The notes under the pieces were generated by a model. That model did not search any database. It worked only from the letters and a program-made list of their open reading frames with translations, and had not been told where the DNA came from. From Rhizaria sp. SCN 62-66 (lineage: Eukaryota), in contig MEDY01000125.1 in assembly GCA_001724265.1 (NCBI GenBank), positions 1 through 64,000 on the forward strand: a stretch of DNA of 64,000 nucleotides. The letters run 5' to 3'. Positions 1 to 64,000 of this stretch are shown here, piece after piece. The position numbers were made by a program, and so were the translations under genes. Every line of letters begins with the position of its first letter. The stretch's first letter is position 1.

Positions 1-2025
1 AGGCGGGCGGCGGAGGCGGCGCCGCCAGTCGTAGTCGCGGTGGTGCCCAGGCGCGGCTCCGGAGCCGTCACCGGAACCGGTGCGGGTGCGAACGCGAGTG
101 CGGCCGCGCGGGATACCAGCGACGGTCAGCATCAGCAGCAGCAGCATCAGCAGCAGCATCAGCAGCAGCCTGAGGATGAGACGCCTGAGGCTGTCTCTAG
201 AGACCCAGATCAGCCTCAGCAGCAGCAGCAGCAGCATCAGCAGCAGACTGCATTCAGCGCCGTCGGGGCCGCGATGGCGTTCGTGTCGCTGGACGGCCTC
301 GCGAGCCCCGGTCGCGGCGCGCATGGCGGCTACGGCAACACCGCTCCCGCGAACAGCTTCACTGCGCAGGCCCCCACTCAACAGCAACAGCAGCAGCAGC
401 AGCAGGCGGTGGCGCAGAGCCCGACCCCCGCGCGCACGCCGCGCTCGGCCCGCACGCGCAACCGCTTCCCCGCGTCCCCCTCCGCAGGCTCCGGCGGCGC
501 ACACGGCGGCATGGACCCGGCTGCGTCGGGCTCGTTCTCCTTCTCGTCCTCGGTCGTCGTCACCATGGCGCCGCAGACGCTCGCGCACGCGCAACAGCTA
601 CAGCATCAGCAGCAGCAGGGGCAGGGGCAGAGGCCGCGCACGCCGCAGCCGCCAGCCGGCGCCGTGCCCGCCGAAACCGCTGCCGCCGCTGCCGCCGCCA
701 CTGGCACCACCGCCAACGCCGGCCCTGGTGTCGCGGCGAGGAAGCCGCCCGGCCTCACCGCGAGCATGGCCGCGGGCGCTTATAACACCGGTGGCGACTT
801 CAGCTCGAGTACCCGCTCGACCCTGGGCGCGGCAGGTGCCAATGTGAATGCTGGTGCTGCTGCTGCTGCTCTGACTCGTGTTGGAGCGAGTGCGGGCGCG
901 AGCGCGGGTGCGCTGGGCGTGGCGTCGCCGCTGCGCCACCAGTCGCACCGCCACTACGCCGTCTCCGCGCAACAGCAGCAGCCGCAGCAGTCTCAGTACG
1001 TTGTAACGCTGCCGGCGCCGCCTGTCCCTCAGGGCGCCCTGCTGCCACCGCACCAGCAGCAGCAGTACCACCAGCAGCAGCAGCAGCAGATGCAACAGCA
1101 GCAGCAGATGCAGATGCTCGTGCCCGTGCCCCGCGGCGCCCTCGCGGCGCCTGCGCCCGCCGGCCCCAGCTCGGGTTCTCTCATTCCACCGTCGACTGCG
1201 GGTCCGGTGACTCTCGCAGGTCCCATCGGCATTGTGGCCTCCGCGGGCGGCGCGGGCCCCGCGCCGGCGCCGGCGCTGGCGCTGGGGTCCGCATTCGACA
1301 GCGTCGGCTCCTACGCGCCCGCGCAGCTCTATGGCATGGGGCAGATCGCGCCGCACGCGCTGCGCCCGCCGGTGCCCGCGGGCCTCGTGCCCGGCGGCGC
1401 CGCGCAGCAGCCGCAGCTGCAACCGCAGGCCGCCGCTCTGAGCGGGCAGGCGCCGGGGCGGCTGCAGACTATTGGCCGCCACAGCTCCGGCTCGGGATCG
1501 GGCTCTGGCCCCGGCCTTGGTTATGGCTCGGGCTCGGGGCCACTGCCGCTGCCAGTGCCCGTCGCAGCTCTGCAAGCTCAGGCGCAGGCGCAGGCGATGC
1601 AGTCGAGCAAGCTGCAGCAGCAGCAGCAGCCGCAACAGCAGGTGTACCAGCCTCTGCAACAGCAGCCGTACGGGCGTGTCAGCAGCGGCGGCGGCGGCGG
1701 CGGCGGCAACAGCAGCGCGCCCCAGTACGCTTTTAACGCCGGCGGTGTGCAGCCGCCGCAGCAGCCGGGGCCGGGGCCGGCGGGCTACGGCCTGCCCGGC
1801 CCGCACGGCGCGGACGGCAGCGGGGCCTTCGTGGTCTCTGGCGGCGGCGGCCACTCCAGCGGCGCACCAACTCTCGGTCACCCTCACGGTGGTCACGGTC
1901 AAGGGCTCAGTGGGCACGGTCAGTACGGGCCGCAGTCGCAGTTGGTGGACAACGGAGACCCTAACGCGGGGTTTGCCGCGAACCGCAGGGCGCCGCCCGT
2001 GCCGCCGCGGCCTGGTAGGATGTGA
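1..2025 (+). CDS. 3' part of a low-complexity Gln/Gly/Ala/Pro-rich protein (5' end outside the window)
   Basis: Frame +1 is open from base 1 to TGA at 2023-2025. GC-rich with CAG tracts, a C-terminal PPVPPRP (SH3-ligand-like) motif and an abrupt drop to AT-rich DNA after the stop. Confidence 0.75.
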   Translation, partial: RRAAEAAPPVVVAVVPRRGSGAVTGTGAGANASAAARDTSDGQHQQQQHQQQHQQQPEDETPEAVSRDPDQPQQQQQQHQQQTAFSAVGAAMAFVSLDGLASPGRGAHGGYGNTAPANSFTAQAPTQQQQQQQQQAVAQSPTPARTPRSARTRNRFPASPSAGSGGAHGGMDPAASGSFSFSSSVVVTMAPQTLAHAQQLQHQQQQGQGQRPRTPQPPAGAVPAETAAAAAAATGTTANAGPGVAARKPPGLTASMAAGAYNTGGDFSSSTRSTLGAAGANVNAGAAAAALTRVGASAGASAGALGVASPLRHQSHRHYAVSAQQQQPQQSQYVVTLPAPPVPQGALLPPHQQQQYHQQQQQQMQQQQQMQMLVPVPRGALAAPAPAGPSSGSLIPPSTAGPVTLAGPIGIVASAGGAGPAPAPALALGSAFDSVGSYAPAQLYGMGQIAPHALRPPVPAGLVPGGAAQQPQLQPQAAALSGQAPGRLQTIGRHSSGSGSGSGPGLGYGSGSGPLPLPVPVAALQAQAQAQAMQSSKLQQQQQPQQQVYQPLQQQPYGRVSSGGGGGGGNSSAPQYAFNAGGVQPPQQPGPGPAGYGLPGPHGADGSGAFVVSGGGGHSSGAPTLGHPHGGHGQGLSGHGQYGPQSQLVDNGDPNAGFAANRRAPPVPPRPGRM

Positions 2026-2869
2026 GTCTCAAGGACTGTGACGTCATGATGTGTGTGAAGGGGTCAAGACTGCTGTATTACCTGTCACCGGACCCTAAAT
2101 GTTTACCTAGTGGAATTAAACGATGTTACTCAGCTTTCAAACCAAGACCAGGATTTTTAAAACTGGTGTATAAAATAGTAAATGACAAAATAAATAGACT
2201 TTGACTTATGTTACATTGTGTTCGATTTATTTCGCGAAAAGTGGAAGAACGGTTCCGAAAAAATACGGGCTTGTCCGCCAGCCGTTGGTCGAAGAAGCGT
2301 CAACGGTTGTTTTCGAAAAAGGTTACAAACAGACGAAAACATCGCGAGGATAGCGTTTTGTTGTTTGATTTGAATAATTTGTTGGCTTTATATTTCGCAC
2401 AACCATCTCAAACTCTTGGTTGGGTCTGATAATGCGGTCCAATCTTGACAGAGAAACGCAATCATCCCAGAGCCGACAATATCGTATGCAGCCTATATGC
2501 GCTATGCTAACGCCACCGCATCGGGTTATATCTTCACCATAGATATCAGCGCGTGTTGTTGCGTGTATCTCGTGTATATTTGTTGTTTGAGTCTTGAGTT
2601 AAGCCGTCGAAACGACTACTTTAGACTCTTGGACCTGACAGCCGACTTCCCGACATTCTTCCCTTAACTTCGGAGTCTACCGTCCACAAACCAACGCCCC
2701 AACTCGCAACTTTATATTCATTGTACATTAGGTATGCCACTATGCTGCACAATGTTTATATAATCCGCTCACTCTTCTGTTTCTTTCCTAAAACCTCTCC
2801 CTCCGCGCTCTCGCCCACGCCAACTCATCCTGTTCCTTCTCCCACACCCACCGCAGTCCCTGCCCCAGC

Positions 2870-4718
2870 ATGTCCGGCTTGTTCCGCGAAAAGGACGCGT
2901 CCAAGGCCCGCGTGGTCAAGACTGCCATTGATGCCGATGGTACGATTCGACTCTTTTGTCTCGTTTGCGCTTCATTCGTCATTCCGTGTTCATCCCAAGT
3001 GACCCAACATCTTAACGGCTCGTGTGCTCTCACTTCGATCAACTTCGCTCACCAACGTATGTTCCCATATCTTCTGTACTTTTCTCTATCTTTCTTTTTG
3101 TGTCATCTGTCCTTCTTTTTTTCACCTGCCCCTCGTCTCCTTCACAGCTTCCCGCAAGAAGCGCCAGGAGAAGACCTCCCAGGTCCGCAAGGACGCGCGC
3201 GACCAGATGCTCGCCCGCGCGCGCCGCGCCGACCCCGTGGCCGACGCGGCTGCGGGCGTGGCCACCGTGGCGGGCGCCGTCGACCTTGCGACGCTCATTC
3301 CGCGTATCCCCGAGCTGATCCAGAACCTTTACTCAGACGACCCGGCCGTGGTGCTCGAGGCGGCTCTGCGCGTGCGCGACATGATGGCCGTGGACAAGAA
3401 CCCCCCGACGGACCTGCTCATTGCCTCCAACGCAGTCCCCGCGCTCATGCACGCGCTCACCCATGGCGAGGTCAATGTGCAGTTTGAGGCGGCGTGGTCG
3501 CTGACCAACATCGCGTCGGGCAAGCCCGAGCACACGCGCGCTGTCGTCGAGGGCGGCGCCATCCCCACCCTCGTCGCGCTGCTCTCTTCCGAGGCCGTGA
3601 CGGTGCGCGAGCAGGTCGTGTGGGCGCTGGGCAACATCGCCGGCGATAACGCGGCCTACCGCGACACGATCCTCTCCTATGGCGCTATGGACATCATGCT
3701 CGGCATCTGCCACACCAAGGGCAAGATCGGCATGCTGCGCAACGCCACGTGGTCGCTGTCCAACCTGTGCCGCGGCGCGCCGGCGCCCGACTTCGCGCTC
3801 GTGGCGCGCGCGCTGCCGACGCTCAACTGCATGGTGAGCTTCTACGACGAGGACGTGATCGCGGACGCGTGCTGGGCGCTGACCTACCTCTCCGACTCGA
3901 ACGCGCTGGGCAACGAGGAGCGCGCTCAGCACCAGATCCAGTGCATCATCGAGGCCGGCGTGGTGCCCAAGGTGATCGAGCACCTGGGCCACAAGAGCGT
4001 GTACGTCATCACGCCCGCCCTGCGCGTGGTGGGCAACCTGGCGACGGGCAGTGACGTGCAGACGGACATCCTGCTACAGCACGACCTGCTGCCCGCGCTG
4101 CTCAACCTGATGCAGAACCCGCGCCGCGGCGTGCGCAAGGAGGCGTGCTGGACCGTGTCCAACATCACCGCCGGCCCGCCCGGGCAGATCGACGAGGTGA
4201 TGCGGGCCAACATCTTCCCCACGCTCATCGAGTTCCTCCGCTGCAAGGACTTCGACGTGCGCAAGGAGGCCACATGGGCCGTCACCAACGCCATCGCGTC
4301 GCAGCACGAGACGGTGATCCGCTACCTGGTCGAGTACTCTGTCATCCCCTCGCTGGCCGAGCTGCTGGATCCCGAGTCGCCCGAGCCGCGCGTGCTCAAC
4401 GCCATCCTCGAGTCGCTCAAGCTCATCCTCGCGCTGGGCGCCGCCGACGCGGAGCAGCAGCGCGCCGTGGGCCACGCGACGGCGCAGAACGTCTACGCCG
4501 AGCTGCTCGAGCGCTCCGGCCACGTCGACACTGTCGCCGCCCTGCAGAGCCACGCTGACCCCTCGGTGGCGGACCACGCCTACACGATCATCCGCATGCA
4601 CTACCACGACGACGACGGCGCTATTGGCGACGAGCTCGCGCCCCAGGTCGCCGACAACGGCACCTTCCAGTTCGAGGCCAGCCCGGACCACGTCCCGAAC
4701 TCGGACTTCCACTTCTGA
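2870..4718 (+). CDS. KPNA: Importin subunit alpha (karyopherin alpha), 2 exons, about 546 aa
   Basis: Exons 2870-2939 and 3148-4718; intron 2940-3147 (GTACGA...CAG). IBB-like segment RKKRQEKTSQVRKDARDQML; ARM motifs QFEAAWSLTNIASG, EQVVWALGNIAGD, RNATWSLSNLCRG, KEACWTVSNITAG. Stop TGA. Confidence 0.95.
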
Positions 4719-5722
4719 GTCGGACGCCCGCTGTGACCGACCACTGCGAGTGAGCGAGTGATGTTGACCGCGCTGGTAACGGTGGGTACGCTGGCTAATT
4801 GCACTGTGTGTTGCGATGCGTGTGGGGGATGTGTGCGTGTGCGCGTGCTGTGTGGGGGATGTTTGTGAGACGCTTAGTTTTCTCCAAACAAAAACGAAAC
4901 ATGATGGCCTGGCCTGTGCGACTCTCTCGTCACCCCTTTCAATGGATATGGCGGTTTTCTGGGGGTATGCTGCGACGACGGACGGGCGGCGACCGCGATT
5001 TGACTTATACTCAATCGGTGTGTCGCTGTGTTTCGTCGCGTCAAGGAGCATGATTGAACGTTGTCACCAAAACAAAAGAAGCTTAAAGCAATATTAATAA
5101 TGAATAATGTATAACATTATTGTGCTGTATTTTAGTCTTAAACCCATATTATACAATACAAAAAGCCCAATATATCACATCACGACCTAAGGCTTACTAC
5201 GTATTTGACGTGCTTCTGTTGCTACAGTATTGTTGTATCACATAGACAAACCAGCCCGCTCAAGCAGAGGAAAAAGTTCGTGTGTTAACTCTCACTATGC
5301 GGGACCCTTATAATTCATCAGGCTAGCGTAGCAGACCTGTTTGATCGTCTGACGCCCCCGTGACTCAACAAACTCTGCTGCGATTGAATCGAATTTATCT
5401 GCATGGCCCGCATCCGCGACAGCAGACGCAATAATAAGAATGCGCCGCAGCATCAACAGTGCCGACTCTGCGATGGAGCCACTAGCAACTCCGTCAATGT
5501 CGCAGTCTTCGTTGTAATCCGACCAAACCATGCAAGCCATCTGCGTGCGCGACACAAACAGCACAGCGTTGACCTCTAGCAAGCATGAAGCCACACCTTG
5601 ATCAGCCACAAGAATGTGACACTACAACGATAAGCTATGTCATATCAAATGGTGTGCTTCGACAGATGTGCAGTCAGAGCAAGAGAGATGACAGAGCAGG
5701 TGCAAGAGCGAGACAGAAAGGG

Positions 5723-5752
5723 ATGGATTATATAAAAATGGATTATATAAAA
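5723..5752. repeat. 15-bp tandem duplication in intergenic DNA
   Basis: atggattatataaaa occurs twice, head to tail. Confidence 0.85.
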
Positions 5753-6434
5753 ACACTTTATTGTTATCGGAAAACTTCTTACGTTATATTATTTACCTGA
5801 AAAACATCTCCACCGCCGGCATGAATGACTTGCACGGGGGTGAGAAAATCTACTTACAACACGTCGTGAACTCCTCACCATATCAAATAAAGAAGAGCAA
5901 ACAACAACAAGCAACAGCAACAACAAGCATGAAGTAGCAACAGATGTTCAACCAGCGAACAACTTGCAAGCGTAGACGCACACTGTGTGAGATAAAAACC
6001 TACGACCAACACAGAAAGTACTCGTAAAAGCGGAGATCACTCTTGAACACAAATCTCACGACTCGTTCAAACACACAAACCAACGCGCAACGGTGGAACA
6101 GCGGCAATGCTGTTCGTCACCGTCTTAGGGCAGCGAGGAAGTGGGTGTAAAAAACAAGACAAGATAGCAAGAACAAAAAGTGATGCTAAACTAAAAGAGC
6201 ATAATTGAGATTGCGCCGGACTAGGAGTTCAGATCAAACTACAAGAGTAATGAGAGCTAGCGCGCACCAAGTAGAAAAGCTGGGAAAAGAGACAAACTGA
6301 AACTGGAGTCAAGCAGGTAGTTGCGTGTGACACAAGTTAGTTGAAACACTCATCGCGTTTTTGCTAAAGAAAGAAAGACACATCCACACAAGACTGAGAG
6401 GGACTCACAGATTAATCAAGCTAGGCTGATTAAC

Positions 6435-9400
6435 TTAGAGGCGGTCAGCGTACTCGTTGTAGTCGGGAAGGGCGGCCTTAAGTCCCTTGCGACTGCGGAC
6501 GGACATCATGATGTTGTAGGCCTGGGAGCCGACGTCGAGGACGGAGCCGTTGACGAGCTGCCAGTGAGAGAAGATCATCTGGGGGAAGGCCTGGCCGGCG
6601 GTGTTGCGGCGGAGGATGTCGGTGAAACCGAAGGACTCAGCGACGGGGAGGAAGGCCTTGATCTTGGTGAGGGGAGTTCCGGGGCGGTCCTCGCGGCCCT
6701 CGACCTGGCCACGGCGGGCAGAGAGGGTGGTGTAGACACCGGAGGCGGCAGTCTCGGGGACGGTGATGTCGCACATGTACATGGGCTCCATGAGGGCGGG
6801 CTTGCACTTGAACTGAGTGGCGTAGAGGACGCGCTTCATGGTGGGCATCATCTGGGAAGCACCACGGTGGATAGCATCGGCGTGCATGGTGCAGTCCTCG
6901 ATCTCGGCGCGGAAGCCACGGAGGGGCTCCTCGCAGAAGACACCACCGAGGGAGGTCTGCTGGAAGGCAGTGGACATGGAGTCCTTGACCTCATTCATGC
7001 CCTGAACACCCTTGGTGTTCTCGATGAGGATGTTGGGGATGCCATCCGGGGGCAGGCCGAACGTCCAGATGCGGCGCGCAGTCTCGGGGTCCCAGTTGAA
7101 CTGCTCGGAGAGGATCTTGGAGCGGGCCTTAACATCCTGCTCCTCGGTGATCTCACCATTGTCGATGGCCTTGATAAGCTCCTCAGCGAGGGGGCCGCCA
7201 ACCATGTGGATACGGTTGTGCTTGTTGGGCGACTTGGACATGACGGACTCGGAGGAGTTCTCGGTGACGCACTCGTTGAACGAGACGACAGGCTCAGCGA
7301 CCTTGATGGGGGCGCCCTTCATGAAGTCCTCGGAGAGATCCTTGATGCAAATCTCGAGGTGGAGCTCACCGGCACCGGCGATGATGTGCTCGCCGTTGGG
7401 GCCCTGAGTGCACTGCACGAGGGGGTCGGACTTGGTGAGGCGCTTGAGGCCCTCCATGAGCTTGGGGAGGTCGGAGGCGTTGACGACCTGGATGGCGCGA
7501 CGGACGACGGGGGAGACGGAGTACTTCATCGAAACGATGGGGTGCGCGTCCTCGTGGTCGGTGATGGTACCGGACTTGAGGATGTAGGTGTCGACGCCGA
7601 CGAGGCCGACGAGGTTACCGCAAGGAATGTCGGGGACCTGCTCGACGGAGCGGCCCATCATGAGGACGGTACGCTGGATCTTCTTGACGAAGAGGTCGAT
7701 CTTCTTGCCCGCAATGTAGTCGGGGCCGAGGATGCGGACGGTCTGGCCGGAGGCGATGCAGCCGGAGAAGACACGGCCGAAGGCGTAGAAGCGGCCCTTG
7801 TCGGTGGTGGGGAGCATCTTGGAGATGTAGACGCAGAGGGGGCCCTGGCGACGGCACATGCGGATGGCGGTGGCGACGTCGTCGTTCATGGGGCCGGAGT
7901 AGAGGTTCTCGACACGGTAGCGCTGCGACTGGACGGGGGAGGGCAGGTGGGTGACGATCATGCAGAGCAGGGCCTTGGCGGCGGGGAGCCACTCCATCAT
8001 GATGCGCTTGAGGAGGGGCTTGCCGACGAGCTCGCGGGCATCAGCGGGGATCTTGATCTTGAGAGACTCAATGATGGGGGTGTAGACGTCCTTCTTGCCG
8101 TCGATGACGGAGCGGAAGAGCGTGTTGAGGGGGGTCATCACGAACTCAGCGAAGGAGCGGCGGAGGTAAGAGCCGTCCTTGGCCTTGGCCTCCTTGACCC
8201 ACTTGCCGCGGGAGCCGTCGAAGTAGTTGTCGCCCCAGAGGAGCGCCATGACCTCCTCGTAGGGGAGGCCGAACTTCTCAGAGTACATGGAGGCGAAGCG
8301 GCCGAGGGTGAAGCCCCAGCCGTGGAGGCCGGAGCCGAAGCCGACGGTGCCGTGCTCGGGGTAGACCTCGATCTCACCGAGGAGCTCGTCGCGGTACATG
8401 GCGATGACGACGTTGACGGACTCGATGGCGCGGGAGAAGGACTGGTAGGCCTCCTCGGGGTCCATCATGAGCTCGAGGAAGACACGGTCGAGCTTGTTGA
8501 CGAAGAGAACGGGGCGGATACGCTCGGAAATGGCCTGGCGCAGCACGGTCTCGGTCTGGACGCAGACACCCTCGACGCAGTCAACGACGACGAGAGCACC
8601 GTCGGTGACACGGAGGGCGGCGGTGACTTCGGAGGAGAAATCAACGTGGCCGGGCGAGTCGATGAGGTTGATGAGGAAGGGCACGATGGTGTTGCCGTTC
8701 TTGTTGGTCTGCTGGGCCTTGAGCTCCTCAGCGAGCTGGTCGATGGTGCCGAGCTTCTTGAGGCGGGCAATCTCCTCCTGGCGGGCCTCCTCAGCCTCAC
8801 GAGCCTCCTGGGACATCTCCTCCTCGGCGTCGTCCTTCTTGTCCTTCTTGTCCTTCTTGTCCTTCTTGTCCTTCTTGTCCTTCTTGTCCTTCTTGTCGGT
8901 CTTCTCGGCACGCTTGGCAGCGTCGAGCTCGTCCTGCTTGGCCTTGACGGCAGCATCCTGGATCATCTTGGCGCGGTTCTTGCGCTCAAGGTCGTAGAGA
9001 CGGAGCTCGGACTCGGGGAGCTCGAAGTACAGGGTGACAGCGGAAGACTTAATGGTCACACCACGAGCCTCCTCATCTTCACGAGTCTGCATGTAGCGCT
9101 TGTCACCGACGTCGGCCTTGGCAATGATACCGGCAGCACCAACCATGGAGTCGGAAAGGGTGGACTTGCCGTGGTCAACGTGCGCAATGACGGACATGTT
9201 GCGGATGTTGTGGGGGTAGTCCATGAGAGCACGGATCTCATCGATCGTGAAGTTAACCTGTTGCGGGTAGGAGAAAGAAAGAAACAAAAGAGCGAACCAA
9301 TGGTGGATACGAAGATAGGGAGGCGAGGGAGCGAGAGTGAAGAGAAAAGGAAGAAAAAGTTGAGAAAAAAGAAGGTGGGAAAGAAAATGAGCGGATGCGC

Positions 9401-9619
9401 TAGTAGTGCAAAGAGTGATCAAGGGATATAAAGAGCTGACAAAGCAAGCTAAGGGGGGGAACAAGTGTGGCAAAACGGTGAAAGGCGCTCACGCACTCCC
9501 TTCGGCTCGGGTCCGCGGAGCGCGGGTCGACCGGGAAGACGAAAAGCGTGCGTCGGTGAGTGTGTGGAGAGATACAAATACGAAACAAATACATCAAAGC
9601 AAGTCGCAAAACGTACCAT
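6435..9619 (-). CDS. EEF2: Translation elongation factor eEF2, 2 exons, about 941 aa
   Basis: Exon 1 is ATG only (9619-9617); intron 9616-9258 (GTACGT...CAG); exon 2 9257-6435 gives MVNFTIDEIR. Motifs AHVDHGKST, RGVTIKS, LIDSPGHVDFSSEV, NKLD and diphthamide loop HADAIHRG. Stop TAA. Confidence 0.97.
8832..8897 (-). repeat. Perfect 9-bp tandem repeat (7 copies plus partial) encoding (DKK)7 inside eEF2
   Basis: gtccttctt repeated 7 times on the + strand, followed by gtc. Confidence 0.95.
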
Positions 9620-10188
9620 CTTGTTAAGAAGTTCTCAGTAACAACAGAGTTCGAGATTTGAACCAACTCCAATCACCTCATCTCCCCCCGGACCCTGGGC
9701 CGCCCATCGAGCCCGACCGAGGCCCCCCCCGCCAAGTAAGGGCGGGCTTAATTTTGATTCACCGACGAGCTCGAAACGAAACCCTGGCTCGGCCTGGACC
9801 GAAAAAATGCGTGCTAATTACAATTCAGCGTATATCTCACTCTAATCAGAGAATTATTCCATTAAAGTAATTGTCCAGACTCAAGCGCGGGAGATTAATT
9901 GCTATGAAAGTTGTTGTAAAGCAATTTGAAAATGTATAATGGGAATATTCAACATAATGCGAAAAATGGCCGTGGACCTGATCCAGGTCGGCACGGTCTC
10001 GGCACACGCATACCGTGCCAAAGACCGGCGCTATAAGCTATAATGATACCGAACCTCGCGATCGGCTTAACTGCACTGAGTCATTTTTGACACACAGCAG
10101 CTCCAATGTCTGTTAGTGTCCCCCAAGGGTCGTCAGTGCTACTGATCTAGTCATGGCGTGAAACACATGAGAGTACACAAGAGCAAGC

Positions 10189-13100
10189 TCACGGCTTCAT
10201 GTGTATGCGGGCCTTGTCAAGTACGTCCTGGCGAATCTTGGGGTAAGTGGGGTAGGCGGCGAGCACCTTGTGGCAGACGGAGACGGCCGCGACGTACTTC
10301 TGGCTGCGCTGCAGGTTGTATGCAAGCTTGTAGCCCACCGCAGGGTTACTCTGAGCAAGAGGAAAAAACGAGAGACAATTTCGATTCAAACAAAAACAGA
10401 TATAAGCAAACGTTGGGATAGAAATTGGCAAATTAGATGATACAAAATTAAAATAATCGAGAATAGAGCATGTGAAGTAATATTGACAACAATCGTTCGT
10501 ACCTCGTTGGTAAAGTGCCAGGCCTGCCCGTAGCTCTCTGCGGCGGCGCGCGCGTCGCCCTCGCCCTCCTGGATCTCGCCGAGCACCTCGTACGCGTTGG
10601 CATGCGAGCGGTTCATCTGCAGACACTGCAGACAGAGTTCGCGCGCCGTATCGGCCTTACCCGACTCAGCGTAGATGCGCGCGAGCATGAGGCAGCAGCG
10701 CTCATGCTCGGCGCTGAACTCGGGTTGCACGCGCAGCTTGGCGATGCGCTTGAGCTGGTTGCGCGCCTTGGGCACCTGGTCCAGCAACACCAGCGCGAAG
10801 GCCACGGCCAGGTTCGCTGCCGGGTGGTCGCGGTCGACGCGGATGAGCGACATGAGCGACGCCAGCGCCTTCTCGATGCGCGGCTTCTGGCGCGTGCCCA
10901 TGTCCACGTACGCCTCAAGCACCTGGAAGCGCGCCGCCGAGACGTACGGCGACGACGCCACGGCCGAGGAGTAGATCGCGCCCGTCGAGCCCTTGGCCGC
11001 CGTCGTCGTCCGCGCGCTCATCCCGCCGCTGTTGTGCGCAGCCGTGTTGTGCGCGACGCCGCCGACGCCGAGCACAATGAGCTCGCGCAGCAGGTCCTCG
11101 GCGTTCTGCACGCGGTCCTTGTCGGGCGCAGCCGTCGTGGCGGTCAGCGACGTGAGGTCCGGCTCCAGGTAAACCTCGATCATGCCCATCATGGCCAAAG
11201 CGGCCCATTCGGCATTGCTCAGCTCGCCGGAGCCCAGTGCCGAGCCAGATGACGAGGTCAGCGCTGCGATCTGCGCCGCCGCCGCAGCAGCGCCGCCCGC
11301 GGCCGCTGCGGACGCGCGGTCAGTCGCGGCCGCCGCGCCGGAGTTGGCGCCGGCGCGCTTGCCGCCAGAGGCGCGAAGACGGACGTTGTTGAAGCAGAAG
11401 AGCGCCTCGCGCGTGTCGTGCATGAGCATCGCGTAGAGGCCCTTGGCGTACCACAGACCCGCAGGCACGGACGCGTGCACGGCCGCGGTCGACGCCGGCG
11501 AGATAGACGACATGGCGTTGATCGGCCGCGCGGCGGGCAGCCCCGCGGCGCCGGCCTTGAGGCCCTGGCCGACGTTTTTGCCCGCGCCCGAGGCGAGTCC
11601 CGTGGTTGAGGTGATGCCGCAAGTGGCAAACACAGTCTGCGCGGTCGGCACGCCGCAGGCCTTGTCGGCAAGCTTGATGGCGGCGGCGCCGTCCTTGGCG
11701 AGGTGCCCCGACCGGTGCAGCAGCACGAGGAACTGCGACAGCGCGTAGAAGTTGGTCGGGTTGCGCCGCAGAAGCGTCTGGAACAGCAGCATCGCCGACG
11801 GCGCATCGTTAAGTCGGAACTTGAGGTCCGCCAGCATCATCACCACGTCGTGGTCGGTCGCCACCACGTTCTCCGCGAGGGCCTCGAGCGCCGCGGCCGA
11901 GGCCGTGCCCGAGGCGCCCGAAGCGGCCGAGACGAGCACGGCGGCGTTAGTGGCCCCGCGCGCGCCGCTGGCCGCGGCCGAGGCGGCGAGCAGCGCCATG
12001 CAGTGCGCCGTGGCGGCGTCGTAGTCGCCGTCGGCCACGGCCAGGCGCGCGAGCGCGATGCGCGCGGGCTTGTTGTTCTTGGCGACCTCAAGCACAGCCT
12101 CCAGGTGCTCGCGGGCGACGGCCGACTTGTGCTTGGCGAGGCAGTGCTCGGCCAGGCGCAGCGAGATGCCCGCGCTGATCTCGACCTCGACCTTGCGCGC
12201 CTCGCCCGGCTTGGTGAGCTCCACGGCGCGCTGCTGCAGCTGCTTGGCCAGCAGCAGCTCCTGCTCGGCCTGGTCCAGCTGCCCGCGCAGGACGAAGACA
12301 TGCGCCAGCAGCAGCCGCGACTGCACGTCCGCGGCCACCGACTGCGCCTCGTCGAACCCGCCCGCCGCCGAGCCAGTCACCATGGCCAGCGTCGCGGCGG
12401 ACATAGCGGCGCCCGCGCCCGCCGCGTCAGCGGTGCCGTTGTGCGAGGCGGCAAGCACGGCGCCGACGCCGCCCTCGGACGCGGCGGCGCGGCGCGCGGC
12501 GTTGTTGGCGAGCGCGTCGTTGAGCAGCGCCTCCGCGGAGGACAGGTTGCGGATCTCGATGTAGAGCTGCGCAAGATCGTGGCACAGGTGCATGTGAGTG
12601 GGATGTGTCTTGAGCGCCGTCTCGTAGTAGCGCACGGCCTGCGCGTAGTCGTGTGCCGTGACGAGCGCGTGCCCGATGCGCGCCGTGAGCCGCGTTACGA
12701 GCGCGTAGGCGTCAGTCATGGTTGCTAGGGCGGCGGCCAGCGCGGCCTGCGACGCCGCCGAGGCCGCGGCTGCCGCGGGAGGCGCACCGCCCGCCTGCTG
12801 CTGCTGCTGCGCCAGGGCCTGCTGCTGCGCCAGCGCGGCCTGCTGCTGCTGCAGCTGCTGCACGTGCTGCGCGGCGGCGGCCACACGCGTGAGCGCCAGC
12901 TGCAGTGCCTGCTCGAACGCGCGCACCGCCATCGCGGGGTCCTGCACGCGCGCGTAGGCCTCGGCCAGCGCCACGAAGGCGCGCGGCGTCTGCTGCTGCT
13001 GCGTCAGCTCCACGTAGCACTGGATGTACGCGCGCTTGGAGCGCTTGCGCGTGAGCATCACGTCCGCGGTGACGACCTTAGCGCGCAGCGCGTAGGGCGA

Positions 13101-16100
13101 GTCGGCGGGGATCGAGGCCAGCTTGGCCAGCGCCACATCGTCCTCGCGACGCCGCAGCGCGATGTCGGCCTCGGCAAGCGTGAAGCGGTGCAGCTCGGCC
13201 GCCGCCGTCGCCGCGCCCGCCGCGCCCGCGCCGCCGCCCTGCTTACGTGCGCGCGCCGCGGCGGCGGCGGCCGTGGCAGAGAAGTCGGCCTGGAGCTCGG
13301 CCATGACGCGCAACGCGTCCTGCGGCTTACCGGCCTCCATCAGCGCCGACGCGAGCGCAGTCAGCACCTGCAGCCGCTGCTGCGTCGAGTACACGCCGCC
13401 CACAGCCGCCGCGTCGCTCAGAGAGAGCGGGCAGAACGCGCCCGCGCCAGCAGAGCCCGCGGGCCCGGCGCCACGGTTGGCGACCGCGGCGGCGGCGGCG
13501 GCGGCGGCGGCGGAGCCCGCGGCGGGCTTGACGAGCGCCGAGTAAACGCGCATGCCGGGCAGCGCGGCGGCGGCCGTGAGCAGCTTGAGCCCCTCGCCGG
13601 CGGCCACGCTAGTGCCCGCGGCCTCTGCCTCCGCGTCTGCGAGCCGCACGAGCAGCAAGTGGTAGAGCGAGGAGCGGCGCGGGACGGCGAAGTCGTAGGC
13701 GCGCGCCTGGTCCAGCATCGCCGACACCGCGCGCACGACGCTGTGCGGCAGCGCAGCGGACCCGGCGTCGGACGACGAGGACGAAGCCGCGCTCGCGGAG
13801 GTCGCAGCGAGGGCCATGCCGCGGCCGGGCGCGGTGATAATGTAGCCGCGGATGTAGCCAGTAGCCGCGGCCCCGCTGCCGCCACCGCCGCTCGCGCCGC
13901 TGCCAGACGAGGCCGAGGTCGCGGTGGAGGGCTTGGAGACCTGGAGCAGCGCGGACGTGAGGTACAGCTCGGCCGAGACCGAGGCCCAGGCCGCGCCCGC
14001 GCTAGCGTAGGCCGCCGCGGGCACCACCGCGGGCCCCGCAGTGCGCGCGCGCGCGTTGTCTGCGGCGCCGCTGCCGGTGGAGTCGCGTGCCGAGAGCAGC
14101 TGCTGGAGCTGCGCGACGGCGCGCTCTGCGAGCCCAAATTCGCGCAGCAGCGTGCGCGCGCGGGCCAGCGCGGCGAGCGCGCGCACTGCGCCCGGCGCGA
14201 CGGTGACGATCGAGTCGAGGCACTTGCACAGCGCCGTCAGCGTGGGCGACGGGTCGTCGCTCGCGTGCTGCGGCGCGTCGCCCGCGAACGAGACGACTAG
14301 CTCGGCCGCGTTCGAGACCAGGTCGAGCGGGATGCGGTGGTAGAGCGCCAGCGTGCCGGCCAGCGGGCCCGTCTCGAGCTGCTGCAGCGCCGCTGTCGCG
14401 GCCTTGACCACAGTAAGGAACTGCTCCGCGGCGCGCGTCTCGTCGCGGTAATACCGCCACGCAATCACGCCGTGCAAGTACGCCGCCGTCGCCTTGGTGC
14501 GGACCGCGCGGCCCGCCAGCGCGCCGCGGCCAAGCGCCAGCGCGTCGCTGCCGCCGCCGCCGCCGTCGCCCGTGCCGTCGCCGCCCGCGTCGTCGCCGCC
14601 GCCCGCCGCGTTGGCATCGTCCTCTGCATTCTCGATCTCGCGCAGGAACTCAAGCTCCTGCACCGCCTCCTTGAACTCGCCCGCATGCACGCGGCACTGG
14701 ATCTTGCCGTACAAGGCCTCCACAGAGTCCTGTGGTGATGACAGAAAGACAGAACAAAACAAAAATATTGAATAATATGGGTGATATGTGAGCGTTGACA
14801 ATAAATCTATATAACGCGATGTGGCGTGGTTTGACAGCAACAAAACAATTAAATTAGTCAAAAATGTCGTTATGATTGCGATATCTCGCTTTGCTTTTGA
14901 GTTAAACGCACCTGGTCGAGGTTGCTGGCGTCGCGAAAGACGGCCGTGGCGGCGGCGTAGTCCCCGCGCGCGGCCGCCAGCGCACCCGCGTCTGCGTGGT
15001 AGGCCGACACGCCGGGCGCACCCGCGGTGGCCCTCGAGAGGAAGACGGCCGCGACGTCGAGCACGGTCTCGCGGCCGCCCGCCCAGGCCGTCAGCGCGCG
15101 ACCCGCGCAGGCGTATAGCGCGTGCGCCGCGGGCTCCTGCGCGTCAAGCGCGAGCAGCAGCGCCTCGCCGCGCCGCAGCACGGCCGCCGTGTCGGCCTCC
15201 TGTGTGAGCGCCGCGATCAGCTCCGTCTGCAGCGCCGTCAGGTTACCGGGCTCGCGCGCCAGCACCCGGGCCGCGGCTGAGAGTGCGTCCTCCCACGCGC
15301 CCAGCTTGACCTGCAGGCGCATCTTGTCGCAGAGCCCGGGCAGGAAGTGTGGCCAGAGCACGATGAGCGCGTTGAGGTCCTGCATCGCCGCGTTGAGCTC
15401 GGGAGGGCTCTGCTGCTCGCACGCCGCCGCGCGCGCCAGCAGCGCGGGCAAGGACCTGCCCGCGGCGCCGCCCGAGCCCGCGCCGGCCCCCGCGGCGCCG
15501 GCAAAGATGCCCGAGGCGGCGGCAGCGGCGGCCTGCGCTTCGAAGGTCTCGGCCGCGAGCGTGGCGTACTGCACGGCGCGACGCTCGTGGCGTGCGAAAC
15601 CAGTCGCCAGGTACACGAAGCCGGCGGCAACCTGCGCCGGATAGTAGCCGGCGTTGCGCTCGAGGACCTTGTCGACGCAGTGCTTGGCCTGCTTGATCTT
15701 GCCCGTCTGCCAGAAGTAGAGCGCGGCCAGCACGAAGCCGTCGTCCGAGGCGGCACGTGTCTGCTGCTTGAGCTCGTCGCGCAGCCAGGCCATCTCCTGC
15801 GCGTCCGCGGTCGGCGCCGCCGCGCCCGAAGAGTCCTTGGCCTTGTGCGTGGTGATGAGCGCGGCCACGACGGCCAGCCCGAAGTGCGGCAGCGGGCGCA
15901 GCGCGTTGAGCTCGCGCAGTGCGTCGGCGCGGCGGCCCTGAGAGGTCAGCGCGAACGCCAGCCAGAAGCGCGCAGTCGCGTCAAGCGTAAACGGGCCGGT
16001 GGGGCCCTGCGCGGAGACGCCGCCGTAGCCGCCTTGCTGCTGCTGCTTGCGGATGGCGGCCGTGGCGAGGCGCTCGATGGTCTGGAAGTGGCCGCGCTGG

Positions 16101-16207
16101 GCGTGCCAGGTCACCAGGTACTGGAACTCGGCGGCCTCGATCGCGGCGGGCGAGCAGTGCACCAGGTCAGCCGCCGTCATCTGGCCCGCGGGCGCGTTGG
16201 GGTCCAT
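10189..16207 (-). CDS. IFT139: Intraflagellar transport protein IFT139 / TTC21 (TPR protein of IFT-A), 3 exons, about 1894 aa
   Basis: Exons 16207-14912, 14729-10503 and 10350-10189; introns GTGCGT...CAG and GTACGA...CAG. TPR-like helices, QVPKARNQLKRIAK, and a C-terminus NPAVGYKLAYN...[23 protein letters not shown] matching the TTC21B C-terminus. Stop TGA. Confidence 0.9.
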
Positions 16208-17194
16208 TCGTGGCGAGGGATAAAGCAGCGCGTGCTGAGTTTACTGTGACTGGCGCTGGGGGACGATGGGGAAGCGCCCGATATGACCGTTTACAACGGG
16301 CAAGAGGCTAAAGGGGAGCGTTTAGTCGGGACAGAAACGCCTGGGGATTCGCTCTGTGCCGGCAAATGGTGCGTGCAACAGCGGTGTAAGTGGCGGCCGG
16401 GCTAAACCTGCTAGAGTCAAAGCCTGTGGGGAAGGAGCGTCGGAGGGAGAGAATTTGTGAGGGTGATATTAGACTCCAATGCGACCATGCAGAAACAGTG
16501 CCAGAAAGCAAAGAAGACGTTCGTCAACAGAGCCACCTAAAGGTTATTATATAACCCAACGACATTAAATTATATATATTTGCTTGCATTGCAATTTTGC
16601 GAAGAAACGACGGCGCAGGCAACGATCCTAAGTGGTCATTTTGAAATAACCTCGAGCTGCTGCCGACTTTTTACGAACCCTGCCTCGCCAGTCGCGCTCG
16701 CTCGTGGTTGGTGCGGCTGCTGGCCGACGAGCGACCGAGCTGTGGGGTAGTGGGGCTGGTAGAAAACCGGATGCAGGTCTGCATGTGATCACGGGTTTGC
16801 TTTGTTATATCGATGAATAATGTGTTGGTGGTGATACCAATGTGGTGTATTGATTTCTGGACTTGGCGGTGCCGGCATTGTACCGCATGGACTGGGTCTG
16901 GTGGAGAGACGTCACCGACTTGGCCAGCGGGGAAACTTGTTGGATCACACAGGGTCTGGTCACTCCTGTGGACATTGCAATTAAGGAATATGATACCATA
17001 TGGAGTTGTATACCTTATATTTGCTCTACGCCGCGCCTTAGCGAAATGGCCCCCCACTTAACGCTCTCTTTAGGACCAGGTTCATGTCCGCTGACCGAGT
17101 GCTGTGGGGTGGCGCTTGTCTTTGTCTTCTTTCCGCTGTCTCACATTCCATTGCCTTCATCCTCTTGTTTCTCGTGCATTACAGGCTTCGCAAC

Positions 17195-17823
17195 ATGGCT
17201 ACGGTTGTCTACTGGGGCGATATCTGGAACAACATCGATTCCTACTCCTGGGCGAGCTTCGGAATGGGCCTCTCGATCGGCCTTTCTGTTCTCGGCGCTG
17301 CTTGGTACGTTTCCGCCTGCCCCTCTCTTCGTTTTTCGCCACTCAGACGCGTCTTGCACCGCTTGCTCACGCTATTTTGCTGTTTGTCCTCTTTGTCCTA
17401 TTGCTCTGCAGGGGTATCTTCCTGACCGGCTCCTCGCTGCTCGGTGCCGCCATCAAGGCCCCCCGCATCCGCTCTAAGAACCTCATTTCCATTATTTTCT
17501 GCGAGGCCACTGCCATTTACGGCGTCATTATCGCGATTATTCTCCTCAACAAGTACACGGCTGGCAATGGTGACATCACGAAAAACCGCATCAAGCGCGC
17601 CTTCGCCGGTTACGCCATCTTCGCCTCCGGCCTCACGGTTGGCCTCTCGAACCTCTTCTGCGGCATCTGCGTCGGCATTGTCGGCTCCGCCTGCGCGCTC
17701 GCAGACGCCCAGAACCCCACGCTCTTCGTCTCCATGCTCATTATCGAAATTTTCGGCTCCGCTCTGGGCCTGTTCGGTGTCATTATCGGCATCATTCAGT
17801 CCGCTGACGCGTCCTTCCCGTAA
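17195..17823 (+). CDS. VMA16: V-type ATPase V0 proteolipid subunit c'' (Vma16/ATP6V0B), 2 exons, about 173 aa
   Basis: Exons 17195-17304 and 17412-17823; intron 17305-17411 (GTACGT...CAG). Motifs [47 protein letters not shown]. Stop TAA. Confidence 0.95.
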
Positions 17824-18809
17824 GCACACAGCCCACGACTCTCTCAATGGTCGACGTCTGCTCTCCGCCGCCAGCCTTTGGGGCGGTGGCAGACTGCTGT
17901 GCGCGGGTACAGAGCAAACACGCGCGCACATTGCGATTGCACAGTACAGCCACACAGCGCGCCGCGTCAGTCGCCACACCGACAGTGAGCGACGACGCGA
18001 TGCGTACGTGTGTGTGTAAGTGTTCTCTCGTGTGCGAGTCTGCTGCTCTGTATGACGCTCACCACACTGTGTGTGTCTCACTGTCTTTTGGGTATCACAA
18101 CAGTTGTGCAGTGTGGAGAAGCCACACAGTGTTAAATAACCCCCCTCAACATCCACTACATCCTCTCAATTTTTCAAATCTATCCTGAAAATTCCCGATT
18201 TGGTTTTACTCGCGCGGACGGCCGTTTGCAGCCGCGCGAAGCTACTTTAGCTGTGCCCGATCGCTCTTTCTCTCCGCACGTGTGCGTCTCCCGCTTTCTG
18301 CATAATATCCCGAGAGTGGGACCACTTGGCGTCGGCGAGGACGAGTGTGAGGGCTTAAGCGCGCGCGCGGGCGGTAAGCGCCTGCGCGCGTGCGTCGTGT
18401 TGGACAACTGGTGATGATACGAACAACAATAACACTAACTACACTAATATCAACAAAAACAATAACAAAAAAGAACAACCAAGCAGTGCGGTTTGACGCT
18501 GCAAAAGAATACAAAGTCTTTTAATTTCATCTACGCAAGCTAGCCAGGTGCTTCTGAATCCTCAACTTGCCTAAGTATCTTGTACCGGACTCGCATTGAT
18601 GTGATTATGAATATTTATGTATTTACTATATCGTTACTTAATATTTACTAACGTTCCTCACCAACCAAACACCATTACAATAATAAACACGACTGAACAA
18701 AACCACGTCAGCTCTCGTAGCGAGTCGCCTCGGTTAGATAGATGTTCTCTCATGTTCGCTCAGACACAGACAAACGTGTCAGTGCTTCACTGTGCAGAAA
18801 GACATGCGC

Positions 18810-20111
18810 TTAGAGGCGCTCGTTCTCGAAGACGCCCGCGGCGCCCATGCCGGAGCCGATGCACATGGAGATGATGCCGTAGCGCTTGCCCTGGCGCTGG
18901 AGCTCGTTGAGGAGCGTGCTGACCATGCGCGCGCCCGTGCAGCCGAGCGGGTGGCCAAGCGCGATGGCGCCGCCGTTGGGGTTCACGCGCGCCATGTCGA
19001 GCCCGACGTGCTTGACCGACATGGTGGCCTGCGACGCGAAGGCCTCGTTGAGCTCGAAGACGGCGATGTCGTCCTTGGACAGGCCCGTCTGCTCGAGGAC
19101 CGCCGGGATCGCGAAGGCCGGGCCGATGCCCATCACGCTGGGCGGCACGCCGACGCAGGAGAAGCCGCGGAAGGCGCCCAGCACGGGCAGGCCCAGCTCC
19201 TTGGCGCGCGCGCGCGTGGTCAGCAGCACGGCCGCGGCGCCGTCAGAGACCTGGGACGCGTTGCCGGCCGTGGTGGAGCCGCCGGGCTGGAACGCGGGCT
19301 TGAGCTTCGAGAGGCCCTCAAAGGTGGTTTCGGCGCGGGCGCCCTCGTCAGTGTCAACGACAACCTCCTTGCGCGCGCCCGTCTTGGGGTCCACGACGAC
19401 GGTCTTGACGGGCACGATCTCGTCCTTGAACTTGCCGGCCTTGATGGCGGCCACAGCGCGCTTGTGCGAGGTCACGGCCAGTTCGTCCTGCTCCTTGCGC
19501 GTCACCTTCCACTGCGCCGCGACGTTCTCGCTGGTGATGCCCATGGGCAACAGGCAGTCCTTGGCCTGCTGGTTAAGGAAGATCTTGGGGTTCATCGCGC
19601 CCTCCCAGCCGAACTTGGCCGTGGACATGGACTCGACGCCCGCGGCGATGCCCATGTCGTAGTAGCCCGCCTTGATGCTCGCGGCCACGTGCGCCACGGC
19701 CTGCAACCCTGAGGAGCACTGGCGGTTGATCGTGTGGATTGAGACAGAGTCGGGGATACCCGCGATGAGCGCGGCCATGCGCGCCTCGTTGGCGCGCTGG
19801 ACGTTGGAGCCCAGGACGGAGCCGACGACGATGTCGCCGACGAGCTTGGGGTCGACCTTGCTGTCCGCGACCACGGCCTGGAAGACGGACGAGAGCAGGT
19901 CCTCCACGGGGGTGTCCTTGAAGCCACCGCGGCGCGCCTTGGTGATGGCGGTGCGGCGCGCGGCGACGACGACGATATCATCGTCGGCCTTCGTGCCGGG
20001 GGTGCCCATCGCGCTCTTGGGCACCGACGCCGCGCCCGCGGTGGGGGCGGCCTCGACAGAGCGCGCGGGCTTGCCGGTGGCGTGGGAGAGAAGGACGTCA
20101 ATGCGGTTCAT
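18810..20111 (-). CDS. ACAA1: 3-ketoacyl-CoA thiolase, probably peroxisomal (PTS2), about 433 aa
   Basis: Thiolase motifs INRQCSSGLQ, NEAFASQ, GGAIALGHPLGCTG, SMCIGSGMG. N-terminal RIDVLLSHA fits the PTS2 consensus. Likely ATG at 20111; stop TAA. Confidence 0.93.
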   Translation of the reverse strand: MNRIDVLLSHATGKPARSVEAAPTAGAASVPKSAMGTPGTKADDDIVVVAARRTAITKARRGGFKDTPVEDLLSSVFQAVVADSKVDPKLVGDIVVGSVLGSNVQRANEARMAALIAGIPDSVSIHTINRQCSSGLQAVAHVAASIKAGYYDMGIAAGVESMSTAKFGWEGAMNPKIFLNQQAKDCLLPMGITSENVAAQWKVTRKEQDELAVTSHKRAVAAIKAGKFKDEIVPVKTVVVDPKTGARKEVVVDTDEGARAETTFEGLSKLKPAFQPGGSTTAGNASQVSDGAAAVLLTTRARAKELGLPVLGAFRGFSCVGVPPSVMGIGPAFAIPAVLEQTGLSKDDIAVFELNEAFASQATMSVKHVGLDMARVNPNGGAIALGHPLGCTGARMVSTLLNELQRQGKRYGIISMCIGSGMGAAGVFENERL

Positions 20112-21005
20112 CTCGGATGAAAGTGGGTCTGCGTGCGCGCAAAAAGTGAAACCAGGGGAGAAAGGGGAGTCAGCAAGATGCATGGAAGAGTACCAGAGGG
20201 GGTAGATAAACGCATGTGCGATTAGACAGGAGATGGAAGAGTCGTATGATGTCAGTATAGCCTGTAAAATCCGCAAAACCTGGTTTGGTGTTGGGGACAA
20301 GCTCAACTATGCATGGCTGTGTTGACTCAACAGAAGACATCGTGGAGTGGGGGCGATAAAACCCGCCAGGAGATACCCGCGCTCTGTCTTTGCGCAGGAA
20401 GGAAAGCATGTAATAAATAAACATAACACGCGTGCGCAGCTTGTCAGAAAACCAAAAATTGCCGAATGCCGCATCCCTGCAGAGCGCATTCGACTCTGAT
20501 TGCAGCTGATCCGTCCGTCGGCGACAAGCACCACTGAGACTCTGTCTCGGTCGGTCGGTCCAGTCTGCCCTTTCTCGATCTCGTTCGTGGTGGTCGGAGC
20601 CAGTCTCGCGGCTAACCTTCCAGACGACCACAAACAGGTCCTCGATGGTTGGAGTGACCAGAGTTTGAACAAAGACAGCTTAAGGGATCGTGGTCCGTGA
20701 TTTCGGAGTTTGAGTGACTGTCACGAAGTATTTTATGGATGATCTCTGTGATGTTTTCATTTGCTGCGCCGCAGTCGTCGTCTTGAGGTGCATCGGGACG
20801 CCATGAATCTTCTGCTCCATCAGCAAAGAACCTCTCACTCAAGGGTCCCTCTCTGCCACACTTTAGGACTGATTCAACCTTCCCTAAATAGATTGCACTA
20901 ATATCACACGCTATCCTCGCCTCTTTTCAACGTTACCCCACCACTCCCATCTCTGACAGCCCGTTTATCCATGAAACCTTCCCTACGGCCACGATCTCAC
21001 CCTGA

Positions 21006-23651
<2,646 letters not shown>

Positions 23652-23745
23652 GCGCGCGGACGCGGTCGCGGTTGCACGAACCACCATCACTGTGTAATCA
23701 CGTCGGGCGAAGACACCACGAGCACTGCTTGTGCAGAGAGTCGCT

Positions 23746-23789
23746 CGAATGTGGATGAGCGCACTAGCGAATGTGGATGAGCGCACTAG
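23746..23789 (+). repeat. Perfect 22-bp tandem duplication in the Cdc48 3' region
   Basis: cgaatgtggatgagcgcactag occurs at 23746-23767 and 23768-23789. Confidence 0.9.
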
Positions 23790-24627
23790 CTGTGAGTAGA
23801 GTGAGTGAGTGTCGCTCGGCTTTTTCTTTTTTGTTCTTTCGCTCTTCTTTTTCTTCTCCTTTCAGTAACGCAAAACCGAATTAAACCAAAACAAAAAACT
23901 ACAACACAAACAAGCAAACTAACGACGCAACTATGTTGCAGCAGTGTTTTGTTCTTTTTCTCTCCACTGTTACTATATGATGCAGGACGTGCGTTGTTCA
24001 ATTTCGCCCGTCACTGTATAGATTTAGTTCTTATAATTGTTTTTTAATACATATCCCATACTATCATCTCCGACTCTCTTCCTACGCGTGCTGAAATGAC
24101 ACAGTAACATCAGCGTGACACGCTCGCTGCGGACTATCGGTAGCTTGAGGAGCACGCGTAGTAAACGTGATGCGACCAAAGCCAGAAGTCCGTCTAATAG
24201 CCAAATAGCAGGTGCTCTGTATATATTTGTATTAGTATTTTTTGTATCCTTATTTTTAGTTCTTCTTCTGTGTGTTAAGCATGTCTACGAGAACAAAGAA
24301 ATTGCTGCCAACGACACTGCGAGACCTCTTCAATATCTGCTTGCCGTTTTCGACATGACTCACACTCACACTCGCGATAACTGAATGTTCTTCTCTGCAT
24401 GTGTTATTCAGGTACTTTTGCGTCTTAGAAACGCGTTTTCTTTCTCTGTATCAGTTGTTGCATTGCGCCCAGTTCAGCACAAGTTGCAACGTTCTCGACG
24501 CAGCTGAAGCCAGTAACCAGCCTGCGCTGCTGAGTCCTTGCGTTCTGCATCGAACTCACTAAGACTATCCGCACAACCCGCTATAGTAGCACCATCGCGT
24601 TTGCCCGCGAGTCTCCACGTTATCACA

Positions 24628-27360
24628 ATGGCTGAAGAAGAGGATCTGAACGTGAACCCGCTGTTCGAGTACCTGCAGGGCGGCAACGTGCTCGAACAGG
24701 CCGCCGCCAAGAACTACCTCGTTCTCATCCCTGCCGCAGCCTCGCTCGCGCTCTGCACCATTAACCGTGAGTTTGCCACCACGCATATCCTTGCGCGACC
24801 GAAGCCCGACGCCGCAGACCCGACAGCGCACGCCACTGTGAGCGGCAAGATCGTCCACTTGCGCGACCGCGCCTTCACCACAGGGGCTGGCTTCCCCACG
24901 CCTGCGCGCGTCTGCGCCGTCGCCTCCGAGGAGACGTACTACACCGAGAGCTTTGCGTCCTTCCAGCTCATGCGCCTCACGCTCCCGCTGCTGGGCAAGG
25001 TCTCCCCCGCGTATATGCAGTCGATCTCGGCGCAGCCGCTGAGCTCGACGCCCGTCGATCGGCGCACGCCCGCCGAGCACGAGGCAGTCCTGCGCAAGGC
25101 ACTGCCGGCCGCCGCCGCGGACCTGGCCGCCTTCCGCGCGCGCTTTGCCGCTGAGTTCCTCACCAGCTACGTTATGGTGCGCGGCTTCGAAGGCCAGACC
25201 GGCGACAAGGTCCGCAGCGCCTGCGCCAAGGCTGTGGCGGACGCCGTCGCCAAGCAGCGCGCCGCGCCCGCGTCGTCGTCCTCGGGCCCCTCCGCCGCGG
25301 CGGCCGCGCAGCAGGGCCAGGCGGCGCCGGGCGTGTTCAGCGCGGCGACGCTGGCGGAGCTGGAGGTCGCGCTCGACGCCTGTGTGCTCAGCGACATCGG
25401 CGGCAAGGTGCTGGGCACGATCCGCGAGTTCTACGCGCGCGCCGACGCGTCGCTCACTGCATTAGGCGCCACGGCACAGGTGCTGCGGCTGCCCGAGCTT
25501 CTCGCGCTGCTGGGGCTGCGGCCCGCGCTGCGTCCGGACCTCACGGCCGCGCTGGAAGCCTTTGAGGGCGTGCTGCCGGAGCAAGACGCACACTAGCACT
25601 CGCTGTCGCGGTCGCATGCGCACGCGCAAGCGCCCGTGCCGCTACAGATGCTGGGCGCGCTGGAGCGCACCGTGCGCGCGCTCACCGCCGCCTGCGAGGC
25701 CGGACCCAGCACCAGCTCCGCGACTGCGGGGGCGTCTGGATCGTCTGGGTCCACGGCGACGGCTGCCGCCGCTGCGGTGAGCGCGAGCGACCCGGTGACT
25801 GCGGACGACATGTTGCCGCTGACGGTCGCGCTTGTGCTGCACTCGAACCACGACCACCTGCACAGCCTGCTGCAGTACCTCCGCCACTTCAAGCCCCCCG
25901 CGGCGACCGCGGGGCGGCTTAACTTGTCGCACCTTGAGGTCCACCTCGTGACCTTCGAGTCGGCCGTGGCCTACGCGCGCTCCGACGCCTTCAGCGCGGC
26001 CCTGCACGCCGCGATCACCGCGCGTGCCGCCTCGGCCGCCGGCGGCGCGACAGCCGGCGCAGCGCAGTCCGCAGGCCCCGCCAGCGGCCGCTTCCGCGAG
26101 TCCGTCGGCGGCGCGGGGCACGGCGCCGGCGCCGGCAGCGGCGGCGGCGGCGGCGTCTACGGACCCGCGCTGCTCGGCGCCGGGGGCGGTGGCGGCGGCG
26201 CGTACGGCGGCGGCCACGCGCTCGCCACGTCCTCGTCCGCGTTGCACCCCGCCAGCGGTGCGATCGGCGTCAACGGAGCCAACGGCGGCGACGCGAGACG
26301 CCCGTCGCTGGCGCAAATGCAGATGCAGGCGCTGAGTGGCGGCGACGCGCGCGGCGGCGGCGGGCTCGATGCCGCGCGCGGCGGGCTCGCGCGCATCGGC
26401 TCCGCCTCCCGCATCTCGCTCTCGGGCGCCGCCAGCACGAACGGCAATATCGTCTCTGGCAGCGGCGTTAGTAGCAATGGCGGCGGAATGACGCTACGGA
26501 ACCCGGCGCTGGGCTCGGCGGGCACGCTCCCCGGCCGCCGCGCCACGGCCACCGTCGCCGCGGGGCCCGTAGTCTCGCTGGTCCGCGGCGCCGGCGGCGC
26601 CGGCGGAGCACTCCACGGCCACGGCTACGGTGCGGGCGCCGCGGGGGCGGAGAGCTCCGACGATGACTCGTCGACCGACGATCTCGGCGGGGGCGGCCAC
26701 GGCTACGGCGGCGGGCGGCACAGGCGCGCGCCATCGGGCGCGGGGACGGGAGCGCTCTCGCTGTCGCGGTTCGGTTCCTTCCACGCCTCCGACCCCGAGG
26801 ACGGCGGCGCCAACGCGCACAACAGCAACGCGGGCGTGAACGCGCATAGCGGGCTCCAACAGCACCAGCATCAGCAGCTGAGTCTGGACGCGCGCGTCGC
26901 CGCGCTGTCGCTCGCGCCCGCGGCTACGGGGGGCGCCCGCGTGCCGCCGCACTCGGCCACCCACCACGCCAGCGCCGGCGGCAATGCGCAGTCCGGGCTG
27001 CGGCCGCGCGTCAACTACGGCGAGATCGCCCGCCAGACGCGCCATGAGCTCGGGCTCGACGGCGGCGGCGGCGGCGGTGCCAACGGCGGGCTCTCTCTCC
27101 GCAACCACGGCGCCGGCGTCGCGCCGGGCAAGTACGGCACGATGCCTGCGCGCGGCCGCGGCAGCGTCAGCGGCGGGCTACCCGGCGGCGGCTTCGGGCT
27201 CGGCGCGGGCAGCCACGGCCACGGCCACGGCCCCGGCGCCGGCGCCGGCGCCGGGGGCCAGGGCGGCGCGGACGAGGCGGACCCAAACCTGGGCGCGTTC
27301 TTGTCCAGGCTCATGTCCTCGGACTCGGCGTCGGGCCGCGTCAACGAGTACAAGCGCTGA
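24628..27360 (+). CDS. VPS9-domain Rab GEF with a VARP/ANKRD27-like N-terminus, about 910 aa, one in-frame TAG (25594-25596)
   Basis: N-terminus EEDLNVNPLFEYLQ...LVLIP...SEETYY resembles VARP. The VPS9 core motif ADDMLPLTVALVLHSN lies downstream of the TAG in the same frame, and GC-rich coding composition is continuous across it. Stop TGA. Confidence 0.75.
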
Positions 27361-27682
27361 GCACCGCGTTGATCAGCATGCGCCGAGCAGCGCCACAGCT
27401 AGCTGTCACACAGCTAGCTGTGTGCGCGTGATACAGTCTGAGGGAGACAGTGGTGATATTTTCATTTTCAAGTTGGCGATGTGGTCAAAAATAATCACGA
27501 ATTTGCACTGATTTAGAAGAACAAACTGTACTGAATACAAACACATTAATAATCGAATTCGACTGTATTGTTTTTTATCATTGCATGGCCCCTGTTGGCT
27601 TACTCGCCACCGCACTGCGCCACTGCGCTCCTAAGCTAATCATCTCTGCCAAAACAAACCACTGCTCTCTCCGGCTCAAAGC

Positions 27683-29339
27683 TCAAATGGGGAGCTGGTA
27701 GGCGAGCCCAACGCTGTCAAAGAGCGCGGGCAGCCAGAGCACTGACACGAGCCCCATGAGGAAGTAGTTGACGGCCTTGTCGCTCATCTCGACCATGTAG
27801 CGCCGCCACAGCGCCGTCGACGCGCCGAACTTGGCCGCGCTCGGTGCAGTCGCCGTTTCTGACGCGGCCGCGGTCTTGGCCTTGGCGGAGGCCTTCGCAC
27901 TTGTTTTGATCTTGTGGGAGCCCTTGGCGGCCTTGTGCGCCCGCGCCGCCACCGCGTCTAGCTCGCACGCCGCCGCCGCAGCGCTCGCACTTGACTGCGA
28001 CTCCGACTCCGACTCCGACTGCGTGTCTGCGGCTGCAGCGTCGGCGGGCGAGCTGGGCGTGACGGGCTGCGACGACGAGGGCGAGGGCGGGACGTAATCG
28101 GCGGCGTCCTCGGGGCGGCCGAACACGGCCCCGGCGAGCGCGCGCACGGGCGCCTTGAGCGAGAGGCGCATGGCGTAGATGAGCACGACGTTGGCGGCCA
28201 GGCGGCCCACGGCCAGCGCCAACTGCCAGCCGCGCGGCAGCGCCACTTGCCGGTAATGAGCCACCACACTCGCCACTCCGGCGCCCGCAGCGCCCGCGGT
28301 GGCGGCGGTGGCGGTGTGGAGGACTGGCACGGAGGGCTCTGGGGTGAGCGCGAATCCGGCCAGGATGCCGGCCGCGGTGAAGAGCACGATGACCGTGTCG
28401 CCGGGGCTGTTGGTCCAGCGCGCGCGCGGCAGCGGGTACGCGGCGGCCGCGGCGATGGCCAGCGCGACGACCGCGGCCGCGCCCAGGGGGCCCGACAGCG
28501 CGGCGGCCAGCGTGGCGCGGAAAGGCACGATGAGGAGCACGGGAAACACACCCAGCACGAAGCCGCCGACGACGTCGAGCGAGCTGTGCACGCCCAGGTA
28601 GAAGCGAGACAACGGCGTGGCAACCGCCCAGAAGAGCAGGAAGGCGATGAGCGCGGCGAAGACGGCGGCGTCGTGCACCGAGTAGAGCGTGAGCAGCAGG
28701 AACAGGAACGTCGTGGGCTGCGACGCCGCGCCCATGGTGTGCGTCGACGGGAAGCCGTACTCGGCCGCGTAGTGCGTCTCGAGGCGCGCCACGCGCGAGC
28801 CGCGCTGCAGCCCGGGCCGCGGGAGGTACAGCGAGTCCTTGAGGAACTGTCCCAGGTACATGACCACAGCCCAGAGGACGACGACGGAGAATGCCACGGA
28901 GCGGTCCACGCACGTCGCGTTGATCGTCGCCCAGGTCGCGTACCAGGCCTCGTTGCCCAACTCGGACGCCAGTGACAGCGCCGCGTCCACGAACGGATAC
29001 GGCGACCGCTGAGGGGATGTAAAAACAGAAATGTAGGGGCGTTCAGAAGAGTGGGGCATGAGTATAAGACGGATGAGAAACTGACAGTGAGCGATGCAGA
29101 TTGCATCGAGTGAGAATAAACGTGCTTGCTGACGTGCAGCAATCGCGTACCTTTGCGCCGAGGCCGGTCTTGGGGTCTGGCGCGGTGACACCGAGCGCAC
29201 GCTGGACGCCAACGACGTGGTGCTCGTTATCGAGCACGAGCGGCAGCAGCACGCCGTGTAGCCGCCGCCACACGGTGCCCTTCGCGGGCACCTCCTGCGG
29301 CGCCTGCTGAGGCGAGGCAGACAACTGGGAGACGCTCAT
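27683..29339 (-). CDS. PAP2-family lipid phosphate phosphatase, sphingosine-1-phosphate phosphatase (SGPP/Lcb3)-like, 2 exons, about 504 aa
   Basis: Exons 29339-29151 and 29008-27683; intron GTACGC...CAG. Motifs KDSLYLPRP, EYGFPSTH, SRFYLGVHSSLD and multiple hydrophobic helices. Stop TGA. Confidence 0.88.
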
Positions 29340-30303
29340 GGCGCGTAAAAAAGAGTGTGGTAACCGGAAAAGGTCAGTTTGTTGTGCGCACGGGTGGTTA
29401 CGAGCGCGGAACGAGGCTGGGCGCGGGGCGGCCGGAGCAGCGCTGCCTCTTGGAGTGGAAGCCGTGAGGGGGATTAGCAAGGAATATATCGGGTTAATGA
29501 GAAGCGTAAAACGTCAAGTTAAAATATACTATGTCGGCGCATCTTTCATCTACCATAACCAAATATAACTTTAATATGTCCATGTTTGAATCCGTCAGCT
29601 CGGTAAAATATGGTTCTGAAGATTGGGCTCAACGGACATTAGAGCGTCTTGAAATGGTTCGTAGAAGGTCATCATGACCGTCAAAGCAAATAAATCAAAC
29701 GCAGCCAAAATTACGCGTCCATATAACATCTAATTTGTGTTTTAATATCGTCAAATCAGAACGGTGTGAAACAGGAAAGATTCTTTTGTGACCTTCGGCA
29801 GGCTCTGACGGAGGGCTGCTGTCACCAGACGGCAAAAGTTAGGCCGCTAGAGGGAACCTGGGACAGACCAAAAGCGAGGTCTAGAACGCGGGTTATAGTC
29901 CGTGTGGAGCTCCATAGAGGGGCGTTTCCTGATTTCCTAGTGCGCATGTATTCTAATAATTTGATTATGCCCCGTTCGCGCACATGCCAGGGCGTCAAGC
30001 TGGCTTGCCCAGTCGGCCCCAATGTCCCCTTTGAGGTTTCCTTTCCTGTCGCGTTACACTCGTCGTCTGTCAGCCCACATGTCATCCTGAACTGCACTCA
30101 CATCTTTCCTTCGTTGCTCCACTTGTTTCGCATAGACTTTTTATCCTTTTCAATCGCACACACCGCACCCCGGCCCCGTCCAGTTCCCCCGCGCCAATCT
30201 TGCAGCGCTCCCCACGGGCACCACACAGCACACCAGTACACTCACCAACTGACACAGCAGTCGCACACACTCGCGCCTCGCAGCCGCAGACGCAGAACGC
30301 AGA

Positions 30304-33012
30304 ATGGGCAACGGATGCTCTAAGCAGGACTCGCAGAAGCGCAACATGGGCATCGTGACGACGCAGTACGACGTCGAGGCGCGCCGCGGGCCCGCGCAGG
30401 AGGAGGAGCAGGAGCAGGAGGAGGAGGACTACGAGGAGGATGACGAAGAGGCACTCAAGTCCTCCAAGGAGCGCCTCCGCGAATGGTTTAAGAACTTCAT
30501 GGAGGAGAACGAGGCGGACCGGCGCTCGGTGCAGACGTGGTCGCGCCTCTGCATCTGGCGCTACTTCTGGGACTACCTGTTCGAGGTCACCTACAGCGAC
30601 GACCTGCTTGACGTCGAGAAGTGGGGACGCCAGATCCCCTCGATCTTCCAGCGACACATGAACATCAAGCGCGTGGCGGAACACACGCTGAAGAAGATGG
30701 AGAAGAAGCACCGCGACCGCGTGTTCTCGCAGCTGTGCGCCTTCAGCGACCTGCAGGGCCCCGACATCTACTGGGACGAAGACCTCCGCGCGACGGGTGT
30801 CGACGGTCTCAACATCGACGAGTCGGACTCGCTCGACGACATGAAGTCGCTCACGACGTACTTTGGCACGCTGAGCATCGACCTGTTCCTGGAGCCGACG
30901 CTGCCGATCCGCGGCAAGTGGGTCTCGGCCAACTACACGGGCGATATCACCGGCAACGGCGCGAGCGACGATAACCAGGAGTCTTCCGACTTCGTGGTGC
31001 TGACGTTGACCAAGGACGGCTGGGACGACCTGAAGCTCATCACGGCCGTCAACAACCATCCGCGCGTGAAGAAGTTGCGCGCGGCGCGGCAGAAGGTGCG
31101 CATGCTGCACGGGCGCACCGTGTCAGTGCTCATGAAGAACTGTCTGCGCTGCGCGACGCCCATGATGGAGGGCGTGTCGCAGTGCTTCGTTGAGGGCATG
31201 CTCGAGTTCAACGAGCACTCGCTGAAGAAGCTGCCCGACCAGATCCTCGACTACGACGCCACCTTTAAGTTCCGCCTCCGCAACATCAACACGACGAAGA
31301 TCGACCGCTGCGGCAAGGGCTGCCAAGGTAACATTCCCACGGCGCTGGCCGAGCTGGACCCCGACCAGTTCTTCATCGGCTCGCTGCTGGCCAAGAACCC
31401 CATCCCGCCCGCTGTGGCGGCCAACTGGGAGGCCGCGCTGCGCCGCCGCCGCACTTGCGGCCTGTCGATGCATTTCTACGCCAACGTCTACGCCAACAAA
31501 GACATGCCGAAGCAGCCGCACGAAGTGTGCAAGGTGGCGTTCGAGAAGTGCGAAGGCTCGCGCTCGGAGCTGTACCAGGACCTGTTCGAGAACACGCAGC
31601 CCAAGATCTCCAAGGCCGTGATGGAGCTTTACCGCCGCATGGACTCGGTGTCGCTGCACCCGGACCGCGCGTACTGGTTCAAGTTCTGGGTTACGGTGTG
31701 CAAGACGCTCTTCCCCAACTCGAACAACGTGCCTGACACGATGTGGGACTTCGACTTCATCAACAACCACAAGGCCATCTGCTACCGCATGCTCGAGCGT
31801 GACGAGCTCGAAGACGTCATCAAGCGCTCCAAGGTCTTTGACAACGCTGACCTGTACCTGAGCAAGAACCACTCGGTGGACCGCGTGCTCGACATGCTCT
31901 ACCGCAACATGGCCTCGATGCGCCTCCGCGCCAACGCCGACGGGACCTACTTGATGGCCGAGAGCTCGGCGCCTGGCGCAACCAACGCCGACGGGACGGC
32001 GGCCGACGGCGGCGCCGCGGGCGGCGACAAGGCCGACGGGGACAAGGCCGACGGCGCGGGTGCGGGCGGCATGCCCGCGGGGCTGTCGCCGCAGATGCAG
32101 ATGATGTGGCCGATGATGATGGCCATGATGGCTATGAGCGGCAACGCTAACAGCGGCAACCCTGCGCAGATGGCCGAGATGATGAAGACCATGAGCGCGA
32201 CCGCCACGCCCGGCGCCGCCGGGGCCCCCGCGGACGGCGGCATGGCGGCCATGATGGCCATGATGCAGCAGATGATGGGCGGCGCGGCCGGCAACGGTGG
32301 CCTCAACAACGCCGCCAACGGCGCCGGTGCCGGCGCGGGCGGTGTGGGCGCGCAGCAGTTCCTCGCGGAGCGGCAGTCGCTGCTGACGCCGGCGCCGGCG
32401 ACGCGCGACGAGTTCGACCGCGCGGCGGCCGAGTCGCAGGAGTGCATGGTGCGGCTGCTGGGCATCCAGAAGTCCGTCGCCGAGGGCTCGTTGGGCCCCG
32501 ATCGCGCGCGCCTGCTCATGGCCGAGCTGGCCTTCGAGTTCCCCGTGCTGATGCAGGCCGTGGGCGGCGCGCAGGGACTCGCCATCGTTGGCGGCAGCGC
32601 GATGCAGCAGCAGCAGCAGCAGCTGCAGCACCAGCAGCAGATGCAGGCCATGATGAACCAGGCGCAGGCGCTCGCCGCGCAGGCCGCCGCCGCCGCCGCC
32701 GCCGCCCAGGCCGCCGGGTCTCCGCAGCAGGGCTCCCGGCGCGCCGACACGGGGAACGGCAACGGCGGCGGCGGCTTCCTGGGCGGGATCCTCGGCGGCC
32801 GCGGCGACGAGACCAAGAGCGACACCGAGGGCGTGCCCAAGTCGGCGCCGGACTCGGACGACGAGGATGACGACAACGGCAAGCAGGACCCGAACAAGAT
32901 GAAGATGCGCAAGGGCGGCGGCGCGTACCAGCGCACCTGCGGCACCATCACCGACAACGGCGTCGAGGACGAGGAGCAGCCCCAGGACCCCGACGGCTGC
33001 GTCGTCATGTAA
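30304..33012 (+). CDS. Hypothetical protein, 902 aa, with an N-terminal MGxxCS acylation motif and a C-terminal CaaX box (CVVM)
   Basis: Long ORF with strong GC3 bias; globular-looking region of about 540 aa followed by a Met/Ala/Gly/Gln-rich tail. Stop TAA. Confidence 0.85.
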   Translation: MGNGCSKQDSQKRNMGIVTTQYDVEARRGPAQEEEQEQEEEDYEEDDEEALKSSKERLREWFKNFMEENEADRRSVQTWSRLCIWRYFWDYLFEVTYSDDLLDVEKWGRQIPSIFQRHMNIKRVAEHTLKKMEKKHRDRVFSQLCAFSDLQGPDIYWDEDLRATGVDGLNIDESDSLDDMKSLTTYFGTLSIDLFLEPTLPIRGKWVSANYTGDITGNGASDDNQESSDFVVLTLTKDGWDDLKLITAVNNHPRVKKLRAARQKVRMLHGRTVSVLMKNCLRCATPMMEGVSQCFVEGMLEFNEHSLKKLPDQILDYDATFKFRLRNINTTKIDRCGKGCQGNIPTALAELDPDQFFIGSLLAKNPIPPAVAANWEAALRRRRTCGLSMHFYANVYANKDMPKQPHEVCKVAFEKCEGSRSELYQDLFENTQPKISKAVMELYRRMDSVSLHPDRAYWFKFWVTVCKTLFPNSNNVPDTMWDFDFINNHKAICYRMLERDELEDVIKRSKVFDNADLYLSKNHSVDRVLDMLYRNMASMRLRANADGTYLMAESSAPGATNADGTAADGGAAGGDKADGDKADGAGAGGMPAGLSPQMQMMWPMMMAMMAMSGNANSGNPAQMAEMMKTMSATATPGAAGAPADGGMAAMMAMMQQMMGGAAGNGGLNNAANGAGAGAGGVGAQQFLAERQSLLTPAPATRDEFDRAAAESQECMVRLLGIQKSVAEGSLGPDRARLLMAELAFEFPVLMQAVGGAQGLAIVGGSAMQQQQQQLQHQQQMQAMMNQAQALAAQAAAAAAAAQAAGSPQQGSRRADTGNGNGGGGFLGGILGGRGDETKSDTEGVPKSAPDSDDEDDDNGKQDPNKMKMRKGGGAYQRTCGTITDNGVEDEEQPQDPDGCVVM

Positions 33013-33483
33013 GCGGACGCAAGCCTTCAAGCTGACGCAAGCCTTTGCTGTAGTCACAGTTCACACACAGAAGCTCCAAGTGGTTCTTCTGAGTTTGACT
33101 TGAGTTGAGAGTTGTATGTTGGTGGGTTTGTTTTTTTAGACTGATTGTATTCAGACTGATTGTGTTCTTTTATTCGACGTACGTTCGTACGAAAGTACTC
33201 GTTAGGATATTATTTTTTCACGCATTTCTTTATTTTTAGGAAGTACCCGGCAACGCGCAATTAAGTTGTTATTGTAATACTTCACAAACTCAAAAATACA
33301 TTTGTAACACTTCAACAATGCAACACTACTAAGAAACGATAAAAATATTTTAATGTATTCATGTGAGAAGTAGAACCAACTTGATTCGTTGTGTTGAACA
33401 CGCAGTGAGTGGCTGTTGCTGGCCTCCTCTTGCGGCCTCCATCCGTGCATTGCTCTCGCATGACATACTCTACTGTCACGCGC

Positions 33484-34120
33484 TCACTTGACGAGCTTGC
33501 CCGTGGTGCGCAGCTCCTCGTACTTGGCGGCGACGTGGTCGGGCATAGCCTCGACGTGCGGCCTGAGCGCGGCCGACGCGTAGCGCAGCTTGGACCGGCC
33601 GTCACGGTACAGCGCAGCGGGCGCGCCGGTCACGTCGCACGCGCGCGACGGGCAGCGCGTGGACTCGCCCGCCTGGATCGAGAGGTAAGACGAGGCCGTG
33701 TGCGGCAGCTGTTGCTGCTCGAGCTGCGCCAGCTGTTTCGTGCCCTTCCAGCCGCCGCCGCGACCAGTGCCTGGAGCGCGATAGAAACAACGCAAAACGA
33801 TGATGTGAGAGGAGATACAAATATAATACAACGTATTGCATAATATAATAGGATACTTTGTTGGGTCGAAGCTATCTTTTTGATGTTGTAGGAGTCGTAC
33901 CAGTCTTGGGGAGGTTGGAGCGGGTCGATTCGCGCCAGTCCTCGTTCTTAAACGTCGTGGGGGCCGCCTTCTCGGGGTTCTGCAGCACGCGCAGCGAGTC
34001 CGCGTGGGCCTCAGCGGACGCGCTCCAGTGCGCCACGCCGGCGTCAGGCACCAGACGCGCGACGTCGATGACGAACTCGGTGGCCGTGAAGTGGACGCCG
34101 TTGTCCATCTCGTCAGCCAT
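33484..34120 (-). CDS. IES6: INO80 complex subunit C / Ies6-like (YL1_C domain), 2 exons, about 168 aa
   Basis: Exons 34120-33901 and 33770-33484; intron GTACGA...CAG. FKN...WKGTKQL...SYLSIQA...CDVTGAPAALYRDGRSKLRY resembles INO80C/Ies6. Stop TGA. Confidence 0.75.
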
Positions 34121-34595
34121 CGCGCTCTGCTTGCACGCAATAAAATACCTCTGTGTGGGGTCTTTAATAGGCAATTTTAAGATATTTGAAATAGATTTGT
34201 AAGAATGGGTGCATTTTAAAGCTCAATCAATTGGAATCAGTTACATTGACGATCAAACTAGTGCATACAGCGATGAATCGAAAAGCCATCAAGAGTGGCC
34301 GATCCCGCCGCGCTCATCATTGGCAACGGGTTCGAATGGCAACGATACGTTTCAATCGGTATTGGTGCATGTTCTCCGACAGAGCTAATGCGGCTCAGTG
34401 ACTGATATGAACCAGTAGTCATTTTCATAACTCCTTAATTAAATCCCTTAAGATCTCCTCCACATTACACAAATCCTTCTTTTGTCCAACACAGGCAACG
34501 AGTCTCTCCCTCCCCCATCCTCCCTTGCTCCAGCGCTCTCCCTCGGCTCTCTTCCGTCTCTTCTGCGCGTCTCCCCGCGAGCGCCCTCGCCCCCC

Positions 34596-37500
34596 ATGCT
34601 GCTGCAGCGCGTGCTCTCCGCCCGCCGGCGCCCGCCCTCGGCCGACTCGGCCCTGGCGGCCCCCGCGGCGGCCGTGAACCACCAGACGGTGTGGGTGCAG
34701 GGCCGGATCACCGTCGAGCGCCTCGTACGTCGCACAAAGAAGTGCTCTCGCAATCACTCTAACGTTTCTGAATACCCGCATGATTTTTCTGGGCGCTTAC
34801 TTTGTTGCCATCCCTTCCCTACTTCATGAACTTCGCTAACCCTCCTTCTCTTGATCTCGCCCGCTCTTGATAACGGTCACAACTGCCACTGCCAACCCCA
34901 ATCTCTCGACACCGACGCGAACGCCCCCGCTCAGCGCCAGCTCTGCATGCAGACGGACCTGACGCGCGTGACGACCTTTGAAGTCCGCGTTTCGGCCGAG
35001 GAGCACAATCTCAGCGAGCTCCTTGCCCTCCTGCCGCGCCTCCAGACTCTCACGCTCGACGGGTCCAGTGTGGCTTCCTTCCGTGACCTGGGCATCGCGT
35101 CCGCGACGCTCACGCACCTCAGCCTTGCGCGCGTGGGGCTGCTCGACTTGGACGGGCTTGCGGATGCGCTGCCCAACCTCACGGACCTCAACCTGGCTGG
35201 GAACCCACTGTCGGACATCGCGCCGCTGGCCTACCACGGCACGCTCAGGAACATCAACCTGCAGGGGTACGTTTACTAAACAAGAGCTCGAAGAGCTGAT
35301 ATTATCTTCGATTTCAATATAACGCCCCTATTGTGATTTACTGCTTTATTTGAGTCATTAATTCTGTAAATTACTCCGAACTATGCTCATCTTGATGTAT
35401 ATAATCCATATCTTGGGTCATTATTATCCCAGGACCCGCGTGGCGGACTCGGACTCGCTCGACTGGCTGGCGTCGCTGCCGAGCCTGTCGCGCCTTACGC
35501 TTGCGCTGACCCCGCTGTGGACGCGGCTCTTCTACTCCCGCGTGCTGCTGGCCCGCATCACCTCGCTGACGACGCTCGACGGCCGCGCCGTGACGGCCGC
35601 CGACGCCGCAGGGTGGGGCCGGTCGCCCGCCGCCGCGCTGCCTCTGCTGCCCGCTCTCCGGGCCGCCATCGCGGACCGCGCGTGCGACCTGGTCGACGCC
35701 GGCGACGCCGAGGCTGCGCAGCTCCTCACGCTCGACGCGGTCTACTACAGCAACGATAACGGCAACGGCAGCGGCTCTCGCAAGGACCCTATGGACGTGG
35801 CGCTCAAGCTCCGCAAGGAGGCGCGCCGCAGCCGCCTCAGCAGCAACGATGACGGCGACGCTGGCGACAGCGGCGGTGTCGACGATGATGACGACGAGGA
35901 GCAGCCGTCCGGGCTGCCGGGTTGGGCGGAGCGGCTAGTGCTGCCCACCGCCGCCGCCTGGGCCGGCATCGCGCGCGAAATGTACCGCGGCGGCGGCGGT
36001 GGCGGCAGCGGCGACAACGGTGATGCTGCGCAGCAGGGGCCGGTGGAAGACGGCGTGGGCGCTGCCGCTGCCGACGCCGAGGCTGAGGCGGAGGCCGAGG
36101 CGGAGGCCGTTGCATCTCGGTCTGTGCCGCAGCAGCTACAGAAGCCTGAGCCTGCGTCTGCGCATGTGCCAGCGCCTGTGCACGCAACTGTATCCGAGCC
36201 TGAGCCGGAGACCAAGATCGAAACGAACCCCGAGCCCGTCGTCAAGCCCGAGCTCGTGGCTAAGCCGGAGCCTCAGCCTGAGCCTAAGCCTGTGTCTGCG
36301 CCTGCGCCTGAGCCTGAGCATGAGGCGTGGCACCCGCTGTCCAACCCTCCCGTGCCCGCCTCCCCAGTGCAACCCCTACATTCACAGTCAGTGCACCAGT
36401 CTCAGCCGCTGTACCAGTCGCAGTCAGTGCACCAGTCGCCGCCGTTGCAGCAGCCGCCGCAGCAGCAGCCGCAGCGCACGCCGTCGCAGCGGCAGCCCTC
36501 GGTCTCCGCGCTGCTGGCCGCCGCCTCCTCCGCCACGGACTGTACGAACAATATGGTCACTGCAGCTGGTCCTGCTGCTGCCAAGGCTGGCGAGGACGAG
36601 GACTACGACGACGGCACGGACGGCTTCGTAATCCCCTCCGCCCGCGCCGCCGCCGCCGCCGCCGCCGCCTCTGCGCTGCCCTTCAGCAGCGGCAGCCTCG
36701 GCCTGACCGCGAGCGCGGATAGCACCGCCGGCTCCGGCGGCAGTCTGCTGTCGGCGTCGTTCACGGCCTCGGTGGTGGCGTCGTCGCTTTCGGCCGGGCC
36801 GTCTCTCGCCGACGCCTCGGCCGCGCAGCGCAAGGCCTTCGAGGAGTTCCAACGCAAGAAGATGGAGGCCATGCTCGGCAAGTCCTCATCCGCGGTCGCC
36901 TCCGGTCCCAGCGGCAGCGCTGGGCTCAGTGCCAGCGGCTCCATCGGCGGCGGCGGCGGCAGTGCGGGACTGTCTCGCATCGCCACTGGCGCTGCCGCGG
37001 CCGCCGCTGCCGCCGCCGTGGCCGCGGGGCCCGCCGCCGCCGCCGCACTCATCTCCAGCTCCGGCGGCCCCGGCCTCAGCCACAGTCAGCAGATTCACAG
37101 CAGCTACAGCCAACAGCAACAGCCTGCGCCGGCGCCGGCGCCGCTGGCCGCGTCTGGCGCGATGGGCGCGCAGGCCGCGTTCATCGTCAACAGCGCAGCC
37201 GCGCGCCGCGCGCTGTCGGCCGGCACCGCCTCCGCGGTCTCCGTCACCGGCTCCGGCGCGCACGGCGCCGGCGTACAACCGAGCTCGAGTGGTTCTGGCT
37301 CTGGCGCTGGCGCGAGCTCTGCGGGGGCGCCGCGGCTGTCGAGCGCGGTGGCCGTGCGCCGCGCCGCCGTGGCCAGTCTGTCTTCCTCCGCCAACGCCAA
37401 CGCTAATAGCGGCTTCGGCCATAGTACGGGGCCGGGGGGCCCGCTGGCGAGTCTGTCGGGCACGGGCCGCCTCAGCAGCTCCAGCGTCAGCCTCGGCCCC

Positions 37501-37974
37501 TCCGCTTCCGCCTCGGCCGCAGCCGCGGGTGCGGGCGCTGGCGCTGGCGCGGGCGCGACTTCTGCCGGCTCGAGCGTCAGTGCGAGCGCGGGCGGTAGCG
37601 GGCCGACGACGCTGATTGCGACCGGGGGCCTGGGCTCCTCGGGGCGGATCAAACTCAAGCCGCGTCCTCCGCCGCCCGGGGGAGGCTCTTCTGGCGCCTC
37701 TAGCGGCCTGGGAGCGAGCCTGGGGTCGCCGCTCTCAGCCCCGGCCCCGGCCCCAGCCCAGTTGGAGCCGCTGCCGCCGATGTCCCCCCACTCCTCGCAC
37801 CGCCCCAGCCAAGGCCACAGCGGCGACGGCGACGACGGCAGCGGGGCGGCGCCGCAGTCGCCGCCCGGGCCCGGCGCGGGCGCGGCGGGGCACGCGCACG
37901 CGGTGCTGACGTCGGGCAGCGGCCGCCGCTTCGTCGCGGTCAAGAAATCAGCCACCCCCACCGCGGGCAAGTGA
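34596..37974 (+). CDS. LRRC56: Leucine-rich repeat protein, LRRC56/ODA8-like (dynein assembly factor) with a long low-complexity tail, 3 exons, about 1000 aa
   Basis: Exons 34596-34724, 34935-35266 and 35433-37974; both introns GTACGT...CAG. LPRLQTLTLDGSSVASFRDLG...LSLARVGLLDLDG...LNLAGNPLSDIAPL resembles the LRRC56 repeats. Stop TGA. Confidence 0.75.
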
Positions 37975-38374
37975 CGTGAGCTGGCGATATGCGGCACACT
38001 CCTTGTTTAATATTATGCGACGTTACAGTGAATATGTGCGTGTGTTTGCGGAAATATCGGTGGATGTATTAACTTGTCTATGTAGCGAAATCTCATCAAA
38101 CTTGCGCGACGATCGCAACCACGACTGCAGTCAGCGTGAGCATGCGCGTAAACGTGCAACGAGTCGGGGCCGAGAGCAGGGCCTTGACTCGACTGACTAA
38201 GTACTGCTCTGTTTCCAATCTATCTAACTAACGACCAAACGAGTGAAGAAAGCACAGCTTCACTCGACGATAATACAGTCTCGCTTACTTATACGACTCT
38301 GTCTTAACTCTTGCTCATCTAACCAAACCGACGCTGGTTTGTTCTCTGACAGACAGTGCACGTCGACTGCCGCA

Positions 38375-38902
38375 TCACGTCCTGATGCCAAAGGAGAAGT
38401 TGGTGGCAATCTCGTCGCCGCGCTTGACGTGGTCCGCGGCGGTCGCGGCCTCGGCGCCGGCCTGCGCGGCGGCGTCTGCCGCGGCCAGCGCGCCGGGCTG
38501 CGCCGCCACGGCGGCGGGGTCGAAGCCCTGCTGCAGCGCCGACACGCGCGCGCCGACACGCTGGCGCATCGCGGGCGCAGACAGCGAAGAGCCGTCCCAC
38601 TGCGCCAGCGCCGCGCCCGTGTCGGCCCCCGCCGCGGCGAGGATACTGGTCAGCGAGTCGGCGAGGGACAGGGCCAGCCGCTCCTGAGTCTGCGCCGCGC
38701 GGACCGCGTTGCGCGAGGCCACCTCGCCCGGCGCCGCGCTGCGCAACTGCTCCAGGTCGCTCGCGTAGATGGCCGCAAAGCGCGCAATCGGTGCGGTCGC
38801 ATCGTCGGCGGAGGCGGGCGCCAGGGACGTCGCCAGGTCCTGCCGGCTCGCCTCGATCAGGGCCGCGATGTCGGCATGCGGAGTTGCGTCGTCGAAGTCC
38901 AT
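38375..38902 (-). CDS. Hypothetical Ala-rich helical protein, about 175 aa
   Basis: GC-rich ORF from ATG 38902 to TGA 38375, bounded by AT-rich DNA. Probable 5'UTR intron 39111-38911 (GTACGT...CAG). Confidence 0.7.
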   Translation of the reverse strand: MDFDDATPHADIAALIEASRQDLATSLAPASADDATAPIARFAAIYASDLEQLRSAAPGEVASRNAVRAAQTQERLALSLADSLTSILAAAGADTGAALAQWDGSSLSAPAMRQRVGARVSALQQGFDPAAVAAQPGALAAADAAAQAGAEAATAADHVKRGDEIATNFSFGIRT

Positions 38903-39625
38903 AACAACACCTGGATAGGACAGGAAATAATACAATAAGAACTTGTTTGTGAGTAAATAAACAGGCACACTATAACAACTGCGTTGACGGAGTCTACATT
39001 GTTAGGCACATGTTGCTCAGGGTCAGCTTGACACCTTGTGGTGGCGCTGCAAGGGGACTGGATCAAGCTCGCCTGTCGATTGGCGGATCGACGGGAAGCA
39101 GAAAGACGTACAGTGCAGGGTTCGAAAGTCTAGCCGCGCGAGAAAGGGTGCAGATGTCGCTGGATGCACTGTAAACAGTGAATTTGAATCATTTTTTCAT
39201 ATTTAGTGCGTTTTTTTAGACTGACACTGTTTTAGCGGGTTAAACGACGGAGTCTAGCGCGCTCTGGAGAAGGTCGACGTCACTCACTCCTTCCCAGCGT
39301 CAGCACCACCACACGTTCAATCAAGGCCAATGCAGCCGACATCTCCCCTATGCTGCGCGTATCTTTCTAACTGTATTGTTTACCCGCGTTCGGTTTATGT
39401 TAGCAAAGTGCTTAAATCTTCTCACACCGCTTTTCCACCGCTCTCCGGCCTCTTCTCTCTCTGTGTCCACAGTTTCCCCACCACCACCTTCCCGAACCCC
39501 CTGTGTGGCATCTCCTCCGCAAGCAAGCAGGTTTCGCCTCGCCCCGCTCCCTCTCCCCGCCCCACCCCGTCCAGCGTTTTCGCGTCCTCCGCCCCCGAGC
39601 CTTGGCCGCGCCCAGTCCCGCACAC

Positions 39626-40401
39626 ATGTCCTCGATGAACCTGGCGACGAACCCGACGAACGAGCTTCTCTTCGTCGGCTTCAACCAAGACAACGGCTGC
39701 TTCGCCTGCGGCACCGACTCGGGCTTCGTCATCTACAACTGCGACCCGTTTAAGGAGACGTTCCGCCGCACCTTCTCCAACGGCGGCATCGGCTGCGTCG
39801 AGATGCTCTTCCGCTGCAACATCCTCGCCCTCGTGGGAGGCGGGCGCAACCCGCGGTACCCGCCGAACCGCGTGATGATCTGGGACGACCACCAGTCGCG
39901 CACCATCGGCGAGCTGTGCTACCGCTCCGACGTCAAGGCCGTACGCCTGCGCCGCGACAAGATTGTCGTTGTGCTGGGCTACAAGATCTACGTGTACAAC
40001 TTCGCTGACCTCAAGATCGTCGACAGCGTCGACACGGCCAACAACGACAAAGGCCTCTGCGCGCTCTCGCCGGACCCCGCCAGCACGGTGCTCGCCTGCC
40101 CCGGCACGCAGGTTGGCCACGTGCGCCTCGAGCTCTACGACCAGAAGAAGACGACTCTTGTGCCCGCGCACGAGACGGCGCTGGCGTGCCTCGCGCTATC
40201 CTACGACGGCACGCGTCTCGCCACGGCCTCGGAGAAGGGCACGCTGATCCGCGTCTTCGACACCTACTCGGGCCGCCTGCTGCAGGAGCTGCGGCGCGGC
40301 GCGGACCGCGCGGAGATCTACTCGATCGCCTTCTCACGCTCCAACGAGTGGCTGGCCGTGTCGTCTGACAAGGGCACTGTGCACGTCTTCAAGCTCGACG
40401 C

Positions 40402-40437
<36 letters not shown>

Positions 40438-40711
40438 GGTCGACGGCGACGGCAAGAAGAGCAACCCGACCAGCTCGCTGTCGTTCTTGTCTTCGCTGCT
40501 GCCCAAGTACTTTTCCTCTCAGTGGTCCTTCTCCCAGTTCCGCGTGCCCGAGGTGCGCTCCATCGTCGCCTTCGGGGCCGAGCCCAACTCAATCGTCGTC
40601 GTGTGCGCCAACGGCGCCTTCTACAAGGCCGTGTTTGACCAGGAGAAGCCAGGCGCCGAGTGCGTGCAGGACTCCTTCGTCGAGTTCGTCCGCGGCCCCG
40701 AGGACGAGTAA
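39626..40711 (+). CDS. ATG18: Autophagy PROPPIN Atg18/WIPI3-4-like WD40 protein, about 361 aa
   Basis: FNQDNGCFACGT, VEMLFRCNILALVGGG, ATASEKGTLIRVF, phosphoinositide-binding LRRG, SDKGTVHVF. Stop TAA. Confidence 0.95.
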
Positions 40712-41100
40712 GCGCGCTGTACGAGCGAGCTCCGCAATGTGAGAGCAGGGCAGAGTGAGCTGTGCCTAGCGTGCGACGTGATTGGTCGCGAAATGTATGT
40801 TTAATTTGACTGTCTATGTATTATGGGATTAATAGCTATGATTTGATATATGTGTATGTGTTTGTGCTATGTAATGCATGTTAGCAAAGTGCGCGCGCTG
40901 TGTGTGTACCAGAAGGATAAGATACTCGGACTGAGTAACTCATGAGCAAATTGCTATCACTGGCCAGTAGATGACCGTGAGATCGAGCGCTTTTGTTTAC
41001 GTGTGTTTTATATAAATATTAGCATGATGTGAAAACGATAGATAAACCAACAAATTCATCACATTTCATATCCCACCGTATTAAGCTGTGAGTGATTCGC

Positions 41101-43589
41101 TCACTGCATCTGCTTGCTTAAATGTGCGCGCATGCTGTTTTCGAGGGTGAACGGCGCCAGCGACGGCACGAGGGCGGTGACCAGTGCGTCGCAGACAGCG
41201 GTCTGGAACTGGCGAGCGCCCAGTGCGGTCACCCAGGGACCCAGCGCAAGCCCCCAGCTCACGCTGCCGGACTCGGCCTCCGCCACAGTGTCCTCCGTGT
41301 CCAAAACATCAGCACTGGTGTCGACGTCACCGCCGACAGCAGCAGCAGCGGCTGCGTCGACGGCGCTCCAGGGCGCGTCGCTCCACTCGCGCACGGCCAC
41401 GCGCACCACGGCCGCCACGTCGGCGCCCACGCTCGTCCCAGTCTCTGCGTTGTCAGCGGCAACAGCAGCCTTGGCGGCGGCAGAGAGGACTGAGCTCGTG
41501 CAGGCGCGGCGCACCGCGGCCGACACAGGCACCACGGCGCGGCCCCGCTCGTCGTGCTCGCGGCCGCTGTTGCTGGCGCCGTCAGCGTCGCTGCTGTACA
41601 AGGACACGGTGGCGACGACGGCAGCGCCGCCCAGCAGCACGAGACACTCGAGGCGGCGGAAGTGTTGGTATGAAATAGCTTTGCACGCGCTAGAGCTTTT
41701 GTTGCGGCCGGTGCGGGTGTGCGGAGTTGAGCCAGGACCAGCGTACGTACCGTCAGCGCGCCGCTGCGGCACTGCAGACGACAGTGCGGCCTTCGCAGAA
41801 CTCGTGAAACTGGTCGAATTATGTGCTGATATCATACAAGCCCACGCATGGTTCCAGTCCTCGTTGACAACGCGCGTCTCGCCCTGCAGCAGAGCCACCG
41901 CGGCATGCCTGCCGCCGCCCCGCATAGCAACCACGGTCGCGACCCCCGCAGCGGCGCTGCCCACCGCCGCGGCCGGGAGGAGGAGCGCTGTCGCCTCCGC
42001 GCAGCGGTTGAGCGCCTGGGCCAGCAGCGCCGCCGCGGGGGGGAAGCGCGCGGGAATCGGCCGCACCGCGGGCAGCAGCGACAGCGCCGGACGGGGCAGC
42101 GCCGGCTGGGGCAGCGCTGGCTGCGCATGGGGGACTGAGAGTAAGAACGCTCGCCAAGGCACGCGCGCGAGCACGGCGTGCGCGTCGCCGGGCAGCGCCA
42201 GCGTTACTGCGAGCGCGACGCCGCGCGGGGCTGCGGTCCACGAGGGCAGCGACTGGGCGAGCAGTGGCAGATGCCGGGACAGGGACTGTGTGAGCGAGTC
42301 AAGAAGACGCGCGCAGGCTGGTGCCGTGACGGCGACACCGTAGCTCTCGTTGTCGTTGTCGCTGGTCCTGTTGTTGTTGTCCTTGGCGTTGACGCTAGAA
42401 AGACTCTTCACATTGCCGCTGGTGGAGCCCACCGCGCCTGCAGTGGCGGTGAGCAGCGCGGCTCCAGACGTCGCACTCGTCTCAAGATCGCCCACAACAA
42501 CAAGCCCGCTGACTGTTGGTGCTGGAGCTGCGGCTGCGGGCGTGACAGCGACTGCTGTGGGTGCGCCCGCTGCGCCGCAGAGCCGGTCGTGCTTGACCAG
42601 GGCCAGGCCCACCGCGAGCGCGGCGCCGTCCACCGCCACGGTCACCGAGTCGAGCGCCAGGACCTCGGCGTCGCTGTCGCTGCTGGAGCACGCGGCCGCG
42701 GCGCCATGGCTGTGGTCACTGTGGGAATCGCTGTCACTGGCACTGATGCCACCGCCACTAATCAAAGCGTCACCACGGTTCGCCTTGATAGATGCTTGAG
42801 CAGCCTTGGCCGAGTCCCTGAGAGACTTTGCAGCAGCCTTGGCATCAGCCTGCTTTGCGGCGTGCGACGCCGCGCGCGCTGCTTTGAACGGTGCAAGAGA
42901 GTACTCGACCTCCAGAGCGCGGTTACGAGATCCGGACCGCTTGATATTCTGCCCACGCCTACGACGATCATTATGCTGCGCAGTATCGTCATCGCTGTCG
43001 CTCTCAACCTCGTCGCGAACATTGCTCTTGCTCGCAGACTTCCTGCTTTCCTCATTACTTAACTGATCAGGCGCCAGAACGCGGCGCGAACGCGCAACAG
43101 TGTCGGCGATGGCGACTGCTGTCGCTGCGCAAGCTAGCGCGCCGCTCGCAGGCCGCAGCGTCGCCGCAGTCACGTCGTCGCCAGTCAAACAGCCCACAGC
43201 CTCAGACAACGACGATGGCGCCAACGACGGCGAGTGCAGTGCAGTTGCGAGAGACTGCGAGCGCGAGAATGAGCGCAGCCACGCGAGCGCGCGGTCCGCC
43301 TCGATCCCCACAGCATTCGTCGGCGGTGAGCGGGCAAGATCGGCTGCGGCGGCGCTTTGCAGCGACGAGCGTAGGTGGGAGCGTGAAATGAAGTGTGGGA
43401 CCAGCAATAGGGCCAGGTCCAGCGAGAGGGGCCTCGGGGCCACGGGAGAGAACTGAGTGTGGCACATGCAAGACGAAGGAAAACGCAGTATAGACAGGTG
43501 AGCAAGTGATCTCAAATTAGCGCAAGAAAAAAAAAAAGAGTTAACTTGTCACATAGGACTTGACAGTCACGTACCTCGGGATGGTCCAT
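41101..43589 (-). CDS. Hypothetical Ala/Ser-rich protein, probably 2 exons, about 788 aa
   Basis: Long minus-strand ORF ending TGA at 41101. A micro-exon MDHPE (43589-43575) plus intron 43574-43453 (GTACGT...CAG) joins in frame. No domain recognised. Confidence 0.6.
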
Positions 43590-43822
43590 TTCCTGCACAA
43601 GGCGCAATTGCACCCAGTCGTTACCCCAATCAGAAAACGAATCGCAACCCTGGTGAGAGGTCGAATGCTCTTGGCTAGTCCTTACAGCATGCGACAGAGA
43701 CTGAAAGTGAAAAACGGAAACCTCATCCAAATCACTAAAAATAGAAAAATTCATAAAACAATCATGAAATAAATGTAAGAAATTATAATAATTAATTAAC
43801 TTTCAAAAATCAGTCTGATAAA

Positions 43823-45058
43823 TCAAAAACTTGCGAATACATCTTTTAAAATGTGAAAGACGTACCGGTATGTCGCCCTCTCTCGCACGAGTGCGCGCAA
43901 CAGGCCCCCGCCAAGCCGCTGCGTCGCGCATGCCAGTACAAAAGCCAATGCTGCAACTGTCGCCAGGCGCACCAAGAGCAGGAGAGTTGCAGCTGACTCA
44001 GGAGAGAGCACCGCGACGTCGCTGCTGCCATTTTTGGCTTGTATCAGCTGCGCGTACGAAATGCCCTCGCTCGCTTCAGATGTGCTGCCGACAACGCCAA
44101 CAAGCAGTGCAAACGCGCTCGCAGCGGCCCTACGCGGAGGCATCGTGAGCAGCAGAGTGATAATCGAAAGGACTGCAAGCGGCAGCCGGGCGCGCGGCAT
44201 CAGCAGCAACATCCTGCTCCCGGCCTCGGTCGCGACCACCAGCACGGACAGCAGCGTAGCCAGCCAGCGCCGCTGCCTCACAGCACGCGCGAGTGCCACG
44301 TACGCGCGCTCTAAGAGCCATGTAACGTTAATTTTCTGAGCAGGCGTGTCCGTCTTCCTTTGTGCATCATCGTAACTGTTGTCCACAGCATTGTTTGCCA
44401 TGTGAAACGCGATAGTTTTGCCGTCCGTCCACCGCAGCAGCCCTGTCGCGCTGGACTTAGCGCAGACAGACCCAATCATAAGAGCGACGGTTACTATGAG
44501 CGCAAGCTTGCGCACGAGCGCCCCCATGGCGGCCGCAGCAACGGTGACTGCGGGATCGGACGAAGCGACTGTGAGCAGCATAGCGGTGACCGTGAGCGCG
44601 GCGATGGTGGGCAGCAGCGGCAACAGCGTCCCCGCAGTGTCGCTAAGACCAAGTCCGTCGTGTGCAAAAGCGGCGCGGCGAATTAGCGCACAGAAAGAAG
44701 CGAAAGCTACGACACATACGGCAGCAGTGAATGCTGGATCAATCACCGAAAATATATATGACAGCACCGCAACCTTGACAAAAGGACTGAACAGCAAACC
44801 ACATAGCGCAAACAATGCAATGGTAATGGTTGCAAGTGCGCGTGTCGATGACCAGCGCGAATGTGCGACCGCAGAGGTCCGGGAGAGCGAGACTTGCGTT
44901 GCAGCGGGAAGCTAGCGCAAACAGAGCAGAAGCGGTATAACGGCTAGGAAATACAGGAATGACGTGGCATAGACGTTAAACGGCGCGAGATCGTCAAGCC
45001 AGAAGCGGGCACATACACTATCAAGCGTAGCCAGCAACGCGCGCGTCGGCGAGCTCAT
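43823..45058 (-). CDS. Hypothetical polytopic membrane protein, about 411 aa, one in-frame TAG (44912-44914)
   Basis: From ATG 45058 the frame reads MSSPTRALL...FLAVIPLLLCLR*LPAATQV... and runs into the 330-aa hydrophobic ORF with only one TAG. Stop TGA at 43823. Confidence 0.6.
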
Positions 45059-46361
45059 GGCGTGTGGCACTACGTGCGAAAGGTTGAAGGAGGCGAAGGG
45101 GTCACTCAGATTAAGTGAGATTTACTCGCCTTTCTCGTTTTCTTGACTGGAAATAACACAATATTTCAATATTATAGGTAAACTTAAAACAGAATCAAGA
45201 AAGTAAAGTGAATGAGAATACGGACTCACGTTGAAATCTAGAATGAAGTAATGTCATGCCTACTTTCTCAACGGCTCTTAAAAAAACGTTGATTTCCTTA
45301 TCTATCGCAGCAATTTGATCGTTAATGCATGTATATATTCGCTGAAATACAATTAATAGAGCAACACATTGAAATCCATGATTATATTTGTGATCAGTTC
45401 CAAATCACGTCAGTTGATTCATATTTGGGAAAATTGCTAGCACAGTTGTATGGAGAGAAGAGTCGTCGAACGAGACATAGAGAAAACGCATTACATGAAG
45501 ATATAACGCGCGTCAAATCACGCAGAAAACACGCTTTCCAACAACACCAGCAACGGCCTTTCGATGTTTTGAAACGCGGGGGCGCTCACAGGCGCACTCG
45601 GCGCGCGCGCGCGCTGGCCTCGCAGGCGCAGCTCCAACCTCACATCACTGTAGTCTGCTGGGGACGGGTGAACGGCGGTGAGGCTGGAGCTGTGCGCGGA
45701 GGCGGCGGGGGCGGCGGCGGGGGCGGTGGCGATGAAGATTATGATTGCGATGAAAAAAATAGCACAAGGACAGTCCGGTATAAAGACAGACTGATGGGCT
45801 CGGGTTTGCATAGCATAGCGTAGCTTCGCATAGCTTGATTCATCGAGAAATGTGTTTGAGAGACAGATTGGGAAACAACGGGGGTTGCAGGCGACCGGCA
45901 ACAAAGGTGACGCAGCGCGGGGGGAGGCTGACGGCACCGCTGTTGCAGGTCTGCCGCAAGAGACAGACAGAAAGAAAGACAGACAGAGCTTTGCGTTCTG
46001 TGTGAGTGCATCTGAGTGAGTGCATGTGTGTCAGTGTGTAAGAACAACACAGATACACGCAGCCAGACACTGTGAGACGTTACAAGCAGAAACAACAAAG
46101 AAGATGAGACAATACAAAACAAAACAAAAAACGGTTACCCTAGGTAGAAAATACGCGGCTTACGTTACAGATGATTCTAGTTTAGCTTCGCACGCACGCG
46201 CTTGTACGCGCGCGTGAGTTTACATTATAGGCAGTCGGTACAGAGGGGCCTTCTCACCGGTGCGCCGCTAAACACCCGCTTCGCTCGACCGCGCACTCTA
46301 CATTAACGTGCGTGCACACACACAGTGGCCTCTGTAGTCTGTACGAAGACGCGTGGCGGGC

Positions 46362-49283
46362 TTAGAGGTAAAAGGGCATGGGCATGAGCGCCGGGACGAG
46401 GCTGTTGGTGCCCCAGGCGCCGTCGACGTCGCGCTCGCCGCCCGTGGCCGCATACTTGCCCGCGTAGTAGCGCGCGCGGTAGGCAAGCAGGTGCGCGTAG
46501 TACACGGGCGCGGGCAGCGAGACGGCCCGCGAAGCGCGCTGGTGCAGATGCGAGAGGTAGAAGACGAGCTCTTGCGCGGCGTCCATGTCGTACGCGGTAC
46601 CGTTGTAGATGACCTGGTACAGACAAGGACGCGACGTGCCCTTGAGCCCCGCGTGGCCGAAAAGGAAGAACTCGTTCAGGTCCGGCCGCACGACCTCGGT
46701 GTCGACCACGGTGCCCGACTGCAGGTTCCCCGACTTGTCGATCGCGTCGCTGCTGATGCCGCTGAAGCGGACGTGGTGGCGCTTAACCGCCGTGAGCGCG
46801 AGCAGCTGCGGCACATACCCCGGCTTGACTTCCTCGGCCGCGGCCAGGATGGCGGCGACCTCGCTCTCGATCACAGCCAGCACCTGCCGGTCCGAGACGC
46901 CGTCGCGCAGGTACACGATCTGCGCGGGCGGCGTCGTCGTCTTGGTGAAGCGCATGTACTCCAGGATGAAGTACTTGGCCGCGCGCTTGGCGTTGGCGAA
47001 CGGCACGCACTCCTCGCGTGAGCCCTGTTGCTGAACCACGCCGCCGTACTGCGTCGCGGCGGCGTCGTGCGAGCCGACGAAGGCGCTGTGCGAGCGACGG
47101 CCCGCCGCGGGGTCATGATAAACGTCTGCCCCCAACACCAGCGTCGGCTTCGCCCTCAGCACCGCGGGCAGCGAGTCTGGCGCGTGATGGTTCACGCCGC
47201 CCAGCTTCGCGTTGACTTTGAGCAGCACGTTGAGGAAGTACCCCGGGGTGGCCTTCTTGGGGTTGGTGATCTTGGCGGCGTCAAAGCACTGCGATGGTGA
47301 GCCCAACCGCAGCTCGCACTCGCGCTTGAGCACAGCGTACGCCGGGTCCGCGGCGTTGACAAAGCCGAACACGAAGTCGGGCCGCTCCGCGGGCGCGAGC
47401 TAGGCGAGCTTCTGCAGCTCCGCTTCGACCTACGCGGCGCTGCGGCAGTCGATCTTGCGCCTGGGACGCGCGATGGTGACGCCGACGTCTTTGCCGATCG
47501 CGACGAGCTGGTCGATGGCGTCCTTGATGTGCTCGTCGCGCACGCGGGAGCTGGCGCAGATGATGATCGGGGCGCGGATCGGGCGCATGGCGGCCGTGTT
47601 GGCAAACTTGTGCCCCGCGGGGCTCCACACGCCGGGGCCCATCACGCGCGGAGCCGTGTTGCCGAACATCTTGACAACGGGCGGCGGCAACACGCGAGCC
47701 GGCACCGAGAGCACCTGGTCGCTCACAAGCACGCCCTCGGCCTTCAGCGCGGGCGCCGCGGCCAGCGAGGCGGCGTGCTTGCGCGCCATCTCGATGCGCA
47801 CGGCGGGCGCCATGCACGTGAGGTCGACCAGCGCGGTGCGCTGGCGCGTCGACAGCTCGGGTGTGACGCGCTGGCCCTCAAGCACGCGCAGGACCTCGAG
47901 CGGCAGCACCACGTCGCGCTTGCCCGCCACCACGGCCACCGGCAGCGCGCGGTTCGACACCGAGCCCGGGTACGTCTGCTTGAAGTAATCGAACACGGAG
48001 ATGCGCGCGCCCTCGGGCGTGGTGATCTTGTGCTCGCCGCTCGCCGCGCCCAGGCGCTCCAGCGTGTAGCGGCGGCGGATCTTGTGCGTCGTCTCGACGC
48101 GGAGCCCGCGGACCTTCTCGCCCGCCACGTGCGGCGGCACGCGCGCGATGTCGGCCGTTAATTTCAGGTCGAGCGAGTCGGCGAGATACTTAGTCAGTGC
48201 AACGGGCGCGATCATGTCCATGGTCGTAGTGTCGACGTTGAGCATGAGTCCGCGCGCGCCGACGCGGGGCGCCTGTAACAGCCCCTGCAGCAGCACGGCG
48301 CCCTGCCCCAGCGCGGGCATGTCGGCCAGCTTAGCCAGGTCGAAGAGGCTCGGCCCGTTGGTCAGTGGCTGCTTGTACCCGCGCCGCAGCCCCGCGCGGA
48401 CCACCGTCTCCAGCGCCTGCACCGCCGTTGACGGGTACTGCAGCGCGGCGGCCGCGGCTACAGAGGCGGCGGCCGCGGCTACGGAGGCGGCGGCCTGTCG
48501 CTTGGCGCCGCCGGCGCCGCCGGCCGCCAGACGCGCGACCTGCTCGGCGTAGTCAGTCAGCTCGGTGAGCGAGAGCGTGCCAGTGTGCCGCAGCGTCACG
48601 CGCACGTGGAACTTGCACGGCGCCGCGGAGGCGTCGACGGCGCCGTCCTCGGGGGACTGCTCGGGAGACGCGGCGGGCGCTGCAGCGGCGGCAGCGGCAG
48701 CAGCGGCGGCAGGCTCAGGCGCAGCCGAGGCGTGGCCCCCACGGGAAGCAGGAGCGCCGCCGCGGCCGCCGCGGCCGCCGCGACCGCCGCGACCGCCGCG
48801 ACCGCCGCGACCGCCGCGACCGCCGCGACCGCCGCCGTCAGCGCCAGCGGCAACGTCAGCAGCCTCCGCAGCGGCAGTGGCAGTGGCAGTGGCAGTGGCG
48901 GCGAGCGCGGCGTCCATCCTGGAAACGACGGGGGCCCTCCTGGCGACGAGGGTGGACGCCTCGTCTTCGCGCTGCTGCATGCCGATGAATTTCGGGTCAC
49001 GGATAAACACCACAACGTCCTTGTTGTCGGCGTCCAGCTGCGTAAACGAGTACGCAAGCTGCGTGCCGTCAAAGCATAGCCCCGCGGCGGCGGGCATCGC
49101 CTTCTGCAGGTCGGCGACGAGAGTGTGTCGCACCAGCGCGTTGTGCACTGGGGGGTCGAAGTGCACCGCGTATGAGTGTAGCGGCTTCACGTTCTTGAGC
49201 ACAACGGAAACCAAGTTTGATTGAACAGTGATTATGCGGCCCTTCGTGCCTGGAGGCAAGCGGGCCGCGAGCGTGAGGCTCAT
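46362..49283 (-). CDS. AGO: Argonaute protein (N-PAZ-MID-PIWI), about 973 aa, two in-frame TAG codons (47430-47432 and 47400-47402)
   Basis: N-terminal GTKGRIITVQSN; PAZ ISVFDYFKQTY...LPLEV; MID/PIWI SQC, LKVNAKLGGVN, GADVYH, LRDGVS, VKRHHVRF, GTVVD, GTSRP, PAPVYYAHL. Track ORFs 47430-49391 and 46362-47372 share one frame and are separated only by the two TAGs. Stop TAA. Confidence 0.92.
48757..48837 (-). repeat. 9-bp tandem repeat encoding (GGR)8, an RGG box in the Argonaute
   Basis: Units ccgccgcga / ccgccgcgg on the + strand; translation GGGRGGRGGRGGRGGRGGRGGRGGRGG. Confidence 0.9.
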
Positions 49284-49950
49284 GGTAAGAGTGAAAAGCT
49301 GAGTTGACGGAGGAAGAACATGGCCAAAGGGGGATGAGGTAAAAGAATGGAACAATGTGGAAGAATAGCACGATACTAAGATGTCACTCAAACATATAAT
49401 GAAGATTAATATTTTTTGTCTCGGAATTCTCGAATGAAAATGCCAATTTGCGGCATTGTGACGCGTGAATGCTCGCGTTGATGGGCGGTCAACTCAAAGT
49501 GGTCAAAAATCGTTTGTTGAGGCTACAAAGTCGTTTGTGGCTACAAATGCATTTTCGTAGATATCTATGTAGATCTGCTTTTATCGAGAGTATACGGTCA
49601 AACTATATCATTTATGCGATGTTTTGTATGTTATATCTGTGTGATGCCCCATAGACTTGCTATTGTGATGACGTAACGTCTTCCAAACACAACAGTAATT
49701 GCCTATCTAACTTAGGTGATGCAAAACTGGTCTACTCGAGTAACAATCGCGGTCAAACAAAGTACATCCTCGCCGATCATTTCCGGGTGGCTAGTCAACA
49801 ACTTGAAACAGTCCCATTCTGGTCTATAAATGCAACGTCAGCAATGATCAAACTTGAAGCTCACGTTACCGACAATCGCTGATGTCAGCAGTCAGTCCAC
49901 AAGCCAAGCCGTGCCACATCAAAGCCTGGGTGAAGAGTGACCCAATGCGC

Positions 49951-50421
49951 TTACTTGTAGAGGTCCGCGTTCTTGACCTTGCACCAGCCGCCGTCGTCGC
50001 GGCGCATCGGCATGTCACCCACCTTGTCGGCCACACTGTCGATGTTGTTGGCCGCAGCCGTGCTGGGCGCCTAGTCGGCCGACTCCGTGGCGCCCTTGAC
50101 CGCCTGTTGCGCGCGGTCCGCGGCGGCCTTGGTGTCGATCATGCTGCCCTCATCGAAGTGCTGCATGACGCGCGCGTCGTTGGAGCGGTCCGTCACGCGG
50201 TTGCCCTCGGCGGACTTGATGCGGGTGTTGCCCTCGCAGTTGAGCGCGCTCGCAGCCTCGGACTTGTGGTCGTCCGACGCCGGCGCGCCAGGGGTGTGGT
50301 TCGAGACGTGGTTGAACAGCTCAACGCTCATGCGGTGCGATGAGTCCGTGCCGTCGCTAGCGGAGCCATGCTTGGACATGTTGCCGTCGCGCTCGATGGC
50401 CTTGGGGGCATTTTCGGACAT
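49951..50421 (-). CDS. Small hypothetical protein, about 156 aa if the TAG at 50071-50073 is read through; possible HNH-like motif
   Basis: ATG at 50421. GC3-rich codons continue for 39 codons past the TAG (APSTAAANNIDSVADKVGDMPMRRDDGGWCKVKNADLYK) to TAA at 49951. Confidence 0.65.
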
Positions 50422-50932
50422 GAAAGCTATAGAGGGCTCAATGCGGCGAAAATATACAAACATCACGCAAAACCAAAGAAAACTCTTGATGAATATTTGT
50501 ACATGCGAATATCGTTTTCCGTGCTCTTAGCATTGTGCTACAGTGTAATTTAGCCTTGCTGTGGAAAGTGAACGCGTTTTGAACGCAAGGGAGTCCTTCC
50601 GAACGACTTGAAGTGTTGCGGTGATAAAGTGACTAAAACATCAAATCACGGAATAATACAGATTAAGATAGTCATATTTTGCTGTAATATTATGAAATAC
50701 AACTTAAAGGTCTCATTTGATCTCTTACTTTAACGAAATGAAGGAGCTCGAAGAGTTCGTTAGTTTACCACTAGTTTACCACCACAATCGAGTTTTGCGC
50801 TTGAGGGCAAACTGTCTGTGGCAAACACGGCAGGAAGTCCGCCTTCTTGTGCAGTCAAGTCATGCTAGACTCAACAAGACTAGCGACACTGGGGACTGTT
50901 GAAGGGTTGAACAGCAGTTGCTGCAGGTGCAC

Positions 50933-51524
50933 TTACTGCGCCATGGCTGCGACAGCGATGCGGACGAGGTCGATCCTGCGCGCGAGCTCGGCGCCGCGCG
51001 CACGCTCTTGCTGCAGACGCATGTAGTGCCAGCACACGTCGTCATGCAGCGCCTGATGCGCGCTGTCGAGTGCGTCGGAAGCTTTCTGCGCCAGCTGCGT
51101 CAGCAGCTCCTGTGTGGTTGGTCCAGGAAGAGTCGCAAAGCGTGTAAATAGTGAGTTGAAGCTTCGGGCAATACGTGTGTAAATCGGCGCAATGTACATA
51201 TAAATGACGTGCCTTGGCGTGGAGGTTCATGATGTCGTTGAGTTGGCCGCGGGCCGAGTCAAAGATGGCCTCGGAGGCCTGAATCGGGCTGTGGAGCAAA
51301 GCAAGTGGAGGGGAGGTGAAGTTGCAGGCGTAAGCAGAAGAAAGGGTTTAAGGTCATGAAAGCTTCTGAGAACAAGAGTCTGAGCAAACGTACGAATCAA
51401 AGTTTGAAGAGGCAGGAGCGTCGAAATGGAGGCCAGTGGGAGGCTGGGCGACGCTGGCCCCCATCGCCGGGTTGTGCTCAGGAGAAAGCATGCGCTGGTT
51501 CGCCGTAGAAGCAGGTCCTTGCAT
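50933..51524 (-). CDS. Small hypothetical coiled-coil-like protein, 3 exons, about 127 aa
   Basis: Exons 51524-51394, 51288-51213 and 51109-50933 splice in frame via GTACGT...CAG and GCACGT...CAG introns. Stop TAA. Confidence 0.6.
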
Positions 51525-51978
51525 CTACGAAATTAAGATAGAACAAAAAATCGCAAAAGAAATAAGAGTTGCCTCTAAAATATCTCCAACATCAAAAGGG
51601 GTTGCATACCAGACGTGAATTGGGACTCCCAGCTGTGTGTCATTTAATTTTCATGTTGCACGCACCGTGACGGAGGTGGAATATAAAAGTAATGCTAGAT
51701 GTATTTGTACAACTTGAGCTGCGCGACGCATGAAACAAACGCGTCGACGCATCTTAACTATCATAACAGTTCCTATTCGTTGAGTTTTTCAGCAACTACA
51801 AACAAAACTCGAACCAAACAGGAGGAAAAGAAGGATCTGTGAACTAGACGCCGCACCGGCCAATCCGTCCGTCCATCAGGGCATGCAGCTGCCATCATTC
51901 ACGAGCGCGCGCGCGCGCGCGCATGGAAACGTCGGAGTGTGCATAAAGACGCGATAAGCTCCCAAGCAGTCGGCGCGC

Positions 51979-52714
51979 TTACTTTTCGACGGCGTAGGAC
52001 TTCCAGAGGCCGTCGCCCATGCAGTGCATATTGGTGACGCCGCAGCCGCGCTTGCCGGCCTTCATATCGGCCGTGGACATCGCGGTGAGCCCCACGGCGA
52101 TGGGGTGCTCCTTGCCCTCGGCGAAGATCGCCACGGGCTTGCCGGCGTCCAGGTCCTGAAAGATCTTGCCCTTAGGGAAGATGCCCGCGGCCATGATGGG
52201 CGCGGCGTTGAGCACGTATGGAATCGCGCCGACGTCGACCTGGACCTTGGGGCACATCTCAGGGTACTTCTGCAGCATGTGCACCGTGGGCAGGAACGGT
52301 CCATCGTCGTGCTGGAAGAAGATGATCTCGCCCTCGTACACGATGAACTTGACGTGCATCTTGGTCGTGTAGACGTAGAACGGCGACTTCTTGGGGTACA
52401 TGGCCTCGAAGTTGGCCGCGAACGCCGGGTACAGCTCAGCCATCTCCTCGCGCAGCTTGCGCGTGTAGCCTGTCTTCATCGTTTCACGCTTCGCAACGGC
52501 CTCATTCGCGTCGAACGACCTGGACAGGAAGAAGCGTAGGGACGCGGTGTGGCAGGGAAAATGGAAGAGTAAGCAAGGCAGCGAACGGATTCAGAATGAG
52601 CGTGCAGAAAAGAAGTGGCAAGAGACGTATATGTAACATGGAAGTGTGCGTAATAAAAATAGTGCAAATCAAGTAATGAACCTAGCCGTTAACGTACGTC
52701 TTAAAAAGAGACAT
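51979..52714 (-). CDS. MCTS1: MCT-1/Tma20 translation re-initiation factor (Pre-PUA plus PUA), 2 exons, about 185 aa
   Basis: Exons 52714-52698 and 52519-51979; intron GTACGT...CAG. FFQHDDGPFLPTVHMLQKYP, QVDVGAIPYVLNAAPIMAAG, AEGKEHPIAVG, HCMGDGLW. Stop TAA. Confidence 0.92.
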
Positions 52715-53037
52715 GGTTTCTTGGTCGACTTCTCTCGCTCAGAAATCAGCCGTCCTTTTGGCACCTGTCCTCTCGGCCAGCTCGGTCGATCGCAGTGGAC
52801 CGAGACCCACGGTCCCAAGTCAAAGCCTGGAAAGTCCGCCTCGGGAAGCATCGAAATGGACTATATTCACCTGTCAATGCAAAATAACTGTCTTGGTATA
52901 GCAACCTTGTTGGAATTCATATAATGTTTTAATACTTAGAGTCACTCCTCGTCTGCCCTTGTGTTGCACATCACCCATTCTTCCAGCCGCTCACCATCCT
53001 CTTTTCTCCCCACGCCTTGCGCCACGCAGAGACCAGC

Positions 53038-56000
53038 ATGTTTGGTCCCCGGGCAATGCGCACACTTATGCGCACTGCCTCCGCATGCAGCCGCGCGGCT
53101 GCGCCCGCCGCCGAGGCCGTGTCCTCATGCGCGCCCGCGGCGGGCGGCGGCAGCGGCGTCTTCCCCACGCGCCCCCTCGCCGCCTCCAGCACTGGCGCGT
53201 CCTCCGCCACGCTCTCTGCGGCCACGGTGACGGTCCCGTCGCGCGCCATCTCGACGGCGGAGCGCGACTACCTGTACGGCCCCGGCGGCGCGGACCCGAC
53301 GCGGCGGCCCAAGGTGGACGCGCGCATCACTGCGATGCAGGTCATGGGCAGCGAGTCGACCATCCGCGCCGACTCGGCCCCGCTCAACTCGGCGGCCGAG
53401 CGCCGCGTCTCGCAGCGCCTCGACTGGGTGCGCGACCAGCTGCAGAACACGGTCTACTTTGCGTCCTTCACGTCGGAGCAGGTTGAGGACCTGGATGAGG
53501 CCTTCCAGGCCGTGCGCTTCGCGGCTCCGGCGAAGTTGTGGCACGACGTGATGAACATGTGGTACCACTGGGGCGCACACAACCCCGACGGCGACCCCGC
53601 GCTCGCGGCGCAGCGCGTCGACGGCTACTTCCGCGACCTCGTCAACACGACCTCGCAGGGCGTGTGGAAGCTCTCGTGCGACGGCCGCGCCTCGTCGCCG
53701 TACCCCGCCAACATGCTCCGCTTCTCGCTACGCCCCACGCTCAGCACCTTCAACATCGCCATGCGCGCGCACGCCGCGGCCAAGAACCCCGCGCGCGTGC
53801 GCGCCGTGTACGACCTGCTGCTGCAGCTGCGCGGCTCGATTCCGGACCCGGCGGCCGAGCCGGCGCCGACGCAGCCGCCCGGGCCGGAGCTAGAGAAGGA
53901 GCTACTACGCCGGCGCCTCAACGCGCAGCACCGGTCCGACTTGGCGCCCGCCGCGTCCACACACGCGTCGGCCGTGCGCGCCGCGCTGCAGTCGAACGAC
54001 CACGAGTTCATGGACCGGACCGTGGCTCGGCTGGCGACGGTGGACCGCGCGCTGCAGCTGACCGAGGCGGCCCACCTCGACTACATGGAGTCGCTCGCGC
54101 GCCGCGGCATGCACTGGGCTGTCGTCGAGTACATGCGCGTCACCTTCCTCCACCAGCCGCTCCGCCGCGCCCCCGCACACGCACACTTACGCACACAGTC
54201 GCATGACACGGCGGCGTCAGGCACGCCCGGCTACGGCCTCACCACGGCGCTCGTCCCGGCCGACGTGGGCATCGTGGGCGTGGCGCCGGGCGCCAACACG
54301 GCGCTGCCCTCCTGGCTCGTCGCCCCCGCGGACGGCAGCGCGGCGCCCGCGGTGTCGCGCAGCCCGTTCCCGCCCTCGCGCGCGCAGTGGCTGCTGGTCA
54401 TGGAGTCGCTGCAGGCGCTTCACAGCCCCTCGGCGGCCGAGCGCGCCGCCCTCGCGCTGCCGACGGGCTTCCCGCACGCCGCGCGCGCCAAGGCCGAGCG
54501 CCACCACGCGCGCGCGCTGGCGCAGTCGGGCGCGGCCCCGGGCGCCGTGCTGGAGCTGGACGCGGGCGTGCGCCAGTGGCTCTACGGCAAGCTCGCCGCG
54601 CACGGGCTGCCGGTCGAAGCGGCCTTCTACAAGGCGATGCTGCAGCACGCGCCGACGCCCGCGCACGTGGTGTCGTACGTCAACGACCTGCACGCACAGG
54701 CCGACGCGCTCCACGCGCGCGCCACCGCCGAGCCCGCCACCGCGGCCGAGACCGCGGCCGAGGCCGCCGCGCAAGAGGCGCGCCGCAAGCTCGTCGTTGA
54801 CCTCAATACGCCGTCGCGCGACGCCGCGTTCCGGCGCGTCTTCGGCCGATACGCCGACGTCGCCCGCGCGCGCGGCGTGGCGCCGCCGACGTACGAGGTC
54901 GTCCACGAGCGTCTCGTCGACCTGCTCGTGTTCGAGCTCTCGCGCGCCAGCGCCGAGGGCGGCGTCACGTCGCAGGCCCCGCAGCCCGCGGCGCTGCGCG
55001 GAGCGCTGCGCGAGTCGATCCAGGCCTACGCGCAGTACCTTGCCGATAACGTCCGCAAGCCCGGCGACCCTGCGAGCAATACTACTACTGCTGCTGCTGC
55101 TGATGCTGCTGATGCTGCTGGTAGCGCCGTGGTGTCGGTGGCGGACGCGCGCGCCGGCGCCCCCGCGACGGTGTCTGGCGTGTCCGTGCGCGCGCCCGCC
55201 GTGCCACACAAGGCAATCGAGCGCATCCTGTCGCGCTCGGGCGCCACGGCGGCGCTGCTCTCTCTCGCGGGCTCCCCGGCCGCGGCACAGCTGCTCGAGC
55301 ACGTCATGGAGGTGCGCAAGTGCATCACAGCCTACGGCGTTGCGACCACGTCCGACACCAACACGGCCTACATCCGCGCGCTCGTGCTGGCGTCGCGGCG
55401 CGGCGAGGCGCTGCCGCCACTGGCCGTCAACACGGCGACGTCGGTCGTGCCCGTCGTGGTCGCCCCCGTGCGCGTACGCGTGCGCGCAGCCGTCGAGGGC
55501 GAAGAGCGCGAGCGCGTGCTGGCCTCAGTGCGCGACCGTGTGCAGTTCGCCCACTCGAACATCGTGCGCCGCCACGCGCAGCTGCAGCTCGTCGCCGATG
55601 AGGCCGAAATGCTCGAGGCCGCCGGCGCGACCTTGGACCTCCAGCTCGACTGCGAGCTCATCGAGGCGCTCGCCGAGCTGGGCACCGACGCCGCGCTGCT
55701 GCGCGGCCCCTTCGACGCGCCCGCGCGGGCCCCCGGCGCGAGCGCCGCCGAGGCGAACCCAGACGCCGTGGAGGACGTCGAGGCGGCGGCGCTGCTGGCG
55801 ACGGCCGACACGCTGCGCGCGTGGACCACGGACATGCTGCGCGCGACCATGACGCGCCTCGTCTCGCGCGCGCTCGTGGCGCCCGCCGCAGACCTGCAGC
55901 ACGTGTCGCTGCTGGGCAAAGACGGCGCCGCGACAGTGGCGACCTACCTGCCCCTGCTGCGCGTGCTGGCGGCGCACGGCGCGTACGAGGAGCTTCTGCA

Positions 56001-59000
56001 GGCCGTGGCGGCCGTGCACGAGCGCCGCGGACTTGTCCCCACACAGGAGGTCTTCAACCTCATGACCATTGCGTGCATCAACGGCAACGCGCCGGGCCGC
56101 GCGCTGCGCGTGCTGGACCTGATGGCGCTCATGACGCGCCCGGGGCAGCTCGCCGCGCGCGGGATCGACTCGGCGGAGCTCTCGCGCGCCATCACGGCGG
56201 GCAACACGGCCGACCTGGTCGCCGACAAGCTCACCGCCGTCTCCGAGGTCTTCCCCGACGAAGTTGCGCTGTCGCTGCTGTTGCGCGCGCTGCACCAGAA
56301 GGGGCTGCTGCAGCACGCCGAGGAGCTGTGGCGCCGTCTCGCGCACCGCCCGCCGTCGTCGTGGACGTCGTACTCGGCCGTGGAGGAGCAGCAGGCGCTG
56401 GCCGAGGCGCTGGCCGAGCATGAGGAGCGAGAGCTGCGCGACGTGGCTTTCGATGACGGCGCCGAGGCGCTGCTGCTCGCGGCCTCGGCCTCAGCCAGCG
56501 AGGGCGAGTACGACGACGCATACAACCCCGCCAAGAACCCCGTGATCCGGAAGCTGCAGACCATCACGCCCGCCGCGCTGCAGCGCCCGCTGGCGTCGCT
56601 GCTGCCCGAGGGCGCGCGCCGCGCGCTGCCGGCGGGCACGCAGCTGCTGCTGGACGCGCCGGCCGACGCGGCGATGGCGCAGACGTTCATCCAGCTGGGC
56701 CACCCCATGCACGCGCTGCAGCTGTACCTGGACGCGCGCGCGGGCATGCCGCAGCGCCCGCTGCCCGACCCCACCGCGGGCGCGCTCGCGGGCCGCAACG
56801 GCTCGGCGCGCGCGGGCGCAGCGGCCAAGCTCAAGGAGCTCGACCCCGAAAGCACGCTGCGCACGCTCGTGCCGAACACGAACTTGCACACGACCTTCAC
56901 GCACACGAGCTTCGGTGACAAGGTCCGCGGCGCCGCCGTTGGCGAGAGCGCGGCCCGGTCGTCCGGTGACGCGGACATGGCCGGCGTGGCCGAAGTGCTG
57001 GCGGGCGGCAGCGGAACTGGCGAGGACCCGTTGGAGCAGCTCTACGCCAAGGACAGCAACGCGCTGATCGACGTGTCGCGCATGCTGCCATCACTGCGCC
57101 GCGTGCCGCTGCCGCGCGAGCGCGAGTCGCGCCGCCTCAGCGCGCTGCTCGAGTCCTCGGCCGCGGCGCGCCGCGTGCGGCCGCGCGGGCACGACGTCTC
57201 CGGGCTGGAGGCTGACAGCGCCGCGGAGGGCGCCGGTGACAGCCACCCGCTGCTCAACTACTACTGGCCTCAAGCGGACCTGCTGGCGGCCGTGGTGCTC
57301 TACTACCAGCGGACCGCGCGCGGCACCGTCACGCGCGCCATGGCACAACTGCAGGCCGGCGCGGCCGCCGTGGCCTCCGCGGCGACCGATGGGTTGGGCG
57401 CGGCCGCGGCCGAGACAGCCGAGGCGGACGAGCTTCTGCTGAGCACCGAGGTGGCCAAGGCGACGCTGCAGCAGGCCGAGGCCGTGGTGGCGCTCTCGCA
57501 GCGTGCCATGACCGAGCTGCGCGACTTCGCGCTGGCGCACCCCTACGTGCTAGGCGACGCCGTGACGGATATGCTCTACGCGACGCCACGCCCCGGCAGC
57601 ATCGAGGCCGACATGCAGACGTGCGTCTTCTCGCGGCCCGCGCTCTTGGTGCCCTACGTCGACGCCACGGCCGAACTCTACCGCACGCTCGACGAGCTCG
57701 CGCTCGCCGCCGTCGCCATGGAGGAGTCGCTCTTTAAGGCGCGCGCCGCCAAGCACTCGGTCTTCGGCCTGCGCCGCTGGCTGGCCATCTTCCCGGCCGT
57801 GGCCAACCAGGCGCGCGCGCTGCTGTCGGCGCACTCGCGCAAGGAGTGGATCCAGGGCAACGTCGACCGCCTGCGGCGCCAGATCGACGCCTCGATCCGC
57901 CAGAGTCTGCGCGCGCGCCGCGACGCGCTCAAGCTGGCCGCGCACGAGCGTGCGCTGCTGTCGGTGCCCAAGAGCGACGCAGACAGCTCCTGGGTCGCGC
58001 GCTTCTCGCAGTTCCTCGGCGTCCAGGACGCCGACGCTATCGCGGACATCTTCCTCCCCGCCGAGCCCGCGTCGACCACTCTGGCGAGCGCCGCCGCGCA
58101 GACCGAGCATGGCGCTACCGCTTCGAGCGCTGCTGCTGCTGCTGCTCCGAGTGCCAGTGAAGCTGAGGCGAGTGCGAGTGCGGCGCCTGCGGAGCCCGAG
58201 GTGGACCCGCTGGCCGCGCTCATGGCGAGCCTCACCGCAGCCAACGCACCCACCAGCGCGCTCACGGCCGCGCACGACGTCTGGACCGCCTCCTCCACCG
58301 GCGCCGGCGCCAACGCGGCCACTGGCAAGACCGCGAACAAGAGCGCGGGCGCGGGCGCGGGCGCGGAGGGCGGACGCGTGTGGAACCCGCTGGGCCCCGG
58401 CGAGCTGCCGATCCCGCTGGCGGACCAGGCCGTGTCGGCGTCGGTGGTGGCGCACGTGGCCCGCATCGTGTCGAAGCAGAAGCGCGCGCGCGAGGATGCC
58501 CGCGTGCGGACCTCGCTGACTGAGTACGACGAGCCGACGCAGGCGGCGCTCTTCATGGACGTGCGCGAGCCGTCGGTGCTGCTGCAGCCGCTGCGCGCGG
58601 AGGGCGTGTTCCACTCGCCCTACGGCCCCGAGGGCAAGGGCGGACTCCTCGCCGGCCAGGGCATGCCCTACGCGCGCGCCAGCGAGGCCGAGACGCGCCG
58701 CCGCGCCGCCAACGCGGTGACGGACCCGGCCGCCGTGCGGACCGCGGGCGCCTCGGCGGGCGGCATGTACGTCGAGGAGCGCGTGCCGACCGAGACTTCG
58801 CCGCTGACGGCCGACGTGGATCCGCGGCCCGTCTTCTCGGAGCAGCAGCTCAGCGCGCTGGGCAAGTACAAGTCTGGCCGCCTTGCCAAGGAGGTCGACC
58901 TGCGCCCCACGCCCAGCTTCCACATCTCGGACCTCAAGCTGGGCCAGACGGGCGCGGCGCGGGCCGTCTCGGAGCAGGACCTGGAACGTCTGCTGCTCGA

Positions 59001-59616
59001 GGGCGACGCGCAGGGGCTTGAGGTCCGCGCCGACAAACCGCTCCGCGGGGCGCGCAACTACCGCGACCAGGACGACGGCGACGACGGCAGTGCGGGCAAC
59101 AGCAAGGAGCGCGTGATGGCGTTCGAGGAGCGTCGCAAGACAGGCGTGCAGGCCTTTCGCGAGCGCACACCGGGCCGCGCGCTGGCCAAGCAGGTGGCCG
59201 AGGACACGCGCTCACGCATGGTCGAGGAATACCAGGCCGCCGCGCAGCAGTCGGCCGGCGCGGTGCAATGGGAGCGAGGGCTGGGCGCGCGAGGCGGGCT
59301 CGAGGCCGAAGAGCGCGAGCGTGTTAGCCGCACTGGCGCAACGCGCGACGGCCAGGCGCGGGACCGCGGGTACAACCCGGTGAACCCGTTCGGCAACGAC
59401 AAGTCGCTCAACTCGCTTGTGCACGAGATGCGCGGCGCAGGCAAGAAGCACTCGCCCGCGCGCGGCAACGGCAAGCTCAGTGGCACGGGCGGGTTCAACG
59501 ACGCCTGGGCCTCGGCCGCGCCGTCGGCCGCCTTCGAGCAGATCAAACAGCCCATGTCCAAGGTGATGCGTGTCAAGGAGAAGCTCGAGCGCAAGCAGCG
59601 CCGCTCCAGCTACTAA
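53038..59616 (+). CDS. Very large pentatricopeptide-repeat (PPR)-like protein, probably mitochondrial, about 2192 aa
   Basis: Intronless ORF. The Arg/Ala/Ser-rich N-terminus (MFGPRAMRTLMRTASACSR) resembles a presequence. PPR-like motifs PTLSTFNIAMRAHAAAKNPARVRAVYDLL, PTQEVFNLMTIACINGNAPGRALRVLDLM, PDEVALSLLLRALHQKGLLQHAEELWRRL. Stop TAA. Confidence 0.75.
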   Translation: MFGPRAMRTLMRTASACSRAAAPAAEAVSSCAPAAGGGSGVFPTRPLAASSTGASSATLSAATVTVPSRAISTAERDYLYGPGGADPTRRPKVDARITAMQVMGSESTIRADSAPLNSAAERRVSQRLDWVRDQLQNTVYFASFTSEQVEDLDEAFQAVRFAAPAKLWHDVMNMWYHWGAHNPDGDPALAAQRVDGYFRDLVNTTSQGVWKLSCDGRASSPYPANMLRFSLRPTLSTFNIAMRAHAAAKNPARVRAVYDLLLQLRGSIPDPAAEPAPTQPPGPELEKELLRRRLNAQHRSDLAPAASTHASAVRAALQSNDHEFMDRTVARLATVDRALQLTEAAHLDYMESLARRGMHWAVVEYMRVTFLHQPLRRAPAHAHLRTQSHDTAASGTPGYGLTTALVPADVGIVGVAPGANTALPSWLVAPADGSAAPAVSRSPFPPSRAQWLLVMESLQALHSPSAAERAALALPTGFPHAARAKAERHHARALAQSGAAPGAVLELDAGVRQWLYGKLAAHGLPVEAAFYKAMLQHAPTPAHVVSYVNDLHAQADALHARATAEPATAAETAAEAAAQEARRKLVVDLNTPSRDAAFRRVFGRYADVARARGVAPPTYEVVHERLVDLLVFELSRASAEGGVTSQAPQPAALRGALRESIQAYAQYLADNVRKPGDPASNTTTAAAADAADAAGSAVVSVADARAGAPATVSGVSVRAPAVPHKAIERILSRSGATAALLSLAGSPAAAQLLEHVMEVRKCITAYGVATTSDTNTAYIRALVLASRRGEALPPLAVNTATSVVPVVVAPVRVRVRAAVEGEERERVLASVRDRVQFAHSNIVRRHAQLQLVADEAEMLEAAGATLDLQLDCELIEALAELGTDAALLRGPFDAPARAPGASAAEANPDAVEDVEAAALLATADTLRAWTTDMLRATMTRLVSRALVAPAADLQHVSLLGKDGAATVATYLPLLRVLAAHGAYEELLQAVAAVHERRGLVPTQEVFNLMTIACINGNAPGRALRVLDLMALMTRPGQLAARGIDSAELSRAITAGNTADLVADKLTAVSEVFPDEVALSLLLRALHQKGLLQHAEELWRRLAHRPPSSWTSYSAVEEQQALAEALAEHEERELRDVAFDDGAEALLLAASASASEGEYDDAYNPAKNPVIRKLQTITPAALQRPLASLLPEGARRALPAGTQLLLDAPADAAMAQTFIQLGHPMHALQLYLDARAGMPQRPLPDPTAGALAGRNGSARAGAAAKLKELDPESTLRTLVPNTNLHTTFTHTSFGDKVRGAAVGESAARSSGDADMAGVAEVLAGGSGTGEDPLEQLYAKDSNALIDVSRMLPSLRRVPLPRERESRRLSALLESSAAARRVRPRGHDVSGLEADSAAEGAGDSHPLLNYYWPQADLLAAVVLYYQRTARGTVTRAMAQLQAGAAAVASAATDGLGAAAAETAEADELLLSTEVAKATLQQAEAVVALSQRAMTELRDFALAHPYVLGDAVTDMLYATPRPGSIEADMQTCVFSRPALLVPYVDATAELYRTLDELALAAVAMEESLFKARAAKHSVFGLRRWLAIFPAVANQARALLSAHSRKEWIQGNVDRLRRQIDASIRQSLRARRDALKLAAHERALLSVPKSDADSSWVARFSQFLGVQDADAIADIFLPAEPASTTLASAAAQTEHGATASSAAAAAAPSASEAEASASAAPAEPEVDPLAALMASLTAANAPTSALTAAHDVWTASSTGAGANAATGKTANKSAGAGAGAEGGRVWNPLGPGELPIPLADQAVSASVVAHVARIVSKQKRAREDARVRTSLTEYDEPTQAALFMDVREPSVLLQPLRAEGVFHSPYGPEGKGGLLAGQGMPYARASEAETRRRAANAVTDPAAVRTAGASAGGMYVEERVPTETSPLTADVDPRPVFSEQQLSALGKYKSGRLAKEVDLRPTPSFHISDLKLGQTGAARAVSEQDLERLLLEGDAQGLEVRADKPLRGARNYRDQDDGDDGSAGNSKERVMAFEERRKTGVQAFRERTPGRALAKQVAEDTRSRMVEEYQAAAQQSAGAVQWERGLGARGGLEAEERERVSRTGATRDGQARDRGYNPVNPFGNDKSLNSLVHEMRGAGKKHSPARGNGKLSGTGGFNDAWASAAPSAAFEQIKQPMSKVMRVKEKLERKQRRSSY

Positions 59617-60068
59617 GCGAGATCATCTCAGAGTCAGTAATGCGAGACTTACTGTGTAAGTGAGTTAACTGCTGAGCCTTGATTACTTGCTTTAAAGCAA
59701 AAGGAAACATGTTCGGTGGGTGATTTGCAAGCAGAATATGTATTTATTAATGTGTGTATGCGTCGTTTTCTTTCATAATACCCAATTAGATGGCAAGAGA
59801 TCACTAATATCAGTCTAGGAAACATCAATACATTTCATAACTCTTAATCATAACGATAGAAATTAGCATTGTTGTATTCGGAAATCGAAGCATTCATCGG
59901 TGTCACAAGACACATTCCGGCCTGCCACTAACATAACAGGTCAACTCATAAGTCTAATAATAAATCTAGGTATCATTTCACAACGCGCGCAATCGTAAAC
60001 TTCACCAGCAGTCTGTTACACACTGTAACAACACCTGCAGTAAAGAAACAGCGCTTAATCTCGCTTTC

Positions 60069-63000
60069 TCAGAGATGATCGTCAAACTGCGCGAACCCGC
60101 CCTTGTGAACGGCACCGCCGCCGCCGCCGCCCGCCGCGTAGAGCGCGTACGGGTCGTCATCGAGGTCGGTGTCCGTCGCACCGCCGCCGCCGCCGCCGCC
60201 GCCGCCGTTGAAGCGCTGATGCTGCTTGCGCGCGTGCTGCTGCTGCAACTGCTGCTGAGACAGGCCCTTGCCCGCGCCCGCCGCCGCAGCCTTGCCAGCC
60301 GCGCCTGCAGCATCAGCCGCGCCCGCGCTCGAGCCAGCGCCCGCACTGCCGGCCGCGGCCGCGGGCGCCGTGCCGACGGCGACCTTGGCGGGCGCGCGGC
60401 GCGTCTGCTCGGCCAGGTCGCGGCGGTAGCGGAAGACTTCGGTCAGCACGGCCGTAATCATGCCCGTCACCGAGGCGATGGGGAAGCGGTAGTAGTTGCT
60501 CTGCTGCAGCGCGAGGTCCATGTGGCCACGCGTGCGGTTGCCGCCGTCGACGACGCCGAAGGTGTAGCCGAAGTACAGCCCACCCATTAGCGCGGCAAAG
60601 CACATGAAGCGCATCTCGTCCAGCGAGTGCGAGAATGGCATCTCGGTGCCGGCACCGGCCTTGAGCACGCGCGACAGCGCCAGCGGCGAGCCCGCGGCCG
60701 CAGCGGCGCGTGAGCGGGACGTGGCGAGCCGGCGGGAGGACGCGGAGGCGAAGGCCGAGGGGGCGGTGGGGGCCGAATACCAGCGCGAGCGCGCCGCGGC
60801 GTCGGCGTCCTGCTCGAGCGCGGCGGTGCGGATTTTGTAGATGAGGCGCTGTGACACGTAGCCGATCTCGAGCGCGACGAAGACGATGCAGAAGGACAAC
60901 GAGCCGGCGAGCAGGAAGAAGGTGGGGATGCGCAGCGCCGTGGCCAGCGTCAGCAGCGGGACGTGGTGCAGCGACATGCACAGCGCGCTCGCCAGCGTCA
61001 GCGCCACGGAGAAGAGCGTCAGGATGGCCGTCAGCGTGCAGCAGCCGGTGCGGCGCAGCTCGCGCGCCGTGATGGCCGGCACGGGCGCGGCGGGCACGAG
61101 CGAGCGCGCGCCGCCGCCCGGGGAGCGCACGACCTGCATCGGCACCGCCGAGCCGCGCGGGACGCCCTCCAGCGCACCGGTCATCGCGCCCGCTGCGGGG
61201 ACGGCGTCGAGCGCGGCGAGCGCGGAGGGCGGCGCGGCGGGGTCGTACAGCGAAGACAGCCCGATACGCGCCTTGTGGCCGCGAGAGGCCTTGCCACCGC
61301 CGCCGTGGCCGTGGCCGAGCAGCCCGGCCTCCTCGCGGCCGGCCGCGGCCGTGGACGCGGCGTAGCCGGCGTAGTCGTCGTCGTCGTCGTCCGAGCCCGA
61401 GGCGGCGTCCAGGTCGCGGAAGAAGGGGATGTGGTCGCGCGAGCCCGCGGCGCGCGAGGCCGCGGCGGCGAGCTGCATGCGCCGCACAACGCCGCGGCTC
61501 CAGGCGACAAAGACGCCGATGATGAGGTAGAGTAGCGCGAAGACGTAGGAGAACTGGCGCGAGAGCGTGACTTCGACGAGGACGTTGTTGATGCACACGG
61601 CGATGCAGATAGAGCAGAGCGCGCCCACGCACGCGTTGTGCACGCACGAGGTGAGGAAGATGACCCAGCCGGGCAACTCGTGTGCGTGCTTGGTCGCGTA
61701 GTGCTTGACGACGTAGGTGGTGAAGAAGCCGATGATGAGGAGCCCAAAGAAGAAGTCCCACACCAGGTACGCGTCGCCGTCGAGCGGGCACTCCTCGGCG
61801 TGCACGACGATCGAGTCAACGTCAGGGCAGATTGAAAACCACGGGTCGTCTTCGTCGGTCTCGGTCGCGCTCGTGGTGCCCTCGCCGCCGCCGCCGCCGC
61901 TGCCGCCGCCGCCGCCCGCGCCGCCGGAGCCGGAGCCCGAGACGGAGCCTGTGACGGTGCTCTTGACGGTGCTGATGAGGCTGGCCACGCCGGACGACAC
62001 CATGCCGCCCGCGCCGCCGCCGCTCTTGCCGCTGCCGCTGCCGCTGCCGTTCTTGCCGCCAGCCGCGCCGCCGTGGTCACTGTTGCCAGAGCCAGCGCCG
62101 GCGCCCGCAGCGGCAATGCCACCGGCGCCCGCGCCCTTGCCAGCGCCAGCGCCAACGCCAGCGGTGTCGCTCCTGCCGGCGCCCTTGCCTTCGCCGCTGT
62201 CGCCGCCCGCCGCGCCGGCGACGGCGGCCGAGTCGGCGCCTGCGCCCGCGCCCGCGCCCGCGCCGGGCTTGGCAGGCTTGCCATTGGCGCCTGTGGGGGT
62301 CTTGAGCTTGTTCGCCTTGCCCTTGTGGCGGCCGAAGTTGGCGATCGTATCCGCGTCGGGCTCCGTCTCGGGCACGCCCGCAGCGGCGGCCTTGGCGGCG
62401 GCCGCGGCCGCGTTAGTCGCCGCCGCCGCCTTGGCCGCAGCAGCCTCGCCCTCAGCAGCAGCAGCAGGAGTGCCGCTGCCCGCGTGGCCGCCGCTCGCGT
62501 TGGTGGCGTCGCGGGCCTCGATCTGCGTAGCCATCTCGGCGAAGACGGAGAAGAGGTGCCGGTCGAGCCCCATGCCAAACTCCATGCCCATGCGGTGCGG
62601 GCGACGCATCGCGCGGTACGTCGCCGCGGCCGCCGCAGAGCCCACTAGCGCGCCCGGGATGCAGCGCCGCGTCGACGGGCACCAGCGGCAGTCGTGCGCG
62701 GCCGACACGCACGCGCCGCAGCCCTTGGCCGAGGCCAGCACGCAGGTCCGAGCCGAGAGCGTCGTGTCGACAATGCAGCTGGGACCGAAAAAACCCGGGT
62801 CGCACTTATCCTGCGCGCGCGCCACCGCCGTGCTGCCGCCGCGGGCGCCGGCGGCGGAGCCCGCGCTGGCACCCGCGGCGCTCGCGTCGGCGCCCGCGGC
62901 CGCGGCCTCAACCGCGGCGTCGGTCCCGCTGGCGAGCACCACGCCCGCCGCGGCGGCGTCGGTGCCCGCGGCCGCACTGCCCGCCGTCGCCGTCGTGTCC

Positions 63001-64000
63001 ACGGGCGTCAGCAGCTCCACAGCGGCCGCCACGGAGGCGGGCGTCGGGCCCTCAGCGGCGGCCGCGGCGGCCACGGCGGCCGCGTCGGCCTCGGCCTTGC
63101 TCTCGCGGACCGGCGCAGTCGGCAACACCTGTGTTGAAGTAAATAAGACAAGTTACGAAAAAAACAAAAAGGCGAAATGAGATAAAACCAGTCGATAAAC
63201 AAGAAAGTAGCAGAATTGAAGCCAACAATGATCTCGAGTTTGTTTCTGCTTCTGCTTTTGCTTCTGCTGATGTCGTACCTGACTGTAGAAAGTAATGCCG
63301 TTGGCCGCGGCGGCGGTGACGGCGGCGGGCACTGGCTGCTGGGTCCGCTCGAAGTACCAGTCGCAGAGGCGCATGTGGTCGGCGCTGCGCGCGTCGGTGG
63401 CTGCGGTGAAGCCGACGAGGTACTCCCCGCGGAGCGCGAGCACGCGCGCCTGCAGCAGCGGCGTGGTGAGGTCGTTGAGGAAGACCGACACGACGCCCTC
63501 GTGGTAGTCGATCTGCACGACGTTGACCGGCGTGGCCGACCCCGAGGCCGCCTGCGCGCCCGTGCGGGAGGCGAACGAGTCGACCACGCGCGACCGCGCG
63601 CGGGGGGACAGCCGCGGCAGCGACTTGGAGATGGCCGTGGCCGTCGCGTTGGCCGGGATCACGAGATCCGGCATCACCGTCAGCGACGCCGCGGCCACAG
63701 TCGCCGCCGCCGCCGCCGCGGCCTCGGCAGCCGTCGGGGGCGCGCTGCTGGCCGCGCCCGCGCTGCCGTTGAGCGCGAGCAGGCTCGGACCAGCAGCAGG
63801 GGACGTCGCGGCAGCATCGGCAGCATCAGCAGGAGCAGAAGAGCCCTCGTCACCGGCGCTGCTGGCATTGGCGCTAGCAGTACCGGTACCCGTGCCTTTG
63901 CGATTCTTCTTCTCAGTCGCGGCCGTCACTGCTGCGGCCACGGCCGTGACCGCGGCCTGCGCGGCCGAGTCGGCGGCGGCGACTGCGGCGGCGGCGGCCT
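60069..64000 (-). CDS. Membrane protein with L-type-lectin-like, EGF-like and PSI-like segments and a multi-pass C-terminal domain (5' end outside the window)
   Basis: Exons >64000-63279 and 63128-60069; intron 63278-63129 (GTACGA...CAG). VQIDY...VSVFLNDLTTPLL...VGFTAAT...DWYF (legume-lectin-like), CDPGFFGPSC (EGF-like), CGACV...CRWCPSTRRC (PSI-like), and about seven hydrophobic segments. Stop TGA. Confidence 0.75.

Follow-up and report, generated by a model that had tools for sequence, protein, structure and literature searches.

A probable UAG-sense nuclear code in a wastewater protist related to Guttulinopsis

Nuclear codes in which UAG has changed its meaning and UAA still terminates are few, and they bear on the extent to which UAG and UAA are mechanistically coupled through eRF1 and wobble. 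The rhizarian exLh (Sainouroidea) translates UAG as Leu and keeps UAA and UGA as stops (Panek et al. 2017, PMC5304391), i.e., the code used as NCBI table 16 in PMC11687900. In exLh, 71 transcripts contained 384 UAGs, most of them at columns where Leu is conserved, and the terminators comprised 56 UAA and 15 UGA (PMC5304391). Guttulinopsis vulgaris, the sampled relative of exLh, itself probably retains UAG as a stop, and Panek et al. asked how far the exLh reassignment has spread among sainouroids, for which genomes are needed (PMC5304391). In Iotanema spirale, in Protocruzia tuzeti and in certain phyllopharyngean ciliates, UAG is read as Gln and UAA is a stop (PMC11687900, with NCBI table 15 for this code); in I. 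spirale it makes up ~8% of the Gln codons (PMC5304391). The green alga Scotinosphaera is cited in PMC11687900 for UAG as Ser, again with UAA as a stop, and the same paper lists many ciliates, hexamitin diplomonads, Ulvophyceae and an aphelid for UAR as Gln. A literature search of partial coverage retrieved no rhizarian from wastewater or activated sludge with a reassigned UAG.

We analyzed a single window, i.e., the whole 64-kb stretch of DNA, with five in-frame TAGs and 18 placed terminators. The original prediction, that UAG is a sense codon and that UAA and UGA terminate, is upheld by homology across the TAGs in two genes, by coding bias past four TAGs, by the absence of TAG from all 18 terminators and by identical letters in a sequencing run from an independent study. 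We hence regard it as quite likely that the window belongs to the nuclear genome of a flagellated, uncultured cercozoan in which UAG is translated and no longer terminates, with UAA and UGA as terminators. The case is carried by the missing TAG terminators together with the intact domains downstream of the TAGs and the lack of frameshifts.

Coding sequence on both sides of the TAG codons

The genes concerned and their in-frame TAGs are as follows.

24628-27360, plus strand: VPS9-domain gene, 910 codons, ending in TGA
25594-25596, plus strand: in-frame TAG, codon 323 of the VPS9 protein, coding bias on both sides
43866-45058, minus strand: first exon(s) of a putative multi-pass membrane-protein gene, no Pfam family, terminator not placed
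44912-44914, minus strand: in-frame TAG, codon 49 of the membrane protein, a weak site with weak coding score on both sides
46362-49283, minus strand: Argonaute gene, 973 codons, ending in TAA
47430-47432, minus strand: in-frame TAG, Argonaute codon 618, in gapless alignment to homologues
47400-47402, minus strand: in-frame TAG, Argonaute codon 628, in alignment to homologues
49951-50421, minus strand: small ORF without assigned function, no Pfam family, 156 codons, ending in TAA
50071-50073, minus strand: in-frame TAG, codon 117 of the small ORF, coding bias on both sides

All five TAGs lie where they had been reported; each codon was asserted by script, translations and DNA agree, and the peptide contexts quoted around them are correct. 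That the reading frame continues on both sides was borne out by positive log-odds for four of the five, i.e., two in Argonaute, one in the VPS9 protein and one in the small ORF, but not for the membrane-protein site. Local GC at these four solid sites is 0.70-0.72. Log-odds came from a codon model for which 11 ORFs of the window that lack TAG (9,856 codons) served as training set. Upstream and downstream of the TAGs, the in-frame values were +0.50 and +0.40 in the VPS9 gene, +0.44 and +0.52 in Argonaute, and +0.66 and +0.74 in the small ORF, compared with -0.5 to -1.4 in the other two frames. The coding signal drops away beyond a true TAA or TGA. In the small ORF, the 39 codons past the TAG have a GC3 of 0.92, and log-odds fall to -0.89 after the TAA. 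The membrane-protein gene scored -0.32 and -0.27 beside its TAG, compared with -0.67 to -0.92 out of frame, and its next ATG is found ~110 codons downstream of the TAG, within hydrophobic segments. Because this gene scores weakly throughout, its TAG is only plausible as a coding site. A sixth in-frame TAG is noncoding: it lies ahead of the probable start codon in a long ORF upstream of thiolase.

The Pfam domains of Argonaute are ArgoN, L1, PAZ, L2 and Piwi, and the last of these (residues 640-939, E 1.9e-67) is complete and follows both TAGs. In a phmmer search against PDB chains, residues 281-945 aligned to human AGO1 in one unbroken stretch (E 1.4e-80), with the TAG of codon 618 opposite a Ser in chain 4kre_A. 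Neither TAG interrupts the alignment, whether 8 or 120 homologues are used; in the larger set, the nine intervening codons fit a conserved [IV]-E-x-x-L pattern, and in the smaller one D720, E758, D794 and H931 are invariant.

In the VPS9 protein, the Pfam VPS9 domain (residues 338-452) also follows the TAG, which itself sits in an insertion of ~20 residues absent from homologues. In the homologues, one and the same chain includes both the N-terminal region and the VPS9 domain; examples are P0385, whose residues 4-440 match query residues 5-451, and P0443, which matches query residues 3-471. Standard-code gene calling already truncates proteins of this organism in public catalogues, at a practical cost: the public call P0371 (322 aa) is this VPS9 protein cut exactly at the TAG.

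Introns, terminators and the read-through alternative

Two statements of the original prediction had to be revised. It had described gene models free of internal TAA, TGA and frameshifts, and had counted 22 genes ending in 11 TAA and 11 TGA. As this genome has AT-rich introns, the gene tally needed correction. The ORF-ending stops at 14870, 35277, 63153 and 10386 are intronic, and one of the stop-bearing introns shifts the reading frame. Recounting gave 22 ORFs with 12 TAA and 10 TGA; after exon joining there are 19 genes, 18 of them with a placed terminator (9 TAA, 9 TGA and no TAG). The introns are 130-182 nt long, with a GC of 0.35-0.37, GT..AG borders and the 5' splice site GT[AG]CG[AT].

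10351-10502, minus strand: inferred 3' intron of TTC21, 152 nt, holding the TGA at 10386
14730-14911, minus strand: intron in the TTC21/IFT139 gene, 182 nt, GC 0.35, GTGCGT..CACAG, holding the TAA at 14870
35267-35432, plus strand: intron whose removal joins the LRR ORF with the ORF that ends at 37974, 166 nt, GTACGT..CCCAG, holding the TAA at 35277
63129-63278, minus strand: intron, 150 nt, GC 0.37, GTACGA..ACACAG, holding the in-frame TAA at 63153

Pfam TT21 domains flank the 182-nt intron on both sides, and the last TTC21 exon continues to a TGA at 10189-10191. In the membrane-protein gene, the TGA at 43823 was left out of the tally because it follows a 5' splice-site-like GTACGT at 43865. 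A small gene candidate at ~33484-34176 (minus strand), with a 130-nt intron candidate, was likewise excluded because its coding frame is uncertain. The organism is GC-rich and intron-poor, and the region is compact and gene-dense. The placed terminators are listed below.

6435-6437, minus strand: TAA, EF2
18810-18812, minus strand: TAA, thiolase
23649-23651, plus strand: TAA, CDC48
33010-33012, plus strand: TAA, 902-codon ORF without assigned function
40709-40711, plus strand: TAA, PROPPIN
46362-46364, minus strand: TAA, Argonaute
49951-49953, minus strand: TAA, small ORF
51979-51981, minus strand: TAA, PUA/MCT-1-like gene
59614-59616, plus strand: TAA, 2,192-codon ORF
2023-2025, plus strand: TGA, 5'-open ORF (weak coding score)
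4716-4718, plus strand: TGA, importin-alpha
10189-10191, minus strand: TGA, TTC21/IFT139, after the 3' intron
27358-27360, plus strand: TGA, VPS9 gene
27683-27685, minus strand: TGA, PAP2 gene
37972-37974, plus strand: TGA, LRR gene
38375-38377, minus strand: TGA, 208-codon ORF
41101-41103, minus strand: TGA, 788-codon ORF (weak coding score)
60069-60071, minus strand: TGA, two-exon gene 60069-63998

For the protein of the 902-codon ORF, a structure search with a poor model returned only matches of TM 0.14-0.21 and was unusable.

With the introns removed, the exons hold 15,009 codons, with five internal TAGs and neither TAA nor TGA. UAG thus amounts to ~0.03% of codons, in a window of 64% GC. 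On both strands of the window, 627 of 2,840 stop triplets are TAG (22%), and under this composition null the finding of no TAG among 18 terminators has P ~0.011. The TAGs are confined to moderately conserved or lineage-specific genes and are absent from EF2, CDC48 and other strongly biased genes.

These counts bear on an alternative that we consider improbable, i.e., that the four genes are read through at some efficiency and TAG still terminates elsewhere in the genome. The rarity of TAG in exons is what would be seen for a poorly decoded codon. With n = 18, moreover, the upper 95% bound on the TAG share of terminators is still ~15%, and the TAG of the small ORF is followed by GCG, as are seven of the nine TAA terminators. 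Against read-through stands the absence of TAG terminators where composition predicts 22%. Moreover, Argonaute would need two read-through events within 10 codons to reach Piwi, and the five TAG contexts share no motif.

Independent runs, mutation and splicing

The stretch is present in 13 run rows from eight studies. Run X5, from wastewater, belongs to another study than X1 and X2, the probable source runs. Its contigs span the TAGs at 47400, 47430 and 50071 and show no difference at any of the three; the contig covering 49629-50428 is free of differences altogether. X5 is labelled RNA-Seq cDNA but was judged to be probably DNA, so that of the read check that had been proposed for the TAGs it is the identity of letters at three sites that is established, probably at the level of DNA. 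Among four runs compared, no listed difference, deletion or joint fell at any TAG site. The polyA-RNA contigs of run X7, among those listed, do not span TAG sites, and 43274-45274 belongs to the parts of the stretch with little cover from X5 or X7. A metagenome scan with the Argonaute alignment kept 80 loci, of which only the JGI contig L001 came from this organism, and this 5,196-nt contig is the one already present in run X1; judged by GC, none of the remaining loci is from this genome.

A standard code, with TAGs that reflect either nonsense mutation of decaying or polymorphic genes or the errors of one assembly, is very unlikely. That all internal stops are TAG had been offered as an argument, but it is weak on its own because 75-77% of the single-step nonsense changes in these codons would yield TAG; under a pseudogene or error model, five TAGs out of five have P ~0.24-0.27 and are no surprise. 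What speaks against this alternative are the identical letters in X5 and in L001, and the absence of any frameshift or other stop among the exon codons. Moreover, the downstream Piwi and VPS9 domains are full length with undiminished codon bias. It would also be implausible for 4-5 of 19 genes to be broken in a compact, gene-dense region, and the missing TAG terminators would stay unexplained.

Least credible is a loss of the TAGs from the mRNA, as 3' ends of tiny in-frame introns or by U-to-C editing to CAG: every TAG ends in AG, and in-phase GTs precede the TAG by 27 nt in the VPS9 gene, where the segment is an insertion versus homologues, and by 30 nt in the small ORF, but such GTs within 30 nt are frequent by chance, the Argonaute residues flanking and between the TAGs align to homologues and leave no space for an intron, the known introns are far longer and AT-rich with their own 5' splice site as compared with the GC-rich TAG stretches, and no compared run, cDNA- or polyA-labelled ones included, has a listed deletion or joint at a TAG site.

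Placement, meaning of UAG and comparison with known codes

In a CDC48 tree (one gene, 28 sequences picked from at least 120 matches, 832 columns; IQ-TREE, LG+G4), the organism falls within Cercozoa: the window and P0133 are joined at UFBoot 100 to their sister clade of Guttulinopsis vulgaris, P0213, P0225 and P0234. This sister clade is on a long branch, and G. vulgaris is the only named sainouroid in the tree. Named CDC48 matches among those listed were rhizarians, i.e., Lotharella, Amorphochlora, Bigelowiella, Guttulinopsis, Leptophrys, Nonionella and Lapot. A search with EF2 gave no informative names among its matches, and a CDC48 scan of genome contigs found 17 loci, with identities of at most 71% over a fragment and hence no close relative. 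The organism is probably an uncultured flagellated cercozoan; it recurs in wastewater and bioreactor metagenomes, with G. vulgaris as its closest named CDC48 relative. This would place it in the neighborhood of exLh.

None of the five TAGs is located inside a Pfam match or at a conserved column, and a consistent amino acid is therefore not demonstrable. Moreover, the next Argonaute relative in the metagenome scan is 47% identical, too distant to serve as a close orthologue that would show the residue at the Argonaute TAGs. In the alignment of 120 homologues, column 618 (116 residues) holds N 28, Q 27, D 19 and L 0, without I, M, V or F, and column 628 (110 residues) holds K 20, S 13, R 12, A 11, T 11, N 9, Q 8 and L 5. 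The three closest relatives have D/E/D and M/N/A at these columns, respectively. Relative likelihoods of the one-step candidates at the two columns were 0.86 for Q, 0.47 for S, 0.11 for E, 0.04 for K and 0.01 for L. Of the proposal that UAG is likely Gln, what stands is a better fit than Leu, from two variable columns; these favor a polar residue, with Gln as the best one-step candidate. Leu is lowered by the same columns as the putative meaning of UAG, yet it is still a candidate because the closest named relative belongs to a group with known UAG = Leu.

In the proposed mechanism, UAG would be decoded as an amino acid and gene ends left to UAA and UGA. By analogy with other eukaryotes in which UAG is reassigned (Panek et al. 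2017, PMC5304391), UAG would be read by a tRNA that carries a CUA anticodon, and eRF1 would have lost or weakened its recognition of this codon. Within the 64-kb window, ARAGORN and Rfam found no tRNA-CUA gene, and there is no eRF1 gene. An 86-nt tRNA-Arg(gcg) called by ARAGORN at 12719-12804 lies antisense within the TTC21 coding sequence and was treated as a false call because Rfam gave nothing at gathering scores.

We conclude that this wastewater protist related to Guttulinopsis probably has a genuine UAG-sense code, which would, it seems, enlarge the small set of nuclear codes that alter UAG and retain UAA as a stop. Codes with UAR as Gln resemble it in the capture of a stop codon for a polar amino acid, but there UAA is sense, in contrast to the window, where UAA terminates nine of 18 genes and is absent from exons. 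Scotinosphaera shares the reassignment of UAG alone, and at the Argonaute columns Gln is the only one-step candidate ahead of Ser; its lineage is unrelated, however, and nothing in the window speaks specifically for Ser. In the group with UAG as Gln, UAG alone is reassigned and is a minor codon, as here, and the Argonaute columns (Gln in 27/116 and 8/110) are compatible with this meaning, but these organisms are an unrelated fornicate and ciliates, and Gln is only a candidate in the window.

Like exLh, the organism has a rhizarian nuclear code with UAG as sense and only UAA and UGA as terminators, UAG is rarer in the highly expressed genes of both, and in the CDC48 tree the sister clade of the window contains G. 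vulgaris, the sampled relative of exLh. In contrast, UAG is frequent in exLh and found at Leu columns, whereas in the window it is very rare and its two alignable sites are polar; the habitats also differ, i.e., wastewater here and an insect for exLh. With UAG used so little, codon capture would be either at an early stage or close to reversion. Tentatively, the window may represent a second UAG reassignment in the sainouroid area (to Gln or another polar residue, versus Leu in exLh), or an older one of a wider clade in which the codon was nearly purged by GC pressure, although we rate this as rather doubtful. If either were true, the group would form a natural series for a stop codon captured and re-captured. 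As a GC-rich, intron-poor relative recurs in wastewater reactors across eight studies, the question of Panek et al. on the spread of the exLh reassignment among sainouroids (PMC5304391) could be answered from existing data.

UAG codons within coding sequence

The original prediction was based on five TAG triplets, which a script check and translations both placed in frame:

25594–25596, forward strand, VPS9-domain protein gene (codon 323)
47430–47432, reverse strand, Argonaute gene (codon 618)
47400–47402, reverse strand, Argonaute gene (codon 628)
50071–50073, reverse strand, small ORF
44912–44914, reverse strand, membrane-protein gene

GC-rich DNA of this kind can leave any frame open by chance. 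A codon model was therefore trained on 9,856 codons from 11 ORFs free of TAG and used to score both sides of every TAG. At four sites (VPS9 gene, small ORF and the two in Argonaute), in-frame log-odds were +0.4 to +0.7 per codon on either side of the TAG, the remaining two frames gave −0.5 to −1.4, and the score fell to about −0.9 to −1.1 directly past the final TAA or TGA. In the small ORF, GC3 was 0.92 over the 39 codons downstream of the TAG. The membrane-protein gene scored weakly along its whole length, and its TAG is hence only plausible as a coding site. A sixth TAG, in the long ORF upstream of thiolase, was rejected as coding; it precedes the likely start Met and lies in low-bias sequence, and what follows from this Met resembles a PTS2 signal. 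The apparent thiolase N-terminus (about 20080–20105, reverse strand), MNRIDVLLSHA, fits the peroxisomal PTS2 pattern, R-[LVI]-x5-[HQ]-[LA], and suggests a peroxisomal 3-ketoacyl-CoA thiolase.

Homology continues through the TAGs. In the Argonaute, the whole Piwi domain (residues 640–939, E 1.9e-67) lies downstream of them, and phmmer against PDB chains matched human AGO1 in one continuous stretch (residues 281–945, E 1.4e-80) with the TAGs opposite Ser and Asn. When 120 homologues were aligned with MAFFT, the nine codons separating them fitted a conserved pattern, [IV]-E-x-x-L, and no intron-sized gap occurred around or between the TAGs. In a 9-sequence alignment, the four columns of the catalytic DEDH positions were invariant. 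Between the N domain and linker 1, residues of about 160–178 (48750–48830, reverse strand) form a GRG/RGG repeat run with long Ala-rich tracts; this low-complexity stretch is absent from distant homologues and attracts a pile-up of many unrelated metagenome contigs.

The VPS9 domain (residues 338–452) likewise follows the TAG of its gene. Exhaustive phmmer gave 119 matches to the protein. In several homologues, e.g., database proteins P0385 (query 5–451 to 4–440) and P0443, a single chain combines the N-terminal region with the VPS9 domain. The TAG itself falls among roughly 20 inserted residues without counterpart in the homologues. The best match, P0371, is a public gene call of 322 residues identical to residues 1–322; judged by this identity, it is the window VPS9 protein cut at the TAG (24628–25593, forward strand). 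Standard-code gene calling thus already truncates proteins of this organism in catalogues.

The stretch 43800–50600 is present wholly or partly in 13 run rows from eight studies, whose samples came from bioreactors, wastewater and activated sludge. Four runs were compared with the window over 30601–50600, i.e., a stretch that leaves the VPS9 TAG at 25594 outside, and no difference, deletion or joint was listed at any TAG site. Runs X1 and X2 resemble a single data set, are probably the source of the window sequence, and have a 5,196-nt contig identical to JGI contig L001. Run X5, from a different study, is labelled cDNA and was judged probably DNA. Its contig over 47157–48300 differs from the window solely at 48276 and that over 49629–50428 nowhere; three TAGs (47400, 47430, 50071) are unchanged in this independent run. 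The listed polyA-RNA contigs of run X7 are located away from the TAG sites. One, at 31383–31536 (forward strand), shows 12 differences from the window, spaced by multiples of three and hitting third codon positions of a 902-codon ORF; a related strain therefore expresses this ORF under purifying selection.

Gene models, terminators and alternative explanations

The window has a G+C content of 64%, with AT-rich gaps between GC-rich blocks. Its proteins are of eukaryotic nuclear type (importin-alpha, EF2, TTC21/IFT139, thiolase, CDC48, VPS9-domain protein, PAP2 phosphatase, LRR protein, PROPPIN, Argonaute and PUA/MCT-1-like protein); for several large ORFs no Pfam family was found. The gene models had been described as 22 genes free of internal TAA or TGA and of frameshifts. 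This description was wrong: a recount gave 22 ORFs (12 ending in TAA, 10 in TGA), which became 19 genes after joining exons; introns contain stops, and one intron changes the frame.

Introns and splice-site-like sequence in the window
14730–14911, reverse strand: TTC21 intron, 182 nt, GC 0.35, GTGCGT..CACAG, frame-changing, holds TAA at 14870
10351–10502, reverse strand: inferred second TTC21 intron; the gene then ends with TGA at 10189–10191
35267–35432, forward strand: intron uniting the LRR ORF with the next ORF, 166 nt, holds TAA at 35277
63129–63278, reverse strand: in-phase intron of gene 60069–63998, 150 nt, holds TAA at 63153
33771–33900, reverse strand: intron candidate, counted in the intron set
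40 nt ahead of the TGA of the membrane-protein gene: splice-site-like GTACGT

The introns are few and uniform, with 130–182 nt, a GC content of about 0.35–0.37 versus about 0.7 in exons, GT[AG]CG[AT] at 5′ ends and CAG at 3′ ends; several have an in-frame TAA within their first 15 bases. EF2 (6435–9224, reverse strand) has 929 residues. Matches of the usual 850–860 residues span only 80–83% of it and environmental EF2s of 870–948 residues 100%, which suggests a lineage-specific insertion; its GTPase domain gave a Pfam match in two separate stretches. An 86-nt tRNA-Arg(gcg) reported by ARAGORN at 12719–12804 (forward strand), antisense within TTC21 coding sequence, is probably a false call, since Rfam found no tRNA there.

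Eighteen terminators could be placed in the 19 genes, nine TAA and nine TGA (two of the 18 genes had weak coding scores), and none of them was TAG. The defined exons (15,009 codons) contained five TAG and neither TAA nor TGA. Of the stop triplets across the window, 22% are TAG; zero of 18 against this share has P about 0.011, and a sample of this size is compatible with up to about 15% TAG terminators. In this one window, UAG thus occurs inside predicted translated regions and is missing among the placed terminators.

UAG may also have a dual meaning, i.e., sense and stop. The base after true terminators is mostly G (n = 18), and seven of nine TAA stops read TAA GCG; GCG also directly follows the TAG of the small ORF, which keeps this reading alive beside the zero TAG terminators. 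Alternatively, the TAGs could be nonsense mutations in pseudogenes under the standard code. Under the window codon usage, 75–77% of single-step nonsense changes lead to TAG, so that finding only TAG is weak evidence, and five of five has P about 0.25 under this model. The weight of the case lies instead in the absence of frameshifts, in full-length domains downstream of the TAGs and in the same letters across independent samples, all of which speak against pseudogenes, and in the lack of TAG terminators. The TAGs are unlikely to be intron ends, because introns here are long and AT-rich, whereas the GC content at the four solid TAG sites is 0.70–0.72.

Meaning of UAG and position of the organism

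All five TAGs lie outside conserved columns and Pfam matches, and the window hence offers no usable sites for Codetta-type inference. Argonaute column 618 (n = 116 residues) contained N28, Q27, D19, R10 and S9, with L, I, V, M and F at zero; column 628 (n = 110) was mixed polar (K20, S13, R12, A11, T11, N9, Q8, L5). A crude product of the two column frequencies for one-step candidates gave Q 0.86, S 0.47, E 0.11, K 0.04 and L 0.01. At codon 618 the three nearest relatives have D/E/D, and at codon 628 M/N/A. The proposed Gln thus fits better than Leu, although the two columns behind this preference are variable and not independent, and probable kinship with the rhizarian exLh keeps Leu in play. 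We estimate a nearly even chance for Gln, a rather low one for all amino acids other than these two taken together, and a somewhat lower one for Leu.

We propose that UAG would be read by a tRNA with a CUA anticodon, possibly derived from tRNA-Gln(CUG) or tRNA-Leu(CAA), and that eRF1 would no longer recognise it. The exons contain five UAG compared with 566 CAG and 69 TTG, and no UAG occurs in the strongly biased genes of the window, EF2 and CDC48 among them. Both features suggest that UAG is inefficiently decoded, or is a young or nearly purged codon.

Among the 120 CDC48 matches listed, the named ones were chlorarachniophytes (Lotharella oceanica, 74%; Amorphochlora, 73%). Bigelowiella natans, Guttulinopsis vulgaris, Leptophrys vorax, Nonionella stella and Lapot gusevi, named via clusters, are all rhizarians; one further match came from a Ploeotia vitrea data set. 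A tree was built from 28 of these matches, i.e., the best without a name and all named or EukProt/MMETSP-labelled ones (832 columns after trimming, IQ-TREE, LG+G4, 1,000 ultrafast bootstraps), and rooted on non-rhizarian sequences (Albugo, Nelumbo, an arachnid and one further record). The window protein and P0133 (85% identical) were sister to G. vulgaris plus three further sequences with support 100, nested in a clade also containing chlorarachniophytes. A position near Sainouroidea is a good lead rather than a result, as this tree comprises one gene, hit-selected taxa and a long-branched G. vulgaris clade.

Comparison with known UAG codes

In Panek et al. 2017 (PMC5304391), exLh is described as a sainouroid found in an insect transcriptome, with UAG = Leu, 56 UAA and 15 UGA terminators, and few UAG codons in ribosomal protein genes. 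The same paper judges that G. vulgaris probably still uses UAG as a stop, and calls for sainouroid genomes. Other UAG-only reassignments are listed in a second source (PMC11687900): to Gln in Iotanema, Protocruzia and some phyllopharyngean ciliates, to Leu in other phyllopharyngeans, and to Ser in Scotinosphaera. Reassignment of UAG alone is therefore already known as a kind, and the present organism would be an additional case, falling in the sole non-ciliate group for which the reach of UAG reassignment was asked.

Follow-up and report, generated by a model that had tools for sequence, protein, structure and literature searches.

In-frame TAG codons in an Argonaute gene of a probable rhizarian suggest that UAG is translated as an amino acid

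Introduction

How can an Argonaute gene yield a protein when two TAG codons interrupt its MID domain, upstream of an intact PIWI domain? Such a gene lies on the minus strand of the 64-kb stretch of DNA analyzed here (hereafter, the window). The organism may read TAG as an amino acid, its ribosomes may occasionally leak past a stop codon, the gene may have died recently, or the segment may be spliced out or wrongly sequenced. Few nuclear codes depart from the standard one, and fewer still assign different meanings to UAG and UAA. About eight lineages of the latter kind have been listed (PMC11687900).

An Argonaute gene with two in-frame TAG codons

Judged by best hits only, the host is probably a rhizarian, an uncultured eukaryote of bioreactor and wastewater metagenomes. 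The best named hits of its CDC48 are to Rhizaria, among them chlorarachniophytes (73–74% identity) and the sainouroid Guttulinopsis (70%). A trypanosomatid origin, an idea raised by the Gly-Arg repeat block and the intronless reading frame of the Argonaute gene, was rejected: no trypanosomatid is found among the 120 Argonaute matches listed, CDC48 leads to Rhizaria, and the window has introns.

The stop-to-stop frame of the Argonaute gene extends from 46362 to 49493 on the minus strand and ends in TAA (Table 1). The minus strand at 47370–47460 reads exactly as quoted in the original prediction, with two TAGs ten codons apart between L2 and Piwi, i.e., in the MID region, of an otherwise intact Argonaute whose frame stays open for 973 codons. 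Pfam matches ArgoN, L1, PAZ, L2, and Piwi in this frame; at curated cut-offs, PAZ and Piwi score above the threshold and ArgoN, L1, and L2 below it. MID was placed through alignment to homologues bearing PF16487 and through a fold model. Pfam, the alignment, and the fold model together give the domain order of the AGO clade (N, L1, PAZ, L2, MID, PIWI).

Table 1. Features of the three TAG-containing genes, in window coordinates.
Feature	Position	Strand	Remarks
Argonaute CDS	46362..49283	minus	973 codons plus TAA stop; Met at 49283; no intron detected
Gly-Arg (RGG) repeat block	48756..48836	minus	N-terminal part of Argonaute
PAZ domain	47829..48122	minus	Pfam PAZ, 5.2e-12
ArgoL2	47670-47762	minus	Pfam
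MID-domain helix	47403..47438	minus	Model residues 127-138; 'VE..L..L' motif aligned with homologues (alignments A1, A4)
First in-frame TAG	47430-47432	minus	Frame codon 688, CDS codon 618; first turn of MID helix
Second in-frame TAG	47400-47402	minus	Frame codon 698, CDS codon 628; short variable loop
PIWI domain	46467..47366	minus	Pfam Piwi, 2.2e-67; 3' of both TAGs; homologue-conserved columns intact
VPS9-domain gene	24628..27360	plus	One in-frame TAG; TGA end
TAG of VPS9-domain gene	25594-25596	plus	Lineage-specific loop
Small orphan ORF	49951..50421	minus	Met at 50421; TAG at 50071-50073; TAA terminator at 49951-49953

Alignment with Argonaute homologues, which had been proposed as a check, shows homology to clade relatives and, in a single stretch through both TAG sites, to human AGO1 and AGO2, which match residues 281–945 of the coding sequence (1.4e-80). 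The closest relatives are 42–55% identical among the 120 matches listed, and all columns that are invariant across 12 aligned Argonautes are kept in the window protein. Downstream of both TAGs, the protein has Y719, K723, Q735, K759, and K763, which are invariant columns of alignment A1 and which we take to line the pocket of MID that binds the 5' phosphate of the guide. Within PIWI, the columns D790, E828, and D864 of the same alignment are invariant and H1001 is nearly so; by analogy with human AGO2, they presumably form the catalytic Asp-Glu-Asp-His tetrad. The local motifs of the window protein (GADV, REEC, RDG, and YYAH) bear out the earlier statement that PIWI retains its motifs past the TAGs. 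If TAG is a sense codon, the Argonaute would on this reading be a working gene, whose protein may bind small RNAs and slice.

An AlphaFold2 model (m59fa3f45f2c8) confidently places the TAGs at and next to a helix, with pLDDT blocks of 94–96, which indicates that the MID helix is real. The first TAG corresponds to model residue 129, inside the helix, and the second to residue 139, one past its end. Both TAGs had appeared to fall on the polar face of an amphipathic helix: the helix itself stands, the second TAG falls one residue outside it, and the polar face would follow from helical periodicity and from the polar spectrum of residues in homologues. Among the 120 homologues, the first-TAG column is Q26 N26 D23 S10 R9 G7 T5 E4 P4 and the second-TAG column K19 S13 T12 A11 N11 R10 Q9 L6 E5.

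TAG usage across the window

Four in-frame TAGs occur in 3 of the 21 genes of the window (two in the Argonaute gene, one in a VPS9-domain gene, and one in an orphan ORF), and these genes are otherwise without defect. They account for 4 of 15,349 codons (about 0.03%), among which no in-frame TAA or TGA was found. The 21 genes terminate in TGA (11) or TAA (10) and never in TAG (P = 0.006, given that TAG makes up 299 of the 1384 stop-type trinucleotides in non-coding DNA). Same-frame GC3 is 0.87–0.92 after each of the four TAGs, compared to a mean of 0.49 and a maximum of 0.67 after the 21 accepted terminators.

Chance does not explain this pattern. In a six-frame scan, a coding score on both sides in the same frame was obtained for 3 of 626 TAGs, but for none of the 671 TAAs or 1538 TGAs. 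Inspection led us to reject all four terminator-like TAGs from the scan; three of them follow ORFs of 42, 34, and 86 codons, and the remaining one is a shadow on the strand antisense to a Q-rich gene. A scan by GC3 only also marked two TGAs and one more TAG as coding on both sides; on inspection, not by a blind rule, we discounted these as shadows antisense to longer genes. The restriction of the pattern to TAG is on its own weak evidence, since TAG is the nearest nonsense codon by single mutation in GC3-rich codon usage; CAG, GAG, AAG, TCG, TGG, and TAC are all abundant in the window and third positions are approximately 90% GC.

In the VPS9-domain gene, conserved blocks lie on either side of the TAG (alignment A3) and at least seven homologues align through its position as single stretches. 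The Pfam VPS9 match (1.6e-07) is downstream of the TAG, and the coding sequence has a GC3 of 0.85 on the upstream side of this codon and 0.90 on the downstream side. A gene-caller product of this gene (P0243; 322 aa, 100% identical; on six contigs) ends exactly at the TAG. In the orphan ORF, the three codon positions have GC contents of 0.60/0.49/0.91 up to the TAG, 0.59/0.46/0.90 over the next 39 codons, and 0.57/0.50/0.47 past the TAA. A database search for homologues matched its own truncated call only (P0371; 116 aa; on three contigs), which ends exactly at the TAG, and Pfam gave no match; base composition is the sole ground on which this ORF is taken to be a gene.

TAG as a sense codon

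Because two more genes contain TAG amid coding signal on both sides and none of the 21 genes ends in TAG, recoding of TAG, as first proposed for the MID locus, is the best-supported reading. On a basis of 64 kb and four TAG codons, we put at roughly 80% the probability that TAG specifies an amino acid in this organism and that TAA and TGA are its only terminators. Ribosomes would then insert an amino acid at both Argonaute TAGs, proceed through MID and PIWI, and terminate at the TAA at 46362. Such decoding would probably involve a dedicated tRNA with the anticodon CUA, pairing with UAG but not with UAA, and an eRF1 that does not efficiently recognize UAG.

The identity of the amino acid is less firmly indicated. 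All four TAGs occupy unconserved positions (polar columns in the Argonaute, a loop in the VPS9-domain protein, and an orphan ORF without homologues), and therefore no particular residue is proven by any of them. A polar residue appears best for the Argonaute columns, with Gln as the leading candidate followed by Glu, and Leu appears a poor fit. In a rough split, Gln would receive the largest share, just short of half, all residues other than Gln and Glu would together receive the next, and Glu the smallest. The original suggestion of Gln is thus compatible with the data and leads the candidates, but four unconserved sites fall short of proof.

The rarity of TAG and its confinement to unconserved positions suggest either a young reassignment or inefficient decoding. 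A bolder proposal, which we consider speculative and somewhat doubtful, is that a GC-rich rhizarian is at an early stage of a new nuclear code in which UAG specifies a polar residue (Gln or Glu), and that the TAG pair would throttle translation of Argonaute and tie RNAi to the supply of UAG-tRNA. Two of four TAGs would fall within ten codons of each other with P = 0.008 under random placement, and the model of TAG as a sense codon gives no reason for this.

Alternative explanations

UAG might instead be a leaky or unassigned codon, poorly recognized by the release factor and read through inefficiently by near-cognate tRNAs (e.g., Gln-CUG, Tyr, or Lys). TAG would then be tolerated rarely, in weakly expressed genes at unconstrained sites, and the output of the Argonaute gene would be strongly throttled by its tandem TAGs. 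Such leakiness accords with the extreme rarity of TAG (4 of 15,349 codons), with its exclusive use of unconserved positions, and with the search for tRNAs, in which none with the anticodon CUA was found within the 64-kb window and no Rfam match reached the gathering score; a poor terminator likewise predicts that no gene ends in TAG. However, the missing tRNA means little, since 64 kb is far too small to expect its gene, and two low efficiencies would multiply over ten codons, yet PIWI shows no decay. We regard this explanation as unlikely, although the data from the window do not tell it apart from true reassignment. The single tRNA called by ARAGORN, tRNA-Arg(GCG), lies within the IFT139 gene but on its complementary strand, lacks Rfam backing, and was rejected.

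A slightly less probable explanation retains the standard code and treats the Argonaute gene (in an organism that is losing RNAi) together with the VPS9-domain gene and the orphan ORF as young pseudogenes or nonsense alleles, too recent for further decay. Protists have commonly lost RNAi genes, the codon usage of the window makes TAG the nonsense codon that is most easily reached, and a fixed pseudogene would, like a functional gene, recur in every assembly. The signal of constraint against diverged Argonaute-like contigs (X6) is also weak, with synonymous to non-synonymous codons of 7:6, 4:4, and 5:4 in partial lists. Nevertheless, such alleles require that 3 of 21 genes were struck by four changes with no frameshift and with no TAA or TGA in 15,349 codons, and they leave the absence of TAG from all 21 gene ends (P = 0.006) unaccounted for. 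A second nonsense change in the Argonaute gene should moreover bring many other changes, yet the columns invariant in 12 Argonautes are kept, and in the VPS9-domain gene a conserved C-terminal motif persists more than 580 codons after the TAG.

It is very improbable that the TAGs reflect an error of sequencing or assembly, or a rare strain variant. The window does come from a metagenome assembly, and its base at 47127 differs from all four compared runs. The TAGs recur elsewhere: a contig from a different study (X4 record 1), spanning 45800–48672, has two differences, both of them outside the TAGs, and L001, a second metagenome assembly, has no mismatches over 5196 bases and carries both Argonaute TAGs. 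Since the same TAGs are present in both, the Argonaute TAGs are real and not assembly errors. Sampled words of 46900–47900 are present at 0.97–1.00 in five runs from three studies, up to three of which may be the source. A scan of metagenomes for relatives yielded only L001, which is identical, and the next relative was 47% identical. The diverged X6 contigs and the X7 and X8 contigs have 47351–47632 outside their coverage. We also observed that the RGG block is the point where contigs from other runs break.

Splicing of a small intron out of MID, which would remove the TAG segment, has next to no probability. The organism has spliceosomal introns (e.g., an AT-rich one near 63133–63270), its IFT139 gene is split between frames, and GT and AG dinucleotides lie near the site. 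Nonetheless, the GTAGGT...CCTAG candidate is, as previously noted, 34 nt long and breaks the frame, and each of the 31 in-frame GT..AG candidates able to excise both TAGs would cost at least 27 homologue-aligned residues. The idea also fails on composition, as the segment has 75% GC overall and 0.92 at third positions, against 32–46% GC in the real intron, in which the donor is GTACGA and a T-rich tract is present; furthermore, the conserved 'VE..L..L' helix, modeled with high confidence, lies between the TAGs. Among the runs listed as containing the sequence, none is recorded as RNA; X4 and X5 bear an RNA-Seq label but are flagged as probably DNA, and they were excluded as evidence on expression or splicing.

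Two other candidates were rejected, namely A-to-I editing of UAG to UGG, for which just a 5-bp hairpin (GAGCT/AGCTC) was seen by eye beside the TAGs and whose ADAR enzymes are to our knowledge confined to animals, and insertion of pyrrolysine, which is not known outside archaea and bacteria and was dropped on that ground.

Implications

If TAG is indeed a sense codon in this organism, it would represent an additional UAG-reassigned lineage of a known type, with unusually rare use of TAG. It would also provide an independent data point, perhaps the second in Rhizaria, with a different meaning of UAG. The near-absence of TAG from genes bears on how stop codons are captured, i.e., through codon disappearance or through an ambiguous intermediate. 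There are practical consequences as well: gene callers already cut proteins of this host at TAG, with P0243 and P0371 being stumps in public protein sets, and they would split the Argonaute gene or label it a pseudogene, giving a false impression that RNAi has been lost.

Comparison with known systems

The Argonaute shares its domain order and its conserved PIWI and MID columns with AGO-clade proteins (human AGO1 and AGO2, Arabidopsis AGO10, and KpAGO). It differs from them in its own N-terminal RGG block, in Ala-rich insertions, and in the two TAGs in MID.

Codes that reassign UAG only and retain UAA and UGA as stops have been described, one of them in a rhizarian (PMC5304391, PMC11687900). 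Other changes of UAG only are those of Scotinosphaera (Ser) and of phyllopharyngean ciliate MAGs (Leu) (PMC11687900). These share with the window the route of discovery, through in-frame UAGs in metagenome-assembled eukaryotic sequence, and UAA as a preferred terminator. They drew, however, on hundreds of conserved sites and, in two MAGs, on a cognate suppressor tRNA-CUA, compared to four unconserved sites here. Our literature search, with most subscription journals outside its reach, found no paper reporting that UAG is reassigned in a cercozoan from wastewater or in a comparable eukaryotic MAG, beyond the ciliate study.

The rhizarian case is 'exLh' (Sainouroidea), in which nuclear UAG encodes Leu (Panek et al., 2017; PMC5304391). 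In exLh, 384 in-frame UAGs occur in 71 genes, mostly at conserved Leu positions, and the genes end in UAA (56) or UGA (15) (PMC5304391). As described there, exLh resembles the present organism in that UAG alone is a sense codon, in being uncultured and known from sequence data only, and in belonging to Rhizaria, as best hits suggest for the window. The window differs in having four TAGs in approximately 15,300 codons, all unconserved, with polar columns at the Argonaute sites that suit Leu poorly. There is no sign that the window derives from the exLh lineage, since CDC48 of Guttulinopsis (70%) is no closer than that of chlorarachniophytes (73–74%).

The code in which UAG encodes Gln and UAA remains a stop corresponds to NCBI table 15. 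It is described for Iotanema spirale, Protocruzia tuzeti, Hartmannula sinica, and Trochilia petrani (PMC5304391, PMC11687900). The code architecture is the same as that proposed here, and a polar residue, with Gln leading, would fit the Argonaute columns. These users are a fornicate and ciliates, whereas the host of the window is probably a rhizarian for which Gln is the leading candidate only. Usage differs too: UAG makes up about 8% of Gln codons in Iotanema and would make up about 0.65% in the window, roughly ten times less.

The Argonaute gene carries two in-frame TAG codons

The minus-strand sequence quoted for 47370-47460 in the original prediction was reproduced exactly from the window. 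Across the stop-to-stop frame 46362-49493 (-), the Argonaute gene (AGO) is interrupted by two TAG codons only. Pfam matches to ArgoN, L1, PAZ, L2, and Piwi (the last at 2.2e-67) were obtained, with PAZ and Piwi above and ArgoN, L1, and L2 below the curated cut-offs; both TAG codons lie between the L2 and Piwi matches, i.e., in the MID region. Human AGO1 and AGO2 align in a single stretch over residues 281-945 of the coding sequence, both TAG positions included (AGO1 E = 1.4e-80). The two TAGs are spaced ten codons apart (P = 0.0077 for four codons placed randomly in 15,349); this pair may stem from a single mutation event at this place, or slowed or restricted translation between MID and PIWI may have been selected for.

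Coordinates of genes with in-frame TAG codons
Feature	Position	Strand	Remark
AGO coding sequence	Met 49283 to TAA 46362-46364	-	973 codons
First AGO TAG	47430-47432	-	frame codon 688
Second AGO TAG	47400-47402	-	frame codon 698
VPS9-domain gene	24628-27360	+	one in-frame TAG at 25594-25596
Orphan ORF	Met 50421; TAG 50071-50073; TAA 49951-49953	-	just upstream of AGO

The two AGO TAG codons are not an artefact. Record 1 (3138 nt) of sequencing run X4, from a different study, spans 45800-48672 and departs from the window only at positions 47127 and 48276, and therefore contains both TAGs. A locus of a second metagenome assembly (L001) showed 0 mismatches to the window in 5196 bases (42752-47947). 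Because the window may derive from up to three of the listed runs, only X4 and possibly L001 were counted as independent support. At 47127, the window has T and all four runs compared have A, a synonymous difference (GCA/GCT, Ala); this T is either a private variant or a window-assembly error. Besides the same strain, run X6 contains AGO-like contigs (records 10, 11, 13, and 14) differing at roughly 5-15% of positions over 47164-47342 and 48108-48373, outside the TAG site; about half of the listed changes are synonymous and their origin is a sister strain, species, or paralogue.

Splicing-out of the TAG segment was ruled out by composition, frame, and homology. The 34-nt mini-intron (GTAGGT...CCTAG) does shift the frame, as originally predicted, and each of the 31 in-frame GT..AG candidates spanning both TAGs costs at least 27 homologue-aligned residues. 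With 75% GC and GC3 (third-position GC) of 0.92, the segment is nothing like the canonical, AT-rich intron near 63133-63270 (-), which has 32-46% GC, a GTACGA donor, a T-rich tract, and a CAG acceptor. The latter connects ORF 63153-63998 to ORF 60069-63152, and the TAA at 63153 falls inside it. The motif VE..L..L between the AGO TAGs is kept across 120 homologues and forms helix 127-138 in an AlphaFold2 model (mean pLDDT 86.3, 94-96 around the TAGs). Both TAGs had been placed on the polar face of a helix; the model retains the helix and puts the first TAG in its first turn and the second one residue past its end.

Two further genes contain TAG within the coding sequence

The database protein P0243 (322 aa), recorded from 6 contigs, is 100% identical to residues 1-322 of the VPS9-domain gene and is this gene cut by the gene caller at the TAG. 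At least seven homologues cross residue 323 in a single stretch (e.g., database proteins P0249 over 6-452 and P0256 over 5-451). When the gene is aligned with its homologues, conserved blocks flank the TAG on both sides, the codon itself falling within a lineage-specific loop, and a C-terminal motif common to the homologues lies more than 580 codons past it.

The orphan ORF is recognised solely by its composition, since the one homologue in the database search was P0371, which is the ORF itself cut short. Upstream of the TAG, GC at the three codon positions is 0.60/0.49/0.91; it is 0.59/0.46/0.90 in the 39 codons after it, and 0.57/0.50/0.47 directly past the TAA. In public protein collections, P0243 and P0371 (116 aa) both end exactly at the TAG; they are annotation artefacts from the standard or bacterial code.

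Genes of the window end in TGA or TAA

The window encodes common eukaryotic proteins, namely importin-alpha, an EF2/Snu114-like GTPase, IFT139/TTC21, V-ATPase c subunit, thiolase, CDC48, a PAP2 protein, a PROPPIN, and an MCT-1-like PUA protein, plus several long ORFs without Pfam match. Real genes have GC3 of 0.8-0.95 and higher GC at first than at second positions. Gene ends are TGA in 11 of 21 cases, TAA in 10, and TAG in none, compared to a TAG share of 299/1384 among stop-type trinucleotides in non-coding DNA (P = 0.006; P = 0.010 with two weak gene ends removed, n = 19). Same-frame GC3 averages 0.49 past the 21 terminators (maximum 0.67), versus 0.87-0.92 past the four in-frame TAGs.

Several loci call for comment. 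IFT139/TTC21 (10189-16240, -) is broken into three or more segments that occupy different frames (14870-16240, 10386-15143, and, as last exon, 10189-10656 with a TGA stop), which points to introns, with a possible frameshift in the overlap 14870-15143. The end of its ORF at 10386 does not resemble coding sequence, and the true last exon runs to the TGA at 10191, leaving the terminator count unchanged. An ARAGORN call of tRNA-Arg(GCG) at 12719-12804 (+), antisense within IFT139, is probably false because Rfam gave no tRNA match at gathering score on the window. A 149-codon leucine-rich-repeat-like ORF of coding composition (34830-35279, +), whose TAA stop shortly precedes ORF870, may be a gene of its own or may supply that ORF's first exon. 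Positions 1-2025 (+) encode a long low-complexity protein rich in Gln, Ala, Gly, and Pro, whose frame is open at the window start; antisense to it runs a 476-codon Leu/Arg-rich shadow ORF ending in TAG.

In a six-frame codon-score scan, a coding score was obtained on both sides of 3/626 TAGs, 0/671 TAAs, and 0/1538 TGAs; the positives were the two AGO TAGs and the orphan TAG, with the VPS9 TAG under threshold. A GC3-only scan found the signature on both sides of 4 TAGs, 0 TAAs, and 2 TGAs. Three of these TAGs are genuine in-frame sites (first AGO, VPS9, and orphan); the second AGO TAG failed, as the rule permits no upstream stop. The other three positives were set aside by inspection rather than blind rule: TAG 13843(+) is antisense to Pfam-supported IFT139, TGA 55527(-) to a 2227-codon ORF, and TGA 42136(+) to ORF815, with another stop close by. 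The same scan yielded four terminator-like TAGs, none kept after inspection. Those at 29259(+) and 58117(-) follow ORFs of 42 and 34 codons, the former antisense to PAP2 and the latter itself antisense; TAG 600(-) ends a Leu/Arg-rich antisense reading of the Q-rich gene with TGA at 2023; and TAG 2790(-), which follows an ORF of 86 codons with GC3 0.67, possibly ends a small gene.

TAG is probably translated, most likely as a polar residue

With three genes containing TAG inside the coding sequence and no gene of the window ending in it, the originally predicted recoding is supported, and we estimate a probability of about 0.8 that this organism translates TAG. We favour recoding because of the surroundings, i.e., the second gene, the third gene, and terminator usage. 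The window data do not distinguish true reassignment from leaky termination at TAG in the absence of a dedicated tRNA, though we consider leaky termination unlikely. Still less probable is that the TAG-bearing genes are young pseudogenes, which would require three hits in 21 genes without any frameshift and would leave the absence of TAG terminators unaccounted for. Under reassignment, by the logic of such codes (PMC5304391), a tRNA with anticodon CUA would read UAG but not UAA, and eRF1 would have weakened UAG recognition.

The AGO site columns and the polar surroundings of the other two sites favour a polar residue. Among 120 homologues, the nine commonest residues of the first column, none of them hydrophobic, are Q26, N26, D23, S10, R9, G7, T5, E4, and P4, and the second contains K19, S13, T12, A11, N11, R10, Q9, L6, and E5. 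At the first site, the residue is D, E, and D in the three closest relatives and S in human AGO1, which carries N at the second. The VPS9 and orphan TAGs fall in polar stretches that are probably disordered. The suggestion that the sites suit Gln agrees with the polar columns. Gln is the leading candidate, TAG being one transition from CAG (555 codons in window genes); TAG would then make up 0.65% of Gln codons. Leu, the meaning in the sole rhizarian precedent, fits poorly.

Comparison with known UAG-only codes

The window sequence is present in bioreactor and wastewater metagenome runs of several studies from 2015 to 2025. Among the CDC48 matches listed, the nearest named relatives are Lotharella, Amorphochlora, and the Bigelowiella-containing cluster (73-74%). 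Guttulinopsis reaches 70%, and an entry annotated as a euglenid transcriptome reaches 75%. The organism is thus probably a rhizarian, judging by best hits among listed matches that do not sample other groups.

Our literature search, mostly of articles outside subscription journals, found no report for such an organism. UAG encodes Leu in the sainouroid rhizarian exLh, where 71 genes contain 384 in-frame UAGs and the only terminators are UAA (56) and UGA (15) (Panek et al., 2017, PMC5304391); UAG is Gln in Iotanema (PMC5304391). UAG is also read as Ser in Scotinosphaera, as Gln in Protocruzia, and, among phyllopharyngean ciliates, once as Leu and twice as Gln, two of the MAGs carrying tRNA-CUA genes (McGowan et al., 2024, PMC11687900). 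If true, our reading makes the window organism a further case of UAG-only reassignment, an established type of code change; it has the same architecture as these codes, but differs in lineage, high GC, probable meaning, and the rarity of TAG.
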